NCBI GenBank assembly: GCA_905178155.1
Contig: CAJINV010000013.1
Coordinates: forward strand, 114,344 to 178,343
Origin: Amoebophrya sp. A120
Taxonomy: Eukaryota > Protista > Dinoflagellata
Direction of reading: 5' to 3'
Length of the DNA stretch: 64,000 bases
Under the pieces are notes generated by a model. That model searched no databases. It saw only the letters and a list, made by a program, of their open reading frames with translations, and was not told where the DNA came from. The position numbers and the translations under genes were made by a program. This document shows positions 1-64,000 of this stretch, one piece after another. Positions within the stretch are counted from its first letter, which is position 1. Every line of letters begins with the position of its first letter.

Positions 1-110
1 GCTCCAATTTCTTAAGCCACTGCGCCGACATCCTTGCGTTTGGAGCTCCTATCTCAGCCTGAATCCTTCTTTGCGTTTCGCGGGTTATCTTATTTGCTAG
101 CATGATCGGG
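1..110 (-). CDS. Possible downstream exon of the SecA-like gene, running off the window edge
   Basis: Minus frame reads MLANKITRETQRRIQAEIGAPNARMSAQWLKKLE and is open to the edge; same strand as and downstream of the SecA-like exons. Linkage is not shown. Confidence 0.3.
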
Positions 111-1394
111 TCTGAGTCCCCATCACCTTGCGGATTTGCTGCCTCGACGCTGGTCCTCACACTGTATATTGTATTTTCAATTTTTTAAGTAAAACTTTTC
201 TTTTTTGTGTCAAAAGGATGAATGAAATGGTTCAGAATGAAAAAGGTCGGAAGGTTCGGCTGCGATTTATCTCACAATGAAGAAGTCGGTCAGAAACACA
301 GACAGGCACCGCCGCTGCATTATCGGAAATGCGGAAGCGGAGGCCCTCTGCGAGATTGTACCACAATAAGCGCTGCGAGACATACAAGGCCAAGCGCGCC
401 ATCCCCGAACTGAAACAAATCCGATTTCGTATCTTTACTCCTGTCTGGGTGCAATAAGTGTCTGCTTTATTTCGCAACTCATCCAGGAAAAATTCCTTGG
501 AATAGAGACACGTACGCGGAGTGTTGCGCAGACGCCCCAGCAGCTGAGTCGCCAGGCGCCCCGCGCAGGGCTCGCACGCTCAGCTGATATCGCTTGATGT
601 TGGGCTACCACCCCGTTGCCGGGATGTGTACACCCCTTAGCACTTGCTTGCGCATTTGATGTCATCAAGTGATGCTGCTCATTGTATGCTAAATCTTTTT
701 CTATAGGTGAAAGCGTCGTCAAATGAATTATTTTGGTTGTTATACAGGAATCTCAACGAGTGAATCTCAATACTATGCACGGCCTTATGCTAAAACACGA
801 AGGAAATCTTGCGAAGTCTCTCATGTTAAAAGCGCGAATCCGTGTGGGGGCCCGACATTTCACCTATCAACTACCACGTTGTAGCCGATATGTCCCGAAG
901 GACCGGGCTCCGAAGAGCGCTGGGGTAATTTGTCAGGGGCTGATCCGTCGCTTGGAATCAATGGGGGCGATCATCTCCTAGAGTGAATCAATGGGGGCGA
1001 TCTCATCCTAGTTCGAAAAAGAGGAAAGGGTCATGACCAACTTTTGGATAAACCTGTGACCGAGCTAGGGAAACATACAAAAACGCGCCCAAGGTGCCGA
1101 GTGAATCTCAACGGTTGCGCCTCAACGCTTTGAGACGCCTCAACGGATTCGCGATGAGCTCAACGACTGGTCTCAACGCTTTGCGCACAGAAGAACTGCG
1201 TGGCGTGAAGGTGCGCACCGAGCCCCCGCAGCAAACCTTTCAGAGGTCCTGGCAACACGAGTGCCGGCGAGCGGGTTCATAGATAGTTAGAAAAACGCGC
1301 GAAGGCCCCACGCATAGCGAGACACAGAGCACACAAGCCAAGGGGCCGCGCACAACGGGCCAGGCAACAAGAACGCAGGAAAGCGACAAGAGAA

Positions 1395-1454
1395 TCGTCG
1401 GGCAGGGCAGCCGCCGCCGGCCGGCCGGCCGGCGGCGGCTGCCCTGCCCGACGA
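1395..1454. repeat. Perfect 60-bp GC-rich palindrome
   Basis: TCGTCGGGCAGGGCAGCCGCCGCCGGCCGG is followed directly by its exact reverse complement. Confidence 0.95.
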
Positions 1455-1479
1455 CCCTAAACCCCCGAAACCCTAAACC
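1455..1479. repeat. Short interstitial telomere-like (CCCTAAA) tract
   Basis: CCCTAAA-CCCCCGAAA-CCCTAAA-CC; TTTAGGG is the plant/dinoflagellate-type telomere repeat. Confidence 0.5.
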
Positions 1480-1564
1480 ACTGCTCATCGTTGAGATATA
1501 TTTCTCAACGTTGAGCTGTGAGGTCTCAACGTTGAGATCCACAAGCACCGTTGAGATCCCTGTA

Positions 1565-2233
1565 ATAAAAAAAATAATAAAAGTAAAAAATAAATAAACA
1601 TCAAAATAAAAATAACAAAAAAAAAAAAAAATAAAAAATAAAAAAAAAAAAAAAAAAAAACTAAAAAAATGAAAATATACATATACGAAAACAAAAAAAT
1701 AATAGTAATAAAAAAACAGAATCAAAATAAAAAAAAGCAGTTAAAGATAAAAAAAAATTAAAATAAACAACACCAAAGCAAAAGATACTGTAAAAGAAAA
1801 AAAAAAAAAAAATAAAAAAAAAACAACACAAGATCTCGAAAAAATAGCAAAAACAAAGCCAAAAAAAAAAAACGAAAAAGCAACTAAAAAAAAAAAAACA
1901 AAAACAAAATAAAATAAAACACAAACACCCCACACAAACAAAATAATAATATAATAATAAAAATAAAAAAAAAAGAAACTAAAACTCACACACAAAAACT
2001 GAAAAAAAAAAAAATATAAAAAAAAAAAAATAAAAAATACAAATAAAAAAAAATAATAAAAAACAAGAAAAAAAAAAAAAAAACTAAAGATGGAAAAAAA
2101 AAATAAAAAAAAGAAAAAAAGAGGAAGAGAAAGAAAAAAAACACAAAAAAAAATAAAAAAAAGAAAAAAAAAAAAAAAATAATAATGAAAATACATAATA
2201 CAAAAGAAAAAAACAACAAAAGAAAAAAAAAAA

Positions 2234-2265
<32 letters not shown>
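1565..2265. repeat. Extremely A-rich low-complexity tract, possibly a sequencing/assembly artefact
   Basis: About 700 nt of non-periodic A runs; the poly-Phe ORFs here are spurious. Confidence 0.85.
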
Positions 2266-2344
2266 TGAGATTACGCCGACATTGAAAAAGTGCGACAGTA
2301 AAACTAATTAGGAAGTCGCAGCTGAAACGCCTGCCAAGATACAA

Positions 2345-3237
2345 TCACATGTATATGAATATGATAGAGCGGTGCGGGCGTCCATGTTTTGGTACCATTT
2401 CCCCTGCCAGAGTCTGAAAGACCTGACTTACATTCTGTCCCGGGCGTAACAAACTTTCAATAGCCTTTGTAACGTTCGACACGTTCTGTCTGTTTCCAGC
2501 CGCACTATCCGCCTCTTTCAGCGCTTCGAATTCAGCAGAGCTTGACAACAAAGCTTTCACCTTATCTTTCAAGTGCACCTTGATTGCAGTTTTTAGATGC
2601 GGCATGAGTCCGTCCGATACCGCGACTTTCGCCAGAACTTGCACACCTTCGTTGATGACCACTTTAAAAGCGGTACGGGCCACGACTTTTACGCCCTCCG
2701 TTAAGGTCCGTTTGCTCAACTCTACAGTGCCCTTGACCACAGCGTTCGCAACTCGGGCCGCTTCTTTCAGCACGCCCACTCCGGCGGTGACCAGGCTCAA
2801 CACCAGACTTACCGCTTTTTCCGCGCCCCAGCGACCCCAGTCGAAAGACCGATTGATCAAGATATCCTTGACCGCTGTGATTATATCGCTCACGCCCTCT
2901 GCCACAAGGCCCACACCGAAGTTGGCTGCGGCGCCCAGGGTAAAAACAGCAAGAGCCGCACCTCCAATCATCTGCGTCACCCCTATAATAATCAACGCTG
3001 CGAAGGCGCCCCGGTCAAACGGAGGACACACCTCGAACTCGGGCGCTCCAATTAACCCCCACTTTTTATGCATTTTCGAAACTGCTTCAAACTCAGAGTG
3101 GTCCTGGTCTGGCCCGACAAAATACCTGAAGCCATCTTTTTGTGTAATGTCGAGAACTCGCTTTAACCCGAGTTCCTGGTTGTTCTCCCGAGCCCAACGG
3201 AGCAGCCCCAAGACTCTTTTCGATTGCGCGGTTCCTG
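2345..3237 (-). CDS. SecA-like gene exon with hydrophobic Gly/Ala-rich helices
   Basis: AALIIIGVTQMIGGAALAVFTLGAAANFGVGLVAEGVSDII...FDWGRW; boundaries approximate. Confidence 0.75.
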
Positions 3238-6200
3238 CAGATTCCTCTTTGCGGCATTGTAGTAATTCTTAAAAAAGCGAAAATAAGGATATGAACAACA
3301 CAAAGAGATGAACTTCAACGTTTGCAATTTCGTCATCTTTGATGACTACGTGCAGTTCGAAGGCGAGCAAAGCACCAGTCTTGGTCTTCAAGTGCGGATG
3401 ATTACGGAGGTCCTCGTCGGTAGGCTTGGAATTCTCTATCCCTCTGTCTTTAACAAATTTCACGCGGTCGTCGTCACTCATCTTGTCGTACTCTGCGCGT
3501 TCCTTCCGGCTTTTTCGAAGCGAATCAAAAGCTTAATATATTTGCTCAAAAATCCGCTCCCTTCGTTTATAAAAATCGGCCTCCGGATCACCTATGACAG
3601 ACTGTACTTGTTGCATCATTCCGTGATAGATCGCACGATGCTGGTCAACCTGACGATGCAAAAGGTCCTTGATACAGACACCCTGCTCATTGCCAGCACC
3701 ATGGCAACACATATCTACAGCGTCTAATGGTGGAAGAATTTTTTCTTTGAGAACAGCAAGAACTTTTGGGTACTGGGTCTCGCACGAGGACTCGGCTTCA
3801 GGCTTCTCCTTGTTATGTTTTGCGACGTGGGCGAGCCCGCGACAGTATGGGGCCTCAACACATATTCCACCGCTGCAGGTTTCGCTGCATTCTGCGTCCA
3901 GCTCGGACGCCTTTGAGAGCAAAAGCAAGGGTCTATCATAGCGGCCCGACTTTAATATCTCCTCGTTTGCCTGTTTGACAAGGTGGTACGGGTTCGTGAC
4001 GAGCGGGTATGGTGACGGTCGTCGGGTTCGTGACGAGCGTCGTATGGTGGTACGGGTTCGTGACGAACGGGTTCGTGACGGTCGTCGCGAACAAAGCGAC
4101 GAAGGGCTAGTTCTGCCGACCCACTCTTGCCGTAAGGGCTTCGCAAAATCTTCTTCAAAGAAAACCTCGGGGTCATCTGCGTCTTCGAGCGCGGCGCCCC
4201 TTGCGAGCAGCCATAGAGCAAACCGCTCCTCGAAGGCAAGGCGATCTATCGACTTCCAGGAATCGTCTCCCAAAACGGGCTTGGGGGCGTTTGGTTTGGG
4301 TTTCGGCCTGACAAGCGAAAGCTCTGCAAGCATGGCCAGAGCGGAGTCAAACACCTTGTCCTGATTCAGTGTCTTCCGGATGTCTTCTGGTGCGTTTCGA
4401 ATGCTGTTGCGCTCGTGCGCGTCGCGTCGTGCCAAAAGCCACTGCAGCAGGGTGTCCCGACCGTCGTCCGTTGCCAAAGATGGAGGGACATCTCCCTCTG
4501 CTCTCGCAATCAACTGGGCTGTGCCCCGAAGCCCTGTCCGCGCAGTCCTACCGAAGTTTTGTTCCTGAACTCTTTTGCTTTTTGGAATAAACGTTACGCT
4601 GACGTGCATGCCACCATTCTTTTCCACCTCGTCCGAAAGCTTGATGTCAGTACCCCGTCCGGAAATGTTTGTGGCAATTATGACGTCACCCGCCTGGACG
4701 ATCCTTTCTATGGCAGCATCGCGTTCCTCTTGTGCGGTGTACCTGAACAGGGATACGTTATGCCTGGAGCCGTCGGGCAATGCAGGCCCACCCTCCGACT
4801 CATGGTCGGCTGCATCTTTTGCCGCTTTTTCGAAGGCCTGGTGTATGGCATCCGCTTTCTTGATGGATTCGCACACCACCAAAACCGCACGTCCCAAAAA
4901 TGCTTCAGCGCGGCCGCGCCGGACCACGGTCTCAAGCCAGGTCTTTCCGGCGTCCTTACCGTGCAGAACAACACCCCGGAGAGTGTAAAACTGCTTTTGC
5001 TTAAAGCCGGGCACGAAAAAAAAGTCTAATCCGTACACTTCGTGCATGAGCTTCAGCGTAGCCTGATCACCGAGTGTCCCTGTCAGTCCAAAAACATGAT
5101 CATAGCCCTTGATGAACTTGACGTTCGACAGAAAGTTGGTGCTAAAGTTTTCAGGTAGCAAACGCAGACCGTGTTTGATTTTATGGCCCGGACAGATCAA
5201 AAAAATCGAATACGTATTTGCATGATCGTAAAGGGTAGTCGTTTGTATGTAGATAAGCATGTGTGCGGCCATAGATAGTCGCCATGAGGTAGCTCATGTG
5301 AAGATAAATCAACATCATGAGCTAGCTAGTTAACCTCAAGCTATCGAGTCTTGTGGATTCGCACGTCGATTCCACAAGACTAGATAGCTTCAGGCTAACT
5401 AGTTCACAGGTGCAGCTACATGTGTAGTCATCAGATTGTGAATTATCTAACACATTCATGCATATTTTCAGCTCAGAAGCTGCAACTAATGCATTCAAAA
5501 TTGCCATTCTATATTCTTCGAACGAGATGAAAAAAAAAAGATATGTCCGGGCCATAGATTTGCAAAATCTGGTGCAGCCCGCCACTGTAATGCTGGGAGT
5601 CGGAGATAGTGCCCGTATTTTCGGCGTCCACCGTGCTTAGCTCCATGGTCATGCCGTCGCCCTTCCCCCGAAGTTGGTACTGCACACCAGGTTCATAGAT
5701 AAACTGCGCATGTACGCAATTTCTGGACCAGTCATAAATGCCTCGCTCCACGATATATTTTCGATGATCACAATCGCAACAAAAACTTATTCCTTCCAAG
5801 GGTGCGGTCTAGTTGTGCTTATAACTTCATCATGCCACTTCCACTTGCATGAGCAAAAGGGTAAGCTCTCAAAAAAGCGTAGATCAAATCTAGGAGCGCT
5901 GCCGCAGACGTACCGTGCTTCTATATTCTATTGAGCAAAGTAGTGGCCATCGACAATAAAAATGCTTGTTCACCTATAGCGACTCTTGCCCGGAAGATTT
6001 ATAGTTAGTTAGTTAGTATTCCCACAGTGAAGGGGAGTGAAAGGGAAAGATCTTAGTGCTGCTCGTTGTCGGAGTAGACTTCGTCGCGCATCTTCTTCCC
6101 TTTGCACGACTTCTCGTGGTCGATCATCTTCCCAATTTTGATGGACTCGCCCCGATCATGGTAGCGCATCGCGACGTTGTTGTGGGCGAGTAGGGCCTTG

Positions 6201-9200
6201 CATTTCTCACATTTTCGGCATCGGATATATTCGCAACCTGCTGCGTCAGTGTGTAGGGCGCGCTGGGGTATTGTCGTCCTCCAATGTGCTGCGTCAGATC
6301 CATACGAGTACTTGCCTGTTGATTCATTCCACCAGTGCTGCTCCGGTCTGCATTCCCCCACCGGCTTCCCCTGGTTGTTCTTTTTTCGTCCTACCCGAAT
6401 GTAGCCATGCTCTCGATGGGCCTGGGCATGGCGCTCCATAGCTGCCGACTTGGAGTCAAACATCAGATTGCAGGGAATGCACTTGATAGGCCAGCGCCGC
6501 CCCCGGCGGGGCACTGCCTATCTCGGTGCTAATTTCCAAACGGTCAAAGCCCATGCGCACCAAGGCGACCCGAGTGGCCGCCAAGCCAGGGAAGCAAAGA
6601 AAAAAACAAAAAAAGGAAAACCAAAACGCGCAGGGCCAACAGCCCAGGCCCCCCGCGCACAGAGGCAGCGCGCCTATTTTTTTGCCTATTTCTCGCCTAA
6701 TTCCGGGGCTTTTGGTTTTCGCAGCGAAAAAAAAAAGTCGCCAAAATTAGCCAAGAAACAGGCAAACACAGGCGGGGAATCAGGCAAAAAATAGACAGGA
6801 AATTAGACAAAGAAATAGACAAAAAATTAGACAAGAAATTAGACAGGGAATTAGCAGGAAAATAGGCAGAAAAACAAACACGGCAACCGTAGGAAAAATA
6901 GCACCGAAATAGGCCCGGAATTGCCAGGGCTGGCGCCGCCCAAACTTGATCATCGGCACATGGGCACGCGGGCCCCTTGGTTGCTTTTCTCTAATGTAGC
7001 GCGGGTTCCCATTTCTCTGCAGCGTTTCCGCCCGAATGAAGGCGTTGTGCTTGTCATCCCACTCCTTGATCTTTCTCAAAATCCTGCGCTTGTGTGCTGT
7101 GTTGCTGGGCGCGGGGGCTTCGTGCTTCTCTTTTAGATGAAGCTCCATCATCTGCGTTGGCCCTCCTTTTGCCGTGCCGCAGATGAGATCCGCATCGCCA
7201 AATTTGCCGTCTGGGCCACGTGGTCCCGCAGCAATCTGCTCCGCACACCAGAGACACTGGCCTTGTGATCGATACGCCAGCGGTGCCCCATCTACTGCTT
7301 CCAGTTTGCCCACCTGTTCCTCTACATTCAGCCCATTCGCCGCAGCCTGTTCCTTGACCTTCTGAACCGTGGGCGCGTCAGCATCTCCAAAGTACTTCAC
7401 TGACAGGTCGTGCTCCAGCTGCTTCCGCTCGCCCTCGTCCTGTCCGGCCCAGTCTTTTGCCACGGCCTTGATGAAGGCCCATCGCGTTGTCGAGAAAAAT
7501 AGCCGCTTGTTCGCATGGTACAGGGATTGCGGCCCCTCCAGGTCTGGGCGTCGCCGTGCCGCTTCTACCGGTGTTTCCGCCAGGAGATGCAACATCTCCG
7601 CCGATACGCTGCAGTCACCTTGCAAGTATTTTATCGAGTCCTCCAGGAACGAGGGGACTTTTCGGCGTCTAGCATCCAGCTCCTTGAGGTTTTTGATAGA
7701 CCGCAGGAGCTGCAGAGATTCATTCTCCTGTAGTTCCCAGCCGCGGGCGTCGTTTTGCGGCTGGTATCCCGTTACCAGCGGTGGGAGAAACTGCCCCAGT
7801 AGCACCTGCCTGGTTAAGTCTGTCTTCGGTTTCCGTAACGTATGCCCCAGCCATTTCATCTGTAGATACCGCACATGATGCTCAAGCTTTGGCACTTTCA
7901 GCTGCTTCCGAATGTCCGACATCTTCTGTTTTTTCAGCACTTTCTTCCACCAAGGGATATCGAGAATTCGCATCATCATCCTGCCTTCCTCCCTTTCTAA
8001 AATGCGAAGCTCCTCTTTGCTTACGTACCTGGAGGTCATGCCGTAGGTCATCACGCTTCTGATCATCACCATTATCAACTCCCCACGCCTTTTCGAGTGT
8101 ATGCCACTGACGCCGCTGATCTTCTGCCGTAGTGACGAGTACGCGCGCCAGGACTTTTTCACCTTTTGCCGGACGTCCTCCATCGGATCCGTGTTCTGCC
8201 CAAGGTTTCGCGTTACAATTTCGGTAATGTCGTTGGCTATGCGCTTGGTTTTGTTCTCAGACGTGCCCGCCTCCCAAAGGACTTCCGAAAGGACCTTCAT
8301 CGCGTTTGAAGGAAGAAGCTCTTCCAGCTTTTCCCCGGCTTTCTTCTTTTTGTTTCGACCTTCCCGTGCCTCGTTTTCCTTGACCAGCTTCTCGAGGATT
8401 TGCCGCTGCTCTAGCTCTAGGAGGGTCGTATCGTCTGCGAACAGCAAGGTCATCAAAGCCTTGAATACCGTCTCCATCTCCATCGCACCACTCGCATCCT
8501 GCTGCTGCTGTTCCGCCGTCTGGGCCCCCGACTCGAAGACATACGCATACAATCGGTCGACCCTGTTCCAGCACAAGGCCTGCGGACTCGTGCGAAGTTG
8601 GACCCCGGCCGGCTTGGATTTCTGCAGCTGCTCCGCCTTGAGTTTATGTCGGAAGTGTTTCATGACCGCTGAATACACCATTACAAACACCAGGGGCGAC
8701 GACGCGCATCCTTCTTTCGTTCCGTTTTCTAGTGCGAACCTCTCTCCCGGCGTGTTCTTGTTGTCCGGGTCCCGAAATTCATGAACTGAACTCCGATGAC
8801 TTGCCTCTATCGCTTCCCAACATTTACTGTGTTGCAGATTGAGAGCCTGGACCGTTCCCCTGATTAAGCGTTTGTCCAGACTTGGGAATGCTTTCTTCAA
8901 GTCCACGAGCGTCACCAATACCCGCGCCATGCCATGCTCGCCATAGTGCATCATGTCCTGACGTAGCTTGTTGAAGATAGCAAGGCTCTCAATCGTCCCC
9001 CTGCTTTCCCGAAATCCGAACTGGGATTCGCAGAAGTATCCCTTATCCTCCAGAAGTCGATATAACCGATCCGAGTACAGCTTCACCACTAATTTTGTCA
9101 CTAGCGGCGAAATGACGAGAAAACGATACCCATCCGGATTCTTTGGCGATCCTTTGCCCTTGAATAGCGGCGTATCTCGGCAGAGCCGCATTCTTTCGTC

Positions 9201-12200
9201 CAGTTCGCTCATTTTGCGCGTGCTTAACTCCTTGGCTAGGATGGTCGTGAGGATCTCGAGCGAGTCCTGGTCTAAAAACTTCAGGATGCCGCCCTGCAGT
9301 CCACATGCGTCTTTCGCTTTTCCCCCGGCGGCCACCGCTTTCGCCACTTCTTCCACCTCAAAGACGTCCGGGGGCTTGTCCAGTTCTTCCAGATCTTCAG
9401 ATGTCAAGGGCTGAATGTACTTTGGTAGCTCCGCTTCAATTGGCAAGGTGTCCAAGTCCGGTCGTATCGGCGTGTTTCCCACCGCAGCGTATTGCTTGGC
9501 CGCCTCAGCAGGGGTTATCTCGCACCTCCGATCCATCTTGAGCAAGTCCATTTCGCGAAAGAGCGCCCACATTTTGGAGCGAGTTTTCGCACTTTCCGCG
9601 TATTTGTCTAGGTCCTTCACCGGCGCCTCCTTCTTTGTTTTCCCGATGAAGTGCGGCGTGTTATCTACCAAGAAGTCGTGGAAGTCCTCCAGGCTGAAGG
9701 CGCCATGGCCTCCCTTGCTCTCGATTCTGGCACGCAGGTCCTCATTGAAAAACGTGAGCAGCTCCTCCGGGGGGCTCGTCATTAGCCCAAACGTTGACAA
9801 CCTTCGAAGTTCTCCTTCATGCCTTAAGTGCTTTTTCGTTTTTACCGCCGTATCCATCTCCACCGCCCGGTGGTCGAATCTCGCCAGCGCTAGCCTTGCG
9901 CCATCTGCTTGCACCCCATTGACGTCAAAGATGCGATATCCTAAGACCTTGGTAAGCTGCTGACCTGGCACCAGAAAATAGTCCAGCTCATTTCCTCCAT
10001 CGTGCGTGCTGTGAGACGGGAGCTCCAGGTGGCTGGCTGGCTGCACCATGTTCAGGGCCAGCATCGTCGTCGCAAATTGTCGCCCGCGTGGCGTCGATGT
10101 CGCAGGTCCGTGCTGTCCTTTTATGGTAGACCCGCCAAAGAGTCGAGTCCCCACCTGCGCATTCCAATCGGCGCCAACAATCTTGGTCTTCCATTTGTGC
10201 TGCTTCATTTTTTGCGTTTCCCTTATTGCCTTGGTGAAGTTGCCGTCAAAAGCCGCCATGTCTTCTTTTGGCGATCCCGCGGTGGGGGCATAGCAAGCGA
10301 CTACTGCTAGCTCTCTTAGAAACAACGTCAATACCCGCGGCCGTGATCTCACTGCGTCCGCTGTTGTATGTAGCTGGTCTGCCTGAATTTCAGCCCGCAG
10401 CTTCTCATCCAGGATGAGGATTCCTACTCCATGCGCAAAAAGCAAATCAAATTTCGGCTTGCGTACCCACTGATACTCGCCGAACTCAAGCACGTCCTCG
10501 GCCTCCGTCATCTCCTCTTTCTCCACGGGAGAGTCAAAATCCGGCCCCATGGCTAGTTCATCCAGATGGGCTTCCACCTCCACGCAAATAGGCTGGTCAT
10601 CGTTGCCATCCTCTCCCAAGTTTTGCGGTGGCGCTTGTACGTTCGGATTTTGTTGCGGTTGTCCTTCCAAGAGGCTGTCCAGATGATCGTCATCATTTTC
10701 TTCTTCCCCTCCTGGGCCGGGGGCTTCTGGCTCAGCGCCTGGAGGAAGGATGTCCGCTGCTTCAGCGACTGCTGCTGGCTGCTTCTTGCGGTAGGCGAAT
10801 TCGGAGAGCAAAACCAATCCCCAGTCGCAGGCCCCCGCCACTCTTAACACGTGGCAGAACCGTTCTGACTCCATCCCGCTGCCATAGCAATTCACGAGGC
10901 CCGTCCTGCACGCCCAATGGCCCGCGGGGGCCTCTACCACTTCTCCTCCTACACGGTCTGGAAAGTAGTTGTGTGCGCTGTCCCCTTCCCCCTGCTGTGA
11001 CGGACTGTCTCCATCGCCTGCCCCGTCGTCTGGGCTGTCCCTCTGTTCGTCTTTTTCCTTTTTCTTCTTTTCCGCAACTTTGAAGATGTCCTTCCAGGAC
11101 TTGCTCTGCTTGCCTCCGAACGCAAAGATAGGTGGAACCACAACTGGCGCAATTGTCTCTTCTTCGGCGGATCTGCCTTCCTCGCCCTCAGCACTCTGCT
11201 CGTGTTCTGCTTGAGACTCCAGCGGCGGCGGGGCTCCTCGAGTATCGGCGTGCTGGGGCCCGTTCGCATGCTTGACTACCGCGCGGCGTTTGTTCTGCGT
11301 CTTCCTTCTTGCTTTTTTGCTCCCGACCGATGCAAAACGCTGGGGAAAGTCCTCCTCTGCCTGCGCCAACTCACATCGCCCGGCCGTCGGCTCCGATTGT
11401 GCGAGAACAGGCTCTTCAAATCCTTCCACCGCTGGCTCATCGTGCCTGGTTTTGCTCGTTCGTTTGCTGCTTGCCACCGGCCCCTGACGCTTGTGGCGCC
11501 GCTTCCATACTGCCCTCCCGTCTTTCCTGATTTGCTGCTTCGCGTGGAGTCGTCGCACCAGTCGCTGCAACATGTGCAATATCTCCTTGTCGCTTTTCAT
11601 CTGTGTCTCTCGAACCCCTAAGAGCAGCTGCACACGCTGGGCGAAGCGCCGAACCACCCATCTCGCTGGGGTTGCTGCACATCGGAGAACCGCCATCACG
11701 CCCGCCCGTTCCAATAAAATTCGTCGCCAATGGTCTGGGTCTCCCTGCTCTTTTTTGCGTCCGACGTCCGCAAGCCACATTGGTTTGGTCGGCGAGCGCA
11801 TCTTCATATGATCGGAAAAAACCAACCTGAACTCGCTATGTGGTGATTTGTCAAGGCGCGACAAATCACCATCTCCGTGTTCTGGTCCTGTAGAAGTCAT
11901 GATAATCCTGCTGCGCAGCTTCAGCCTGCGTTCGACCAGTCTCTTACGTCCTCCTCCCCACTTGGTGACGCTCAGCATCTGCAACGCATCTCGTAGCCGC
12001 ATGCTGGGGTGGTCAGGACCTGGAGTTGTCGTTGTTGTTTCCGTAGTGGATTCCAGAAAACGATGCATGATACGGGCTGAGTCGGTCGATTTTTCTGCTG
12101 TTACCGAAGACGCTGCTGCTGCTGCAGCAGTGGATTCCTGAAAATGATGCACAGCACGGCCGGAATCGGTCGATTTTTCTTCAGAATCTCGAAACCGCGT

Positions 12201-15200
12201 GCGGGGGTGGTCGGGACAGAGCAAAACCGACGCTCCATCGCCTACCGGTTCCGCTAGTCTTGCGGTTGCCTCTACAGACGTTTTGGTGGGTTCCGGACCA
12301 CAATGCACCTTCCGGGCGGAGTCGGCCGATTTTGCTTCAGAAGACGATGCCGCAGTGGATTCCTGGGGGTCGCGCGCCGAACACTCCGCTTTCCGACCGT
12401 GGCCGTCCATTCGCATCCTGGTAGATGCGCTTCCGGAACGCGTTGTATTTGGGGGAAAAGCGGACCAGAACACGACGCAGCGCGATGTGCAATTTGCGCG
12501 CAGATCGCGCACTCCGTGTTTTGGTCGACGAGACACACAGATATTTCCGATCTGCCGCAGCTTCGCCTGTTTGGCCATGTCAACCGCACTTCCGCCTCCG
12601 TGAATCTGTAGCTCGCGCATTCCGTGTTTTGGTCGACGAGACACACAGATATTTCCAATCTGCCGCAGCTTCGCCTGTTTGGCTATGTCATCCGCACTTC
12701 CGCCTCCGTGGAAGTGTAGTCTTCGAAAAAACGCAGTCTGCCGACGAAAACGAAAAACCCAGCCGGCTTCGCTATACTGATCCCAAAAACGATGCTCCTC
12801 CCAAGGTCGCAGCCCGCCACAGCAGACCGCTCGGCTCCTGGCGGATGCGGATCCCGATGACGCTGGCTTCTGAAGCCCCGGGGCGGGTTGCGGCATTCGA
12901 ACGCCGATAGGTGTGCCTTGATTTGAAGGAAAAACGACAACGGAAAAGAACGAAATCGAGGGACTAGCATCGCAGTTTGAGTGCCGCATTCCCCTGCTTG
13001 TCCCGTTCCTTGTTTGCTGCTGCGGTTTCGGGATTCTGGCCGATTCCGCTCGTGCTGTGCATCGTATGCCATCACTAGGGGGCTCATGGCCTGTTATCTC
13101 CCCGAGCTGTGGACCGTCCCGGCCGCGATTTCCACCGAGAAAATTCGCCGCAGTCCTTAACCCGCCGGGCGGTTTCCGGCTTTTCGTTGTTTTTCTTCCC
13201 CCAGAAAGAGCCAAATCGACCCCGTAGCACCGGCGGGAGTAGTCCCCTATCGCTATGTCATCGCCGTGGCATGCGGGGAACAAGCGGGCAAATTTTTCGT
13301 ACGGTCTTGCGGCGAGCCCCCGGCACCCCGTTTCCACTCGTGTTGTGCTCCGTTTGTCCATGCTGCAGACGTCTGTTTCTCTATCCTTTCCGCTGCGGGA
13401 AAGGGGTACGCGGGTCTTTCGCGAGGAGGAGGTTGTCATGCTCGCCAGGATGTACGATGCAGTCGCAGGGTGCTCCAGCATGAAGACAATGATAGAAGAC
13501 AGCGTCTGGCCACCAAAGACACAACCACGTAGCCGCACACGTTGCGGAGCACTACCAGGCTCTCTCCCACACTCACGTCGAAAAACACTTTGCGAAGCAA
13601 TGCAACTCGTGCAGGAGGCCGCTGGTACCGACGTGGAGCGCAGCAGACTTGTGAGAAGGCCTCCTTCCTGTGGTGCTTGCAATTTGGAACATGAGTTTGG
13701 AACTAGGTAGCTACGACACGACTCGACCGAGAATTTTGTATTTTTATGACTACGCGACAGCAGAACACTTTCATCGCCAAGCCTCTGCGCATTCGGCTGC
13801 CCACTTGTCAATCCGTGCGCATCCGGACCACCATGCCTTTCTTCTGGTTTTATTTGCATTTTTGTACTTTGCGTGATGGGTTGGTCTGGTTTTCCGCCGT
13901 CAAAATAGCTTACTGCGGCCGTGAAGAGTGTTAGAAGAAGAAGAAGAAAACACAGCACGCGCAAGAGCACGTCTTGCTGCCTGCTGTTCCTCGCTGTTGA
14001 TTTGCTGCCCCCACGAATTTCCTGCATCTCAAGTATGCTGCCATCCCATGTCCTGCTGCTGTGGGCGTCGGCGTCTGCGCTGGTTGTTCTTCTTGCTAGT
14101 TGGCTCTTGCTCTCTTTGATGTAAAGCGGAAAGAAGCGATTTTGTTTCCGTAGTTGAAATTTTTTGTAGTCTAGCTCTTGTCTTTCTTGTCGTCGACGTA
14201 ACTCATGTGATAGTTGCAGGTGCGTGCTTGGTGTCAAAATTCGCGCTGGAGTTTCTAGCTCTGGTCGTGTTCCTCTGCATTTCCTCGCTATATTTCTCTG
14301 TACTGGATGTAGTGTCTGGATCTGTTTTGCAAGTCGTTCGAAATCTTGTGTAGCCCCGAAAAAACTGCTGTCATTTTCCCGATGATTTTTACGCGCCTCG
14401 CTCACGCTGTGCTGTCGTTTTTCCGTTTTTTCGAATCCGGTAGTCCTGTTGTGATGTTGTGTTTCGGTTGTGTCGCTAGTTGAAGTGAAAGAAGTCGCAT
14501 TCTCCATTTGTGGTAGTTGTTCTTCGCCTTCCCTAGTCAGAGGGCCACCATCTTCCCATCCAGACGCTGCCCGATCAATGTCCTCCTCGGAGTGTTGGCA
14601 CTTCTGTTCTACCATCGTATCACGTCGCTCATGCATACAAAAATTCTCAGTCAAATCGCAACTACCAGTACCTGTTCCTCCCTTTGTTGCAGCATCATCG
14701 TCTCCAATCGCCAGCATATTCTCCCCATTCGCAATCGCAGCGGGGCCTTGCAAGTCCTTGATTTTTTGCAGGTTCTCCGCGCGCTGTGAATCTACCGTAG
14801 CAACCCTCGTCTTTTCCATTTCCAGCTTGGAAAGCATAGCCTTCTTCTGCTCCTCCGGCATGCCCAGCGCCTGGAATCCCATGAACATGTGCATCAGACT
14901 CGTGTTGCTCTTGGATGTTTCAATGTCCATCTGCTGCCCCTCCGCCATCAAAGACATTTGCGTCTTGAGTTGCCCGATCTGCTTGGTGTTTTCAACCTGA
15001 ACAGCACTGATCTCCTCCTTGATCTCATTCCGCAGCTTGTCGTCGCGCTTATCCAGCATCTCCTCCAGCTGTTTGCGAGTAATGAACTCGTCTGGGCCTT
15101 TCGCATCCAGATTTCTCGGCGCCTGCTGCTGCCCTTTGGTTCTGGGGGAGATCGGGTCCGGTTTCGGGGGAACCGTGGTGAGGGGGTTGAGGCGAATCGC

Positions 15201-18200
15201 CTCTTCTTTGTCCGTTCTCCGAAGGGTCGACACAACGAAACGCAGCTGCGGCGTGCCGTCAGGCTTGTGATCCCAACAAACTTGGCCAATGAAGCAGTCA
15301 CCAATCGCCACCTCATAGTCCGTTACACTTCGAAAGCGCCCTTCAAGCTCCACCGTTTGCCCGAACGCTTGATGCGCCGCGCCTTGGCTTGCTGTCATTG
15401 GATCATGGTCAAAAGAGGCTGGGGTCTCCAGTCCCATGATACAGGTGCGCACTCCTTGGATTTTCAGCTTTAGCAGATGATATCCCGGCGGTAACATGTA
15501 CATGCCTTCACTGGCCACCAGGAAGTACTCCACCTTTACCCCGGCCGTTACCTTCGAGTAGTCAATTCCGCCCTGCTGATTCACGTAGTCATTGTGCACC
15601 ATGAAGCCTAGATCCTCCTTCACATAGGATTGCCCCGTGGGAGTGCGGTGCACTCCATCCACATCAAACCTAACCTTCGGATAGAAGGTCTTGAAAATCT
15701 TGGTCGGCGTTTCCTCATTCTTATCCCAAACATCCAAGACCAAAGACAGCACGTGTTGCTTCATGCGTTCCATCCCCATGTTCATGAGCATCGCGCCCTC
15801 GGTGGAGTCCTTCACAAGCTTCGGCAGCGTGACATTGCAGAAGTCATAGGCCTCGAACCAAGTCATCCACTTTTCATCCTCTACCACATGCGCCATGAAG
15901 TTGTTGAAGTCGAACTTGCCCTCGTGCATGTCCGTGTCGAATTGGTCCGCCTCGATCATCGTGCAGACGCGCTCCGTGACCGCTTTCGCAGACCGGATCT
16001 GCTGCATATCTCGCTTCCCCATGCGAAAGACATTTTCCGCGTATAGTTCCTCCATGGAGCAATGGTCACGCCCATTACTAGATGCGTACTGCTGCTGGTT
16101 CGGCGTTTTGTCTTCGCATTTGCTGTCATCCACGAGCGTAGGCTTTTTGTCCTCAGCCGAACCGTCGCCCAGCAGTCCTTCTGGGATCGGAGGAATCTCG
16201 CCCGGGGGGTCGACGTTCGGATTCGTTTCGTCTTTCATCTCGGCGCCATCAGCTCCCGCATCTTCGCCTGCATTTGCAGCAGCCTTTTGCGCCGCAACCC
16301 GCTCGGCCTCGAACGTTTTCGCGTCCGTATTCAAGATGTCCAAATCGTACATCAGGCGCAGCTGCTTCACAAAGTTTGCTGCTTCCCCGTTAGTGACTTC
16401 CTTTTTCTTCTGAATTTCGCCGGCGGTGATTTTGCCAACAATGTGGTCGCGCAGCTCCAGGACCGCTTTGTTATCATCCACCTCGTTCTTCTTTTGCATG
16501 TGCATCATGCCCATCAAATCCACAGCAGCCTGCTCGCTATTCTGGGTGAAGTTGTACAGCGTGGAGGATGTTAGGTGCCTAACTGTTTGCGTGGCATCTC
16601 CCGGTCCCAGCGGCTCGCTGCGTTCTACTGCGAAAGACGACGTTTTTGTTTTGGTTGCTTTTATGACTCTGTTCTGAAGTTGGCGAGGTTCGAAATCAAG
16701 TCAAGAGGGTAAATAGACAAATAAAAATCCGAAAGGGAATATTGCGGGCGTATCACTGTTTTTTCGGTTAAAGAGTTTTTTTTTTTCTGGTGTTAGTGCT
16801 TAATAAAACAAGTCAGGACCAGGAATTTTTTTTTTTTGTTTTTTTGCTTTTCGATCTTTCTCGTGCTTTTTCAATCTACGGAAAAAAAATTTTTTTTGTG
16901 TCGTCTGTAATGTCGCTACTTGGTCGGGCATCTAAGCTATTGCAATCTAATAAATCTCTGTGTCTTAACAACTCCACGGAGGAGCAACCTGTAGACCTGC
17001 ATTAACGCTCGTGTTAGAGAGAGTGGCGGTCATCACTCAATCTTGAGTCAAAGTAGACTTTAACATTTATACAAATTTTCACGGGGGGAAATATGGCTTT
17101 CTAGTTCCGCCAGAGAGGCAAGGGGTGCGACAGGCTGTGTCGCGAGTTGAAAAATGCATGCACCTCAACGCTTTTGTTGATGCAGGTTCTTCACGTTGCT
17201 GCAGCCCGACCCTTGGCAGGGAAGATACTTCCATCATGATAATGATTCAAGTGATAGAGCCGCATATATGGAGCCACGTTTTTGTTGTTCGGATCGTCAC
17301 CTTGCCTGACCTGCGAAATCTGCTCATCTGTAAGCTTCTTTCCCGGCAGGTGGCTCTTAGCGTGCCACTCGAAGTCGCGGACGCTCTTGCGTAGCACCTC
17401 CTCCAGCTTCTGTGTGAGAAAGTCTGTCCAATCCTTGTACAAACGCTCCCCCGTTTCCGGATCCCGGCGGTTTTCGATCGCTTGGGACTCGTTAACGAAG
17501 ACGTTCTGCGCCTTTAGCTCGTCCTTGTATGTTTCCCAAGTCTTTATCGTGTGGAGCTGTGGCGGCACTTCGAAAGTTAAAAGCTCTCCGTCCACCTCGA
17601 ACTGCTTGAGATGTTGCTTTTGCGCCTTCATAATTAGCCACACGGAAGCAACGAAGTTGTGTAGATGGTGAGCACCCAGCAACGGGGTTGACAGCAATGC
17701 TTGTGACGCCTTCCCGTCAACCATGAGAGAGTCGCTCTCATCAATAATGGCAATGTCGTATGGCCGCGTGTCGCGATCCCGCGCCTCATCTTGTTCTCGA
17801 GAGAATCGGTGTCGCAGGTCAGCCCACTGGAAAAGACTGGGAGAACCATACACCACGTCGCTGCCTGCAAATCTAGTGTTCGTCCCAGTCGAGCGCACCT
17901 TCTTGTTCGGAGTCCGAATGTAATCTGACCCAATACGGCATTGCGCGAAAAAAAACAAGGCAGGTTGAGTATGAAAAGAAAAGAGAGAAAAGTCTGAGTC
18001 CGACTAGTATCTATGAGACTCATGATGTAGAATTACAGTTGTTGTTCAACATTGCCTGCGTCTTCATCTTCCTTTGACGCAGAATGATTTCCATGAGCGT
18101 AACAGCAGCATGTACTGCGCTGCAAAGTCATGGTTGCTGGCGGCAACGGCACATATTGCGTCATCTTTCCTGGCAATTGTGTTGCGCATCTTGGTTCTCA

Positions 18201-21200
18201 TTTTGACTTTGACTGACGTTTTTCTTTCTTCGGATAGAAACGCCTGGACTATATCTATCGAATTGTGCCGATCAAATTTTGTTTTCATATGTTCATCATG
18301 GCTACTGATGTGCTATATTGCAATTATCTCGTGGGTATTAATGCTATACTAAGTATGTAGAAACGGCGCATGACAAAACCAATGCGTGTCTGCTTGTTTT
18401 TGCTCATCGTACGCCGAATCGGCGAAAAAATGGGCTCAGCTTCCCTGCTTGGGGCTTGGCGAGTTCCGACGAGGATGTGATAATGTCGACTTTTTTTCCG
18501 TGCAGAGACAAAGCAGCAGCGAGGACGCCGACGACGGCTGTCTTGCCTTCACCCGTTGGAACCTGTCCGAGTCTGCCTTTCGTTCCGGATTTGTACGCGT
18601 CAAGCTGGGTGATCACAGCAAACATTTGTGTAGCGCGTAGTTCTTCGTGGAAAGTCTTGTGCCAGCCAGACTTTAGCACAGCGAGAACCTCGACCATGTC
18701 CACTTCCTCTCCAGCAGCAAACTTGCTGCGCACGGTGTCTGCCCAAGTTTTCCAGTCAAGGGAATCGGCAACGGGGAATCTCGCAATCTCGTCGTGCTTA
18801 GCCGGCAGGTTCACTCCTGCAGATTTCAAAAATTCCGAGTTGGTGCTGCCCGCTCGCGTCCGTGCCTCGTTTTCGATGTGCCCAGCGACAGCTCCGGGAG
18901 AAAGTTCTGTGCTTCCGGGGAAAAGAATGGCCACAAATTTCGAATGGAGGACTGTGCTCCACTTCGCAGGTTCGGTCACTTTCAAGAACTCTGTGATGGT
19001 CGCATGCACGCTGCGAACACTAACCAGGGAGGCATTTTTGCTGTCATCGCGCTCCTGGCCAAGCATGCCAGTTCCGAGAGGCCGCCAATCCTCTGCCATT
19101 TGGTAATCATTCAAGAGTTCTAGCACCCCTCGAACCTCTGGAAACGCCGCCACTGAGTCCCGCAAGCGCTTGATCACGGCCACGACCTCCTGCGAACGCC
19201 AGGCGCCAGTAAGTTCGTATGTGAGACTGTCGAGTGCCTTGCGCTCTTTTTCATCATAGCGCAGATTCCATCCTTCTAGGGCCGGTTCAAGGACCAGCTT
19301 GATCAGCTTTTGGCTGCAGTTTCTCAGCGAGATTGGCGCCCCTCTTGACACAGCGGATGCGTATCGAAATGGAAAAACATAGCTTCGCACCCGGCACACC
19401 GCAGTACCTAAAGGCGAGCTCAGCAAGCACACAAGGAAGATCAGTGCTGGGCATCCGTTCCGACTCCGTCCCGGTGCGAAGAGATTGCGTTTTATCTTGC
19501 GTGTCCGTACAGCTATATTTTGGAAGCACGCTATTCATAGTCACAACAACGGAGGGGGAGGGTCTCTCATCGCGTGAGAGACATCAATGCATACATAGTG
19601 AACATACAAATTCTTTTTCTTGGGCATTCAGGACTACATTGCGATGCGCATTTCAATGCAAATTGCATGACAAGCAGGCACGTAAATCTGCAGTGAGAGC
19701 GTGCGGGTGCGAATAATCGTGATTGGCTTTGAGATACTTCGCATCTTCTAATTTTTGCCAGAACCTTAGCGGGTGTAAGAATTTCTGTATGCGCAGCGAG
19801 GATCTCAAAAAACTGCGCTACTTCTTCTACCGCGAACGGGGAGACTGCTAGGGAAACGACAAGTTCTATGCTGGATAAATTGCCGTAGGTATAGTCGTCG
19901 GCGGAAGAAGTAGACTGCTGAATGGTATTCGTGCGGTTTCGAATATGCTTGTCAATGCCAGCGATATCGGACGGCCGAGGATTCGCGTGCCGCAGCTGGT
20001 CCGCAAGCCATATCACCTGAAGCTCCGCAGTAAGTGCCTGAACGCCGTCCTGCGGCATGCCATCGGATAACAAAGTGAAAGCCTGTTCAAAAGCGCCAGC
20101 ATGGCGTGACACTTGGAGCAGCCGGAATAGATCTGCCACGTCGTGAAAGCCGACATATTCTGATTGTGCGCCAGGTAGAGAGCCAGCACAAGCACCCATT
20201 GCAGTAGCAGAATTTTGCGTGCCGCTCGACGAAAGGCCATGGGGCGCAGCGGCAGGTGAAGGTCGCATATTCGGAGCGGGGCTAGTGCTTTGAGGCTGTG
20301 AGAGTGGATCTCTTTTTGAAGAGTCAGTATTGGTAGCTTCCTCACCCTTCTCTTTTGCGACAGAGGCTTCCTTCAGTACCTGCAGATTTTTTGGAGCGTT
20401 TGCCCAAACCAGCGTTGCTGCAAGCACCCCCTCCAGTTTTGATACGGCACAGGCAGCCCTGTCGCGTGCCACAACGCAAATTTCATCCCTAACGTGGGTC
20501 TGCAGGTGGGACCACGCAGAATTAGCTTCAGGAAAGCCGCTGCCCTCCATCTTCGTACTGTCGAGCTTGTGTGTGTGCACAATCGTTGTGCTGAGCTCCG
20601 AAAACATGTACTCTAGACCCAGCTGCTGTGTGGGCTCCGGCATCGTACTGGGCGCACCCAAAAATCTCGTCTGCAGGTAGTCAGCCGAGGGCGCTGGAAG
20701 CCCTCCCATGAGCGTTGTGAGAACCTGTGTTAGGAGCTTCCACATCCACCAAACTTGTCCACGAACGGCAGGCTTCTCATTTGAGTGCGAGCTCTTCTGA
20801 TCCTCCGACACCGAGACAGACTCGCCTTCCGTTACTGAAGCCGCTTCCGGAAGCAATACCAGGGAATGTAGTGCAAGAGGCAGCATCGAAGTTCAAGTGT
20901 GATGTTTCTCCAGCAGCCTAAAAGTTTTATATACGAATATACATACTTAGCCAGCACAACAACAAAGGAAGAAGCATTCCGCTGCACCAGAGTTTTTTGT
21001 TAGGCAATCTACATGAACAGCATCTCCTGGTAGCGGCTCAGGCCTCACCGACGCAACTCCTTTCTCGGGGTTTCCTTTTGCAGCATCATGCATTACCGTG
21101 GGTTCCGGACAGCTACTGGCTGTACCTACACGATGCAACATCTACCTCGACTTTAAGATCATTGAAGCTCAGTCCGTCGGAGCACCTTTGCATCTTCCGT

Positions 21201-24200
21201 TCGTCTTTTTGGTGTGTATTATTTGTCAGTACTAGTAGTTACTATAGCTTAGTGGGAAACATCAAGACGCCACTCACATGCGATATTTCGAGGCTGTGGC
21301 TTCGGCGCAGCCTCACCGTCAGAACTATTATTTTGCGGTTTAGGCGTAGGCTGAGCCGGGTCTCCGCCATCCGTCGTTGCTGCAGGTTGTACTACAAGTT
21401 CTCGGTCTTCCTTGAAGAAGTGAAATTCTAGCACAGGCTCATCACTGTCGCTACCAGAGGGCAAGGCGTTCTGCGTATTTTGGGGCGCTCGCTGCTTCCA
21501 GATGCTATCAATTTTCCATCGATCCGCGGCCGTTTCACCGCCGCCTGGCGCCCATACAACAAGCTCCAAAACTGGGAGGTTGCGAGTCAGCAGGTCCAGA
21601 AAGGCTGAAAATTCGATATTCTCTTGCATGGCATCAAGCTCTTCTAGATTCAGTGATTTTTCTATGCGAGTAAATGACGCAGACGAAACGAGCGGGAGAT
21701 CCTCACTGTGCAAGGTCGTGCTAGCAGTGTTGTTGTTTTTATGTGAAAAGCAACTCAGCGTCAGCCCTTTGTTCGCATCTTTTAGCCGCGTGCGAATGAC
21801 TGCCTGAAGTGCGCAGAAATCGAAATATCAGACATGTGCTTTTCTACAAGGTGTCAGTGTATGACGGATCATTCGTATGCTTCTTTCAAAAAGACGGGCT
21901 TCTTGCACTGCCCTGCTGTCGTGTGCTCTTCAACTACTTGTTCCACAGTCTGTCTGCAGATACCTTCTTCATTCTGATATCTGAATTTTGAACCGGAGGA
22001 TCGGCGGTTTTCACCCAAGACACAAACTCTGCTGCAAGCCATTGCTTCACCGCGAAGCGGCTCTGCATGTCCACTCGTGACGTCTTGCAAAACTCCAAAA
22101 AGCGCTTTTCTGCGGAATTGCGGTGGAGTTCCTCAGTATTAAGAATAGACGCCCATCTTCGCATAAATTGATCCGCGACCGCTGCGACGGTGTTTTCAGT
22201 TCCTACGATCGGTTGCCGAAAAATCGCAAAATCAGTAGAGGAGCGAATGGTGCCAACATCGTGTGTTGCAGGAAGAACGGGTCGCGAATTCAGAGCAGCT
22301 TGGTTCCACGAACTGGACAGTCGATCCCACAATTCGGAAAAGTTTGCCTCTACGAAACTTGGTGTCGTCGAACTACCGGCCGTCGTGGCCGCACACGTAG
22401 TCGTAGTGGTTCCTGTTCTAGTTTCAAATTTGAATTTTTGCAGCCACGATTTCAACTCGGTCCCCGAAATGCGGTTCTCTTTAGCTTCGTGCTCGAGTGC
22501 AAACAAAGCTTCGAGGCGAATACGCGCTGAGTTATTATCGGCATCGCCACACACCTGCTTCAAAGTCGCGATTGCGTGTGGCCCTTCCCGCAGGCGTTTG
22601 TAGGCTGCATCTCCGCTTGAGACATGCTTACGAACCTGGTCTTTGAGAATCTTGACAAGCTTTGCTCGCGTATCCTGAAACAAGGCCGGCAAGTAGGCAG
22701 TGGGCAGCATTTCCTCGTCACCTTGAAAATTTGAAGAGACCAGCAACTCGAGGAGGCGGCTAGACTCTTTTTGGGGGCGTGCCCTGTTCGACTCTCCAGC
22801 GGCGAGATGGGCAACCGATCTCGACGGTCGTGTGTCCTCTACAAAGGAAGCAAAGTGCCGATCTGTGAACAAGCCGTCGAAAGTGAGCAGGGTCGCTATG
22901 TGCCCGATTGCAGTTTTCTCCAGGAGCAGGAAATCGAGCGGGCTTCCACGTACCAGATTAACATTTGCAGGAGGATTGGTTCCACTTGTGGTAGACGTCC
23001 CTGTCCCCCCGTCGGCGTTGCGCGTGCAACTTCCCTGCGACGTGGTATTCACAATTTAGTCTTTATCTGCCCGCAACATGGCAAGTCGGAAGTGGTTTTC
23101 AACCAGAACTTCGTCAATAGACTCCGAAAATTCCTGCACAGCGGAGATCCACACGATCAAATACGAAGTTGAAATGAGGGATGTTCTATAATCTGCGACA
23201 GATCGCGCAACGCTCCCAAAGAAGTCCCACACGAAGGTCCACAATTTGCGGGCCTCATCCAAAACAGACTCTACCGGGAGTGCAGTGAGGAGTACGAGAG
23301 CGATCTGCAGCTGCTGCTGGATCGACTGGCCGAGCAAATCGTGCGACTGCGAATCGACGGACGGCACCAGCAACCCAACCTTCTTCTACTTCTCCTGCAT
23401 CAAGTAAGTTTCCAAACTGAAAACCCATCGTGTCGATCCACTGAGGTCCTGATGAACTTCTACGTTGTCCGCAGTCCGCTTTTGCCCGCGCCCCGAGACG
23501 CGCGCTGTCATCTCTGCGATCAGATTCTGAAATACTTTCGCCACAGGCCCATCTGCGATTTTTATCGAGGGGAAGAAAGGAAACTCGCCCAACACTGTTT
23601 GGGTGCCATCGCTTGGTGGAGTCACATGCAGTTCGTACTAGCAGCTGCGGCACTCACAATGGTTGCTGATCTTTACTTAGAGCCGCGCTCTTGATACCTA
23701 AACAATCAATAGCAATCTGGAAGAGGTGGATGAGTGCCACCACGCACCTCTGATAGCGCGAAGTCGCCTGAGGTTGAGTTTCACTTTTCACCTTTGTCGA
23801 TCAGGATGATGGCACAATTAAAGAGCATGGGAAAATAATGGCGCAGAGTCATCGTCATCTACTAGTTCATGTTGATGAACTACTTAGTTTGATGCTCTTG
23901 CCCGCTGGTCTAGCGCGAATGCAGAGGTCGAGTAAGAAGATGGCTACCACGACTGCTATGCTCACACACAAGCGCAAAGATGCGTATTGAAGTGTGACGA
24001 CAATCATCCTACAGAGTCCAAGCGATTGCCAAGCAGAGGGTGCCTTGACTTTGAGTGAGAAAGTGTCACATCTTGCATAAGTTTCAATGTAAATTTGTCA
24101 CCAGCTGCAAGAGCAAAGCCAAAGGCTTCGCCTCTGCGGAGGATTGTGGATGTGGGCTCCGGCGCAGCTTTTGTCGGTGCCGCACGATGCTCAAGGTGGC

Positions 24201-27200
24201 ATACATTGCGCCACGCATCCGCAACAGATCTTCGGCCGAATACGTCCTCTTCGAGCGCGATGAGTGCAGCGGCACTGTCGTCATCCGATGAAGACCCACC
24301 AGTATTTGTTTTCATAGCGGGTGAACTGCGCGCCAAGAAGTCTCGTGAAGCCGTTTTTCTTCGGAGCCTTTTCCTCGGAGGGCCATCTGCAGCCGGCGAG
24401 CCAGGATATGTGCAATGAATTAAAAGTTTCTCAAGGCTTTGAAGTAGGCCGAGTTCCAGTGGTGCCGCTCGGCGAAGGGTGGCATTCTCATCCCATGGTC
24501 GGTAGAGAACAGCTAAGGCTTGCAAAACAACACCGACCCTTTGCGCGGTTGCAGCGTCGTCAGGTACAGATTTCGTGAGGTCGCCCAGAAAGGCAGCAAT
24601 CCACTGCGTCGAAACTGTGCTTGCTGCACTGTGATTGTTCGCGACTGCGCTCACTTTGCCCAGTGAAACAGCAGGCGTTGCTGCCGACGCGTCGCCAATC
24701 TGGAATTCGAAACTCACTTCGACAGCGGTTCCTTCGCGACGGGGAAAGCGGAGGACTAGCTCCTCCCCGTCAGAAAAAAGCCACGGAGAGGAGTGCTGAC
24801 CTTCTTCGGAGTGAAGCAGCACAAGCTTATCGGCGTCTTGTCCCACCTGCTGCCTTTGATAAATAGCGAGATTTTTGCGAATGCCATCTTCGCCTCCCTC
24901 CATTTCGCTACACCGATCGTCGTGTCGGCCGTGGTTTGTCGCAGCAAATTCGCTCAGCTTGGAACACACAGCAGTGATCAAGGAGGATCTGGCTTTTGTG
25001 CGATCAGCAGCGACTGTGGGCAAAGAGATTCTCGTGAAACCAATAAAATCACTTGTGCTGAAAGACCGCATCAAGTCGCCTTCCAAGACCCTGGTCGGTC
25101 CGAAAGGCACTTCCGCCGCAAAAACCTCGGGACGAAAAAACCGCACCCTCACATTGGACACACCATTGCCCCGTGGAGCGAGCGCGAAGTACGGGGTCGC
25201 TGCTCCGGGTGCGAAGAGAATGCTGTTCCCATCAGGTCCCTCGCTAGACGCTGACGTTGAGGTCGGAGAACTCGTCGTGTCTTCTCCTGGTACGGGATCT
25301 AGCATTACACGGAACTGGGGGCACTGCTTCAAAATGGGGCTTTTTCGGAATATCTCGTCTACGATCTCTTCACGAAAAGTGGCTGGAAGTTCGGCCGCGG
25401 CGCCAAATGGAGATAAAGGCGGCATACGTGCAGAAATTTCTAGTGCTTCCGAGCCGTTCTTCTGCAGGTTGGGTACTGCCAACGCAACGGTAATCGATGA
25501 TGGCCTCGCATCCCATCTGAGAGTGATCTTGTCAGTCGCAGGCAAAAAAACAGCACGCGACCGAGTTGTGTCTCGTGCGACAACCCAGCGCCAGAAGGCA
25601 TCGTGGTCATTGGCCAGAGACCGAATCCGGGATTCAGGCAGAAACAGTGCACCCGCAGGCCCGTTTAGTGCCAATGCCAGTTGGTTGCGAGCTGTTCCTC
25701 CTTCTGATTGGGCATCAAGAACATCGGCGCTTCCCCCGGCGCTGTCCGCAGGAGTACCGTCGGGGCTTGCGTTTCGAAGAAGCCCTTTCGTGATGGAGGA
25801 GCCATGTACAACAACTTCGTAATCAACAGCGCGATCAGTTGTTGCACTTTCGATTTGAAGACGCAGAACTTTCTCTAGCAACTGCTGGTGTAGCTCGTCC
25901 CAAGCGAGCTGCACCGTTGTCAGGGCGGGCACTTCCTTCGACCACTTGAAGGCCAGGCTGAGAGGCTGCGCCAATAATGGCTCTCCTGTCCACGCGTTCT
26001 CCACAACAACCTGGTGTTCGTCTCGGCGCTCGGCGCCACGGGTGTTTCGCGTTCCCAGGTAACTTTTCAAATCGAGGCTGTACACAACGAAGTGAAGCAA
26101 AGGACCAAGGGCGGCGTCATCCGTGCTATGCGCGGGGTAGAACATATTCTCCTCGTGCTCCTGGTGTGGTATAGGAGATCTCAATTGCTTCGCTTTCCCT
26201 GCTTGTGTGCAGTGCTTCGATAAACTTGCTGTGAGCGTTTTGCGATCCTTTGCCGCGGCTGAGTTTGCGACCCCGCAAATTTGTGAACTTCGCAAAACTA
26301 CACCGGCTCCAATGTCCCATCCGGTGCTGGCGAAGGAGAGCGGATCTGCGTAATGCAGCTCCACGACATATCCAGGAGGGGCTTCCGCTGCTTGGGATGA
26401 TGAACTGCGAAGGCTAAAGTTCGACTTCTCATCATCGGTTGCAATGCCATAGTCCAAGATGGCTGTCCGCAGGGATTCGATGGTTCTGCATGAAGCGACA
26501 AGACTGTACGAGTGCTGCGATTTTTTTGTCTTTTGGCATATCCACCACTTCTTTTGGCGCGCACAATTGCTCCACGCGCACACTTGGCCATCGGGAATGC
26601 ACTTCTTGCGCGCACATCATGCACAATTGGCAATTGCACTTTTTGCGCACACACTCAAACATTGCGCAGCGTTTCGACGTGTACACATCCACAATGCAGC
26701 TACAGTTACTCGTACGGTGTTGCCGTCCATAACATGGATCCTCGGTGCAGAGGCACTGAGTATTCTGAGCCGCCACGGTGTATCGAGTCAACATCCTCAA
26801 ACCATGTAGCATTTGCGTGAACAAGCGAGCTGCTGTATGCATGATTAGACCTCACCCAAGCGTCAGCAATGTCGCGATACCTTATACACAGAGGCTGCTA
26901 CTTCTAGGGACGACCGTTGACGGTGACAGATTGGCAAGTACGAAGGCAAAGAGAGAGAGAGAGAGAGACGAGAGAAACAAAAGAGAGAGAGAGAGAGAGA
27001 CGAGAGAAACAAAATACAATATGTGGTACCTCGTTACACCTACAGGAGCTGCAAGGAAAGTGGGATATTTTATTTACAGATAATCGTGCAAGGGTACCAC
27101 CCGTAAAGTGCTTTCTTCGCCGTGCTTGTTTGACGAATAGCAACTACAACTACTTGTAGAGTAGTGCACTACATTAACGTGTGTGGAGGTCTTAGTGATG

Positions 27201-30200
27201 TGGTGGATATCCTCTCAGCAATTGCCGCCATTGTAAAGAGAAGTTTCCGCAGCGACCGGCGGTGCGGTTGAATGTTGTTTATCGCTACCACCATGTCATT
27301 GACGACATTTCGTAAGAACGTACGAGAGCGATTTTCCCGCAGGCGCCAAAAATTCACCCCGGCTTCTATGGTGTCGAAGTAGTTCGCTACTTCCGACGCC
27401 GCATGCAACGAGGGCAACCCTTCTTTTACCAGCAACACAAGAGCGTCCTTCGCCGCGTCAGAGCCATCGTCTCTGGAGTACTTGCAAAGTGCGAGCGAGA
27501 AAACACTGACGATTTCGTCCTGTGCCCCGTTTGATTTCCCGCCTCCCATAATCTCCTCGAAGTACTTCGTCAGGCTCGGAAACTTTTCGTGAGCCATTTT
27601 TTTCCACCGTCTCCAGCAATTAGCAGGACTGGAAACATCGTCGAGAAAGTCCGCCTCCGCGAGGTTTTTCAGTTGCTCCGCAACGCACTTTAGTGGAGCT
27701 ATTGGCTCATTTTCAAGACGAGCAGTTCTTGCCTGGTGCACGCAAATCTCCCCGACCCTTTTGGAAGCCAATACAGAAGCAATTTTCCCAGCATTGATCC
27801 CCAAAACTGCAGGGCCGCGAAGCCGGAATAGAGAATCCAGGGCTGTATCAGGTGCAGGATCTTCATCAGAGGACGTTATTTTGTATTCTGTCGCGTCACC
27901 CACATCGCCCGCGGCAACCGAAGATCTCGCTTTTGCTGGCAAGCAGCACTTTTCAACTGACGCGCTTGATTTGGCTTCTTCGTTCGTCACGTTTCTTTTG
28001 TCGCAGCTGGCGCAGGAGTGGCTGCTCACGGTGTCTCCGACGTCGACGTCGGGAAGTGCTGGTCCACTAACGAGCCTTGTACTGCGGCCTGGCTTACTGG
28101 TACCAGACTCGGTTCGTCCAACTTCGTATTTCACTGCCGACAATGTGACATCAACGCGGCCAAAATAGAAGTTGTCTTCGCGGGCGTCGACGTAAAACCA
28201 GACAAGGCCACCTTTCGTGTGAAAGTCGAATTCCTTCGCACGCAACGCGCCACTTTCCGTTTCCCAATAACCGGTGTAGCTGTAAATTCGAACCTGCCAA
28301 TCCCATAACTTGTCTACGTGAACAAAATTTTCGGGAGCAGCTGCCGTTGACGACGGAAAAGACAACACTGGAGTGGCCGTCACTATGATGAACTCTATGT
28401 CTCTATTATCACCTTAAAAGCTGTTGCTCGCCCAATTCATGTCATGCTAACTAAGGGGAACATGCGTAAGCGTATCAATCTCCCAATGCTTCAACACCTG
28501 GAAATGCGGGGAAGCTAAGCAATGGCAAGAATAGGTCCATAGATTGATCTGCAAAAAAAGGAGTGCATGCTGCAATCACAAACCAGCATTCGATTAAAAA
28601 GTGTTCGGACTGCATGCATACCAGTACTTGGCTTTGAATCAATACAAACTACGAAGGTTCAGGGCGTTACTTTCCTGACGTGCGGACGGAAGCAACAAGT
28701 CCGTCAAGGCAACAAATAATTAATTCCTAGAGCACTCTACACCGGAGATGAAAGTGGTGGTGGTCTTTTCGTCGGTAGTTAAGAAGAAATTAGAGGAATC
28801 CTTTCAATGTGATAAATTTCCAGGCAGCCACTTTCTTCGCTGCCAGTCTGAGGAAAGAAAGCGCTCTCAGTGCGGTATGCGCAGCCGCTCTCGTTGATAA
28901 GTGGTAGTCCGACGTGAGTCGTCGTTGTGTCGCGTAACCACACCCAGTATCGAGGCTGCGGGCTGTCTCGTGCTGTACTTGGCGTCTCCAGTTCCGTTTG
29001 CGTTTCCGTTTCTGTGCTGAGAAAATCAGGATCAGGATCGTAGTGTTCTTTGATATAGCGTGCCACGGTCGGGGGTTGCAACACAAACGTGCCCGGCACC
29101 ACGCCTTGTCGTGATTGCCAGTCGGCGCCGTCCACAATCCATTTCCAGGGTAGTTGCAGGGGAGGAGCCTCAACACTGGCCCAAGGCCCAGCTCCACGCG
29201 ACGGTGCGGCGCTGGGCGAAAATCCGCTCCCAGTAGCTGGCTCATGCGGTTTGTACGGGAAATGCAAGTGCTCCCCGATAGCGAAGATCACAACCTGGGC
29301 GAAATTTTCGGTCTTCGTGACGCCGGAGGTCCAAATTTGCACGCCAGCTGGAGAGAAAAACAATTGCCCCGTACTGCCCAAAAAGTTTTGGCCAGTTTGC
29401 CACGATCCAGTCGTCCGCAAGTACTGATACGAGTCTCGGACGCCCGGTTTGCCTTCTGCTAGAATGGATACCCTGTTCTGGACTTTCTCGACAAGGCGCC
29501 ACACGCCGTCGGACATCTCAAAGCGGGCGGTTCTCGCGGGTGGAGAGGCGAATGTCGTGTGACTGATATGCTGTCAACATGTGACAGGATGGTGCCCGAG
29601 CGCGAGTTGGACAGGTTAGTTACCACGTACTCGCCATTCAAATGCGGCCACGGCAAGCCTTGTACCTGGACACCGCGCCGCTCGATCTTCTCGAGTGCGT
29701 GATCGAGCCGTCCCGTGAGATAATGACCAAAGACGCACCGCATTCCTGCAAAACCTGAGAACTGGATGCGCACCGTTGTCGTGTCCACTTCCGTCACGCG
29801 ACCTAGCACTTCGGCTTCAATCCACTCCCAAGCTCGTCCTTTCTCGTTGTAGGTAAGAATAGGGTTTGTAGTGATGACCGAATCTGAGGAGCCTAGACTG
29901 CTAAGCACTCCGGTAGTACATGCGTCACACCGCTCGCGCCGCCAGCTAACTTGCTCGATCGTGGACGGAAGTTGAAAGTGCAACTCGCACGGCCACACGG
30001 ACTCTTGCTCCCGATACGCAAAGCGCCAGCATCTTCGGCCCAACGCTGTGTAACTATTGAAACATTCTGCTGCACAAGATTCAAAGCTGAGATTTTTGAG
30101 GCCCCTTTGCTGCGTGACAAGATAAACTTCTTCGGACTCTGATATGACGACGAAGTTGCCGGCGTCATCTTGCGAGAGCGGGTCCATTTGATCTCCATGC

Positions 30201-33200
30201 GGCTTGATCGGTATGTACAGTGTCCCCACGTGGCGCGAAACGACAAGATTTGGCCATGGCGTAAGGAAGCGAAAAACATCTTTCTACGCTTGCTGGAAGA
30301 TCACAGGCCCTAGCCGGGATCGCATCACTCCAGCTTCAGTGGAAGCGTTCTCCTCGGCAGGGCGCGTTTTGGCTGGGCCTACATGTGGAGCAGATCCTCC
30401 TCCATGCCCAGAAGCAGAGCTTAGATACCTTGTTGACTCGAGCTCCGTCTGCGAGGACTTTAGCACTACTTCAGCCGTGGTGCTAGGTGCTCCTTTGCTC
30501 CGCCAAGAGCGAGTCGGCAACGTCAAGTGTTGGAGAAAATCAGTGGACAGTGCCTGAGTGAGAGAAACTGGGCATGACGCGTCGCCTTCTGTCGAGGTGC
30601 ACGTCTGTACCAGGAGAACAGAAGAGCTGCTGAGAAACGAGTCCTGCTCCTGCGCTTGTTCACGCGAAGGCGAATCACAATGCAGCTTGTCCACCAACAT
30701 TTCGCCCCGGGTACCGACTGGAAAATAAACTGCGTGTCCGTGATGCAGCAGATTTGTATCCCCGACTCCGGTGAAGGCGTTATCGTATACTACTCTGAGC
30801 AAGTCGGACTCACACAAGGCCAAAAACGACAAGCCACCAAGCGACACATGTACCTGCACGCCCGCGAATCTGCAATCTTCATCACGAGAATTATCTGGTG
30901 AATCCACGACCTCACCCTGTGTCCGTGCACGGCGGCGACCACGGTCGCGGAAAAGCTGCTCTGCGCTTGCGCGGAAGGACGAACTTGTAGAGCGGCCTGG
31001 TTCTGTTGCTCTTACGACCGCGACATAGAAGCTTCCGGCTTCAAGCGCTACTCGCTCTGTGACCTGATCAAGTTCCAGCGCGTGAAGAACAAAGTCGCGG
31101 ACGGTCTCCAGGAAAGGAGCACGATCCCCATACCAATGTTGAACGTGTATTGTCCGCCGCTTAAGGGGATGTCCATTGAGAAACACCGGAAGTTCAACAA
31201 CGTCGGGAAAAGTGTAATGGACCGTAGCAATTTCCTGCGTTTCATCAGCGTGGCGGCTTTCTTGGTAGTGATCATATCGTGGATGCCACAACCCTTTGTG
31301 CAAGGCGCATTCACGATCAGGCCTGTTGACTTGCTCTGCAAATTTCGCGTCACCCCCTGCAAAGATGTGTTGGGATGGCAAGACGTTGCGTGATACTCTT
31401 CCCTGCGGACGGCTGCAAATTTTTGTTTTCAGAAAAATCTTAATCAGAGTGTGGTGCTGTATGAACTGTACTTCATTTTTACGGAGCCCGAGCTCTTGGA
31501 AAGAAAGTCACAGAGACCTGCTTGTACCCCAACTACAGGGTTGTATTTCGCTAAATTTTTTGACGTTCTCCTCGTTTGTTCAAACTTGATCTGGAAACAT
31601 GCAAGAGCATGTGCAAGACTGACCTTGAAGCATAAAAATAAAACTGACTCCGAGAAAATTGAGAAGTACTCGATCGATTGCAGGCTTCCATCTGGTTGCA
31701 AGACTCCGATTTGGAATTTCTCCATTTCATCGTCAGTTCGACGGGTGCGGTCCCACGATGCGAAGAAGTTTGGCACTTTCGCGTGACCTAGTTGCGCTCC
31801 CGATATCACAGGCCAAGTGGTCGTCCCTTTCATGTTCTTCACGACCTCCTGTGTTCTTCCTCCCCAACGGCTGGAATGATGAACCCGCAGGTCCTGGTTT
31901 GGCAGGGCGTCTTGCAGTGACGAACTCTGGTCGCAGGTTTGGACTGGGCGATTGTCATTGACGCTGGTGCGCACGTCAACAAAAACGCGTAGGTGTGGTC
32001 GAATTTCGCCGCTGCTCTGATCTTGAAGGTCCTCCTCATCGCAAATGCGCTGGTTTGCATTCGGTTGTCTGTTCGTGAACGGCACTGCGTAATGCTCTTC
32101 GGGAACAAGAAGCACTCTAGTGGACGCACTCCGGTCAGGGGAAAAACAGTGTGGAACAAGATGCACATCGAACTCCATATTCTCCAGGCGCTCAATGACG
32201 TGAGCCAGTGTCTGTGATGCGTCAATACTAGACTTTATCACACTACGACTACTTACGTGTCGAAGTTGAGGATTTGTTCATTTGATCTTTATCCAATGAG
32301 CCGTCACATGCACCACGACAAACACAAAAACTAAACTGGTGAATCTATTGTCAATTTTTCGTATTCTGATGAGGCTTTATTGTCACATGCACCACGACAA
32401 ACACAAAAACTAAACTGGTGAGNTGCTGAGAAACGAGTCCTGCTCCTGCGCTTGTTCACGCGAATCACAATGCAGCTTGTCCACCAACATTTCGCCCCGG
32501 GTACCGACTGGAAAATAAACTGCGTGTCCGTGATGCAGCAGATTTGTATCCCCGACTCCGGTGAAGGCGTTATCGTATACTTCTCTGAGCAAGTCGGACT
32601 CACACAAGGCCAAAAACGGCGAGCCACCAAGCGACATATGTACCTGCACGCCCGCAAATCTGCAATTTTCATCACGAGAATTATCTGGTGAATCCACGAC
32701 CTCACTCTGTGTCCGTGCACGGCGGCGACCACGGTCGCGGAAAAGCTGCTCTGCGTTTGCGCGGAAGGACGGACTTGTAGAGCGGCCTGGTTCTACTGCT
32801 CTTACGACCGCGACATAGAAGCTTCCGGCTTCAAGCGCTACTCGCTCTGTGACCTGATCAAGTTCCAGCGCGTGAAGAACAAAGTCGCGGACGGTCTCCA
32901 GGAAAGGAGCGCGATCCCCATACCAATGTTGAACGTGTATTGTCCGCCGCTTAAGCGGATGTCCATTGAGAAACAACGGAAGTTCAACAACGTCGGGAAA
33001 AGTGTAATGGACCGTAGCAATTTCCTGCGTCTCATCAGCGTGGCGGCTTTCTTGGTGGTGACCATATCGTGGATGCCACAACCCTTTGTGCAAGGCGCAT
33101 TCACGATCAGGCCTGTTGACTTGCTCTGCAAATTTCGCGTCACCCGCTGCAAATTTGTGTTGGGATGGCAAGACGTTGCGTGATACTCTTCCCTGCGGAC

Positions 33201-36200
33201 GGCTGCAAATTTTTGTTTTCAGAGATATCTTAATCAGAATGTGGTGTATGAACTGTACTTCATTTTTGCGGACCCCGGGCTCTTGGAAAGAAAGTCACAG
33301 AGACCTGCTTGCACCCCAACTACAGGGTTGTATTTCGCTACCTAAATTTGTTTACGTTCTCGTTTGTTCAAACTTGAAGATCTGGAAACATGACTTTGAA
33401 GCATAAAAATAAAAATTTAACTCTGAGAAAATTGAGAAGTACTCGATCGATTGCAGGTCTCCATCTGGTTGCAAGACTCCGATTTGGATTTTCTCCATTT
33501 CATCGTCAGTTCGACGGGTGCGGTCCCACGATGCGAAGAAGTTTGGCACTTTCGCGTGACCTAGTTGCGCTCCAGATATCACAGGCCAAATGGTCGTCCC
33601 TTTCATGTTCTTCACGACCTCCTGTGTTCTTCCTCCCCAACGGCTGGAATGATGAACCCGCAGGTCCTGGTTTGGCAGGGCGTCTTGCAGTGACGAACTC
33701 TGGTCGCAGGTTTGGACTGGGCGATTGTCATTGACGCTGGTGCGCACGTCAACAAAAACGCGTAGGTGTGGTCGCATTTCGCCGCTGCTCTGATCTTGAA
33801 GGTCCTCCTCATCGCACATGCGCTGGTTTGCATTCGGTTGTCTGTTCGTGAACGGCACTGCGTAATGCTCTTCGGGAACAAGAAGCACTCTAGTGGACGC
33901 ACTCCGGTCAGGGGAAAAACAGTGTGGAACAAGATGCACATCGAACTCCATATCCTCCAGGCGCTCAATGACGTGAGCCAGTGTCTGTGATGTGTCAATA
34001 CTAGACTTTATCACACTACGTGTCGAAGTTGAGGATTTGTTCATTTGATCTTTATCCAATGAGCCGTCACATGCACCACGACAAATACAAAAACTAAACT
34101 GGTGAGTCTATGCATTGTCAATTTTTCGTATTCTGATGAGGCTTTATTGTCACATGCACCACGACAAACACAAAAAGTAGACTGGTGAGTTTGCCTCCTT
34201 TATTTTTTCTCGCGAATGAAGCACTTACTTCTTTTACCTTGTGTACAGCTCGGAGATCTTCTTGGAAGGGGCCGGCCGCCTGTTTGGCTTCCTCCATATC
34301 ATCGACCGCCGTCGCATGCTCTGTGACCGCCGCCTGCAAGGTTGTCGCTAGAAAGGCCCGAGTTGTACTGCCGAGGGCTACACCAGTCCAAACGCCAATG
34401 TGCAAGCCAAGAGTCTCGCGCAAGCAGAAAACTACATGTCTTGCAGCTGCACCACTAGCCCCGAGTGAGGTCCGGCCCTTCATTCTTGTGCTTAATGCAA
34501 TGGGTCGGAAGGAAGCCTCGAACTCTTTAGCCAACTGGTCCTGCGTTGACCCGAACATCACTTCTAGGACGACAGAAAGTTGTGTCTTTGTTGGTATCGT
34601 CCTGGGTAGCAGTGCGTGGAAACTTTGCGGACTGGGGAAACACACGGCTTTCTCCCTGGTAGTGCTGCTGTGATCGGTGGCGCAAGTTGGGCTGGGATTT
34701 TCTGTGGAGGGGACACTATGGTCCTCGTGTTTCAACAAAAGCTGTGGAGGCTGCTTGCCCTGCCTACAGAGAGTATCATGCTGCTCCGCATTCTTTCCGA
34801 GGTTTCCACGTCCCACACTGGAGTACTTCTGGGCTACTATTTTTTCTTGATACAGTGTCCGTAAACGTAATGCTGCTGCTATGATGGATACACCGCGAGC
34901 GTTGTAAGCGGACGAGTCAGTAGAAAATGCAATACTTCTCCTGTGATTCCAACCAAGGAGCGAGAAACTGCTTTGCTTCAACTTCCCCCACAGTGGCAAC
35001 TGCCTCTGTTGCGATCCAGGTCCCGGAGACGCTGAGCTTCCTGCGTTTTGCGTGTGGTGCTTGCTCGCGAACCAGCTGTGGCCATATTCTTGCGTTGCAA
35101 CCTGCGTGCGTGTTTCGTTTTGTCCGTTTCGGAAGTCTGATGATAGCATTTTGACGATCAACCTCGCGAAGCCGCCGATGGCATTTTGACCAGCACATAC
35201 ATAGTAGCCCGAGGGGTCGTCATCTTTCGGTTGTGTGCTTGGTGAGGCCCCCGATGAGTCGTCTGGGTCAAGGTTCTTCCCCCGCAAAATGGAGACAAGA
35301 GGTTTCGACAGCAGGCATTTGATTTTCGTTCTTCTCGTTTCTTCTACAGGACCGCGATATTCAAAGCTCCACACATCCTCGTGCGCTTTGTCACCGTCAT
35401 TGTCACGTACATCTTTCTTGCGGTCGTGGGCCTGATTCAACCTCGTGATGACACATGCGGAAGGAAAGCGATTGTGGGCAAAGCGCGCTTCTGCAATTTC
35501 CTCGTGATAATGACCTTCGCACCCCGCCAGATACGAAAATGGTTCTTGTAGTAGCGTACTACTGTCGTTCTGAGACGGTTCCAAAGGGTCCGTCATCAAG
35601 ACACCGCTCGCACGCAGCTGTTCGATGTCGCCATTTTGAAAATCATTGCGCGCCGTTGCAATTAGACTTACCACAAGCATTCTCGGTGGCAGCAATGCGT
35701 CGCGACTGCTCTCGGGCAGGCTGAAGAGCTTGGCATCTTCTTGTCGACTGCGTCTCAACAAATACTCGTCTTGCTCACCGAACTTCGTCGTTGCGCCGGT
35801 GCCGTGCGCAGCGTTGCCCCTGCTTTCCCCGATGAACTTAAGCTTCTGCAACGACGCCGCGTGGCTCGTACTGGGTCCTTCGACGTCGTGTTCAAGCTTT
35901 CGCACGATGCATTCAACAACCGGCGCAAAACCGGGNAAAACTAAACTGGTGAATCTATTGTCAATTTTTCGTATTCTGATGAGGCTTTATTGTCACATGC
36001 ACCACGACAAACACAAAAACTAAACTGGTGAGTTTGCCTCCTTTATTTTTTCTCGCGAATGCTATGTTTGGCTTATGAAGCACTTACTTCTTTTACCTTG
36101 TGTACAGCTCGGAAATCTCCTTGGAGGGGGCCGGCCGCCTGTTTGGCTTCCTCCATATCATCGACCGCCGTCGCATGCTCTGTGCCCGCCGCCTGCAAGG

Positions 36201-38367
36201 TTGTCGCTAGAAAGGCCCGAGTTGTACTGCCGAGGGCTACACCAGTCCAAACGCCAATGTGCAAGCCAAGAGTCTCGCGCAAGCAGAAAACTACATGTCT
36301 TGCAGCTGCACCACTAGCCCCGAGTGAGGTCCGGGCCTTCATTCTTGTGCTTAATGCAATGGGTCGGAAGGAAGCCTCGAACTCTTTAGCCAACTGGTCC
36401 TGCGTTGACCTGAACATCACTTCTAGGAGGACAGAAAGTTGTGTCTTTGTTGGTATCGTCCTGGGTAGCAGTGCGTGGAAACTTTGCGGACTGGGGAAAC
36501 GCACGGCTTTCTCGCTGGTAGTGCTGCTGTGATCGGTGGCGCAAGTTGGGCTGGGATTTTCTGTGAAGGGGACACTATGGTCCTCGTGTTTCAACAAAAG
36601 CTGTGGAGGGGGCTTGCCCTGCCTACAGAGAGTATCATCCTGCTCCGCATTCTTTCCGAGGTTTCCACGTCCCACACTGGAGTACTGCTGGGCTACTATT
36701 TTTTCTTGATACAGTGTCCGTAAACGTAATGCTGCTACTATGATGGATACACCGCGAGGGTTGTAAGCGGACGAGTCAGTAGAAGATGCAATACTTCTCC
36801 TGTGATTCCAACCAAGGAGCGAGAAAGCGCTTTGCTTCAACTTCCCCCACAGTGGCAACTGCCTCTGTTGCGATCCAGGTCCCGGAGACGCTGAGCTTCC
36901 TGCGTTTTGCGTGTGGTGCTTGCTCGCGAACCAGCTGTGGCCATATTCTTGCGTTGCGACCTGCGTGCGTGTTTCGTTTTGTCCGTTTCGGAAGTCTGAT
37001 GATAGCATTTTGACGATCAACCTCGCGAAGCCGCCGATGGCATTTTGACCAGCACATACATAGTAGCCCGAGGGGTCGTCATCTTTCGGTTGTGTGCTTG
37101 GTGAGGCCCCCGATGAGACCTCGGGGTCAAGATTCTTCCCCCGCAAAATGGAGACAAGAGGTTTCGACAGCAGGCATTTAATTTTCGTTCTTCTCGTTTC
37201 TTCGACAGGACCGCGATATTCAAAGCTCCACACATCCTCGTGCGCTTTGTCACCGTCATTGTCACGCACAACTTTCTTGCGGTCGTGGGCATGATTCAAC
37301 CTCGTGATGACACATGCGGAAGGAAAGCGATTGTGGGCAAAGCGCGCTTCTGCAATTTCCTCGTGATAATGACCTTCGCACCCCGCCAGATACGAAAATG
37401 GTTGTAGTAGCGTCTTGTCGTTCTGAGACGGTTCCAAAGGGTCCGTCATCAAGACACCGCTCGCACGCAGCTGTTCGATGTCGCCATTTTGAAAATCATT
37501 GCGCGCCGTCGCAATTAGACTTACCACGAGCATTCTCGGTGGCAGCAATGCGTCGCGACTGCTCTCGGGCAGGCTGAAGAGCTTGGCATCTTCTACTTGT
37601 CGACTGCGTCTCAACAAATACTCGTCTTGCTCACCGAACTTCGTCGTTGCGCTGGTGCCGTGTGCAGCGTTGCCCCTGCTTTCCCCGATGAATTTAAGCT
37701 TCTGCAACGACGCCGCGTGGCTCGTACTGGGTCCTTCGACGTCGTGTTCAAGCTTTCGCACGATGCATTCAACAACCGGCGCAAAACCGGACAAAAAACC
37801 TGGATATCCAAATGAAAAATCCCCCCTCCCCAGATCAAAACGAAACTTCTGATGCTGGACGGGCATCCACAAATCAGACTTGTCTCGTAGAAGAGGACTG
37901 CAGGCCAACTTCATGCCAATGCAGAGAGGTTTCGGCCTAGGCGCCGAGCATAAGGAGCGTATATGCTGTAGGCCCAGAAGCATTACAAACCGCCTGCATA
38001 AAAATGGGGCGGAGCCTATGGCGTTGCTTTCTTGCAAGACGGACGCGATTTGTGGCCACAAATCAGCATTCATCACAAATTCTCTGAGGTGTGCCTTTTC
38101 GATTTGGGGAGGGGGGATTTTTGCTTACGATACTGGACGTGGGATGTTTCGAACACAAGCGTGAGCTGCAGCGTCCCAATCAAACGCCGATGGGGAAAAT
38201 TGCAGCCGCCTGTCGCCAGAATCGCGTTGCTTCGGTTCCTGTAGTCTGCTCTCCAGGTGCGCTGCTTCACCAGTCACTTTACCCCAGCACCGCAGCTCCG
38301 CTCGGAACAGGAAAAGATAGAGAAGCCGCGCAAACAACATGTTGGCGATGTCTTCCCAGGCCAACAC
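2345..38367 (-). CDS. Giant multi-exon SecA DEAD-like domain gene (or decaying copy); overall span
   Basis: SecA motifs occur in order across exons 19.3 kb to 3.3 kb. Upstream same-strand ORFs join in frame across IR-bounded or GT-AG introns (19320-19736, 21804-21963, 26539-27209, 28407-28814, 37805-38132). Some junctions (~20.9-21.3 kb, ~23.6-24.06 kb) are unresolved, so a single gene is inference. Confidence 0.55.
3315..5181 (-). CDS. SecA-like gene exon: helicase motifs III-VI (NBD2)
   Basis: VFGLTGTLG, GRAVLVVCESI, IATNISGRGTDIKL, GGMHV and RVQEQNFGRTARTGLRGT are SecA signatures; one in-frame TAA at 3533-3535. Confidence 0.9.
5182..5556 (-). mobile_element. Inverted-repeat introner (non-canonical intron)
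   Basis: 17-bp TIR TATGGCCCGGACA(G/T)ATC and 5-nt direct repeat GATTT (5177-5181, 5557-5561). Removing 380 nt restores SecA GLHQILQ-IKHGL. Confidence 0.92.
5557..5760 (-). CDS. SecA-like gene exon: preprotein cross-linking-like region
   Basis: YQL...VDAENTG...YSGGLHQILQ matches the SecA VD..TG...S.GLHQ motif. Confidence 0.85.
6053..6502 (-). CDS. C-terminal zinc-finger segment of the retrotransposon ORF
   Basis: CIPC...H...H and CEKC...HEKSC; in frame with the RT ORF after removal of 439 nt. Confidence 0.75.
   Translation of the reverse strand, partial: GRRWPIKCIPCNLMFDSKSAAMERHAQAHREHGYIRVGRKKNNQGKPVGECRPEQHWWNESTGKYSYGSDAAHWRTTIPQRALHTDAAGCEYIRCRKCEKCKALLAHNNVAMRYHDRGESIKIGKMIDHEKSCKGKKMRDEVYSDNEQH
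6503..6932. mobile_element. TIR element (MITE or introner) inserted in the retrotransposon ORF
   Basis: IR core GCCTATCTCGGTGCTAATTTCCAAACGGT (6516-6544) versus 6886-6914; 9-bp direct repeat GCGCCGCCC (6494-6502, 6933-6941); internal A(T/A)TAGACA repeats. Confidence 0.85.
6933..16523 (-). CDS. Retrotransposon polyprotein: coiled-coil ORF1-like region, long linker, APE endonuclease, reverse transcriptase
   Basis: APE motifs LVNCYG, LLSE, ACYAPT, GADWNA, LDYFL, DHRAV; RT motifs YRFLVIS, QFGFR, DLKKAFPS, GTKEGCASSP, LFADD; RTE-type KWLGHTLR. Confidence 0.93.
12514..12710 (-). repeat. 108-bp tandem duplication (36-aa repeat) in the retrotransposon ORF
   Basis: HGGGSA.D.AKQAKLRQIGNICVSRRPKHG occurs twice. 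Confidence 0.9.
17257..17898 (-). CDS. SecA-like gene exon with Walker B/DEAD motif
   Basis: DVVYG...RPYDIAIIDESDSLMVD...LLS; preceded by an in-frame GT-AG intron 17899-18412. Confidence 0.88.
18413..19315 (-). CDS. SecA-like gene exon with Walker A motif
   Basis: LRATQ...LGQVPTGEGKT...GKKVDIITSSSELA is the SecA NBD1 signature. Confidence 0.92.
19320..19736 (-). other. Decayed IR intron
   Basis: TATCTCA...TGAGAAA; removing the element +5 nt (422 nt) joins the flanking ORFs in frame (RRCE-SQKLIK). Confidence 0.6.
19737..23625 (-). CDS. Upstream exons of unknown function (several introns; in-frame stops at 23056 and 23386)
   Basis: Long same-strand ORFs of 439, 154, 372, 105 and 79 aa; the GT-AG intron 21804-21963 joins in frame. 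Confidence 0.6.
24065..26535 (-). CDS. Large exon, unknown function
   Basis: 859-aa ORF; no domain recognised. Confidence 0.7.
26539..27209 (-). other. IR-bounded intron containing a (GA)n microsatellite (~26949-27007)
   Basis: TIR TATCCACCAC(A/T)TC, 12/13 match; an in-frame join needs element +4 nt, or +5 with an error in the adjacent homopolymer. Confidence 0.75.
27210..28401 (-). CDS. Exon, unknown function
   Basis: 404-aa ORF bounded by IR introns on both sides. Confidence 0.7.
28407..28814 (-). other. IR-bounded non-canonical intron
   Basis: TATCACATTGAAAG versus TATCACCTTAAAAG (12/14); removing element +5 nt gives in-frame GCLEI-DIEFIIVTAT. Confidence 0.8.
28815..31410 (-). CDS. Exon region including a PAN/Apple-like domain
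   Basis: SFESCAAECF...RCWRFAY...PCELH fits PAN cysteine spacing (~29980-30100); frame change at ~29571-29587 and in-frame TAG at 30284. Confidence 0.6.
32424..35935. other. Variant contig (assembly bubble) duplicating 30628-32422 plus 36033-37790
   Basis: Bounded by single n at 32423 and 35936; 32327-32422 and 35937-36032 are the same sequence, i.e. overlapping contig ends. Confidence 0.85.
36085..37804 (-). CDS. Large exon, unknown function (variant copy at ~34229-35935)
   Basis: Long ORF conserved between the two copies with in-frame indels; ends at a GTAAGT donor. Confidence 0.7.
37805..38132 (-). mobile_element. Inverted-repeat introner
   Basis: ~35-bp imperfect TIR TATC..AA..AAAAATCCCCCCTCCCCA.ATC.AAA; 5-nt direct repeat CTGGA (37800-37804, 38133-38137); removing 333 nt gives NIPRP-GFLSGF in frame. 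Confidence 0.9.
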
Positions 38368-40983
38368 CTAGTTTCTGTACGCGTCTTCCTGGTCCAAATA
38401 AAATGTTTGATACAACTTGCTGAATTCGTATTGCAGATGTGTTTGATTTTGGTGATACTGGATACGAAAAAAGTATTTCGCTGCTGCACTTCTGATGAAT
38501 GAGTGCCGCAGCGCGATAATCGGTTAATTTTACCCTGTTCTTGGCAGGTTTATTCTTGATATTTCAGTGTTCTTTCTACTGCTTCGACCGGATTTATTTA
38601 GTGGCGCGGATTGTTCATGATCTTGCAAGAATCAAAGAAGTTATCACTTTGAAAAGATAGAGATGAGGACCACGAGGATACAAAAAAGCGCGACTTTCGA
38701 CAGACGCGCGCGAGAAACAATACGACTTCAATCTTCCACGTTAGAACTGAGGCACTTCGATGCAATTCTTTTTATGCGACGAGTCCATATTAAAATTACT
38801 CTAGATTTTCCAGAAAAAATGAAAACAACTGCGAAGGTTCAAGACGCGAGCTGTTCACGGCCGAGAGCCTCTAACATGTGGTCCACATAGCTATTAGACG
38901 GAAAAGCTTATCATTGTCATCGCGGTGTAGTTTCAAGCGCGGAGTGTTTCGTAGTAGCTGAACAAAGAATTAGATAGAATAAGACATGGCAAAATGCTAA
39001 GCTATTCTTTTTCCACCCTGTTCGCGTACTTACACACTTGCTTGTTGAATGCAAGTGCCCACCCGTATAACTCGAGCAAACCTTGCTCGGAGTCATCGGA
39101 AAGGAAAATTGTGACTGAGCTTTTTTTGTTTCTCATGCTTCAGTTGTTTCAGAGAAATAAGGACTGCTATATTCCTCGTGATCGCGTTTTTGGATCTCCT
39201 TGCGCGGTAACACCGGACGAGCATCCGGAGAGTGCCTATTCCCCAGACTTACAAGTTGCAGAACTGCTCTTATACTCAGGTCTGGACATTCTCGCGGTGA
39301 AATTATTTAATGTGCGATACGGACTTTCGGCATCGCTTCTGTTCTTGAAAACCATCGAAAACGGATGGGCGACTGCGCCGATCTCACAGGAAGAGGCAAA
39401 GACCACACCTGGCACGACCTCCGCTGAGTCTTTATGTCAATACCGATGTTTTTGGTCCCTCCACTGAATGTACCCCTTAGGCGATGAGGTTGAGCTAACC
39501 GTCGTAGTAGATCGTAAACACAAGGAGCCCTGGGGACCGAATCAATCCGAAGAGCCAAAGCTTCACAATCATGATCATCAATAGAAACAGAAAGCGAAAG
39601 GTCTAGCAGACAATATATAAAGCTCTCGATAATCATCGCGGATCCGGTCAACGCCTTCTGTACTAGCGGTTCGTTTGAGGTCTTCTTCGGGGTTCTGTCG
39701 AAAGCGATTCATCGTGTACATCACCGGAGACCGAGACCGTTCTTACAGTTCATGAAAAATGAACAAGCGCGCCCAATATCAAAGTGCTCATTCCGCACAT
39801 GCCAACGAAACAAGATGATCCACAAAAATGATGTGCGCCTGAGCCTAGACAGAGCTATTCAAAAAATTTTGATTGCCTCGCAACCAAATTCTTAGTTGAG
39901 AATCCCTGCTGCTGCTACGACTTACGACCAAAATGCGTATAAAATGAAATCTAGAGCTATTGAGTACTTAAGCCTATCTAGCTCCGAGAATAAAAATAAA
40001 TGATTATCCACCTTTGCATTTACGATCAATCTGACCAACACCAGGTTTCGTGTGACTCCAGTCCTCGAAAAATGTAAAAGCGAGCAGCGCGTCGGCAATC
40101 GAAATTTATGCTTAATTTCGCGGCGACCCTCACGGTAACATGAAAAACCGGACAAAATACTTTTAAAAAAATCAACATAAAGCGGGGAAGGTGATAAATC
40201 TTTCAAACCGTCTTCGGAGTACTCTGAAAATGATTCCATAAAATTAAATGAGCTTTGAGCTTTTTGTCTTTTCATATACCCAAAAATTATGTCACAACAA
40301 ACAACAGCTGCTACATGGCAGTTGCAATTGAAGAGCAAGCATTCAAGCACAACTGGTAAGCGTGTATGGATGCGTGTGCGTAATGTAAAAGTCAGATTAT
40401 CCATGCTGATCATGATGTCCCCAACTCTGAAGCGAAGAAAACAGAAGATATGCTCCGAAGAAACAGAAAAAGAAGATGTGCTCCGTCGGATATTCAAGGG
40501 CGCGTGGAAATCTGGTGAGAAAATCGAAACATAATTAAATACCTGTGTACGCAAGCCGGTAAGGTAACTATATATAAGGCGAATCGTCCACAGTTCGTTC
40601 ATTTCCCCTGAAGCCTCACGCCTGCTTCTTTGTATATTTTTTTCCTCGGATGCTCCGGCTGACTACACTACAAGAAGCTATTCAAGAAAAAAAGATGATA
40701 AAATTTTCCAGGAGATATTTTCAAAGAGAAACTCGAGTTGTGATGTCCGTGAACTATGAACAAGGTGCGCCGTTTTAGTACTAGGAAAAGAAATCATACA
40801 ACCGGCCTCCTTCCAGCAAGCAAATGACATGGATGTGTTTGTGGAGAACATACTGGACGAGGCGAAACCAAAATGCTTCAGTATCTCTCTCACCGACGTG
40901 AATCTCGTATTTGTAAGTACATACTAATTCGCGGCTGTGCGTACACATGCAACGATACCTAACATCCTCCTACGCCCGGCGTG

Positions 40984-42690
40984 CTACAGACCGGCATAAG
41001 GACCTCCGCCAGGCGTGCTCCCATAATCATCAGGACTGGGAGGGGGAGAACTCCAGGGTGAAGGACTTCGTGCTCGCGGAGGAGATGGCGGTCGCGGCGG
41101 CGGCAAAGCTGGCACTGCAGGAGATGTTACTTGCGCAGCGAGGAAGGCGGGGCGATGCCGACTATCACCCTGGTTCCACGCTGATTCCGAGCCTAGGGAT
41201 AGCGTAGGCGATGCAGGAGCAGGCGACGCAGGAGCAGGCGACGCAGGGGCAGGCGACGCAGGAGCAGGCGACGCAGGAGCAGGTGCTGCAGGAGCAGGCG
41301 CTGCAGGAGCAGGCGCTGCCGAAGCAGGCGCTGCCGGAGCAGGCGCTACAGGAGCAGGCGATGCAGGAGCAGGCACTGCAGAAGCAGGCGCTGCCGGAGC
41401 AGGCGCTGCCGGAGCAGGCGCTACAGGAGCAGGCGATGCAGGAGCAGGCACTGCAGAAGCAGGCGCTGCAGGAGCAGGCGCTGTCGGAGCAGGCGCTGCC
41501 GGAGCAGGCGCTGCCGGAGCAGGCGCTACAGGAGCAGGCACTACAGGAGCAGGCGCTGTCGGAGCAGGCGCTGTCGGAGCAGGTGCCGCTGGCGTACCTT
41601 TTGCAGCGGGAGCCCCGGGGGCACAGGCAGGCGTCTGTCCTGTTTGTAGCGTAACAATCACTGCAACTTCAGGCGACGTCGCGGGAGTTGGTGTGGGAGG
41701 ACAATTTTGACGACCGCTAGGAGTGAAATTGGATGGCGCAGTTGGTAGTGCCGAGCTGTTCGTCACACCCATATTGGAAATGCTCGCAACCGAGGTTGCC
41801 TCTTGTCCGGCGGGCACAGGTGCCACAACTGCAGGACCGGCAGGAAAAGTTCCATTGTGAACCGGTCCGAGGTCTCTCCCGTGGCCCCAATGTGCTGGCG
41901 CATCCTCGGCGCCATGTGAAGGCTCTTGTGGACCCTGCACAGAAGACGTAGACGTTGGCTGCGGCGCTGATGATTGCAGGGATTGAGCGTTTGATTGCAG
42001 GCGTGTTGCCGACGGTGCTGCAGTAGAGCCAGATGACTGCTGACGGTTTGCTCCAACTCGGACAACAGCTTCTTGACGTGAGAGCCTACTGCGAGACCGC
42101 GACCGCGAAGCGCGACGAGTAGCCCCTGAGGAAATAAGAGTTGTTGAGCCACTAGCGGATGTCGACGAGATTACTGTCGTGGTATTTGGAACCACAGAAG
42201 GGTTTTCCGCTACTGGGTGACATGGGGCTGCGACGTCTGCCGGAGCCCGTATTGCAATTGAAGATACACAAGATACCGATCCCGAAGAGCAATTTTGATA
42301 AGCAGTACGGACTTGCTCGACACGATCGGGTCCCGATTCATGCTCAGCTTGCAGGTCACCGCTCAGTATTGAATCCGGAAGCGGAACCCTTCTTGGGCGC
42401 ATCTTGGGCTGCTGTGTACGGATGATGCGACGCAGCCGCAGCGGAGGAATCGCACCCCCAGGCGCTTGCAGCCGCGGCACTTGCTCAACGTTGCTTTCGC
42501 TAATGTAGTAGTTCGAGGCGCTGGACGAAGATGACAGAGCAATCACTTGCGATATGGTCGCGAGCTGATGGTAGAGGAATAGTAATCCTGTACAGATGGA
42601 GTAGCGCCGTTTCTGCGGCCAGCGCCAGCACGCAGCCAATCCCGGGCTGAGCTGATGAAGTGGCACGCTGGGGCGGAAAGATGCTGCCAT
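40984..42690 (-). CDS. Pro/Ala/Ser/Thr-rich, possibly secreted or surface protein
   Basis: 568-aa ORF with an N-terminal hydrophobic stretch and PAPAA/PASPA pentapeptide repeats. Confidence 0.65.
   Translation of the reverse strand: MAASFRPSVPLHQLSPGLAACWRWPQKRRYSICTGLLFLYHQLATISQVIALSSSSSASNYYISESNVEQVPRLQAPGGAIPPLRLRRIIRTQQPKMRPRRVPLPDSILSGDLQAEHESGPDRVEQVRTAYQNCSSGSVSCVSSIAIRAPADVAAPCHPVAENPSVVPNTTTVISSTSASGSTTLISSGATRRASRSRSRSRLSRQEAVVRVGANRQQSSGSTAAPSATRLQSNAQSLQSSAPQPTSTSSVQGPQEPSHGAEDAPAHWGHGRDLGPVHNGTFPAGPAVVAPVPAGQEATSVASISNMGVTNSSALPTAPSNFTPSGRQNCPPTPTPATSPEVAVIVTLQTGQTPACAPGAPAAKGTPAAPAPTAPAPTAPAPVVPAPVAPAPAAPAPAAPAPTAPAPAAPASAVPAPASPAPVAPAPAAPAPAAPASAVPAPASPAPVAPAPAAPASAAPAPAAPAPAAPAPASPAPASPAPASPAPASPAPASPTLSLGSESAWNQGDSRHRPAFLAAQVTSPAVPALPPPRPPSPPRARSPSPWSSPPPSPDDYGSTPGGGPYAGL
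41207..41585 (-). repeat. 15-bp coding minisatellite
   Basis: About 25 copies of GGAGCAGGCGCTGCN variants. Confidence 0.95.
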
Positions 42691-44051
42691 TTTTGCATGT
42701 GCGTTCTATTCAGGAGCCAGAAGATACACCGCCTTTTGAGGCAATACCGTTCAAATCAATGTTGACAAGAGCTGCAGCCGTGGCACTAGGCAACAATGGA
42801 TTACAAATACGAGTAAGTACTATCTTAAAGCCGACGACCCACAAAAAAGTAGCTGGTGAAAAGATTTTCCATTTTCTTTCCTTAGGAGTCAAAAATGAAA
42901 CAAGGGAACGAGTGTGGATCAATCATGTCTGATTATGCTCGAAAGGCTTAGCATGAATGCAAATTTCATCTCCATGGAGCCCTTTTCCGGGACAGTTCAT
43001 GATCATTCTCCATGGCGCCCTTTTCTCACTCCTGCCAGAACGCGTGAAAGTAGATCTCGTGGTAGTCAAACAAGATCACTCAACCACGACTAAAAGTGAT
43101 ATATAAATGCCCTAAATGTCATGATGTTTTCTAGGTTTTCCCGAAGCCTCAATAGGTCACGTTTTCATAATTTATCAGCTTATTGTCATGCGTAAACGAC
43201 TGCACCGCATCAAGAGCCTTTGCGTCTTCGCCTCAAGCAACTTCGGACACAGGAGCCTGCCTTAGTTTCAGAACCACAAGAGACACCCAGGGCGCTCTTT
43301 ATCTTTTTTGTCATCCGGTCTTCTTCATGAAAGAAAATGAATCTGCGACAGAAATCCAAAGTAGAAATGGATGGACTGATGACACTTTCGAAAAAGATCC
43401 AGAACAACAGATCGAGCAGGCACACGCCTTTCCCCTGACGGTCGATCCACTGCGAAGTCGGGGAGGAATCTCCGGGCCCTGCGGTCCGGAAGTGGGGGGC
43501 AGGCGACACATTCTAGTTTACTAGCCGCCGCAATATTGGCCACGGAATCAAGGTGGGAAATCGAGCAAAGACGAAGCCATTTCGACAGTTCGTTTCATTT
43601 CAGTTTTCTCCTTCGCATCAGAATTATCCACGTGCACAACTTGCGTTCAAATCAATTTTTCTGTAGCTTCGTCTTGTTCTCTATCCTGTTAAAGGAAAAC
43701 CATCATACAAGAATTGCGATGTCATGGAAACTGCCATCGGCTCAACAGAGTCTATCATTCACCAAGTCCATGCTTTTTTGCCGTTGAACGCTTATCTTAC
43801 TCATATTTCGATTGAAGTGCCAGTGCCTCACTACCCTTTACCAACGCAAAGTCAAAGATTGCAGGAAGCCGGTTGCTGCGTAGTTGTCAGCAATGAGAAC
43901 GTTCGTCCAACCAGCTCTGGTCTGCTCATTCGAGGTCAAATCGCACATCAACGGCCACGATTTTAGAATTATTCGAGAAACCGCTTCTGCAAGTTGTATT
44001 TTTCTCCCAGACTTAGATCTCGCAGTGGCAGTGGACGTGCGAAATGTGCTC

Positions 44052-47000
44052 TTAGGCGCGCGAAGAAAGACGCGCCTCTGCCGTACTTAGCAACGTCGCT
44101 TTCTCGGGCGTTTTGAATGATTCAGGAAGTCGCAATCGCAGAAACCGTTCCGGGGGACTGTACTTCTTGCTCGTCTGCCAGGTCACTTCCGGCGCGGCGC
44201 TCTTCCGGCTTCGCTCGTACATGCACCATGCGCCAGCATCGCATGGTGGGCATCTTCTGCGTGCGAGCTCCGGACAGTTCATTAAAGCGAAACCCACTAA
44301 ATTTCCTATTTCCAGCGGCTCGCCACACAGGTTCAAGAACGCATCTTGGACATTAAGCGAGGCCCGAACGGCTTTCGGAAAGAGGTAGTACAAGTCTACA
44401 CCAGCATCGGTTTCGCGCAGCGCTGCAAGTGCGTACTGCTCTGCGTCCTCTTGATCGGAGTAGAAAGGCGAATTCTCATCCTCCAGGTTCATGTTGAAAA
44501 ACAAATCGGCGCAAAACATCGGGTTTTCGGATTTGATTCCCGCTAAAATGACGTCCCGGTCCAGGTTGCGCCTACGCCGAGTGACGGTTTCCACGTAGAA
44601 CTCTCGCTGGACAAAAGGATCGCTTCGCATCACCTGTGGGATTTCATCCAGACCCTTTGGCACTTTGCCGAGGTAAACCAAACCAACAGAGTAGCGCAGT
44701 TCCGGCAAGGTCAGGTGCACAATCGAGGGAACATCAGCAACTTGAGGATGAATGTGCTCGTGGTTCGCTACAGCAAGGCGGAGCGCGGCTTCGAGCAGTT
44801 CCGAGTCGTTGCACGGATTGTCAATTGTATAAGGCCAGTATGGTTTAAGGTGGCGCTTGTCTGCGTAGGGTGCCGTGGTCGGCTCATCCAACTGCGCCGA
44901 GTGCGACAAAAACATATCCTTGACCAGGTGGCTATGGACAAGAAGGAGACCCACGTTCCCCATGGTTTTCTGTAATTTGTCTCGCGCATAATGCGCTGAG
45001 TGCTGTCCTCTCTGTCATACAAAATTATATTAAATGTCAATACATAGGTAGAACAAGATATCTGGCACGCGCTCTGTGGGAGATTTCACATTCATTCGGC
45101 AGAGCTTGGAAGTTTGACGAAAAGCGGGCTGCTGCATATGCTACACCCATCAAAAATGCGATCAGAATATCATGTCGAGATCGCAAAGAATCGATACACA
45201 ACAAGGATGCGCACAGACCACGAAAATATCTATTTTCACAAATGTCGGGAAAGTTAAGCCTTCGCTTCTTTTCATACTCAGGGTCACTTTGCAGCGTTTC
45301 CGGTGCGTAGTGCAACAAACCGCCCGACTTCATCGCTATCTTCACGAAGTGTCTGTCGCTTCGGAAGGCCGGTGGGAGGAACTCGAGGATTTTTCCGTCC
45401 AGCTGCAGTACTTTCTCTGCAATGCCAGGGTAGTCTGCCATCTCCGAAGAAAGAAATTTCAAGAGCGACGGGCACACGAGTAGTGCCCGCAAAGACAGAT
45501 CCGGCCTTGCCTGTCCCTGCAGCAAGATGTCCTGCACACCTTCTTTGTCAGCATTCCAAAATACTTCGGCACATGTGTCCTCCATGAGTTGGACTACGAA
45601 TTCAGGATCTTGGCGAAGGTTGGTTCCGGCAAAAAGGAGGGCGTCATGATTTTGTGCAACTGCGGCTCTTACAATTTCCTTGTTTTGGCGAAGCCGCGGG
45701 CTCGCATGTTCGAGGGCTAGTCCATCAAGTTGTACGCAACGACGCACTACTTCTTCTGAGTCACGAACTCGATGCTGCGAAGGCGATTCGTACTGCAAGA
45801 CCAAGGCTGAAAGCTCTTCTGGAACACTGCCGTATTCCTCTTCCTGAACGTCATCAAAGCGTGCTGCTAGACTAGGAAGCGTGAAGGGGTCCCACTCACC
45901 GAAGTTGAGTGGTTCTATGCTGTTGGGGTAGTAGTGGTCCTGTCGGTAGCATACTGCATTACATACGTGCTCACCGTCACCGCAGAAGTCACTTATTTGA
46001 ATGTAACGCTGCATCAAGCATGCTTGCCTTCGTATGGTTTCATCGCGCTCGTGATAGCAAATCCGCTTGCCCTTGGCCTTGTTTTTCAGCAGCGCCAGTG
46101 AGCAGGACGAGCACTTATTTTTGATGCGCGGGACGACATCGTCAACTGCATTTGTGGTCTTGAGTGGTTCCGAGCTGCGGCTCTGAGGTTGAGTTCCGGC
46201 TAGCATAGATGTACTTCTCGGCAATTGGATGTGCCAGTCCGTACGCAGCATCGGACTGTGGCCGTCCAAAAGGTCCTGCAGGAGGGCTTGATCGCATCGG
46301 AAGTCGTCATTGGTCACAAATCGAAGTGCGTATGGGTTTTCGCGGACGGCGTCGGCGACTATGGGTTTGTCGACAAGCTCAGGAACACAGTACTTGAGTG
46401 CAAGACCGTTTGACCGGACTGCGGTCCGTAAGAGCTCCTTGGTCTGATATTCAGTGTATGCAGTTGCCGCCTTGCGTCATTTTCTCTCGTGCAGGAGTCC
46501 ACTTGCGTGCCCAAAGCCAAAGCCGGTCGCAACGTCACTTCATATCCGTGCTTTTTTGCATTTTTCTGGAAAATACGCGTATACATACTGCAATAAATAA
46601 AAACTTTCTGCTTCGGCAAGCATAAATTCCTAGCTTTGATGTCTGGCACACGCATGCTGGGCTCCAGCTGCGAGATGCATGGCTATGGCTTTTTCATAAT
46701 GAGTTGAAAAACTTAAGAGCTGGAACTCCGTCTTTCTGGGCCGCGGCCATGGCAAGCTCGGTGGAGTTTCGATGTTGTTCGGGGACGTAACGCAGGACCC
46801 AAGGTTTGTGCGAGATGGCCGTTCGAATGACATCATGATGCTCCTGCAGCTCGCTGCGGAGATATTTGTACGCCCAACCATTTTGATTGATCGCCGATAG
46901 AGCAATATCCAAGTACTGGAGTGAGGAACGGATCGGCACGCTTGCAAACCGAAGGGACCGCCAGTCCTTTCTGACAGCAACTTCAACTACCTCTGCATCG

Positions 47001-48329
47001 TTGCGAAGGGTCGGTGATGCGTATCGAAGAGCAAGGCTATTGATGTTGCACGCGAGTAGTGTAAGCGGCTTGCTTTCGCGAAACAGGGCTTCACTGTCTC
47101 CCATCTCGATCCGCTTGGCATTTGATGATTCGTACCAGAGGAGCGACGCTTCCACTGTCAGTTTCACGAGCTCTTCACGAAACTCCCAATCTAAAGAGCC
47201 GAAAGTCAAATCTTCGCCAAAATGTGGATACATGTCTTGGATGCTGTCTCCGACCGAAAAACTCCCCCTTCATACTGTAATCCTAGAAATGGAATGTTTT
47301 CTTTGTAATTAAACACAAAAGTTACATTCTTTTTTTAGATAGAAGAACCTTGTCGACCAATCGATTCACTCGTTATAGGGAATCTCTGAGATAAGATGTC
47401 GTCATACATCAGCAGAAGTCTACTTGATGATGATGCAAACCTCAAGTTGCAAGGGGAGAGATTTTAGCTTCGGATTTGAAAGGGGAGTTCCTCCGCGTGG
47501 ATATTTTTTCAACCAGGCATATGCCGCCTAGCTGAAACCTACGGCAACAACATCCACCATCAAAAAAATTATTATCGGCGTCGTCCGGAAGATCGTAATC
47601 ATCCCAGGTATCATCTTCAGCTTCGCTATCAGCTACAACATCTCCGTCGTCAACAGGGTAGTTGAACTCGTCAACATGTTTCTTTCGTAAGAAACGCAGG
47701 TCCCGCGCAGAGATGCGCTGCAGATGGGCGCGAGCGAATTCGAGCGCTTGCTGAGCACGACCATCGAAGACGACCTGAATTTCGCAAGCTTTCTCCTCGT
47801 CAGCGGTCTCGCCGGTTGGAATCGGGAAGCGTCCATCCCATACTATGCACCTTTCTTCGTCCTGCAAAAATGTAGAAGTGCTGCTCGAACATATGGTTTT
47901 CTTTAGACTCTTTGTCTCATCCTCAGCTTTCTGGCTACGCCCATGGGGCCCGACAGACATAGTCGCCACTGTAATTGGCTCGGATGCTTTTGTTTCTTCA
48001 TCACAGCGTCCCGAAAAGCTGGAGCGAACTTTTTCGACGATTTCTGTTGGCAAAACAACTCCTTGACCAGCCAATGAAATTTCTGCACCGGCGGTTCGAC
48101 CTGCAATTAGGTGGGTCTTCACTTCGCGGAGCAAAATCTGTTTTTCGTCTTTTGGCACGATGATAGTTCCCAATGTGTTTCCGCCAAGATCGCTCACTTT
48201 CACTTGCTTGCAGGAAGCGTTTTCTAATACCTTCGCAGCTGGCTCTGTTCCGTGGGGAAAAAAAATGTTTTCTGTCCGCAACCGCAGGTGAGCGTCCGCG
48301 CCGAGGAGTGCGTTAACAGCAGGAGCCAT
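44052..48329 (-). CDS. DUF4116-repeat protein, copy A (4 exons)
   Basis: LALRYASPTLRNDAEVVEVAV and GLALEHASPRLRQNKEIVRAAV repeats; N-terminal ubiquitin-like-looking VSDLGG...LREVK segment; intron stems at 47247-47503, 46457-46698, 44933-45276. Confidence 0.85.
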
Positions 48330-49700
48330 GCTGATGAGACTTTCTCTATCGGATGTGTGAAAGTAAAAGTCTTATGTGCGTGCGGATTTGCTATTGCAGC
48401 GACTGGCAAGTACGCAACGAGGTCACTGTCTGATGGGGTGTTGCGTTTCTGATTTGAACATTGAGTCTTTGCTTCGCGACATTTGAATGCGATGCATCGG
48501 CGACTCATATAGAGACACTCTTGCCAAAAAAAGTTATTTGTTGCACCAACGTGCAAGATGCTCATATTTATCTAGGCAGAAGAACGTGACTTGATCATCG
48601 AAGATGCGCTGGACGTCGACGTCCTCTCGTAATTTGAAAGTATCTTTTGAAGGTCACACTTTTCACTACCCAATGGTCCAAGTACACACCCGACCAGTTG
48701 TTTTTATATTTTTTTATGATCAATGATAAATTTCTAAAGCATACCAGGCAACTTCTAGAATTCTAATTTATTGCAGAAGCGTGATTGACGAGGCACTTTT
48801 ACGATGTTCAGGCACTGAAACCGCACGAGAAAACTTCAACACAAAATTCAACACTTTCCGCAAAAAAAGACAAAATTTGACTTTCAATAAGACCGAACAA
48901 AGAGATCAGCACCGCCCCAACTACAAAATGACATGGTTTATTGTTAGAACACTAATACCACCATGTAGGGCGGTGTACACCCTACAGCACTAGTATCCAC
49001 GTAACTGTTGCATTGGGGAAAGGAACAAGTTCATCATCATCATCACATCATCATCTCTCGATTTGCATCGCTCTTCGCTCGGGATGGAGTGATTTCAGAT
49101 CGTGGATTTCAGGCGGTTTGCATCGTGTCATCAGATCTACATGGTGATTTGATCTGCATTACATTTATCTATCCAGCTGAAAGATGTCAAGCCGACGCGC
49201 TACGGAATTAAGGTGGGAACTCGAGCAAAGACAAAACCATTTCGACGGTTCGTTTTATTTGAATTTTCTTGTCTTGCATCAGAATTATCCACGTGCACAA
49301 CTTGCGTTCAAATTTCTTCGTAGCTTCGTCTTGTTCTCATCTATCCTCTTGAATAAAACCATCATACAAGAATTGCGATGTTACTGAAACTGCCATCGGC
49401 TGAACGGAAATAAATCTATCATCCACAATGGTCACACTTTTTTACCGTTGAGCGCTTATCTTACTCTTGTTTCGATCGAACCAGTGCAAGCGCCTCACTA
49501 CCCTTTCTTGTGCAACGCAAAGTCAAAGATTGCAAGAAGACGGTTGCTATGTGCTTGTCAGTAATGAGCACGTTCGTCCAACAAGCCCTGGTCTGCTCAT
49601 TTGAGCTCAAATCGCACATCTTGTTCGAGGTGCCTAAACCCCTTCGGCAGGTATTTTCCCCCCGGACTTAGATCCCGTAGTGGACATGCTAAATGGGCTC

Positions 49701-52700
49701 TTAGGTAGCTCGGGAAGAAAGACGTGCCTCTGCCGTGCTCAGCAGCGTCGCTTTCTCGGGCGTTTTGAATGCATCAGGGAGTCGGAATCGCAGAAATTGT
49801 TCCGGAGCCGAAAACCGTGACAGGCGCGCGGCACTCGTCTGCCAGGTCACTTCCGGCGCAACGCTCTTGCGGCTTCGCTCGTATTTGGACCATGCGCCAG
49901 CATCGCATGGTGGGCATCTTCTGCGTGCGAGCTCCGGACAGTTCATTAAAGCGAAACCCACTAAATTGCCTATTTCCAGTGGCTCGCCACACAGGTTCAA
50001 GAAGGCATCTTGGACTTCAAGCGAGGCCCGAACGGCTTTCGGAAACAGGTAGTATAAGTCTACACCGGAATCCGTCTCGCGTAGCGCTGCGAGTGCGTAT
50101 TGCTCTGCGTCCTCCTGAATGGAATAGAAAGGCGAATTCTCGTCTTCCAGATTCATGTGGAAAAACAAAACGGCGGAAAACAAAGGGTTTTCGGATTTGA
50201 TTCCTGCTAAAATGACGCTGCGCTCCAGGTTGCGCCCACTCCGAGTGACGGTTTCCACGTAGAACTCTCGCTGGACAAAGGGATCGCTTCGCATCACCTG
50301 CGGTATTTCATCCAGGCTCTTTGGTACCTTACCCGGATGACGCAGTCCAAGAGAGGTGCGCAGGTCCCGCAGGGTTAGGCGTACAATCGCCGGTACATCA
50401 GCAACTAGCGGATGAATGTGCTCGTGGTTCGCTACAGCAAGGCGGAGCGCAGCTTCTAGCAGTTCCGAGTCGTCGCATGGGTTGTCGTTTGTATACGGCC
50501 AATAAGTCTTGAGGAAGCGCTTGTCTTCGTAGGGTGGTGTGGTCGGCTCATCCAACTGCGCCGAGTGCGACAGAAACATCTCTCTGATCAGATGGTTATG
50601 GACAAGAAGAAGATCCACATTCCCCATGGTTTATTTATACAAATACACGTAATTTGTCACGCTGCTGTCGCGGATAGCGCGATCAATGCCATTTCTGTAT
50701 GTCAAATATCGAATGTCAATAGAAGAATCCTGGAACCTGCGCTCTGTCCTGGATTTTTTTCACATTCCAGCGCGAGCGCAAGGCGTGTTGACGCAAAGCG
50801 GGCTGCCACATATGCTCCACCCACCACAGAAGTGATAAGAAGACCAAGCCGTGATACTAGGGATCAAAACAAGAAATGCACAACATTCATCAACAAATGT
50901 ATCTTAACACGTGTCGGGAAGGTGAAGGCTTCGCTTCCTTTCATACGCAGCATCGCTTTGCAGCGTCTCTGGTGCGTGGTGCAACAAACCGCCTGATTTC
51001 ATCGCTATCTTGACAAGGTTTCTGTCGCTTCGAAAGGCCGGTGGGAGGAACTCGAGCATTTTTCCGTCCAGCCGTAGTACTTCTTCTACAACGCCAGGGT
51101 AGTTTGGCATGTCAGAGGAAAGAAATTTCAGAAGCGAAGGATACACCATTAATGCACGTGAAGACAGATCCGGTCTTGCCTGTCCTTGCAGCAACATGTC
51201 CCGCACACTTTCGTCGTCGGCATTCCAAAATACTTCGGCACATGTGTCCTCCATTAGCTGGACTATGAAGTCAGGATCTTTGCGAAGAGCGCTCCCGGCA
51301 AAAAGGAGGGCGTCATGATTGTGCGCAACTGCGCTTCTTACGATCTCCCGGTTTTGACGAAGCCGTGGACTCGCATGTTCGAGGGCTAGTCCATCAAGTT
51401 GTACGCAACGAGACACTACTTCTTCCGAGTCACGAATTCGATCCTGCAAAGGCGATTCATACTGCAACACCAAGGCGGACAGCTCTTCCGGAACACTGTC
51501 GTACTCCTCTTCTTGAACGTCATCAAAGCGGGCTGCTAGACCTGGAAGCGTGAAAGGTTCCCACACACCGACGTCGATCGGGTTTTCGCAATGTGGGTAG
51601 TGGTGGTGCTGTAGGCAGCATACTGCATTACAGACGTGTTCGCCGTCACCGCAGAAGTCACTTATTTGAATGTAGCGCTGCATCAAGCATGCTTGTCTGC
51701 GGACGGTTTCATCACGTTTCTGATAGCGAAGCCGCTTGTTCCCGTCCTTGTACTTTAGCAGCGCCAGCGAGCAAGACGAGCACTGGTGTGTGCGGGAGGT
51801 CCTTCTGATGCGCGCCGGGGCGACATTGTCAATCGCAATCGTTGTGAGTGATCCCGGGCAGTGGCTCTGAGATGGAGTTCTGGCTGCCATACGTTTACCT
51901 ATCGGTACTTGAATCTGCCAGTCGGTGCGCAGCATCGGGCTGGCGCCATCGAAAAGTTCTCGCAGGAGGGCTTGGTCGCATCGGAAGTCCTTCTTGGTCA
52001 CAAATCGAAGTGCGTACGGGTTTTCGCGCAGTGCATCGGCGACAATGTGTTTGTCAACAAGCTCAGGATCGCAGTACTTGAGTGCAAGACCGTTGGATTG
52101 AACTGCAGTCCGTAGCAGGTCCCTGGTCTGATTCTCTGAGTATGCCGTTGTCGCCAACATGCGTCTTTTCCTCTCGTGCCTGCAGAATGCTGGCCCAAAC
52201 CCAAAGCAACGCTAGTTCATAAAGGTGCCTATTGTTATGTTGGAAAATACGCAGATAACACACGTACTGCAATACAAAAACGTGTGCTGTCTGCCATGCA
52301 TAACTCCCTAGCTTTGGTGTCCGGGACACGAATGATGCTGCGTGGAGCTGAGAGATGCATGCGTATGGCATTTTCATAATGAGTTGAAGAACTTAAGAGC
52401 TGGAACTCCGTCTTTTTGGGCCGCTGCCATGGCCAGCTCGATAGATTCTCGATAGGCTTCGGCGACGTAACGCAGGACCCATGGCTTGTGCGCGATGGCC
52501 AGTCGAATGAGATCATGATGTTCGTGGAGCTCACCACGGAGATATTTGTACGCCCAACCATTTTGCTCAATCGCCGAGAGAGCAATATCGAAATACTCTA
52601 GCGAGGAACGAATCGGCACGGTCGCGAAGCGAAGGGACCGCCAGTCTTTTCTAACGGCAACCTCGACCACCTCTGGATCGTTGCGGAGCGTCGGCGATGC

Positions 52701-53977
52701 GTATCGAAGCGCAAGGCCACTGATGTTGCAGGCGAGTATTGTGAGGGGCTTGCTTTGTCGAAACAGGGCTTGACTGTCTCCCATCTCGATCCGCTTGGCA
52801 TTTGATGACTCGTACCAGAGAAGCGACGACTCCACAGTCAATTTCACGAGTTCTTCACGAAACTCCCAATCTAAAGATCCAAAGATCACATCTTCGCCAA
52901 AATGTGGATAGATATCTCGGATGTTGTCTCCACACAAAAAACTAACCTTTCCAAGCATAGTCCTGGAACCCATACCCATTTATTCTAGATGTAGTGAAAA
53001 ATAAGTGTCATTGAAGCAGGCTGTCCCCGTATGCACGAATCTGCAATGGGAACGCGATCGGTCTGCAATCTTCAAGATGGTATTTAGTCATACATCAACA
53101 GCAGGCTTGATGATGATGCAAATCTTCAGTCACAGGGCTTGAAAGGGAAGTTTCTCCTCGCGGATATTTTTTCAACTAGGCACATGTCACCCAACTCAAA
53201 TCTACGACAACAACATCCACCGTCAAAAACCTCGTTATGCGCGTCGTCCGGAAGATAGTATTCATCCCAGGTATCATTTTCAGCTTCGCTATCATACACG
53301 ATATCTCCGGCGTCAACAGGGTAATGGAACTCATGATCGTTACTTTTTCGCAAGAAACTCAGGCTCCTTTCAGAGATGCGCTGCAAATGAGTGCGAGCAA
53401 AGTCGAGGGCTTGGTGAGCGCGACCGTCGAAGGCAACCTGAATTTCGCAATCTTTCTCTTCGTCAGCTATCTCGCCGATCGGAATCGGGAAGCGTCCATC
53501 CCATACTATGCATCTTTCTTCGTCCTGGAAAAATGTAGAAGTGCTGCTCGAGCTCATGGCTTTCTTTACATAGTTGGTCTCACCCTCAGCTTTCTTGCCA
53601 CGCCCATGGGGCCCGACAGATGTAGTCGCCACTGTAATTGGCTCGGATGCTTCTTCATCACAGCGTCCCGAAAAGCTGGAGCGAACTTTTTCGATGATTT
53701 CTGTTGGCAAAACAACTCCTTGACCAGCCAATGACTTTTGTGCACCGCTTCGAACTGCAACCAGGTGGGTCTTCACTTCGCGGAGCAAAATCTGTTTTTC
53801 GTCTCTTGGCACAATAATAGTTCCCAATGTGTTTCCGCCAAGATCGCTCACTTTCACTTGCTTGCAGGAAGCGTTTTCTAATACCTTCGCAGCTGGCTCT
53901 GTGTCGTGGGGAAAAAAAACGTTTCCTGTTCGCAGGTGAGCGTCGGCACCGAGGAATGCGTGAACACTAGGAGCCAT
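49701..53977 (-). CDS. DUF4116-repeat protein, copy B (4 exons)
   Basis: Close paralog of A including flanks; intron stems at 52927-53166, 52141-52378, 50597-50945. Confidence 0.85.
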
Positions 53978-54630
53978 GCTGATAAGCCTTTTTCTATAGG
54001 ATGTGTGAAAGTAAAAGTCAATTATGTGTGTGAGCATTTGCTTCTGTAGTGACTAGCACAGCATACGGAGCGAGGCCACTGATGGGGTGTTACGTTTCTG
54101 ATCTGCGCATTGAGTTTTTGCCTCGCCTCACGACATTTGAATGGGATGCATCGGCGAGTCATATGCAAAGGCTCTTGCCAAAAAAGTTATGTGTTGCACC
54201 AAGGTGCTGGGTGCTCATTTTTGTCTAGGCAGGAGATTGTGACTTGATCATCGAAGATGCGCTGGACGTCGACGTCCTTTAATTTGGAAGCATCTTTTGA
54301 AGATCACACTTTTCACTACCCAATGGTCCAAGTACGCACCCGATTTATATTCTATTTTTATATTTATGATCAATGACAAATTTCTAGAGCTTACCGGGCA
54401 ACCAGAATTTTACTTTATTTCAGAAGCGTGATTGACGCGGCAACTTTACGATGTTCGGGCACTGAAACCGCACGAGAAAGCTTCAACACAAAATTCAACA
54501 ATTTCCGCAACAAAAAACAAAAGTTGGCTTTCAACAAGACCGAACAAACAGATCAGCACCGCCCAAACTACAAAAGGACATGGTTTATCTATTCAGCTGA
54601 AAGATGTCAAGTTTGAGTTTGAGCACTAGA

Positions 54631-54716
54631 TTCGAGGATTTTTCTGTCCAGCTGCAGTACTTTTTCTGCAATATCAGGGTAGTTGTCTGCCATCTCCGAG
54701 GAAAGAAATTTCAAGA
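54631..54716 (-). pseudogene. ~85-bp orphan fragment of a DUF4116 exon
   Basis: Closely matches 45383-45463 of copy A. Confidence 0.7.
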
Positions 54717-55078
54717 ATCAGCTTTTGAGAGGCCAACGAAAAAAAAAAACTGCTCTACTACCTCTGTGTACCGCACCCATAGTTGCGTAGGCTTCAATAC
54801 CTCTGTGTATCGCACCCACATTTGCGCAGTTTTGGTAACTATTTTGATGCCTCTCCGAGGCAATATTACACATTGTGATTCACCGATGCTTTGCTTGGCA
54901 GCTTGCGACCCAGTCGCAGAAGATCGCTCAAAATGATCCAAAACGTCTTGTCCAAGATGTGACCGCAGGAGGATCTCATTTACGCACAGGCCTCCGTCGC
55001 GCAGCCAAATTCGAGACCCACTAAGTACTGTGCTCAAGTCTCACTCACACAATTATCTATAATACTATTGGAAAAATT

Positions 55079-56118
55079 CTGGCGGGCGGGGGGGTGCAAG
55101 GTGCTAATAGAAATGCTGCTAGTAGAATCGTGCTAGCAGAAAAATGAGTACTAGTAGAAATCCTGCTAGTGTTTTTAGCGTGACAAAAACGCGAAGAAGG
55201 TACTAGTGACAGGCGCCACTAGTGAAGGCGCCCACTAGTAGAGGCACTAGTGACAAAAAGCCCGACTTTGGGGAAAGCGAAAACACTAGTGAGGAAACCC
55301 GCCAACGCAGCTCGGGCGAGAATCCCCGATGGAAACACAATAGACCAGCAAAAGCTCGCCCGGGCCGCCTGTCAAGGGGCCTCGGGCAGGGCACGGCGCC
55401 TGGGGCTGCGGTCTCCCCTTGCCGAACACTCTCTCGTAGATGTCTTCAGGCCGGGCTTCGTCGCATGCCGATGGGGCTTTTCGGCCTCGCCGGGGCTGCC
55501 CGATTTTGCATGCCCCGCGCCCTTTGGGCGACCGGGCGTGCTTCCGGTTCCTTTACGGCTCGCCTCCTCGGCCTATTTGGGCGCTTTTCCTTTCGTTTCC
55601 AGGGCTTTATTTTCCCTCTTCCCCGGGCGCGGGCTTAGGCCTGTCTACTTTTTTTGCGGCTGTCAGGTTTCTCACGAGAACCACCCGCAACGCCCGCCCT
55701 GCCTTCCCGCTGCCGCCCTGCCTGCTCTGCTTTGTCTTTGCTTGGCGCTAGCCGTGTTTCCTGTTTTTCGGCCGTCGGCGCGCTCTTTTCGTTCTCTTTC
55801 CTGTGATTAACCTCCCGGGCCTTCGAAAAGGGTCTTGGCACGCTCTCCGCAGGACCTGTTTGTGGCGGCTCGGACAGGGGCTAGGCTGTGCGCTCTCTAG
55901 CGCCCCCTGTGCCTCGCGGCCTTCTCTCTACCTGCACTTCTTTCGTTCCCGCCGACCGAGGGAGGTACGCCAGGGGCGCTGCTGTTTCTCTTTTTCGCCT
56001 GTTGTGCCAGCATGGTTTGAGGCTGTAGCGCTAGGCGCTACCCTGTAGGAACTTTCTCCCTCGCTCCCCCTTGCACCCCCTCGTCGCCGGGCCGGCGGGC
56101 GCGGAGCGCACGCCCGTT
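55079..56118 (+). mobile_element. Non-autonomous Helentron-like element
   Basis: Asymmetric subterminal IR (55079-55101 versus 56069-56090), 3' GC hairpin CGGGCG...CGCCCG (56096-56116), TT at both ends, internal CTAGT repeats, no credible ORF. Confidence 0.6.
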
Positions 56119-56821
56119 CTAGATAAGTACTGTGTTCAAGTCTTACTCACCGCGAGAGAGGCATTGTATCTAGATCTGTTCATCGGCAGCACACATGATT
56201 TCAGTCATTGGAGATTTTTCATTTATGTAGCAACAACGCCACTGCTGGCGCTCGTCATATCTTTGCAAAACTTCCTCATTTCGAAAGACGCCTGTAATCA
56301 GAGGGGGCGCTTCTCGTGTGAAGCCAGCCGGCTCAGGAATGAACATAGCCGACGCGCCACGAACCGAGCAAAGGCGAAGCGATACACTTACATGGTTCGT
56401 TCCTATTTTGTCCTCGTATCTTCGTCATCATCCACATGCACTTTCTTTGCAATCAATCTTAGTTTCAGGGTCGGATGGAAATCATCATACACGTGTGAGC
56501 ACAGCCTTCAAAAGTCCTTCTTGATGCGTAATGACTAGAAAAGAAATGGCAGCACGTGCCAAGGTCGGGGTATATATAATGATCCACATGAGCTTGTTTC
56601 TTGTTGCGTAAAACTATTCTAAAACCATGCCAAGGTAAGATTATCTATCAGAAGGTATGTGTGGCGACTTTGGTACTGAAGTGTTCGGGCGTACTGTCAT
56701 GTGCAGGCGTACTGTCAGCACCACCAGTCACGGTTGCAGTCAGTCCCTCCTGTTCTGCTCGAGTAATGCGTCAACATGACCGACTGCGAGCACTGTTTTT
56801 GTCGAAGCCAAAAGCAGACTG

Positions 56822-59800
56822 CTAAGCACCTAGACCAAGTAAGAAGTAATAGAAATCGCGTCGCTCTTTTGCATTCTGGACCTGAGCTGCCTTCTCTGGG
56901 TTCATGTGCGTCCATGGAATGCGCAACCTGAGACACCTTGTCATAGGACTGTATTCGCTGCTAGTGTGCCAATTTATTTCAGGCACGCTGCATTTACGAT
57001 TCCTCTCAAAGATAGACCAATCTCCGGCGTAGTTGTTGCGCCCGTTCATACGGACAAGTTCGGTACAATGCATCAAACACAAACCCATCATATTTCCGAT
57101 TTCTAGTGGTTCGCCACACAAGTTGAGAAAGGCATCTTGAATCCGAGTCGAGTGGCGAACGGCTTTTGGAAACAGAAAATAGACTTCAGCTCCCCAGTCG
57201 GTTTCCTCTAGGCTTGTTAGCGCGTACTGTTCGGCATCTTCCCTCGACGAGTAGAAAACTGAGGCCTTATCGTCGATGTTCATGTGGACGAAAAACTCAA
57301 TGCAGAACGCCTGTGTCCGCTTCAGTCCGGTGATGATCGTGGAACTGGGTAGATTTTGTCGGCTCCTTCTCACCGCTTCGACGTAAAACTCACACTGCAC
57401 TATCGGATCGTTTTGCAACCAAGCAGGAACTTCATCAAGGCCGTTCAACGTTTTGCCCGGATTGTCCCGACCAACGAACGTGGCACGGAATTGCGGCAAG
57501 GCCGTGTAAAGCAGGGACGGAAAACGGTGCAAAAACGGCCGAACATCTTCTTGAGTCGCAAGCCCAAGTCGCATTGCAGCCTGCAGCAAGGCTGGATGGT
57601 CGGTGCAAATGCTATCATTCTTGATTTGGTCCCAAGGTGCTTTGACGGCGTAGCACAGCTCCCACGGGCAGGAGCCGGGTGTGTCAAGCTTCGCGGCGTG
57701 AGCGAGAATCATGCGCGCTGCGAGTTTGCTATGCACAATAGAGTGCTGGCCTCCTTATGTCTTTCGTCCAAATCATCTGGGTGCTTTTGTCTCTTAATTT
57801 TTTGTCATGATGCCCGACCGAAAAAAACGCTACCAAAGTTGTTCAGTACAAAATTCTTTTCGTCGCAGCTATGCATGGCCATGAATTTTTTATGCTAGTA
57901 CATGATCGGCCCTCGTCATTATGTTTGCAAGTAAAGACGAGAAAGACCCATTGGAAATAAAAAAACAGTTGAGCAGAACAAGGGGCCAGCTCTCTGTGCA
58001 TATTCACGGTCAGTTCGCAGGGATTGATGCGCGTCGTTCAAAGAGCCTCCCGACGCGATTGCGATAGCCACGCAATCTCGGTTCCCTTGGATTGCACCGT
58101 CTGCAAAGGCAAGGACCGTTCCATCAATCTTCAAAATTGGCAGCACAATCGCGGGGTCACCCTTTGATGTGTTTGGGGCAAACTGCAATAAAGACGGATA
58201 CGCTCGCAAAGCTCGCATGTGAAAATCGCACATACTCTTCGTCTGAAGTAACACTTTCTGCACATTTGTCGCGTCTGCGTTCCAGAATGCTTCCCTGCAA
58301 GCTCCTTCCATCAACTCAAGTACAAAGTCTGGGTCGGTGCGGAGATTTTCAGCCGCAAACAGCAGGGCATCGTGATTCTGAGAGACTGCCTCCTTCACGA
58401 TTGCACGGTTTCCACGAAGTCGCACGCTCGCGTGCTCGAGACATAATCCATCAAGCTGAACACAGCGCCGAACGATCTCTTCGTGATCACAAACAGCTTC
58501 CGACGGCGATTTTTGCAGTATGAGGCACGGAAGGTCCTCTGGCACATCGTCAAATTCCTCTTCTTGGAGATTTGCGAAGCGCTCCTCCAATACCGGACTG
58601 TGCTCACCCTCCGCGGTGGCCGGATAAATATGCTTCTGCTTGAAGCACACAGCATTGCAGATATGCTCGCCGTCTCCGCAAAAATCAGCAACGTGGATGT
58701 AGCGCTGCATAAGGCAAGCCGTTCGCCTGAGTGGCTCATAACGCACGTGCCAACTGCGAACTCGCGTATGGTAATGGTCTTTTATTGCGTCCACACGACA
58801 AGAGGAACAAAGGTAACGCTTGGATGACAGAGAATTACTAGTGGAGGCCACAGTCAAGCAGTTTCTGTCGCTTTCAGCTCCTTCCTCGCAAACACCAGAA
58901 CCACATTTCATGGCTGTCCCATCAACTTCAACATCGCTGCTCCAGGGCGAAGCGTAGATCGGTTTTCGACTATATGTTCCCGCTTCAGGAGGCACGGCCG
59001 TGACGCTCCTACACATGTTTGCGTCGTCGCTATTTAGTTTTGGCGGAGGTGTGGGAAGGTGCCAGTTTGTTCGCAAAACGGGACTTGGACCGCGAAACAT
59101 TTTCAGCAGTACGTCCACGTTATTGCGTATTTCGGCGTCCTGCACAAATCTTAGTGCGTACGGGTTCTGATGCAGGGCGATATCAACTATGGACGTGTCG
59201 ACTAGCTCTTGCGCACAATACTTTAGCGCGAGGCCATTAGACCGCACAGCGGTTTTCACCAGCTCCTTGGTTTGCGAGTGCGGGTTGGAGAACTTCAGCG
59301 CAGGGACACCGTCCACCATGGCTGCTGCAGTCACTACTTCTCGACAGTGTCGGTTCGGTTCGGGAGCATAACGTAGGACCCACGGTTTGTGCTCGACCGC
59401 CAGGCGAATCAGCTCCGTACAATGTCTAAGGTCTCCACACAGATACCTGTACGCCCAGCCGTTCTGCCGGATCGCGCACCGAGCGATTTCCGCATAAGTC
59501 AATGACTAACGAAGCTCGGCACTTGCAAAACGCAATGAGCGCCAATCAGCTTGCACTGCAACCTTGACGACTTCAGGATCTTGACGAAGTGCTGGAATAG
59601 CGTAGCGAAGTGCCAACCCATTGATCTCGCATGCTATGGTGGTAAGTTCTTTGCTCGTGCGAAAGAGAGATGAACTGCTCCCCATCTGAATGCGCTTCGG
59701 ATTCGAGGAATGCCTCCAGCGCATGGAAGCCTCCACTGAAAGCTTGGACAACTCCTCCCGGAACTCGAAATCTCCTGTGACGGGTTTCGGATCCACGCCG

Positions 59801-60642
59801 TGAGGGTACATTTCTTTAATTTTCAAGAGCAGACATCCTGTGCCATCATCATGGCAACAATCCCCGTGGTAGCTGTTTTGCGCCGCGAGTTCAAAATTGT
59901 CTGCGGCGTCGCCTCCCACGTAGCCATCCTCAGAGGCAATAGTGAAGTCTGAAACGGGTGGGTTTGCAAAAAGAGCTTGATTCCGGAGAAATTCCATGTC
60001 TTCATCGGATATGCGGAACAACCTCTCTTTCGCGTATTCAAGCGCCGCCTGTGCTCGGTCATCAAAAACCACCTGTATTTCTGTCAATTGGTCCTGGTCA
60101 TCGAAGCTCACTGGAATGTCGAAACGTCCGTCCCAGACGAGCCAAGTAGCCTTTCGCGATGAAGCTCTGTCTTCGTTGTCGGAGGCCGGGTCAAGTGGTT
60201 CTGCGAGCACGGACTCACCGGCGCCAGAAATGTGTTCACTACAAGCTTGAGGTCGTGCAACAGGGTCGGGCTCCTCCACTTGCGGCTGCGCCAGATCTTT
60301 GTCCTCATGAGCTGGAGATACCGGCGACCGATCCTTCTCATCAGCACCTTCCGAACTACCCGCAACAGTCCCTGCCACGCCTTTACGCTTGCGCATGACT
60401 TTTTGCTGGACCAATGCTCCTATTCCGACAAGCGAGCTCCGATCTGGCAAAACACTGGCAAGATGTTTTTTCACGTGCCGCAGCTGCACGTAATCAGTCG
60501 CAGATGGAACAAAAAGCTTGCTGATAGTGTTACCCGCAAGATTGTTGATTCTCAGGCACTTTGTACCTCCCGCAGTGCCAGAACCCTCATCCCACCGATC
60601 TGCCTCTGCCGGACCCGGAGGTTGTTGTTTCTTAGCGCGCAT
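56822..60642 (-). CDS. DUF4116-repeat protein, copy C (1 intron; in-frame TAG at 59506-59508)
   Basis: Colinear with A/B and continuous across their introns 1 and 2; intron stem at 57730-58002. Confidence 0.8.
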
Positions 60643-61679
60643 TGTCGGGCTCTGACCTCTGACACGAATGAAAACAATCAGGCGATTGATTGCCCTTGAG
60701 AAAAAAGCTCGCAACTGCCTAGCTATTGCAGAATAAAGTGGGAAAGCGCAGATGTACAAACCTGAACGTCGCTAAAAGTGGCTTATTTATCGGCGACCTT
60801 TTGTTGCAACATCATCTCCGTTCTCAAACAAAGATAGAGCAGCACGGTGGCTGAGTGTAAGTAATAATGGTGAGCGGAATATTGCTCGACTGGACGTTTT
60901 TGGGGAGAAAACTTGTTTGCAAGACACATGATGATGAATAAAACGCCTGATCACGATGTGGATGCGGGCGAGATAAATGCACAAGGATCCTTTGCTTGGG
61001 CAAAGAAATTAAGTGTTAATTATTAATAATGGATTAGGGCCTGTGCGGCGGGGAGATAGATCATGTAAAACATTGCATAACACGGGCTACAAAGAGCTGC
61101 GCATGATCAAAGCCAAACTGTAGCTTCTAGATCTATTCACCGGCCGCGGGGGCATGATCTCAGATGTTCGACATTTTTCATTCTCGATGCTTCCTTACCT
61201 CGAGAAATGACTCCAACCAGAGGACGCGCTCCGGGTGTGAAGCCTGCCATACCTCGGGCATGCACCTAGCCGACGCGCCACGGAATCAGGGTGGGAAATC
61301 GAGCAAAGACGAAACCATCTCGACAGTTTGTTTCATTTCAGTTTTCTTCCCTCGCATCAGAATTATCCACGTGCACAACTTGCGTTCAAATTTGTTCGTA
61401 GCTTCGTCTTGTTCTCTATCCTGTTGAAGTAAAACTATTATACAAGAATTGCGACTATAGAAACTGCCATCCGCTGAATGGAAATCTATCATCATCAAAG
61501 TTCTCGTTCGTATGCCGTAAGAAGCTGGTCTGAATCAGAGTTCTTGTCCTATATCGTGCAGCGCAAAGTCAAAGCTTGGTGGAAACAGATTGGACTGTAG
61601 TTTCGGCACAAGGCTGTCTGTGCCCGAACTGCGTCCATAATTCGGAACTTGCTCGTTTCTTCTTCCGTCGTCCGTGTGC

Positions 61680-64000
61680 CTAAGGAAATGGAGACGCCAA
61701 CACCCTGGCTCGACGCGCCTCCGCCGTATTGAGAAGGCAAGCATTTTCAGGATTCGTGTGAGAAGCCGGCAAGCGCAGTCGCAAAAAGTTCTCCGTTGAG
61801 CTCACGAGCTCAGTTGTCTTCCAACTGGCTTCTGGCACCGAGCTTTTCCGGCTTCGTTCGAACTTGGACCATGCTCCGTTGTAGACGCTGCACCTGTTCC
61901 TAACAAGCTCTGTGCAGTGGTGGAGGGCAAACCCGAGCATGTTTCCGACTTCAAGTGGTTCACCTACAAGATGAAAAAAAGCATGCTGCACTGCTGCTGA
62001 ATCGCGGACAAGCTTTGGCAACAAGAAGTATACTTCCGCACCCCAGCTGGTGTCACGAAGAGTTACGAGTGCATACTTTTCTGCGTCTGCAGATGATGAG
62101 AAAAAGACGGACGATTCATCCTCCGTTTCCATGTACAGGAAAAAAGTCAGACAGAATGCTTGCGTTGTCCTCAGCCCGGTCAGAATCGTGTCGTGGTCTA
62201 GATTCCGGCCACGTTGAGTGACGGCGTCAACATAGAACTCACACTGCACCAAAGGGTCGCTCTGCATCTCAGAGGGAATATCAGCCAGGTGCTGGGGGTA
62301 TTCGACTAGGGGCAAAAGTCCACGTGCACGGCGCAACTTTGTCAGTGTGTCGTGCACGACTGACGGATTATGCACTAGCTCTGCTGGAATGTCCTTGTAG
62401 CTTGCAAGCCCGAGTTGCAAGGCAGAACGAAGCAGGACATCATCGTAGCAGGCGTCTTCCTTACTAGCCATGGCGTGCTCCCAATAGGGGGTCGGGTGAA
62501 AGTACAACTCGTTCCTTTTGACCATCCAGCCATCACACCGCACAGGCGTAAAAGGGTCGGCAAGCTTTGCAGCTTGTGATATGATTTGTTCCCGCAACAA
62601 GCAGTTATGCAAAACAAAAATAAAGAAACCTATCTAACCCCACCATTCAAAATTGTGCTTGCTTGTTTTGCTTGCGGGCATAGCGAAGCGCTCGCGCTTC
62701 TAACGTGGACGGTCGAAGCGTTCGCACCTCACAGGCTGCGAATCATGCCTGGAATAGCCTTTTTTTAGAAACGAATCGCACACAAAGACCAGCGATCTGC
62801 ATTGCAAATGAAGACCAGCGCTTGACCTGTCATTTCTTTTAGCGCAGCACGGAGGCCAAGCATTCTCTTGATTCAATTTCGCGAAGCGATGTGACCAAGT
62901 GCAAGTCGTAGAAGAAAAGAGGGGAAAAATAGATACTGCCATGCATAATCGGGGTCTTTTTCGAGATATTTGTCGGCGTGCCAAAGGAATCCACCAGCGT
63001 TCAGCGCAACACGCACAAGGTCTTTGTCGCGCTTCATTGACGAGTCCACGAACTGAAGGGCTGTGCCGTCGATCGCTAGCAACGCTGCAACGTTCGACCG
63101 ATCGCGCTTGAAGTCCTCACTGGCGAACTCCAGTAGACCGGGATACGCCTTCAGAGCTCGGAGGGACAGGCTTCTCTCTCCTTTTTCCGACAGCAAAACG
63201 TCCTGCACTGCCAACTTGTCGGCATTCCAGAACACATTTGCGCAGGCTTCTTCCATTAATTCCACAACGAAAATCGGGTCCTCACGGAGATGTTGCGCAG
63301 CGAAGAGCAGGGCGTCGTGATTCTGCGCGACTGCCTCCTTGACAAGCCCTCGATCGCCTCTGATGCGGGAACTCGCGTGCTCGAGGCACAGCCCGTCCAA
63401 ACGAACGCAAGAGAGAACAATACAGTCGTCGTCGCAGACATCCTTATTGCAGAAGTCTCGAAGAACCAGGACACCGAGGTCCTCCGGAACCGAGCCAAAG
63501 GACTCTTCCTGCTGCTGCTCAAAATGTTGCGCGAGAAACTGGTTGGGCTCCGGCTCAAATTCGACATATATGTGCCCTAGCTCGTGGCAAAGCGCATTGC
63601 ATACGTGCTCCCCATCTCCACAGAAGTCGGGAACGTGAATATAGCGCTGCATTAGGCACGTGTGGCGACGCCTTGTTTGATTGTGCTTGTAGCAACTGCT
63701 AGAGCGGCTGGTGTCGTTAAAACGGAGTTGCGACAAGAGGCAACTCGAGCAAGAGCAAGGTCGCACCTGCGTCGCGATACCGCAAGGAGATTTCGTATGA
63801 ATCTGGTTGTTCCTCGTGTTGCGCACCGTATGGCCGCTCGCGCCGTCCAGAAGAAGAAGATCTTCGTGCTGTTCCAGAGAGCAGCCAACATGGGCAGTAT
63901 CGCAATCCGTGCTCATGCAGCGTTGGCGTTCGCACATCCCGCTTCCAAAGCGTTCATCTGGCAGACACTGTCCTGGAAGAAGATGCCAATCGGTCCGCAG
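61680..64000 (-). CDS. DUF4116-repeat protein, copy D (5' part outside the window)
   Basis: Shares CLMQRYIHVPDFCGDGEHVCNA and GEPLEVGN...ERSRKS motifs; intron stem at 62606-62947. Confidence 0.85.

Follow-up and report, generated by a model that had tools for sequence, protein, structure and literature searches.

The non-canonical introns of the window, by which we mean the whole stretch of 64,000 nucleotides that was analysed, appear to be transposon-like elements that start with TAT, end with ATA, insert with a 5-bp duplication and would be spliced at N-TAT...ATA-NNNN by a relaxed U2/U6 spliceosome. We give this model as a whole a probability of about 0.5. The ends of the elements, the 5-bp duplication, the occurrence of both orientations, the fit of the reading frame to a removal of the element plus 5 nt (hereafter +5) and the lack of GT/AG bias are established from the sequences.

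Element ends, removed length and duplication

We counted 14 candidates in the window, all with the minus strand as the sense strand; the stem at 17970-18289 was left out of the count. The single stems listed in the earlier note (5182-5556, 19320-19736, 26539-27209, 28407-28814 and 37805-38132) are indeed present, as are its eight introns at three sites of the DUF4116 paralogs A to D. To these we added a TAT...ATA intron with a stem at 5756-5958, in the SecA-like gene. As had been claimed, every candidate starts with TAT on the sense strand. At the 3' end, 11 finish with ATA, two with AGA (intron 1 of paralogs A and B) and one with AAA (the intron at 19316..19737, whose stem, starting at 19320, is weak and whose evidence is the frame). 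For a given spacing and 11 permitted slides, 8-11 of the roughly 9,100 positions in the window (0.1%) carry an exact TAT/ATA pair; tolerating one mismatch raises this to 2.4%. The 5-nt repeat is intact (5/5) at the SecA-like intron at 5178..5557 (stem 5182-5556, drawn in the inferred 1+4 register) and at the young element at 37801..38133 (stem 37805-38132); all other window sites keep 0-4 of its 5 positions. The inner A run of the inverted repeat has decayed in several old introns.

Removal of the stem plus 5 nt fits the frame (extra length of 2 mod 3) in 13 of the 14 candidates, including the intron at 28403..28815, for which the frame is the evidence. The exception is the strong stem within 26535..27210, which needs +4 as already flagged; +5 there opens only 77 codons, and a codon model run on the sequence after it picked no frame. 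This site might alternatively combine +5 with a frameshift downstream.

Paralog comparison favours a removal of +5, which beats both +2 and +8 at 8/8 DUF4116 introns, compared either with paralog C or with P0128, an A120-named annotated paralog of the window genes that is a gene model. The hosts, all on the minus strand, are paralogs A (44052..48329; introns 1 to 3 at 47243..47504, 46453..46699 and 44929..45277), B (49701..53977; introns 1 to 3 at 52923..53167, 52137..52379 and 50593..50946), C (56822..60642; intron 3 at 57726..58003) and D (61680..64000, with its 5' part left untraced; intron 3 at 62602..62948). Frame and paralog scores together place intron 1 of A and B and intron 3 of A, C and D. 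Paralog C is without introns 1 and 2, hence its use as a length reference, and its in-frame TAG (59506-59508) is real. No longer protein containing exon 2 of paralog A turned up in a search, and exon 3 matched distant DUF4116 proteins only. In the SecA-like gene (helicase part, 2345..20892, minus strand), comparison with homologs sets the removal at 5182 at exactly +5 (favoured by 41/41), and for the added intron (5752..5959) it favours +5 with 8/13 and +2 with 3/13. This gene is probably dead, and frame arguments drawn from it are weaker than they look because it is broken by in-frame stops and by an 11.2-kb retroelement within an exon.

The elements had also been described as unrelated internally. 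This has to be given up for three intron pairs of paralogs A and B, which align at z 16-46 (91 pairs tested), so that the 12 introns of the earlier note amount to 7 insertion sites. At intron 3, TATG/CATA is retained in the four paralogs, and the interiors in C and D can no longer be aligned with those in A and B. The element at 37805, the only window element searched in this way, belongs to a multicopy family of about 320 nt with relatives in X9 and at 23 loci (65-80% identity).

A related genome yielded about 110 elements in 22 families. Among 108 of them, 100-104 have A at element positions 11-13, and both orientations are present in all seven families with at least four copies. An exact 5-bp duplication flanks 42 of 81 stems delimited blindly to their flanks; the counts for duplications of 3, 4, 6, 7 and 8 bp at the same stems are 1, 1, 0, 1 and 0. 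Length classes were hardly distinguishable by a coarse count of open reading frames (122 vs 96-104 of 134), and a junction-by-junction count was used in its place: of 133 junctions examined 28 were confident, and 26 of these require +5 (two do not fit). Removing the element plus 5 nt joins up to 9 junctions into a single open frame, and across one of them the positions of an SNF2 profile continue (174-225, then 228 onward). The +5 is thus the element plus one copy of the 5-bp target-site duplication, and because these two give that length, the total needs no splicing rule. The elements are short, bear terminal inverted repeats (TIRs), make a target-site duplication of fixed length and lie in either orientation, as MITEs and other non-autonomous TIR transposons do. 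A search of viral contigs for the terminal pattern gave 0 matches. No autonomous element with a transposase and matching ends came to notice in the window or in 115 kb of loci; a TIR element with integrase-like ORFs reported for A120 (PMC12130899) is a candidate for this role.

Position of the cut and its reader

The intron had been bracketed as N(1-2)-stem-N(3-4). The geometry is supported, and we narrow it to N1-element-N4, a fixed register that we consider likely. Cutting flush with the element (cut 0) creates a stop at intron 2 of paralogs A (TAA) and B (TAG), as was noted before, which represent one ancestral site; it also does so at L008 in the related genome. Upper bounds come from elsewhere. 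At intron 1, only cut 0 or 1 keeps the Lys that paralog C also has, and over intron 3, where P0128 reads Ala-Ala-Leu, cut 2 would give Asp; intron 3 of paralog B fits the annotated junction of P0128 with cut 0 or 1. L015 acquires a stop with cuts of at least 3. In L013, cuts of at least 2 place Pro in kinase strand 2, at a position where we take Ala to be conserved (this 21-residue exon is unrecognised by Pfam and has weak matches to PDB sequences, with E at least 0.09, and 60/60 among the matches listed are kinases). Among the offsets, cut 1 alone satisfies every stop and paralog bound; these bounds come from different introns, and no single window intron excludes both cut 0 and cut 2. The alignment of an X9 contig (depth 2.7, letters not displayed, RNA status guessed) is clipped at 46700, beside intron 2 of paralog A, with 4 letters left over, where the 1+4 junction would begin. 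In Table S4 of PMC7789003, the predominant RNA-seq-supported non-canonical classes start with N-T in 9/9 cases and with TA in 0/9 for A120, and with TT in 9/9 for A25; these classes depend on junction placement by the aligner, which may favour CT-AC and AT-AC.

We tentatively propose that the reader is a relaxed U2/U6 spliceosome using signals in the inverted ends. The snRNAs detected in A120 are U2, U4, U5 and U6, without U1. The elements are short, non-autonomous and DNA-transposon-like; they lie within coding sequence, whichever way round, and would be removed from the RNA at N-TAT...ATA-NNNN. In this register, intron position +2 would be U and +3 would be A, like a canonical GU-A with G+1 relaxed, and the A lying 7 nt upstream of the 3' cut would be a candidate branch point at a fixed distance. 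Because the ends are inverted copies, any insertion would bring both signals whichever its orientation. Signals on every insertion, together with scarless removal, would explain how exons came to be colonised en masse. The ends would be brought together more easily by pairing, which need not act as a ruler.

The same 1+4 register could instead be measured by the paired terminal stem, with a structure-specific endonuclease and a ligase, or a spliceosome variant, cutting at a set distance from the helix, a mechanism that has been put forward for euglenid nonconventional introns. The earlier note had splice sites measured from the RNA stem, and what survives of this is that the cut is fixed relative to the ends of the inverted repeat. 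Orientation independence and the lack of terminal dinucleotides fit a ruler equally well, and of the 58 young elements folded, 40 have terminal pairs whose probability exceeds 0.5. However, half of the window stems fold poorly: the ensemble probability of the terminal pair exceeds 0.5 in 7/14 and is below 0.2 in the other 7/14. Positions 4, 5 and 7 are paired in fewer than half of 108 elements, the third position of the 5' arm is unpaired in five elements, and sense strands have no excess of G-U over A-C at positions 1-15 (66 vs 81, p 0.25). A ruler would find support in the ends kept at intron 3 of four paralogs despite their diverged interiors, in the absence of U1 from the snRNAs detected in A120 and in the euglenid precedent, with its conserved pairs at +4,+5/-7,-6 and circular excised introns. 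Changes at the termini point both ways. In 107 elements of clear strand neither U+2 nor A-7 is changed, against 2 and 5 changes at their mirror positions; counting one further change, at A-7 of L010, the asymmetry becomes 1 vs 7 (two-sided p about 0.07, calculated by hand and post hoc). On the 3' arm, positions 1 and 3 show three changes, two of them at the last A and the third being that of L010 at A-7; each replaces A by G and so preserves a U-G pair, in keeping with a ruler. In this post hoc comparison of small numbers, a linear reader of U+2 and A-7 fits slightly better than the stem ruler, which we consider unlikely. It is possible, more generally, that one mode of splicing in A120 takes no account of the dinucleotides at either intron end and places its cuts at a constant distance from the inverted ends. 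In its strongest form this mode would be spliceosome-independent or U1-free, with the terminal helix as ruler; A25, with its U at +2, would share the principle, and euglenids would have arrived at it by convergence. Any TAT...ATA element, in either orientation and at any 5-bp target, would then be a perfect intron.

Variable cuts and canonical splice sites

A cut placed 0, 1 or 2 nt ahead of the stem, according to the intron or its surrounding sequence, is improbable. The Fig. 3 legend of PMC7789003 does call the position 'variable' (with that of Fig. S23, 1-5 nt), and the dispersal of the bounds over several introns leaves room for it. The codon likelihood on 27 decayed repeats (3.9, -0.1, -0.4, -2.5, -2.2 and -4.1 for cuts 0-5) also leans to cut 0 and does not pick cut 1, with the upstream base better at position 5 in 6/7 sites. 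Scored against P0128 alone, intron 3 of paralog D gains 2 points for cuts 2-4 and intron 3 of paralog A gains 1 point for cut 0. Repeat mismatches, tallied by hand for GC-to-AT polarity, give no signal at positions 1-4 (11 vs 11) and a count of 4 vs 1 at position 5. Against a variable cut stand the absence of a TA-starting class from the nine top A120 classes and the agreement of all stop and paralog bounds on cut 1. Intact duplications make mapping ambiguous and may thereby produce an apparent variation around the fixed 1+4 register. In the X8-X10 contigs, which give sparse coverage of two stretches, no spliced joints were seen. Separately, 0 reads of the raw RNA runs X5-X7 aligned to 18500-38400. 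Neither result is a test of expression.

The claim that splice sites are independent of GT-AG fared well, and at the old sites the data also support the view that no intact repeat is needed. In the related genome, position 5 of the duplication is G in 23/85 cases and positions 3-4 are AG in 8/85, and the two coincide in 0/85; these counts follow the filtering of weak calls from the gene parser, which chose no canonical introns and thus cannot speak to them. Only 2/85 can be read as GT/GC-AG in any register (GA donors left out of the count). At 8/8 DUF4116 introns the best canonical pair lies 9-32 points under 1+4; there is none at 5182, and at 5756 it ties with 1+4. That these are ordinary insertions, removed through nearby GT/GC-AG pairs or left unspliced in dead genes, is highly improbable and largely refuted: stop-free in-frame pairs do exist within 40 nt at 12/13 introns tested, stops occur in the SecA-like gene and in paralog C, and the sparse contig alignments show no RNA junction, but the canonical deficit just described, the frames and SNF2 profile that continue over junctions in the related genome and the published RNA-seq, in which non-canonical introns make up about 65% of those with RNA support in A120, all speak against it.

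Relation to known introns

TAT stems and 5-bp repeats have already been published for A120, and the new point is likely to be the fixed 1+4 register. The introner elements of this genome were described as inverted repeats starting with TAT, with an inner A run and direct repeats of 3-5 nt (Farhat et al. 2021, PMC7789003), in many families of about 240 nt with non-canonical ends, and a 5-bp repeat appears in Fig. S19 of that work. The elements studied here share the TAT ends, the inner A run, the border repeat and a repeated family. They differ in that PMC7789003 lets the repeats vary in size and takes the position of the splice sites with respect to the hairpin to be variable or unknown, whereas here the repeat is uniformly 5 bp and the register apparently fixed at 1+4. 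We did not find such a register in print, and Fig. 3 and Figs. S19-S25 of PMC7789003 may already show part of it. If a single positional rule is true, the chaotic border dinucleotides reduce to N-T...NN, correct gene models become possible, the harmless bulk entry of transposons into exons is explained and the unexplained splicing of A120 becomes testable.

The nonconventional introns of euglenids, as portrayed in PMC3935182 and PMC11282704, are similar in their non-canonical ends, in a terminal stem whose distance from the cuts is set, in borders made ambiguous by direct repeats and in a proposed MITE origin. They have a CA/TG pair at +4,+5/-7,-6 and purine/pyrimidine preferences at the borders, and are circular when excised. 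Unlike them, the window elements place TAT at +2..+4 and ATA at -7..-5, lack the CA/TG pair and show no border preference that we could see. The introners of Micromonas, Aureococcus, Symbiodinium and Polarella also have TIRs and a target-site duplication, become introns on insertion and in some cases occur in both orientations, according to PMC11282704 and 10.1101/2020.10.14.339549. By these accounts their GT/GC/GA and AG come with either the element or the duplication, so their target is constrained and their register can shift. The elements described here do not draw such sites from either source; their target is unconstrained and their register apparently constant. In intron-poor eukaryotes, too, an upstream signal constrains how far away the 3' cut falls; in the account of PMC2483917 they keep AG and a strong branch consensus, whereas the branch point at A-7 is here a candidate.

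Host genes and candidate intron boundaries in the window

The genes traced in the window, namely one long SecA-like helicase gene and the DUF4116 paralogs A, B, C, and D, are all encoded on the minus strand. A protein annotated as Amoebophrya sp. A120 matches a portion of the final exon of paralog A at 87% identity. In-frame stops are present in the SecA-like gene and in paralog C, where the stop is confirmed by a DNA contig showing no differences. Single in-frame TAG or TAA codons, apparently with coding sequence on both sides, occur at 59506-59508, which is the stop of paralog C, and at 30284-30286, 23056-23058, and 3533-3535 (minus strand); pseudogenes are the simple reading. An 11.2-kb retroelement (5999-17226, minus strand) interrupts one of the coding exons of this SecA-like gene; it has a 3306-aa ORF carrying RVT_1 (6780-16700) and a tail of CTAA repeats, and its target-site duplication is 7 bp long. 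An intron in the SecA DEAD domain, provisionally placed at 17970-18412 (minus strand), encloses a TAT...ATA stem (17970-18289) and has a GT at 18412 that may act as donor. Between 30284 and 38124, the coding sequence is tandemly duplicated twice, near-identically, and interrupted by N gaps at positions 32423 and 35936, which reflects either recent duplication or an assembly artefact.

We defined 14 candidate introns, named by stem start: the 12 of the earlier note, together with its exception at 26539 and one further candidate at 5756-5958. On the sense strand, all start with TAT, and they end with ATA (11), AGA (2), or AAA (1); the exact TAT/ATA pair at preset spacing has a chance of about 0.1%. 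For the flanking open frames to join, the extra length must be 2 mod 3 at 13 of the 14. The proposed geometry, a TAT...ATA element removed with 5 additional nt, largely holds, with 26539 as the outlier. The removed length itself is also upheld: at 5182, adding 5 nt outscores adding 2 or 8 in 41 of 41 homologs, and it gives the top score at the eight DUF4116 introns, compared with paralog C (introns 1 and 2) or the annotated paralog P0128 (intron 3). The best stop-free GT/GC-AG pair up to 40 nt away scores 9-32 points lower at all eight, in a comparison where three introns are without a reference sequence. There is no such pair within 40 nt at 5182, and the best one ties with the stem-based solution at 5756. 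The introns of paralogs A and B are homologous, so the 12 original introns represent 7 sites and were wrongly described as all internally unrelated. The 5182 intron contains a 36-bp hairpin (5326-5402) stronger than its terminal stem.

Elements of a related assembly

Searching with the end of the 37805 element gave 23 loci of one related assembly, 115 kb in total, whose copies are 65-80% identical; SNF2 and ArfGAP are among the proteins that the host genes encode. Of the 81 strong TAT...ATA stems chosen there blind to their flanks (4-9 in shuffled sequence), 42 are flanked by an exact repeat of 5 bp, and repeats of 3, 4, 6, 7, and 8 bp number 1, 1, 0, 1, and 0. Many of the remaining 39 look like cross-pairs between adjacent elements. 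A wider parse, in which the flanking repeat was scored, recovered 134 elements, and the repeat is perfect in 98 of them. Of the 133 distinct junctions, 28 have a confident frame on each side, and 26 of the 28 call for 2 mod 3; removing each element plus 5 nt leaves a single open frame across up to nine junctions. The 108 retained elements fall into 22 interior families, and all seven families with at least four copies occur both sense and antisense to the transcript (e.g., 18:7, 12:9, 11:5). In 85 perfect duplications, excluding two loci of unclear strand, neither G at position 5 nor AG at positions 3-4 is enriched, and a GT/GC-AG reading is possible for only two. The 5-bp duplications, the frame fit, the two orientations, and the lack of GT/AG bias mark the elements as MITE-like, the additional 5 nt being one copy of the target-site duplication.

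Many of these elements also have nested inverted repeats, and one gene (L008:160-5027) carries fourteen TAT...ATA elements in less than 5 kb, with exons of ~30-170 nt. Other repeats lie in the window: a high-copy one at 55049-56125 (depth 190-290 versus ~25 in external dataset X1), which is bounded by short inverted TATCTA sequences, is rich in CACTAGT-like repeats, and lacks a 5-bp duplication; a GC-rich palindrome at 1395-1480, perfect over 60 nt and beside telomere-like CCCTAAA units; and a long A-rich low-complexity tract at 1570-2280.

Probable splice register

With an intact duplication, six possible cuts yield identical mRNA, so it is the decayed sites that discriminate the register. 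Splicing exactly at the element (cut 0) creates a stop in intron 2 of paralogs A and B and in locus L008 of the related assembly. Cuts at least 2 nt before it lose a Lys common with paralog C (intron 1), give Asp where P0128 reads Ala (intron 3; P0127 is the unspliced flank of the same paralog), and place Pro in a kinase strand of L013, at what is presumably a conserved Ala. In L015, cuts of at least 3 give a stop, and cuts 1-3 have a slight scoring advantage at 5756. One contig of external dataset X9, a single low-depth record, has an alignment ending exactly at 46700 with four letters over, as expected for a junction 1 nt before and 4 nt after the element. Against this register, a codon-likelihood test on 27 decayed sites leans toward cut 0, two paralog scores are 1-2 points higher for other cuts, and 26539 is an exception. 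We put the probability that these introns have a fixed 1+4 register at roughly 80%. The range proposed earlier, 1-2 nt before and 3-4 nt after the stem, stands and is narrowed by the stop and paralog bounds.

Independent published data point the same way: in Table S4 of PMC7789003, the nine predominant non-canonical classes of A120 RNA-seq all begin with N-T, none with TA, and all nine of A25 begin with TT, although that paper concludes that splice sites are variable and without clear signature.

Candidate end signals, proposed stem measurement, and known introners

The elements occur in either orientation, and the splicing signals should therefore lie in the inverted ends. We give about even odds to a relaxed spliceosome that would read linear signals borne by these ends, with pairing as a helper. 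Under the 1+4 register, introns of both strains would have U+2 and A+3 where a canonical donor has them, and A at -7 could serve as a branch point at a fixed distance; constrained branch-point distances have precedent (PMC2483917). PMC7789003 reports U2, U4, U5, and U6 snRNAs in A120, with U1 undetected.

The earlier note proposed that splice sites are measured from the RNA stem, the terminal helix itself placing the cuts. Helix measurement has been suggested for euglenid nonconventional introns (PMC3935182). Of the first 60 young elements submitted for folding, two were too long, and 40 of the other 58 close their ends; the changes seen on the 3' arm, at its positions 1 and 3, retain U-G pairs. 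However, G-U is not in excess over A-C on the sense strand (66 versus 81), half of the window stems fold poorly, and positions 4, 5, and 7 are paired in fewer than half of the elements. Moreover, terminal changes in 107 clear-strand elements number none at U+2 or A-7, versus 2 and 5 at the mirror positions; L010, which we assign to the plus strand by its DHHC motif, adds one change at A-7. Measurement from the stem is possible but less likely, and the tests lean weakly to sequence signals.

The finding is real and largely concerns a published class: PMC7789003 already outlines inverted repeats starting with TAT, 5-bp repeats, and repeats 1-5 nt from splice sites. By their sequence, the elements match the class of A120 introners, and they would work as introners do. 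In contrast, they lack the canonical sites described for the introners of Micromonas, Aureococcus, and Polarella (PMC11282704; 10.1101/2020.10.14.339549) and the CA/TG feature of euglenid nonconventional introns (PMC3935182). No statement of a fixed register was found in the literature searched, which covered few subscription papers and where figures of Farhat et al. may show part of it; the directly testable positional rule is likely new. Among the nine leading non-canonical classes of A120 in Table S4 of PMC7789003, six differ from GT-AG by one base, which may point to older elements drifting to canonical ends or to aligner bias.

What the first reader, a model, noticed from the sequence alone, without database searches (positions are those of the whole stretch)
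44933..62947. Orthologous intron in four paralogs keeps its terminal stem despite sequence turnover
Seen: the last intron sits at the same position in copies A-D, but the arms differ. A/B have TATGAAA(A/G)GAAG vs TATGGACAAGAAG; C has TATGCACAGAGAGCTGGCC vs TATGCACAATAGAGTGCTGGCC; D has UAUGCAUGGCAG, pairing 11/12 with its 3' end only when G-U pairs on the transcribed strand are allowed. The +5 removal yields DUF4116-like junctions (LQSDP[D/E]LVK, LRTDRELAAR, LEKDPDLLRE). Inference: pairing is maintained at RNA level long after transposition, so the stem is the splicing signal.
Basis: partly seen in the sequence, partly recalled or inferred. Interest (0 to 1): 0.8.

Follow-up and report, generated by a model that had tools for sequence, protein, structure and literature searches.

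The report
Old transposon intron keeps paired ends
In a marine parasite of algae (likely Amoebophrya A120), one intron of an already published transposon-like type, lacking the usual splice signals, sits at the same spot in five long-diverged copies of a gene and has kept its roughly twelve complementary end bases while its middle became unrecognisable, which likely means those paired ends help tell the cell where to cut.

Summary
The intron is real. It sits at the same codon in paralogs A-D and in a fifth copy E, which encodes an annotated Amoebrophrya A120 protein. One likely-RNA contig of E lacks the element plus 5 nt, cut 1 nt before TATG and 4 nt after CATA; no register gives GT-AG. It belongs to the published TAT...ATA introner class (Farhat 2021), and this scan reported the same cut on other DNA of this genome. 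Orthology holds: arm positions 4-12 share 10-12 of 18 nt between lineages (at most 9 in 42 unrelated pairs), although silent sites are saturated, intron bodies are unalignable and the target duplication has decayed. 'Turnover' is overstated. The arms are conserved, not rewritten: 0 of 12 pairs show compensatory double changes. The G-U bias is only a trend (7-8 G-U versus 3 A-C, p 0.11-0.17). Stems of B and E, and of intron 2, fold no better than random. Best reading (0.55): the ends are under long-term selection for splicing, likely as a short paired ruler plus a TA/A motif. Pairing versus linear motif is unresolved.

The parts
44929..45277 (-). Intron 3 of copy A (predicted -1/+4 cut; arms TATG at 45276, CATA ending 44933; ends GT..CA)
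   Evidence: register inferred from copy E
50593..50946 (-). Intron 3 of copy B (arms 50945..50597; ends GT..CA)
57726..58003 (-). Intron 3 of copy C (arms 58002..57730; strongest stem; ends AT..AA)
62602..62948 (-). Intron 3 of copy D (arms 62947..62606; 11 of 12 pairs, three G-U; ends TT..TG)
44055..44928 (-). Last exon of copy A, about 291 codons, no Pfam match; only 2 relatives found in a 1.84-billion-protein search
45278..46452 (-). Exon 3 of copy A, DUF4116 repeats
46453..46699 (-). Predicted intron 2 of copy A (TATG..CATA, weak stem; absent from C; splicing not shown)
   Evidence: contrary contig
46700..47242 (-). Exon 2 of copy A, DUF4116 repeats
47243..47504 (-). Predicted intron 1 of copy A (TAT..AGA, long G-U-rich stem; absent from C)
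47505..48329 (-). Exon 1 of copy A (start codon assumed)
49704..53977 (-). Copy B of the gene; predicted intron 2 at 52137-52379 and intron 1 at 52923-53167 (start codon assumed)
56900..60642 (-). Copy C of the gene; only intron 3; one in-frame TAG at 59506-59508 (start codon assumed)
61683..64000 (-). Copy D of the gene (5' part runs off the window)

Best explanation
The intron stands at one position in five copies of a DUF4116-repeat gene, is missing from a likely RNA contig of copy E at one base before TATG and four after CATA, and keeps its end bases across saturated divergence, likely because a short end-to-end RNA helix together with the TA/A end motif serves as the ruler for splicing. 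Inferred history: one TAT...ATA miniature transposon with a 5-bp target duplication inserted once, before the duplications. The duplication and the body then drifted beyond recognition. A single change in the first dozen bases of either arm breaks a pair and would impair removal, so the arms froze, tolerating mainly A-to-G changes opposite U and added bulges. The cutting machinery is not identified. The likeliest is a relaxed spliceosome in which end pairing stands in for U1, which Farhat et al. did not detect (inferred, untested).
For: Same codon and phase in A-D. Fourfold sites between A/B, C and D are 0.23-0.34 identical and the intron bodies show no similarity (p 0.13-0.83; B-D 0.025, uncorrected, among 28 comparisons). 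Yet arm positions 4-12 share 10-12 of 18 nt, against mean 5.3 and maximum 9 in 42 unrelated pairs, and 8 of 18 are invariant over three lineages (null 1.2, p 2e-5). A versus B: 25 of 26 terminal nt identical against 193 of 308 in the body (p 1.5e-4). All 8 invariant bases belong to pairs 4, 6, 8, 9 and 11, which pair in 5 of 5 copies; positions 8 and 11 vary only A/G opposite an invariant U. 80% of cells pair in register versus 38-60% when slid. Four of the 8 invariant bases are third codon positions in the flanking frames. Unrelated introns have different inner arms, so no universal inner motif explains the freeze. Target duplication decayed to 0-3 of 5. No register gives GT-AG. The spliced contig matches E in 26 of 27 listed differences and fixes -1/+4; the joint is absent from 34 contigs of the DNA-like run X4. 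Intron 1 has a long stem that is much better on the sense strand (-33.5/-27.4/-24.0 versus -23.0/-18.7/-19.1). In Euglena, end pairing was shown genetically to be needed (PMC12501133, abstract and passages).
Against: 0 of 12 pairs have a compensatory double change and the covariation score is below all 500 shuffles. G-U versus A-C is 7-8 to 3 (p 0.11-0.17), and 3 to 3 in seven other introns. Anchored stems of B and E (p 0.16-0.24) and of intron 2 (p 0.18-0.86) are no better than random intron segments; D passes at 14 nt (p 0.04) but not at 20 nt (p 0.26). Whole-intron folds of E and D do not put the terminal helix in the minimum-energy structure, and alignment folds of A/B/E miss it. A/B/E carry an A-C mismatch at pair 5, and intron 1 an A-G mismatch at pair 2. 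Splicing is shown for E only, by one contig of depth 2.9 from a run whose RNA status is a guess. A, B and E are not independent.
Confidence: 0.55

Rival explanations
1. The ends are read as linear sequence, not as a helix. A relaxed spliceosome would recognise N-UAU at the 5' end and an adenosine 7 nt before the 3' end as branch point, helped by a purine-rich 5' arm and a U-rich 3' arm. The complementarity would be a relic of the transposon's inverted repeat, and G-U pairs a by-product of that strand asymmetry.
For: No covariation. Stems are weak in B, E and intron 2. Intron 1 breaks pair 2 (AGA for ATA) but keeps the A at -7. The 5' arms hold 6-9 purines of 9 and the 3' arms 6-8 pyrimidines of 9. 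The branch-A reading comes from earlier AI notes on this genome; the A at -7 in the other 12 of 14 rows is there by selection on ATA and is not evidence.
Against: Six candidate introns of other genes have 2-6 purines and 2-6 pyrimidines and unrelated inner arms, so a linear inner motif is not general. The invariant bases fall on pairs that hold in all five copies.
Confidence: 0.28
2. The arms are kept alike at DNA level (gene conversion between paralogs, template switching between inverted repeats, or fresh insertion of related elements at the same site), with no selection on the RNA.
For: E is A-like except for a B-like tract over intron 3 (about L001 2590-3190), so whole introns do move between copies. 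C's stem looks young: about 19 pairs and target duplication 3 of 5.
Against: Conversion would also homogenise the flanks and bodies, which are saturated between A/B, C and D. Template switching would repair toward Watson-Crick pairs, yet the G-U at position 9 is invariant in 5 of 5. Independent insertions would bring fresh target duplications and unrelated arms.
Confidence: 0.1
3. The arms are conserved because they code for protein: the 5' arm as the tail of an intron-retained product, the 3' arm as the start of a separate downstream frame. Copies A-D may not be spliced here.
For: The frames run some way into the intron from both sides, and A, B and E have an in-frame ATG inside it. No junction was seen for A-D themselves.
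Against: Four of 8 invariant bases are third codon positions. C and D have no such in-frame ATG after the last upstream stop. E's contig and its annotated protein are spliced.
Confidence: 0.05

Closest known systems
Introner elements / non-canonical introns of Amoebophrya sp. A120 (Farhat et al. 2021, PMC7789003; read: abstract, passages, sections 11, 12, 16, supplement figure legends)
   Same: TAT start, 8-20 nt inverted repeats, 3-5 nt direct repeats, non-GT-AG ends, a few hundred nt long, co-oriented genes. Copy E encodes the annotated A120 protein GSA120T00012263001.1. The paper already proposes that the hairpin joins the exon boundaries.
   Different: The paper treats these introns as recent and strain-specific, with variable cut positions, and in the parts read gives no test of selection on the arms. 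Here one such intron outlasts silent-site saturation, has lost its target duplication, keeps its ends and is cut at -1/+4.
Euglenid nonconventional introns (PMC4770533 passages; PMC12501133 abstract and passages; review PMC11282704 passages)
   Same: Non-canonical ends, likely MITE origin, a terminal stem set off-centre from the cuts, the outermost few pairs best kept while inner pairs gain bulges; pairing shown to be required in Euglena.
   Different: Euglena has 3 nt before a CDG motif and 5-6 nt after its partner; here 1 nt before TAT and 4 nt after ATA. Homologous euglenid introns show many compensatory changes; this intron shows none. Unrelated lineage, so convergent at most.
DNA-transposon introners of Aureococcus and Micromonas (as described in PMC7789003 section 16 and PMC12130899 passages)
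   Same: Terminal inverted repeat plus target duplication; precise removal restores the pre-insertion frame.
   Different: The Aureococcus elements use canonical splice motifs; no register gives GT-AG here.

Membership tests
Amoebophrya A120 introner / non-canonical intron | Host is Amoebophrya A120 | tested here: met
   Copy E translates letter for letter to P0002, named Amoebophrya sp. A120 GSA120T00012263001.1; run X4 holds copy A's intron with 0 differences and E-type contigs together. The window's own strain is inferred.
Amoebophrya A120 introner / non-canonical intron | Splice sites other than GT-AG | tested here: met
   None of six registers gives GT-AG in any of five copies; E's cut reads GT..TA.
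Amoebophrya A120 introner / non-canonical intron | 8-20 nt terminal inverted repeat starting with TAT | tested here: met
   C has 8 perfect pairs and more beyond; D 11 of 12 with G-U; A/B/E 4+6 pairs with an internal loop, so imperfect.
Amoebophrya A120 introner / non-canonical intron | 3-5 nt direct repeat at the boundaries | tested here: inconclusive
   Decayed to 0-3 of 5 matches in intron 3; the +5 geometry remains. Perfect 5-nt repeats flank the elements at 5182-5556 and 37805-38132.
Amoebophrya A120 introner / non-canonical intron | Removed from mRNA | tested here: met
   For copy E only: one contig of run X1 (RNA status a guess) and the annotated protein. Not seen for A-D.
Amoebophrya A120 introner / non-canonical intron | Member of a repeated family with dispersed copies (versus singleton) | not testable with these tools
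   No genome is held. No similarity among the 8 intron bodies compared, beyond the A/B/E orthologs.
Euglenid nonconventional intron | N3-CDG ... CH'G-N5-6 end code | tested here: not met
   Ends are N-TATG ... CATA-N4.
Euglenid nonconventional intron | Compensatory changes between homologous introns | tested here: not met
   0 of 12 pairs in five copies; small sample.
Euglenid nonconventional intron | Pairing required for removal; excised as a full-length circle | not testable with these tools
   Needs reporter mutagenesis and excised-intron sequencing.

The most novel reading that the evidence does not exclude
Amoebophrya's non-GT-AG introns are not just young transposon debris. They are a long-established second splicing code, convergent with Euglena's, in which an end-to-end RNA helix of about 6-12 pairs sets both cuts (-1/+4) with no fixed splice-site dinucleotides, and which has held one intron's ends nearly fixed through more than full saturation of silent sites.
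Probability: 0.4. Interest if true: 0.7.

Novelty: new member of a known kind. Interest (0 to 1): 0.45.

Why it matters
More than 60% of introns in this parasite lack GT-AG ends, and how they are removed is unknown (PMC7789003). A fresh transposon has inverted repeats whether or not splicing uses them, so young elements cannot tell cause from relic. An old intron shared by deeply diverged paralogs can: here the target duplication and body are gone but the ends persist, which points to selection on the ends. That offers a simple genome-wide test (paired versus unpaired positions, G-U versus A-C, in paralog sets) and names the bases to mutate. The evidence here rests on three independent lineages of one intron and does not prove that pairing, rather than sequence, is read.

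Tried and rejected
No whole genome is held for the window or for L001, so copy numbers of the intron bodies could not be counted. The run search listed no holder on record as RNA. Raw RNA runs X6-X8 laid 0 reads, which is no test; X3 laid 0 contigs. A search for longer homologs of the last exon found none; near-length and full HMMER searches found only 2 proteins, both from copy E, so the intron could not be dated against other strains. No Rfam match in 44000-64000. Pfam could not confirm the candidate introns of other genes: 2 of 13 flanking frames matched a family, none on both sides of one intron. Exon-exon pairing beyond the stem appeared in the folds of A, C and D but in different registers; rejected as likely chance. 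The 0/+5 cut was rejected: it gives a stop at intron 2 in A, B and E and does not fit E's contig. Canonical GT-AG registers were rejected. Unconstrained 25-nt duplex energies separated only C and the young element from random. Seven literature searches showed no paper that tests selection or covariation on Amoebophrya intron arms; the library lacks most subscription papers (Roy 2023 Curr Biol was seen only as a citation), and the figures of Farhat's Fig. 3 and S19-S25 were not visible, only their legends.
Full report
Setting. The window is eukaryotic (no prokaryote genome is held). Positions 44055-64000 hold four tandem minus-strand paralogs, A-D, with DUF4116 repeats and a last exon of about 290 codons without a Pfam match. 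A metagenome scan confirmed 1 locus of 377 pattern matches: L001, a fifth copy E about 90% like A. E translates letter for letter to P0002, labelled Amoebophrya sp. A120 GSA120T00012263001.1, whose sequence runs LQSDAA-LIREM across the intron. Run X4 holds A's intron with 0 differences over 461 nt along with E-type contigs. The window is therefore likely A120 or a near-identical strain (inference).

Observation. All quoted arms are in place. The exons on both sides align to the same residue in A-D. Total removals of +2, +5 or +8 keep the frame. Over the window outside 6400-16800, +5 joins two frames of at least 150 codons in 15 of 138 candidate TAT...ATA pairs on the minus strand, against 2, 7, 2 and 8 for +3, +4, +6 and +7, and 0 on the plus strand (the 15 include overlapping pairs and A-D themselves).

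Splicing and register. Raw RNA runs X6-X8 laid no reads (no test). In run X1, whose RNA status is a guess, one 283-nt contig of depth 2.9 skips intron 3; the DNA-like run X4 shows no such joint among 34 laid contigs. X1's letters match E in 26 of the 27 listed differences I compared (B: 20 of 27), and the difference counts agree exactly in 4 of 5 X1 pieces. In E's DNA the base before TATG is G, the one before that is C, the fourth base after CATA is A and the fifth is C. The contig reads C then C at the joint. So the cut is 1 nt before the 5' arm and 4 nt after the 3' arm (-1/+4), with ends GT..TA. The predicted intron 2 agrees in part: 0/+5 gives a stop in A, B and E, and an X2 contig stops matching at 46700, the -2 base, with 4 unaligned letters that were not shown. 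Against this, another X1 contig runs 10 nt into the 3' end of intron 2 without a difference, so intron 2 was unspliced in that molecule or ends elsewhere. No junction was seen for A-D themselves. I noted the -1/+4 reading before seeing that earlier AI notes report it elsewhere in this genome.

Orthology. Fourfold-degenerate sites between A/B, C and D are 0.23-0.34 identical, that is saturated; A versus B is 0.71-0.74. Intron bodies align only within A/B/E. The 5-nt target duplication has decayed to 0-3 of 5, whereas two elements in other genes keep 5 of 5. Yet arm positions 4-12, with TAT and ATA left out, share 10-12 of 18 nt between lineages, against a mean of 5.3 and a maximum of 9 in 42 unrelated pairs; 8 of 18 are invariant in A, C and D (null 1.2, p 2e-5; at most 4 in 35 unrelated triples). 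The unrelated set is intron 2 plus six candidate introns that I picked by score and flanking frame length from the 24 rows; the other rows were overlapping, duplicate, lower-scoring or A-D themselves, and none of the six is confirmed by transcripts. One insertion before the duplications is far likelier than independent insertions.

Constraint. Between A and B, 25 of 26 terminal bases are the same against 193 of 308 in the body (p 1.5e-4); intron 2 gives 23 of 26 against 149 of 202 (p 0.075). Four of the 8 deeply invariant bases are third codon positions in the flanking frames, so coding does not explain them. The ends are under selection; that the selection is for splicing is inferred.

Pairing or sequence? 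In the ungapped 12-pair register 80% of cells pair (38-60% when slid), 6 pairs never vary, 2 vary on one side only and 0 on both. For pairing: every invariant base lies in a pair that holds in 5 of 5 copies, positions 8 and 11 vary only A/G opposite U, and the G-U at position 9 is invariant. Unrelated introns have unrelated inner arms, so no shared inner motif accounts for the freeze. Against: G-U versus A-C is 7:3 or 8:3 (p 0.17, 0.11) and 3:3 in the seven other introns. Sense minus antisense energy over 11 intron groups gives p 0.049, 0.10, 0.042, 0.16 and 0.35 for arms of 12, 16, 20, 25 and 30 nt, a trend only. Against random segments of the same intron, the anchored stem scores p 0.003 in C, 0.04 and 0.26 in D, 0.11 and 0.03 in A, 0.16-0.24 in B and E, and 0.18-0.86 in intron 2. 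Whole-intron folds form the terminal helix in A and C, only in the centroid for D, and not in E. Intron 1 of A/B/E, absent from C, has a long G-U-rich stem far better on the sense strand, but ends in AGA, which breaks pair 2. So at most about 4-6 terminal pairs look near-obligate, and the rest is variable.

Mechanism. Shown: position, arms, conservation, and the cut in E. Inferred: a single MITE-like insertion; selection acting through splicing; a short end-to-end helix plus the TA/A end motif as a ruler (0.55). Machinery unknown. Farhat et al. found most spliceosome parts but no U1 (PMC7789003, passages), which makes a relaxed spliceosome the first candidate. The main rival is linear recognition with a branch A at -7, a reading taken from earlier AI notes (0.28); intron 1 keeps that A while changing its neighbour. 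DNA-level homogenisation (0.10) is real for A/B/E, since E carries a B-like tract over intron 3, but does not fit C and D.

Comparison and novelty. The class is published for this organism, including the idea that the hairpin joins the exon ends (PMC7789003 sections 11, 16). That paper regards non-canonical introns as recent, with 98.6% of position-conserved introns between strains canonical (section 12). Euglenid nonconventional introns are the functional analogue: off-centre terminal stem, compensatory changes (PMC4770533, passages) and a genetic requirement for pairing (PMC12501133, abstract and passages); their end code is not met here. Seven searches showed no test of selection on Amoebophrya intron arms, but figures and subscription papers were out of reach. 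Verdict: a new, unusually old member of a known class, with modest new evidence on an open mechanism; interest 0.45.

Noticed in passing
window 59506-59508 (-): Copy C has one in-frame TAG in an otherwise intact frame: recent pseudogene, assembly error or read-through. An X1 contig matches 56741-56897, just past C's stop codon, with 0 differences.
   Followed up: partly
L001 about 2590-3190: Copy E is A-like except for a B-like tract covering intron 3 and its flanks, and a short mixed tract near 1990-2140; likely gene conversion.
   Followed up: yes
window 47243-47504 and 52923-53167; L001 372-645: Predicted intron 1 ends in AGA instead of ATA and would be missed by TAT...ATA scans; it has a long G-U-rich stem, with A/B differences that mostly keep pairing.
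   Followed up: partly
window 46457-46624 and 52291-52302: Intron 2 holds an inner TATGC start. In A it can pair with the 3' end (about 11 pairs); in B the inner 12-mer equals D's 5' arm. Possibly a nested or older element, or chance.
   Followed up: no
window 46453-46462: An X1 contig of copy E includes the last 10 nt of intron 2, the weakest-stem intron: retained intron, DNA in the run, or another 3' cut.
   Followed up: partly
window 5182-5556 and 37805-38132: Young-looking elements with perfect 5-nt target duplications; the first has 13 perfect pairs.
   Followed up: partly
window 26539-27209, 28407-28814, 31275-31805, 32178-32517, 33065-33578: Further candidate TAT...ATA introns joining long minus-strand frames of unknown genes; not confirmed by transcripts.
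   Followed up: partly
window 6783-16700 (-): One open frame of 3306 codons with endonuclease- and reverse-transcriptase-like motifs by eye (recalled motifs, no scan run); likely a non-LTR retrotransposon.
   Followed up: no
window 3536-5176 and 18407-19525 (-): Two frames with SecA-like helicase domains (PF21090, PF07517), lying on either side of the retrotransposon-like frame; possibly one split gene.
   Followed up: no
window about 54630-54720: A short fragment (85 nt, 91% identical to E) of exon 3 of this gene family lies between copies B and C.
   Followed up: no
intron 3, four bases after CATA, copies A-E: The tails GCCA, ACCA, ACTA, GCAA and ACTG share purine-C-N-purine although they should be free to drift; a possible further signal.
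   Followed up: no
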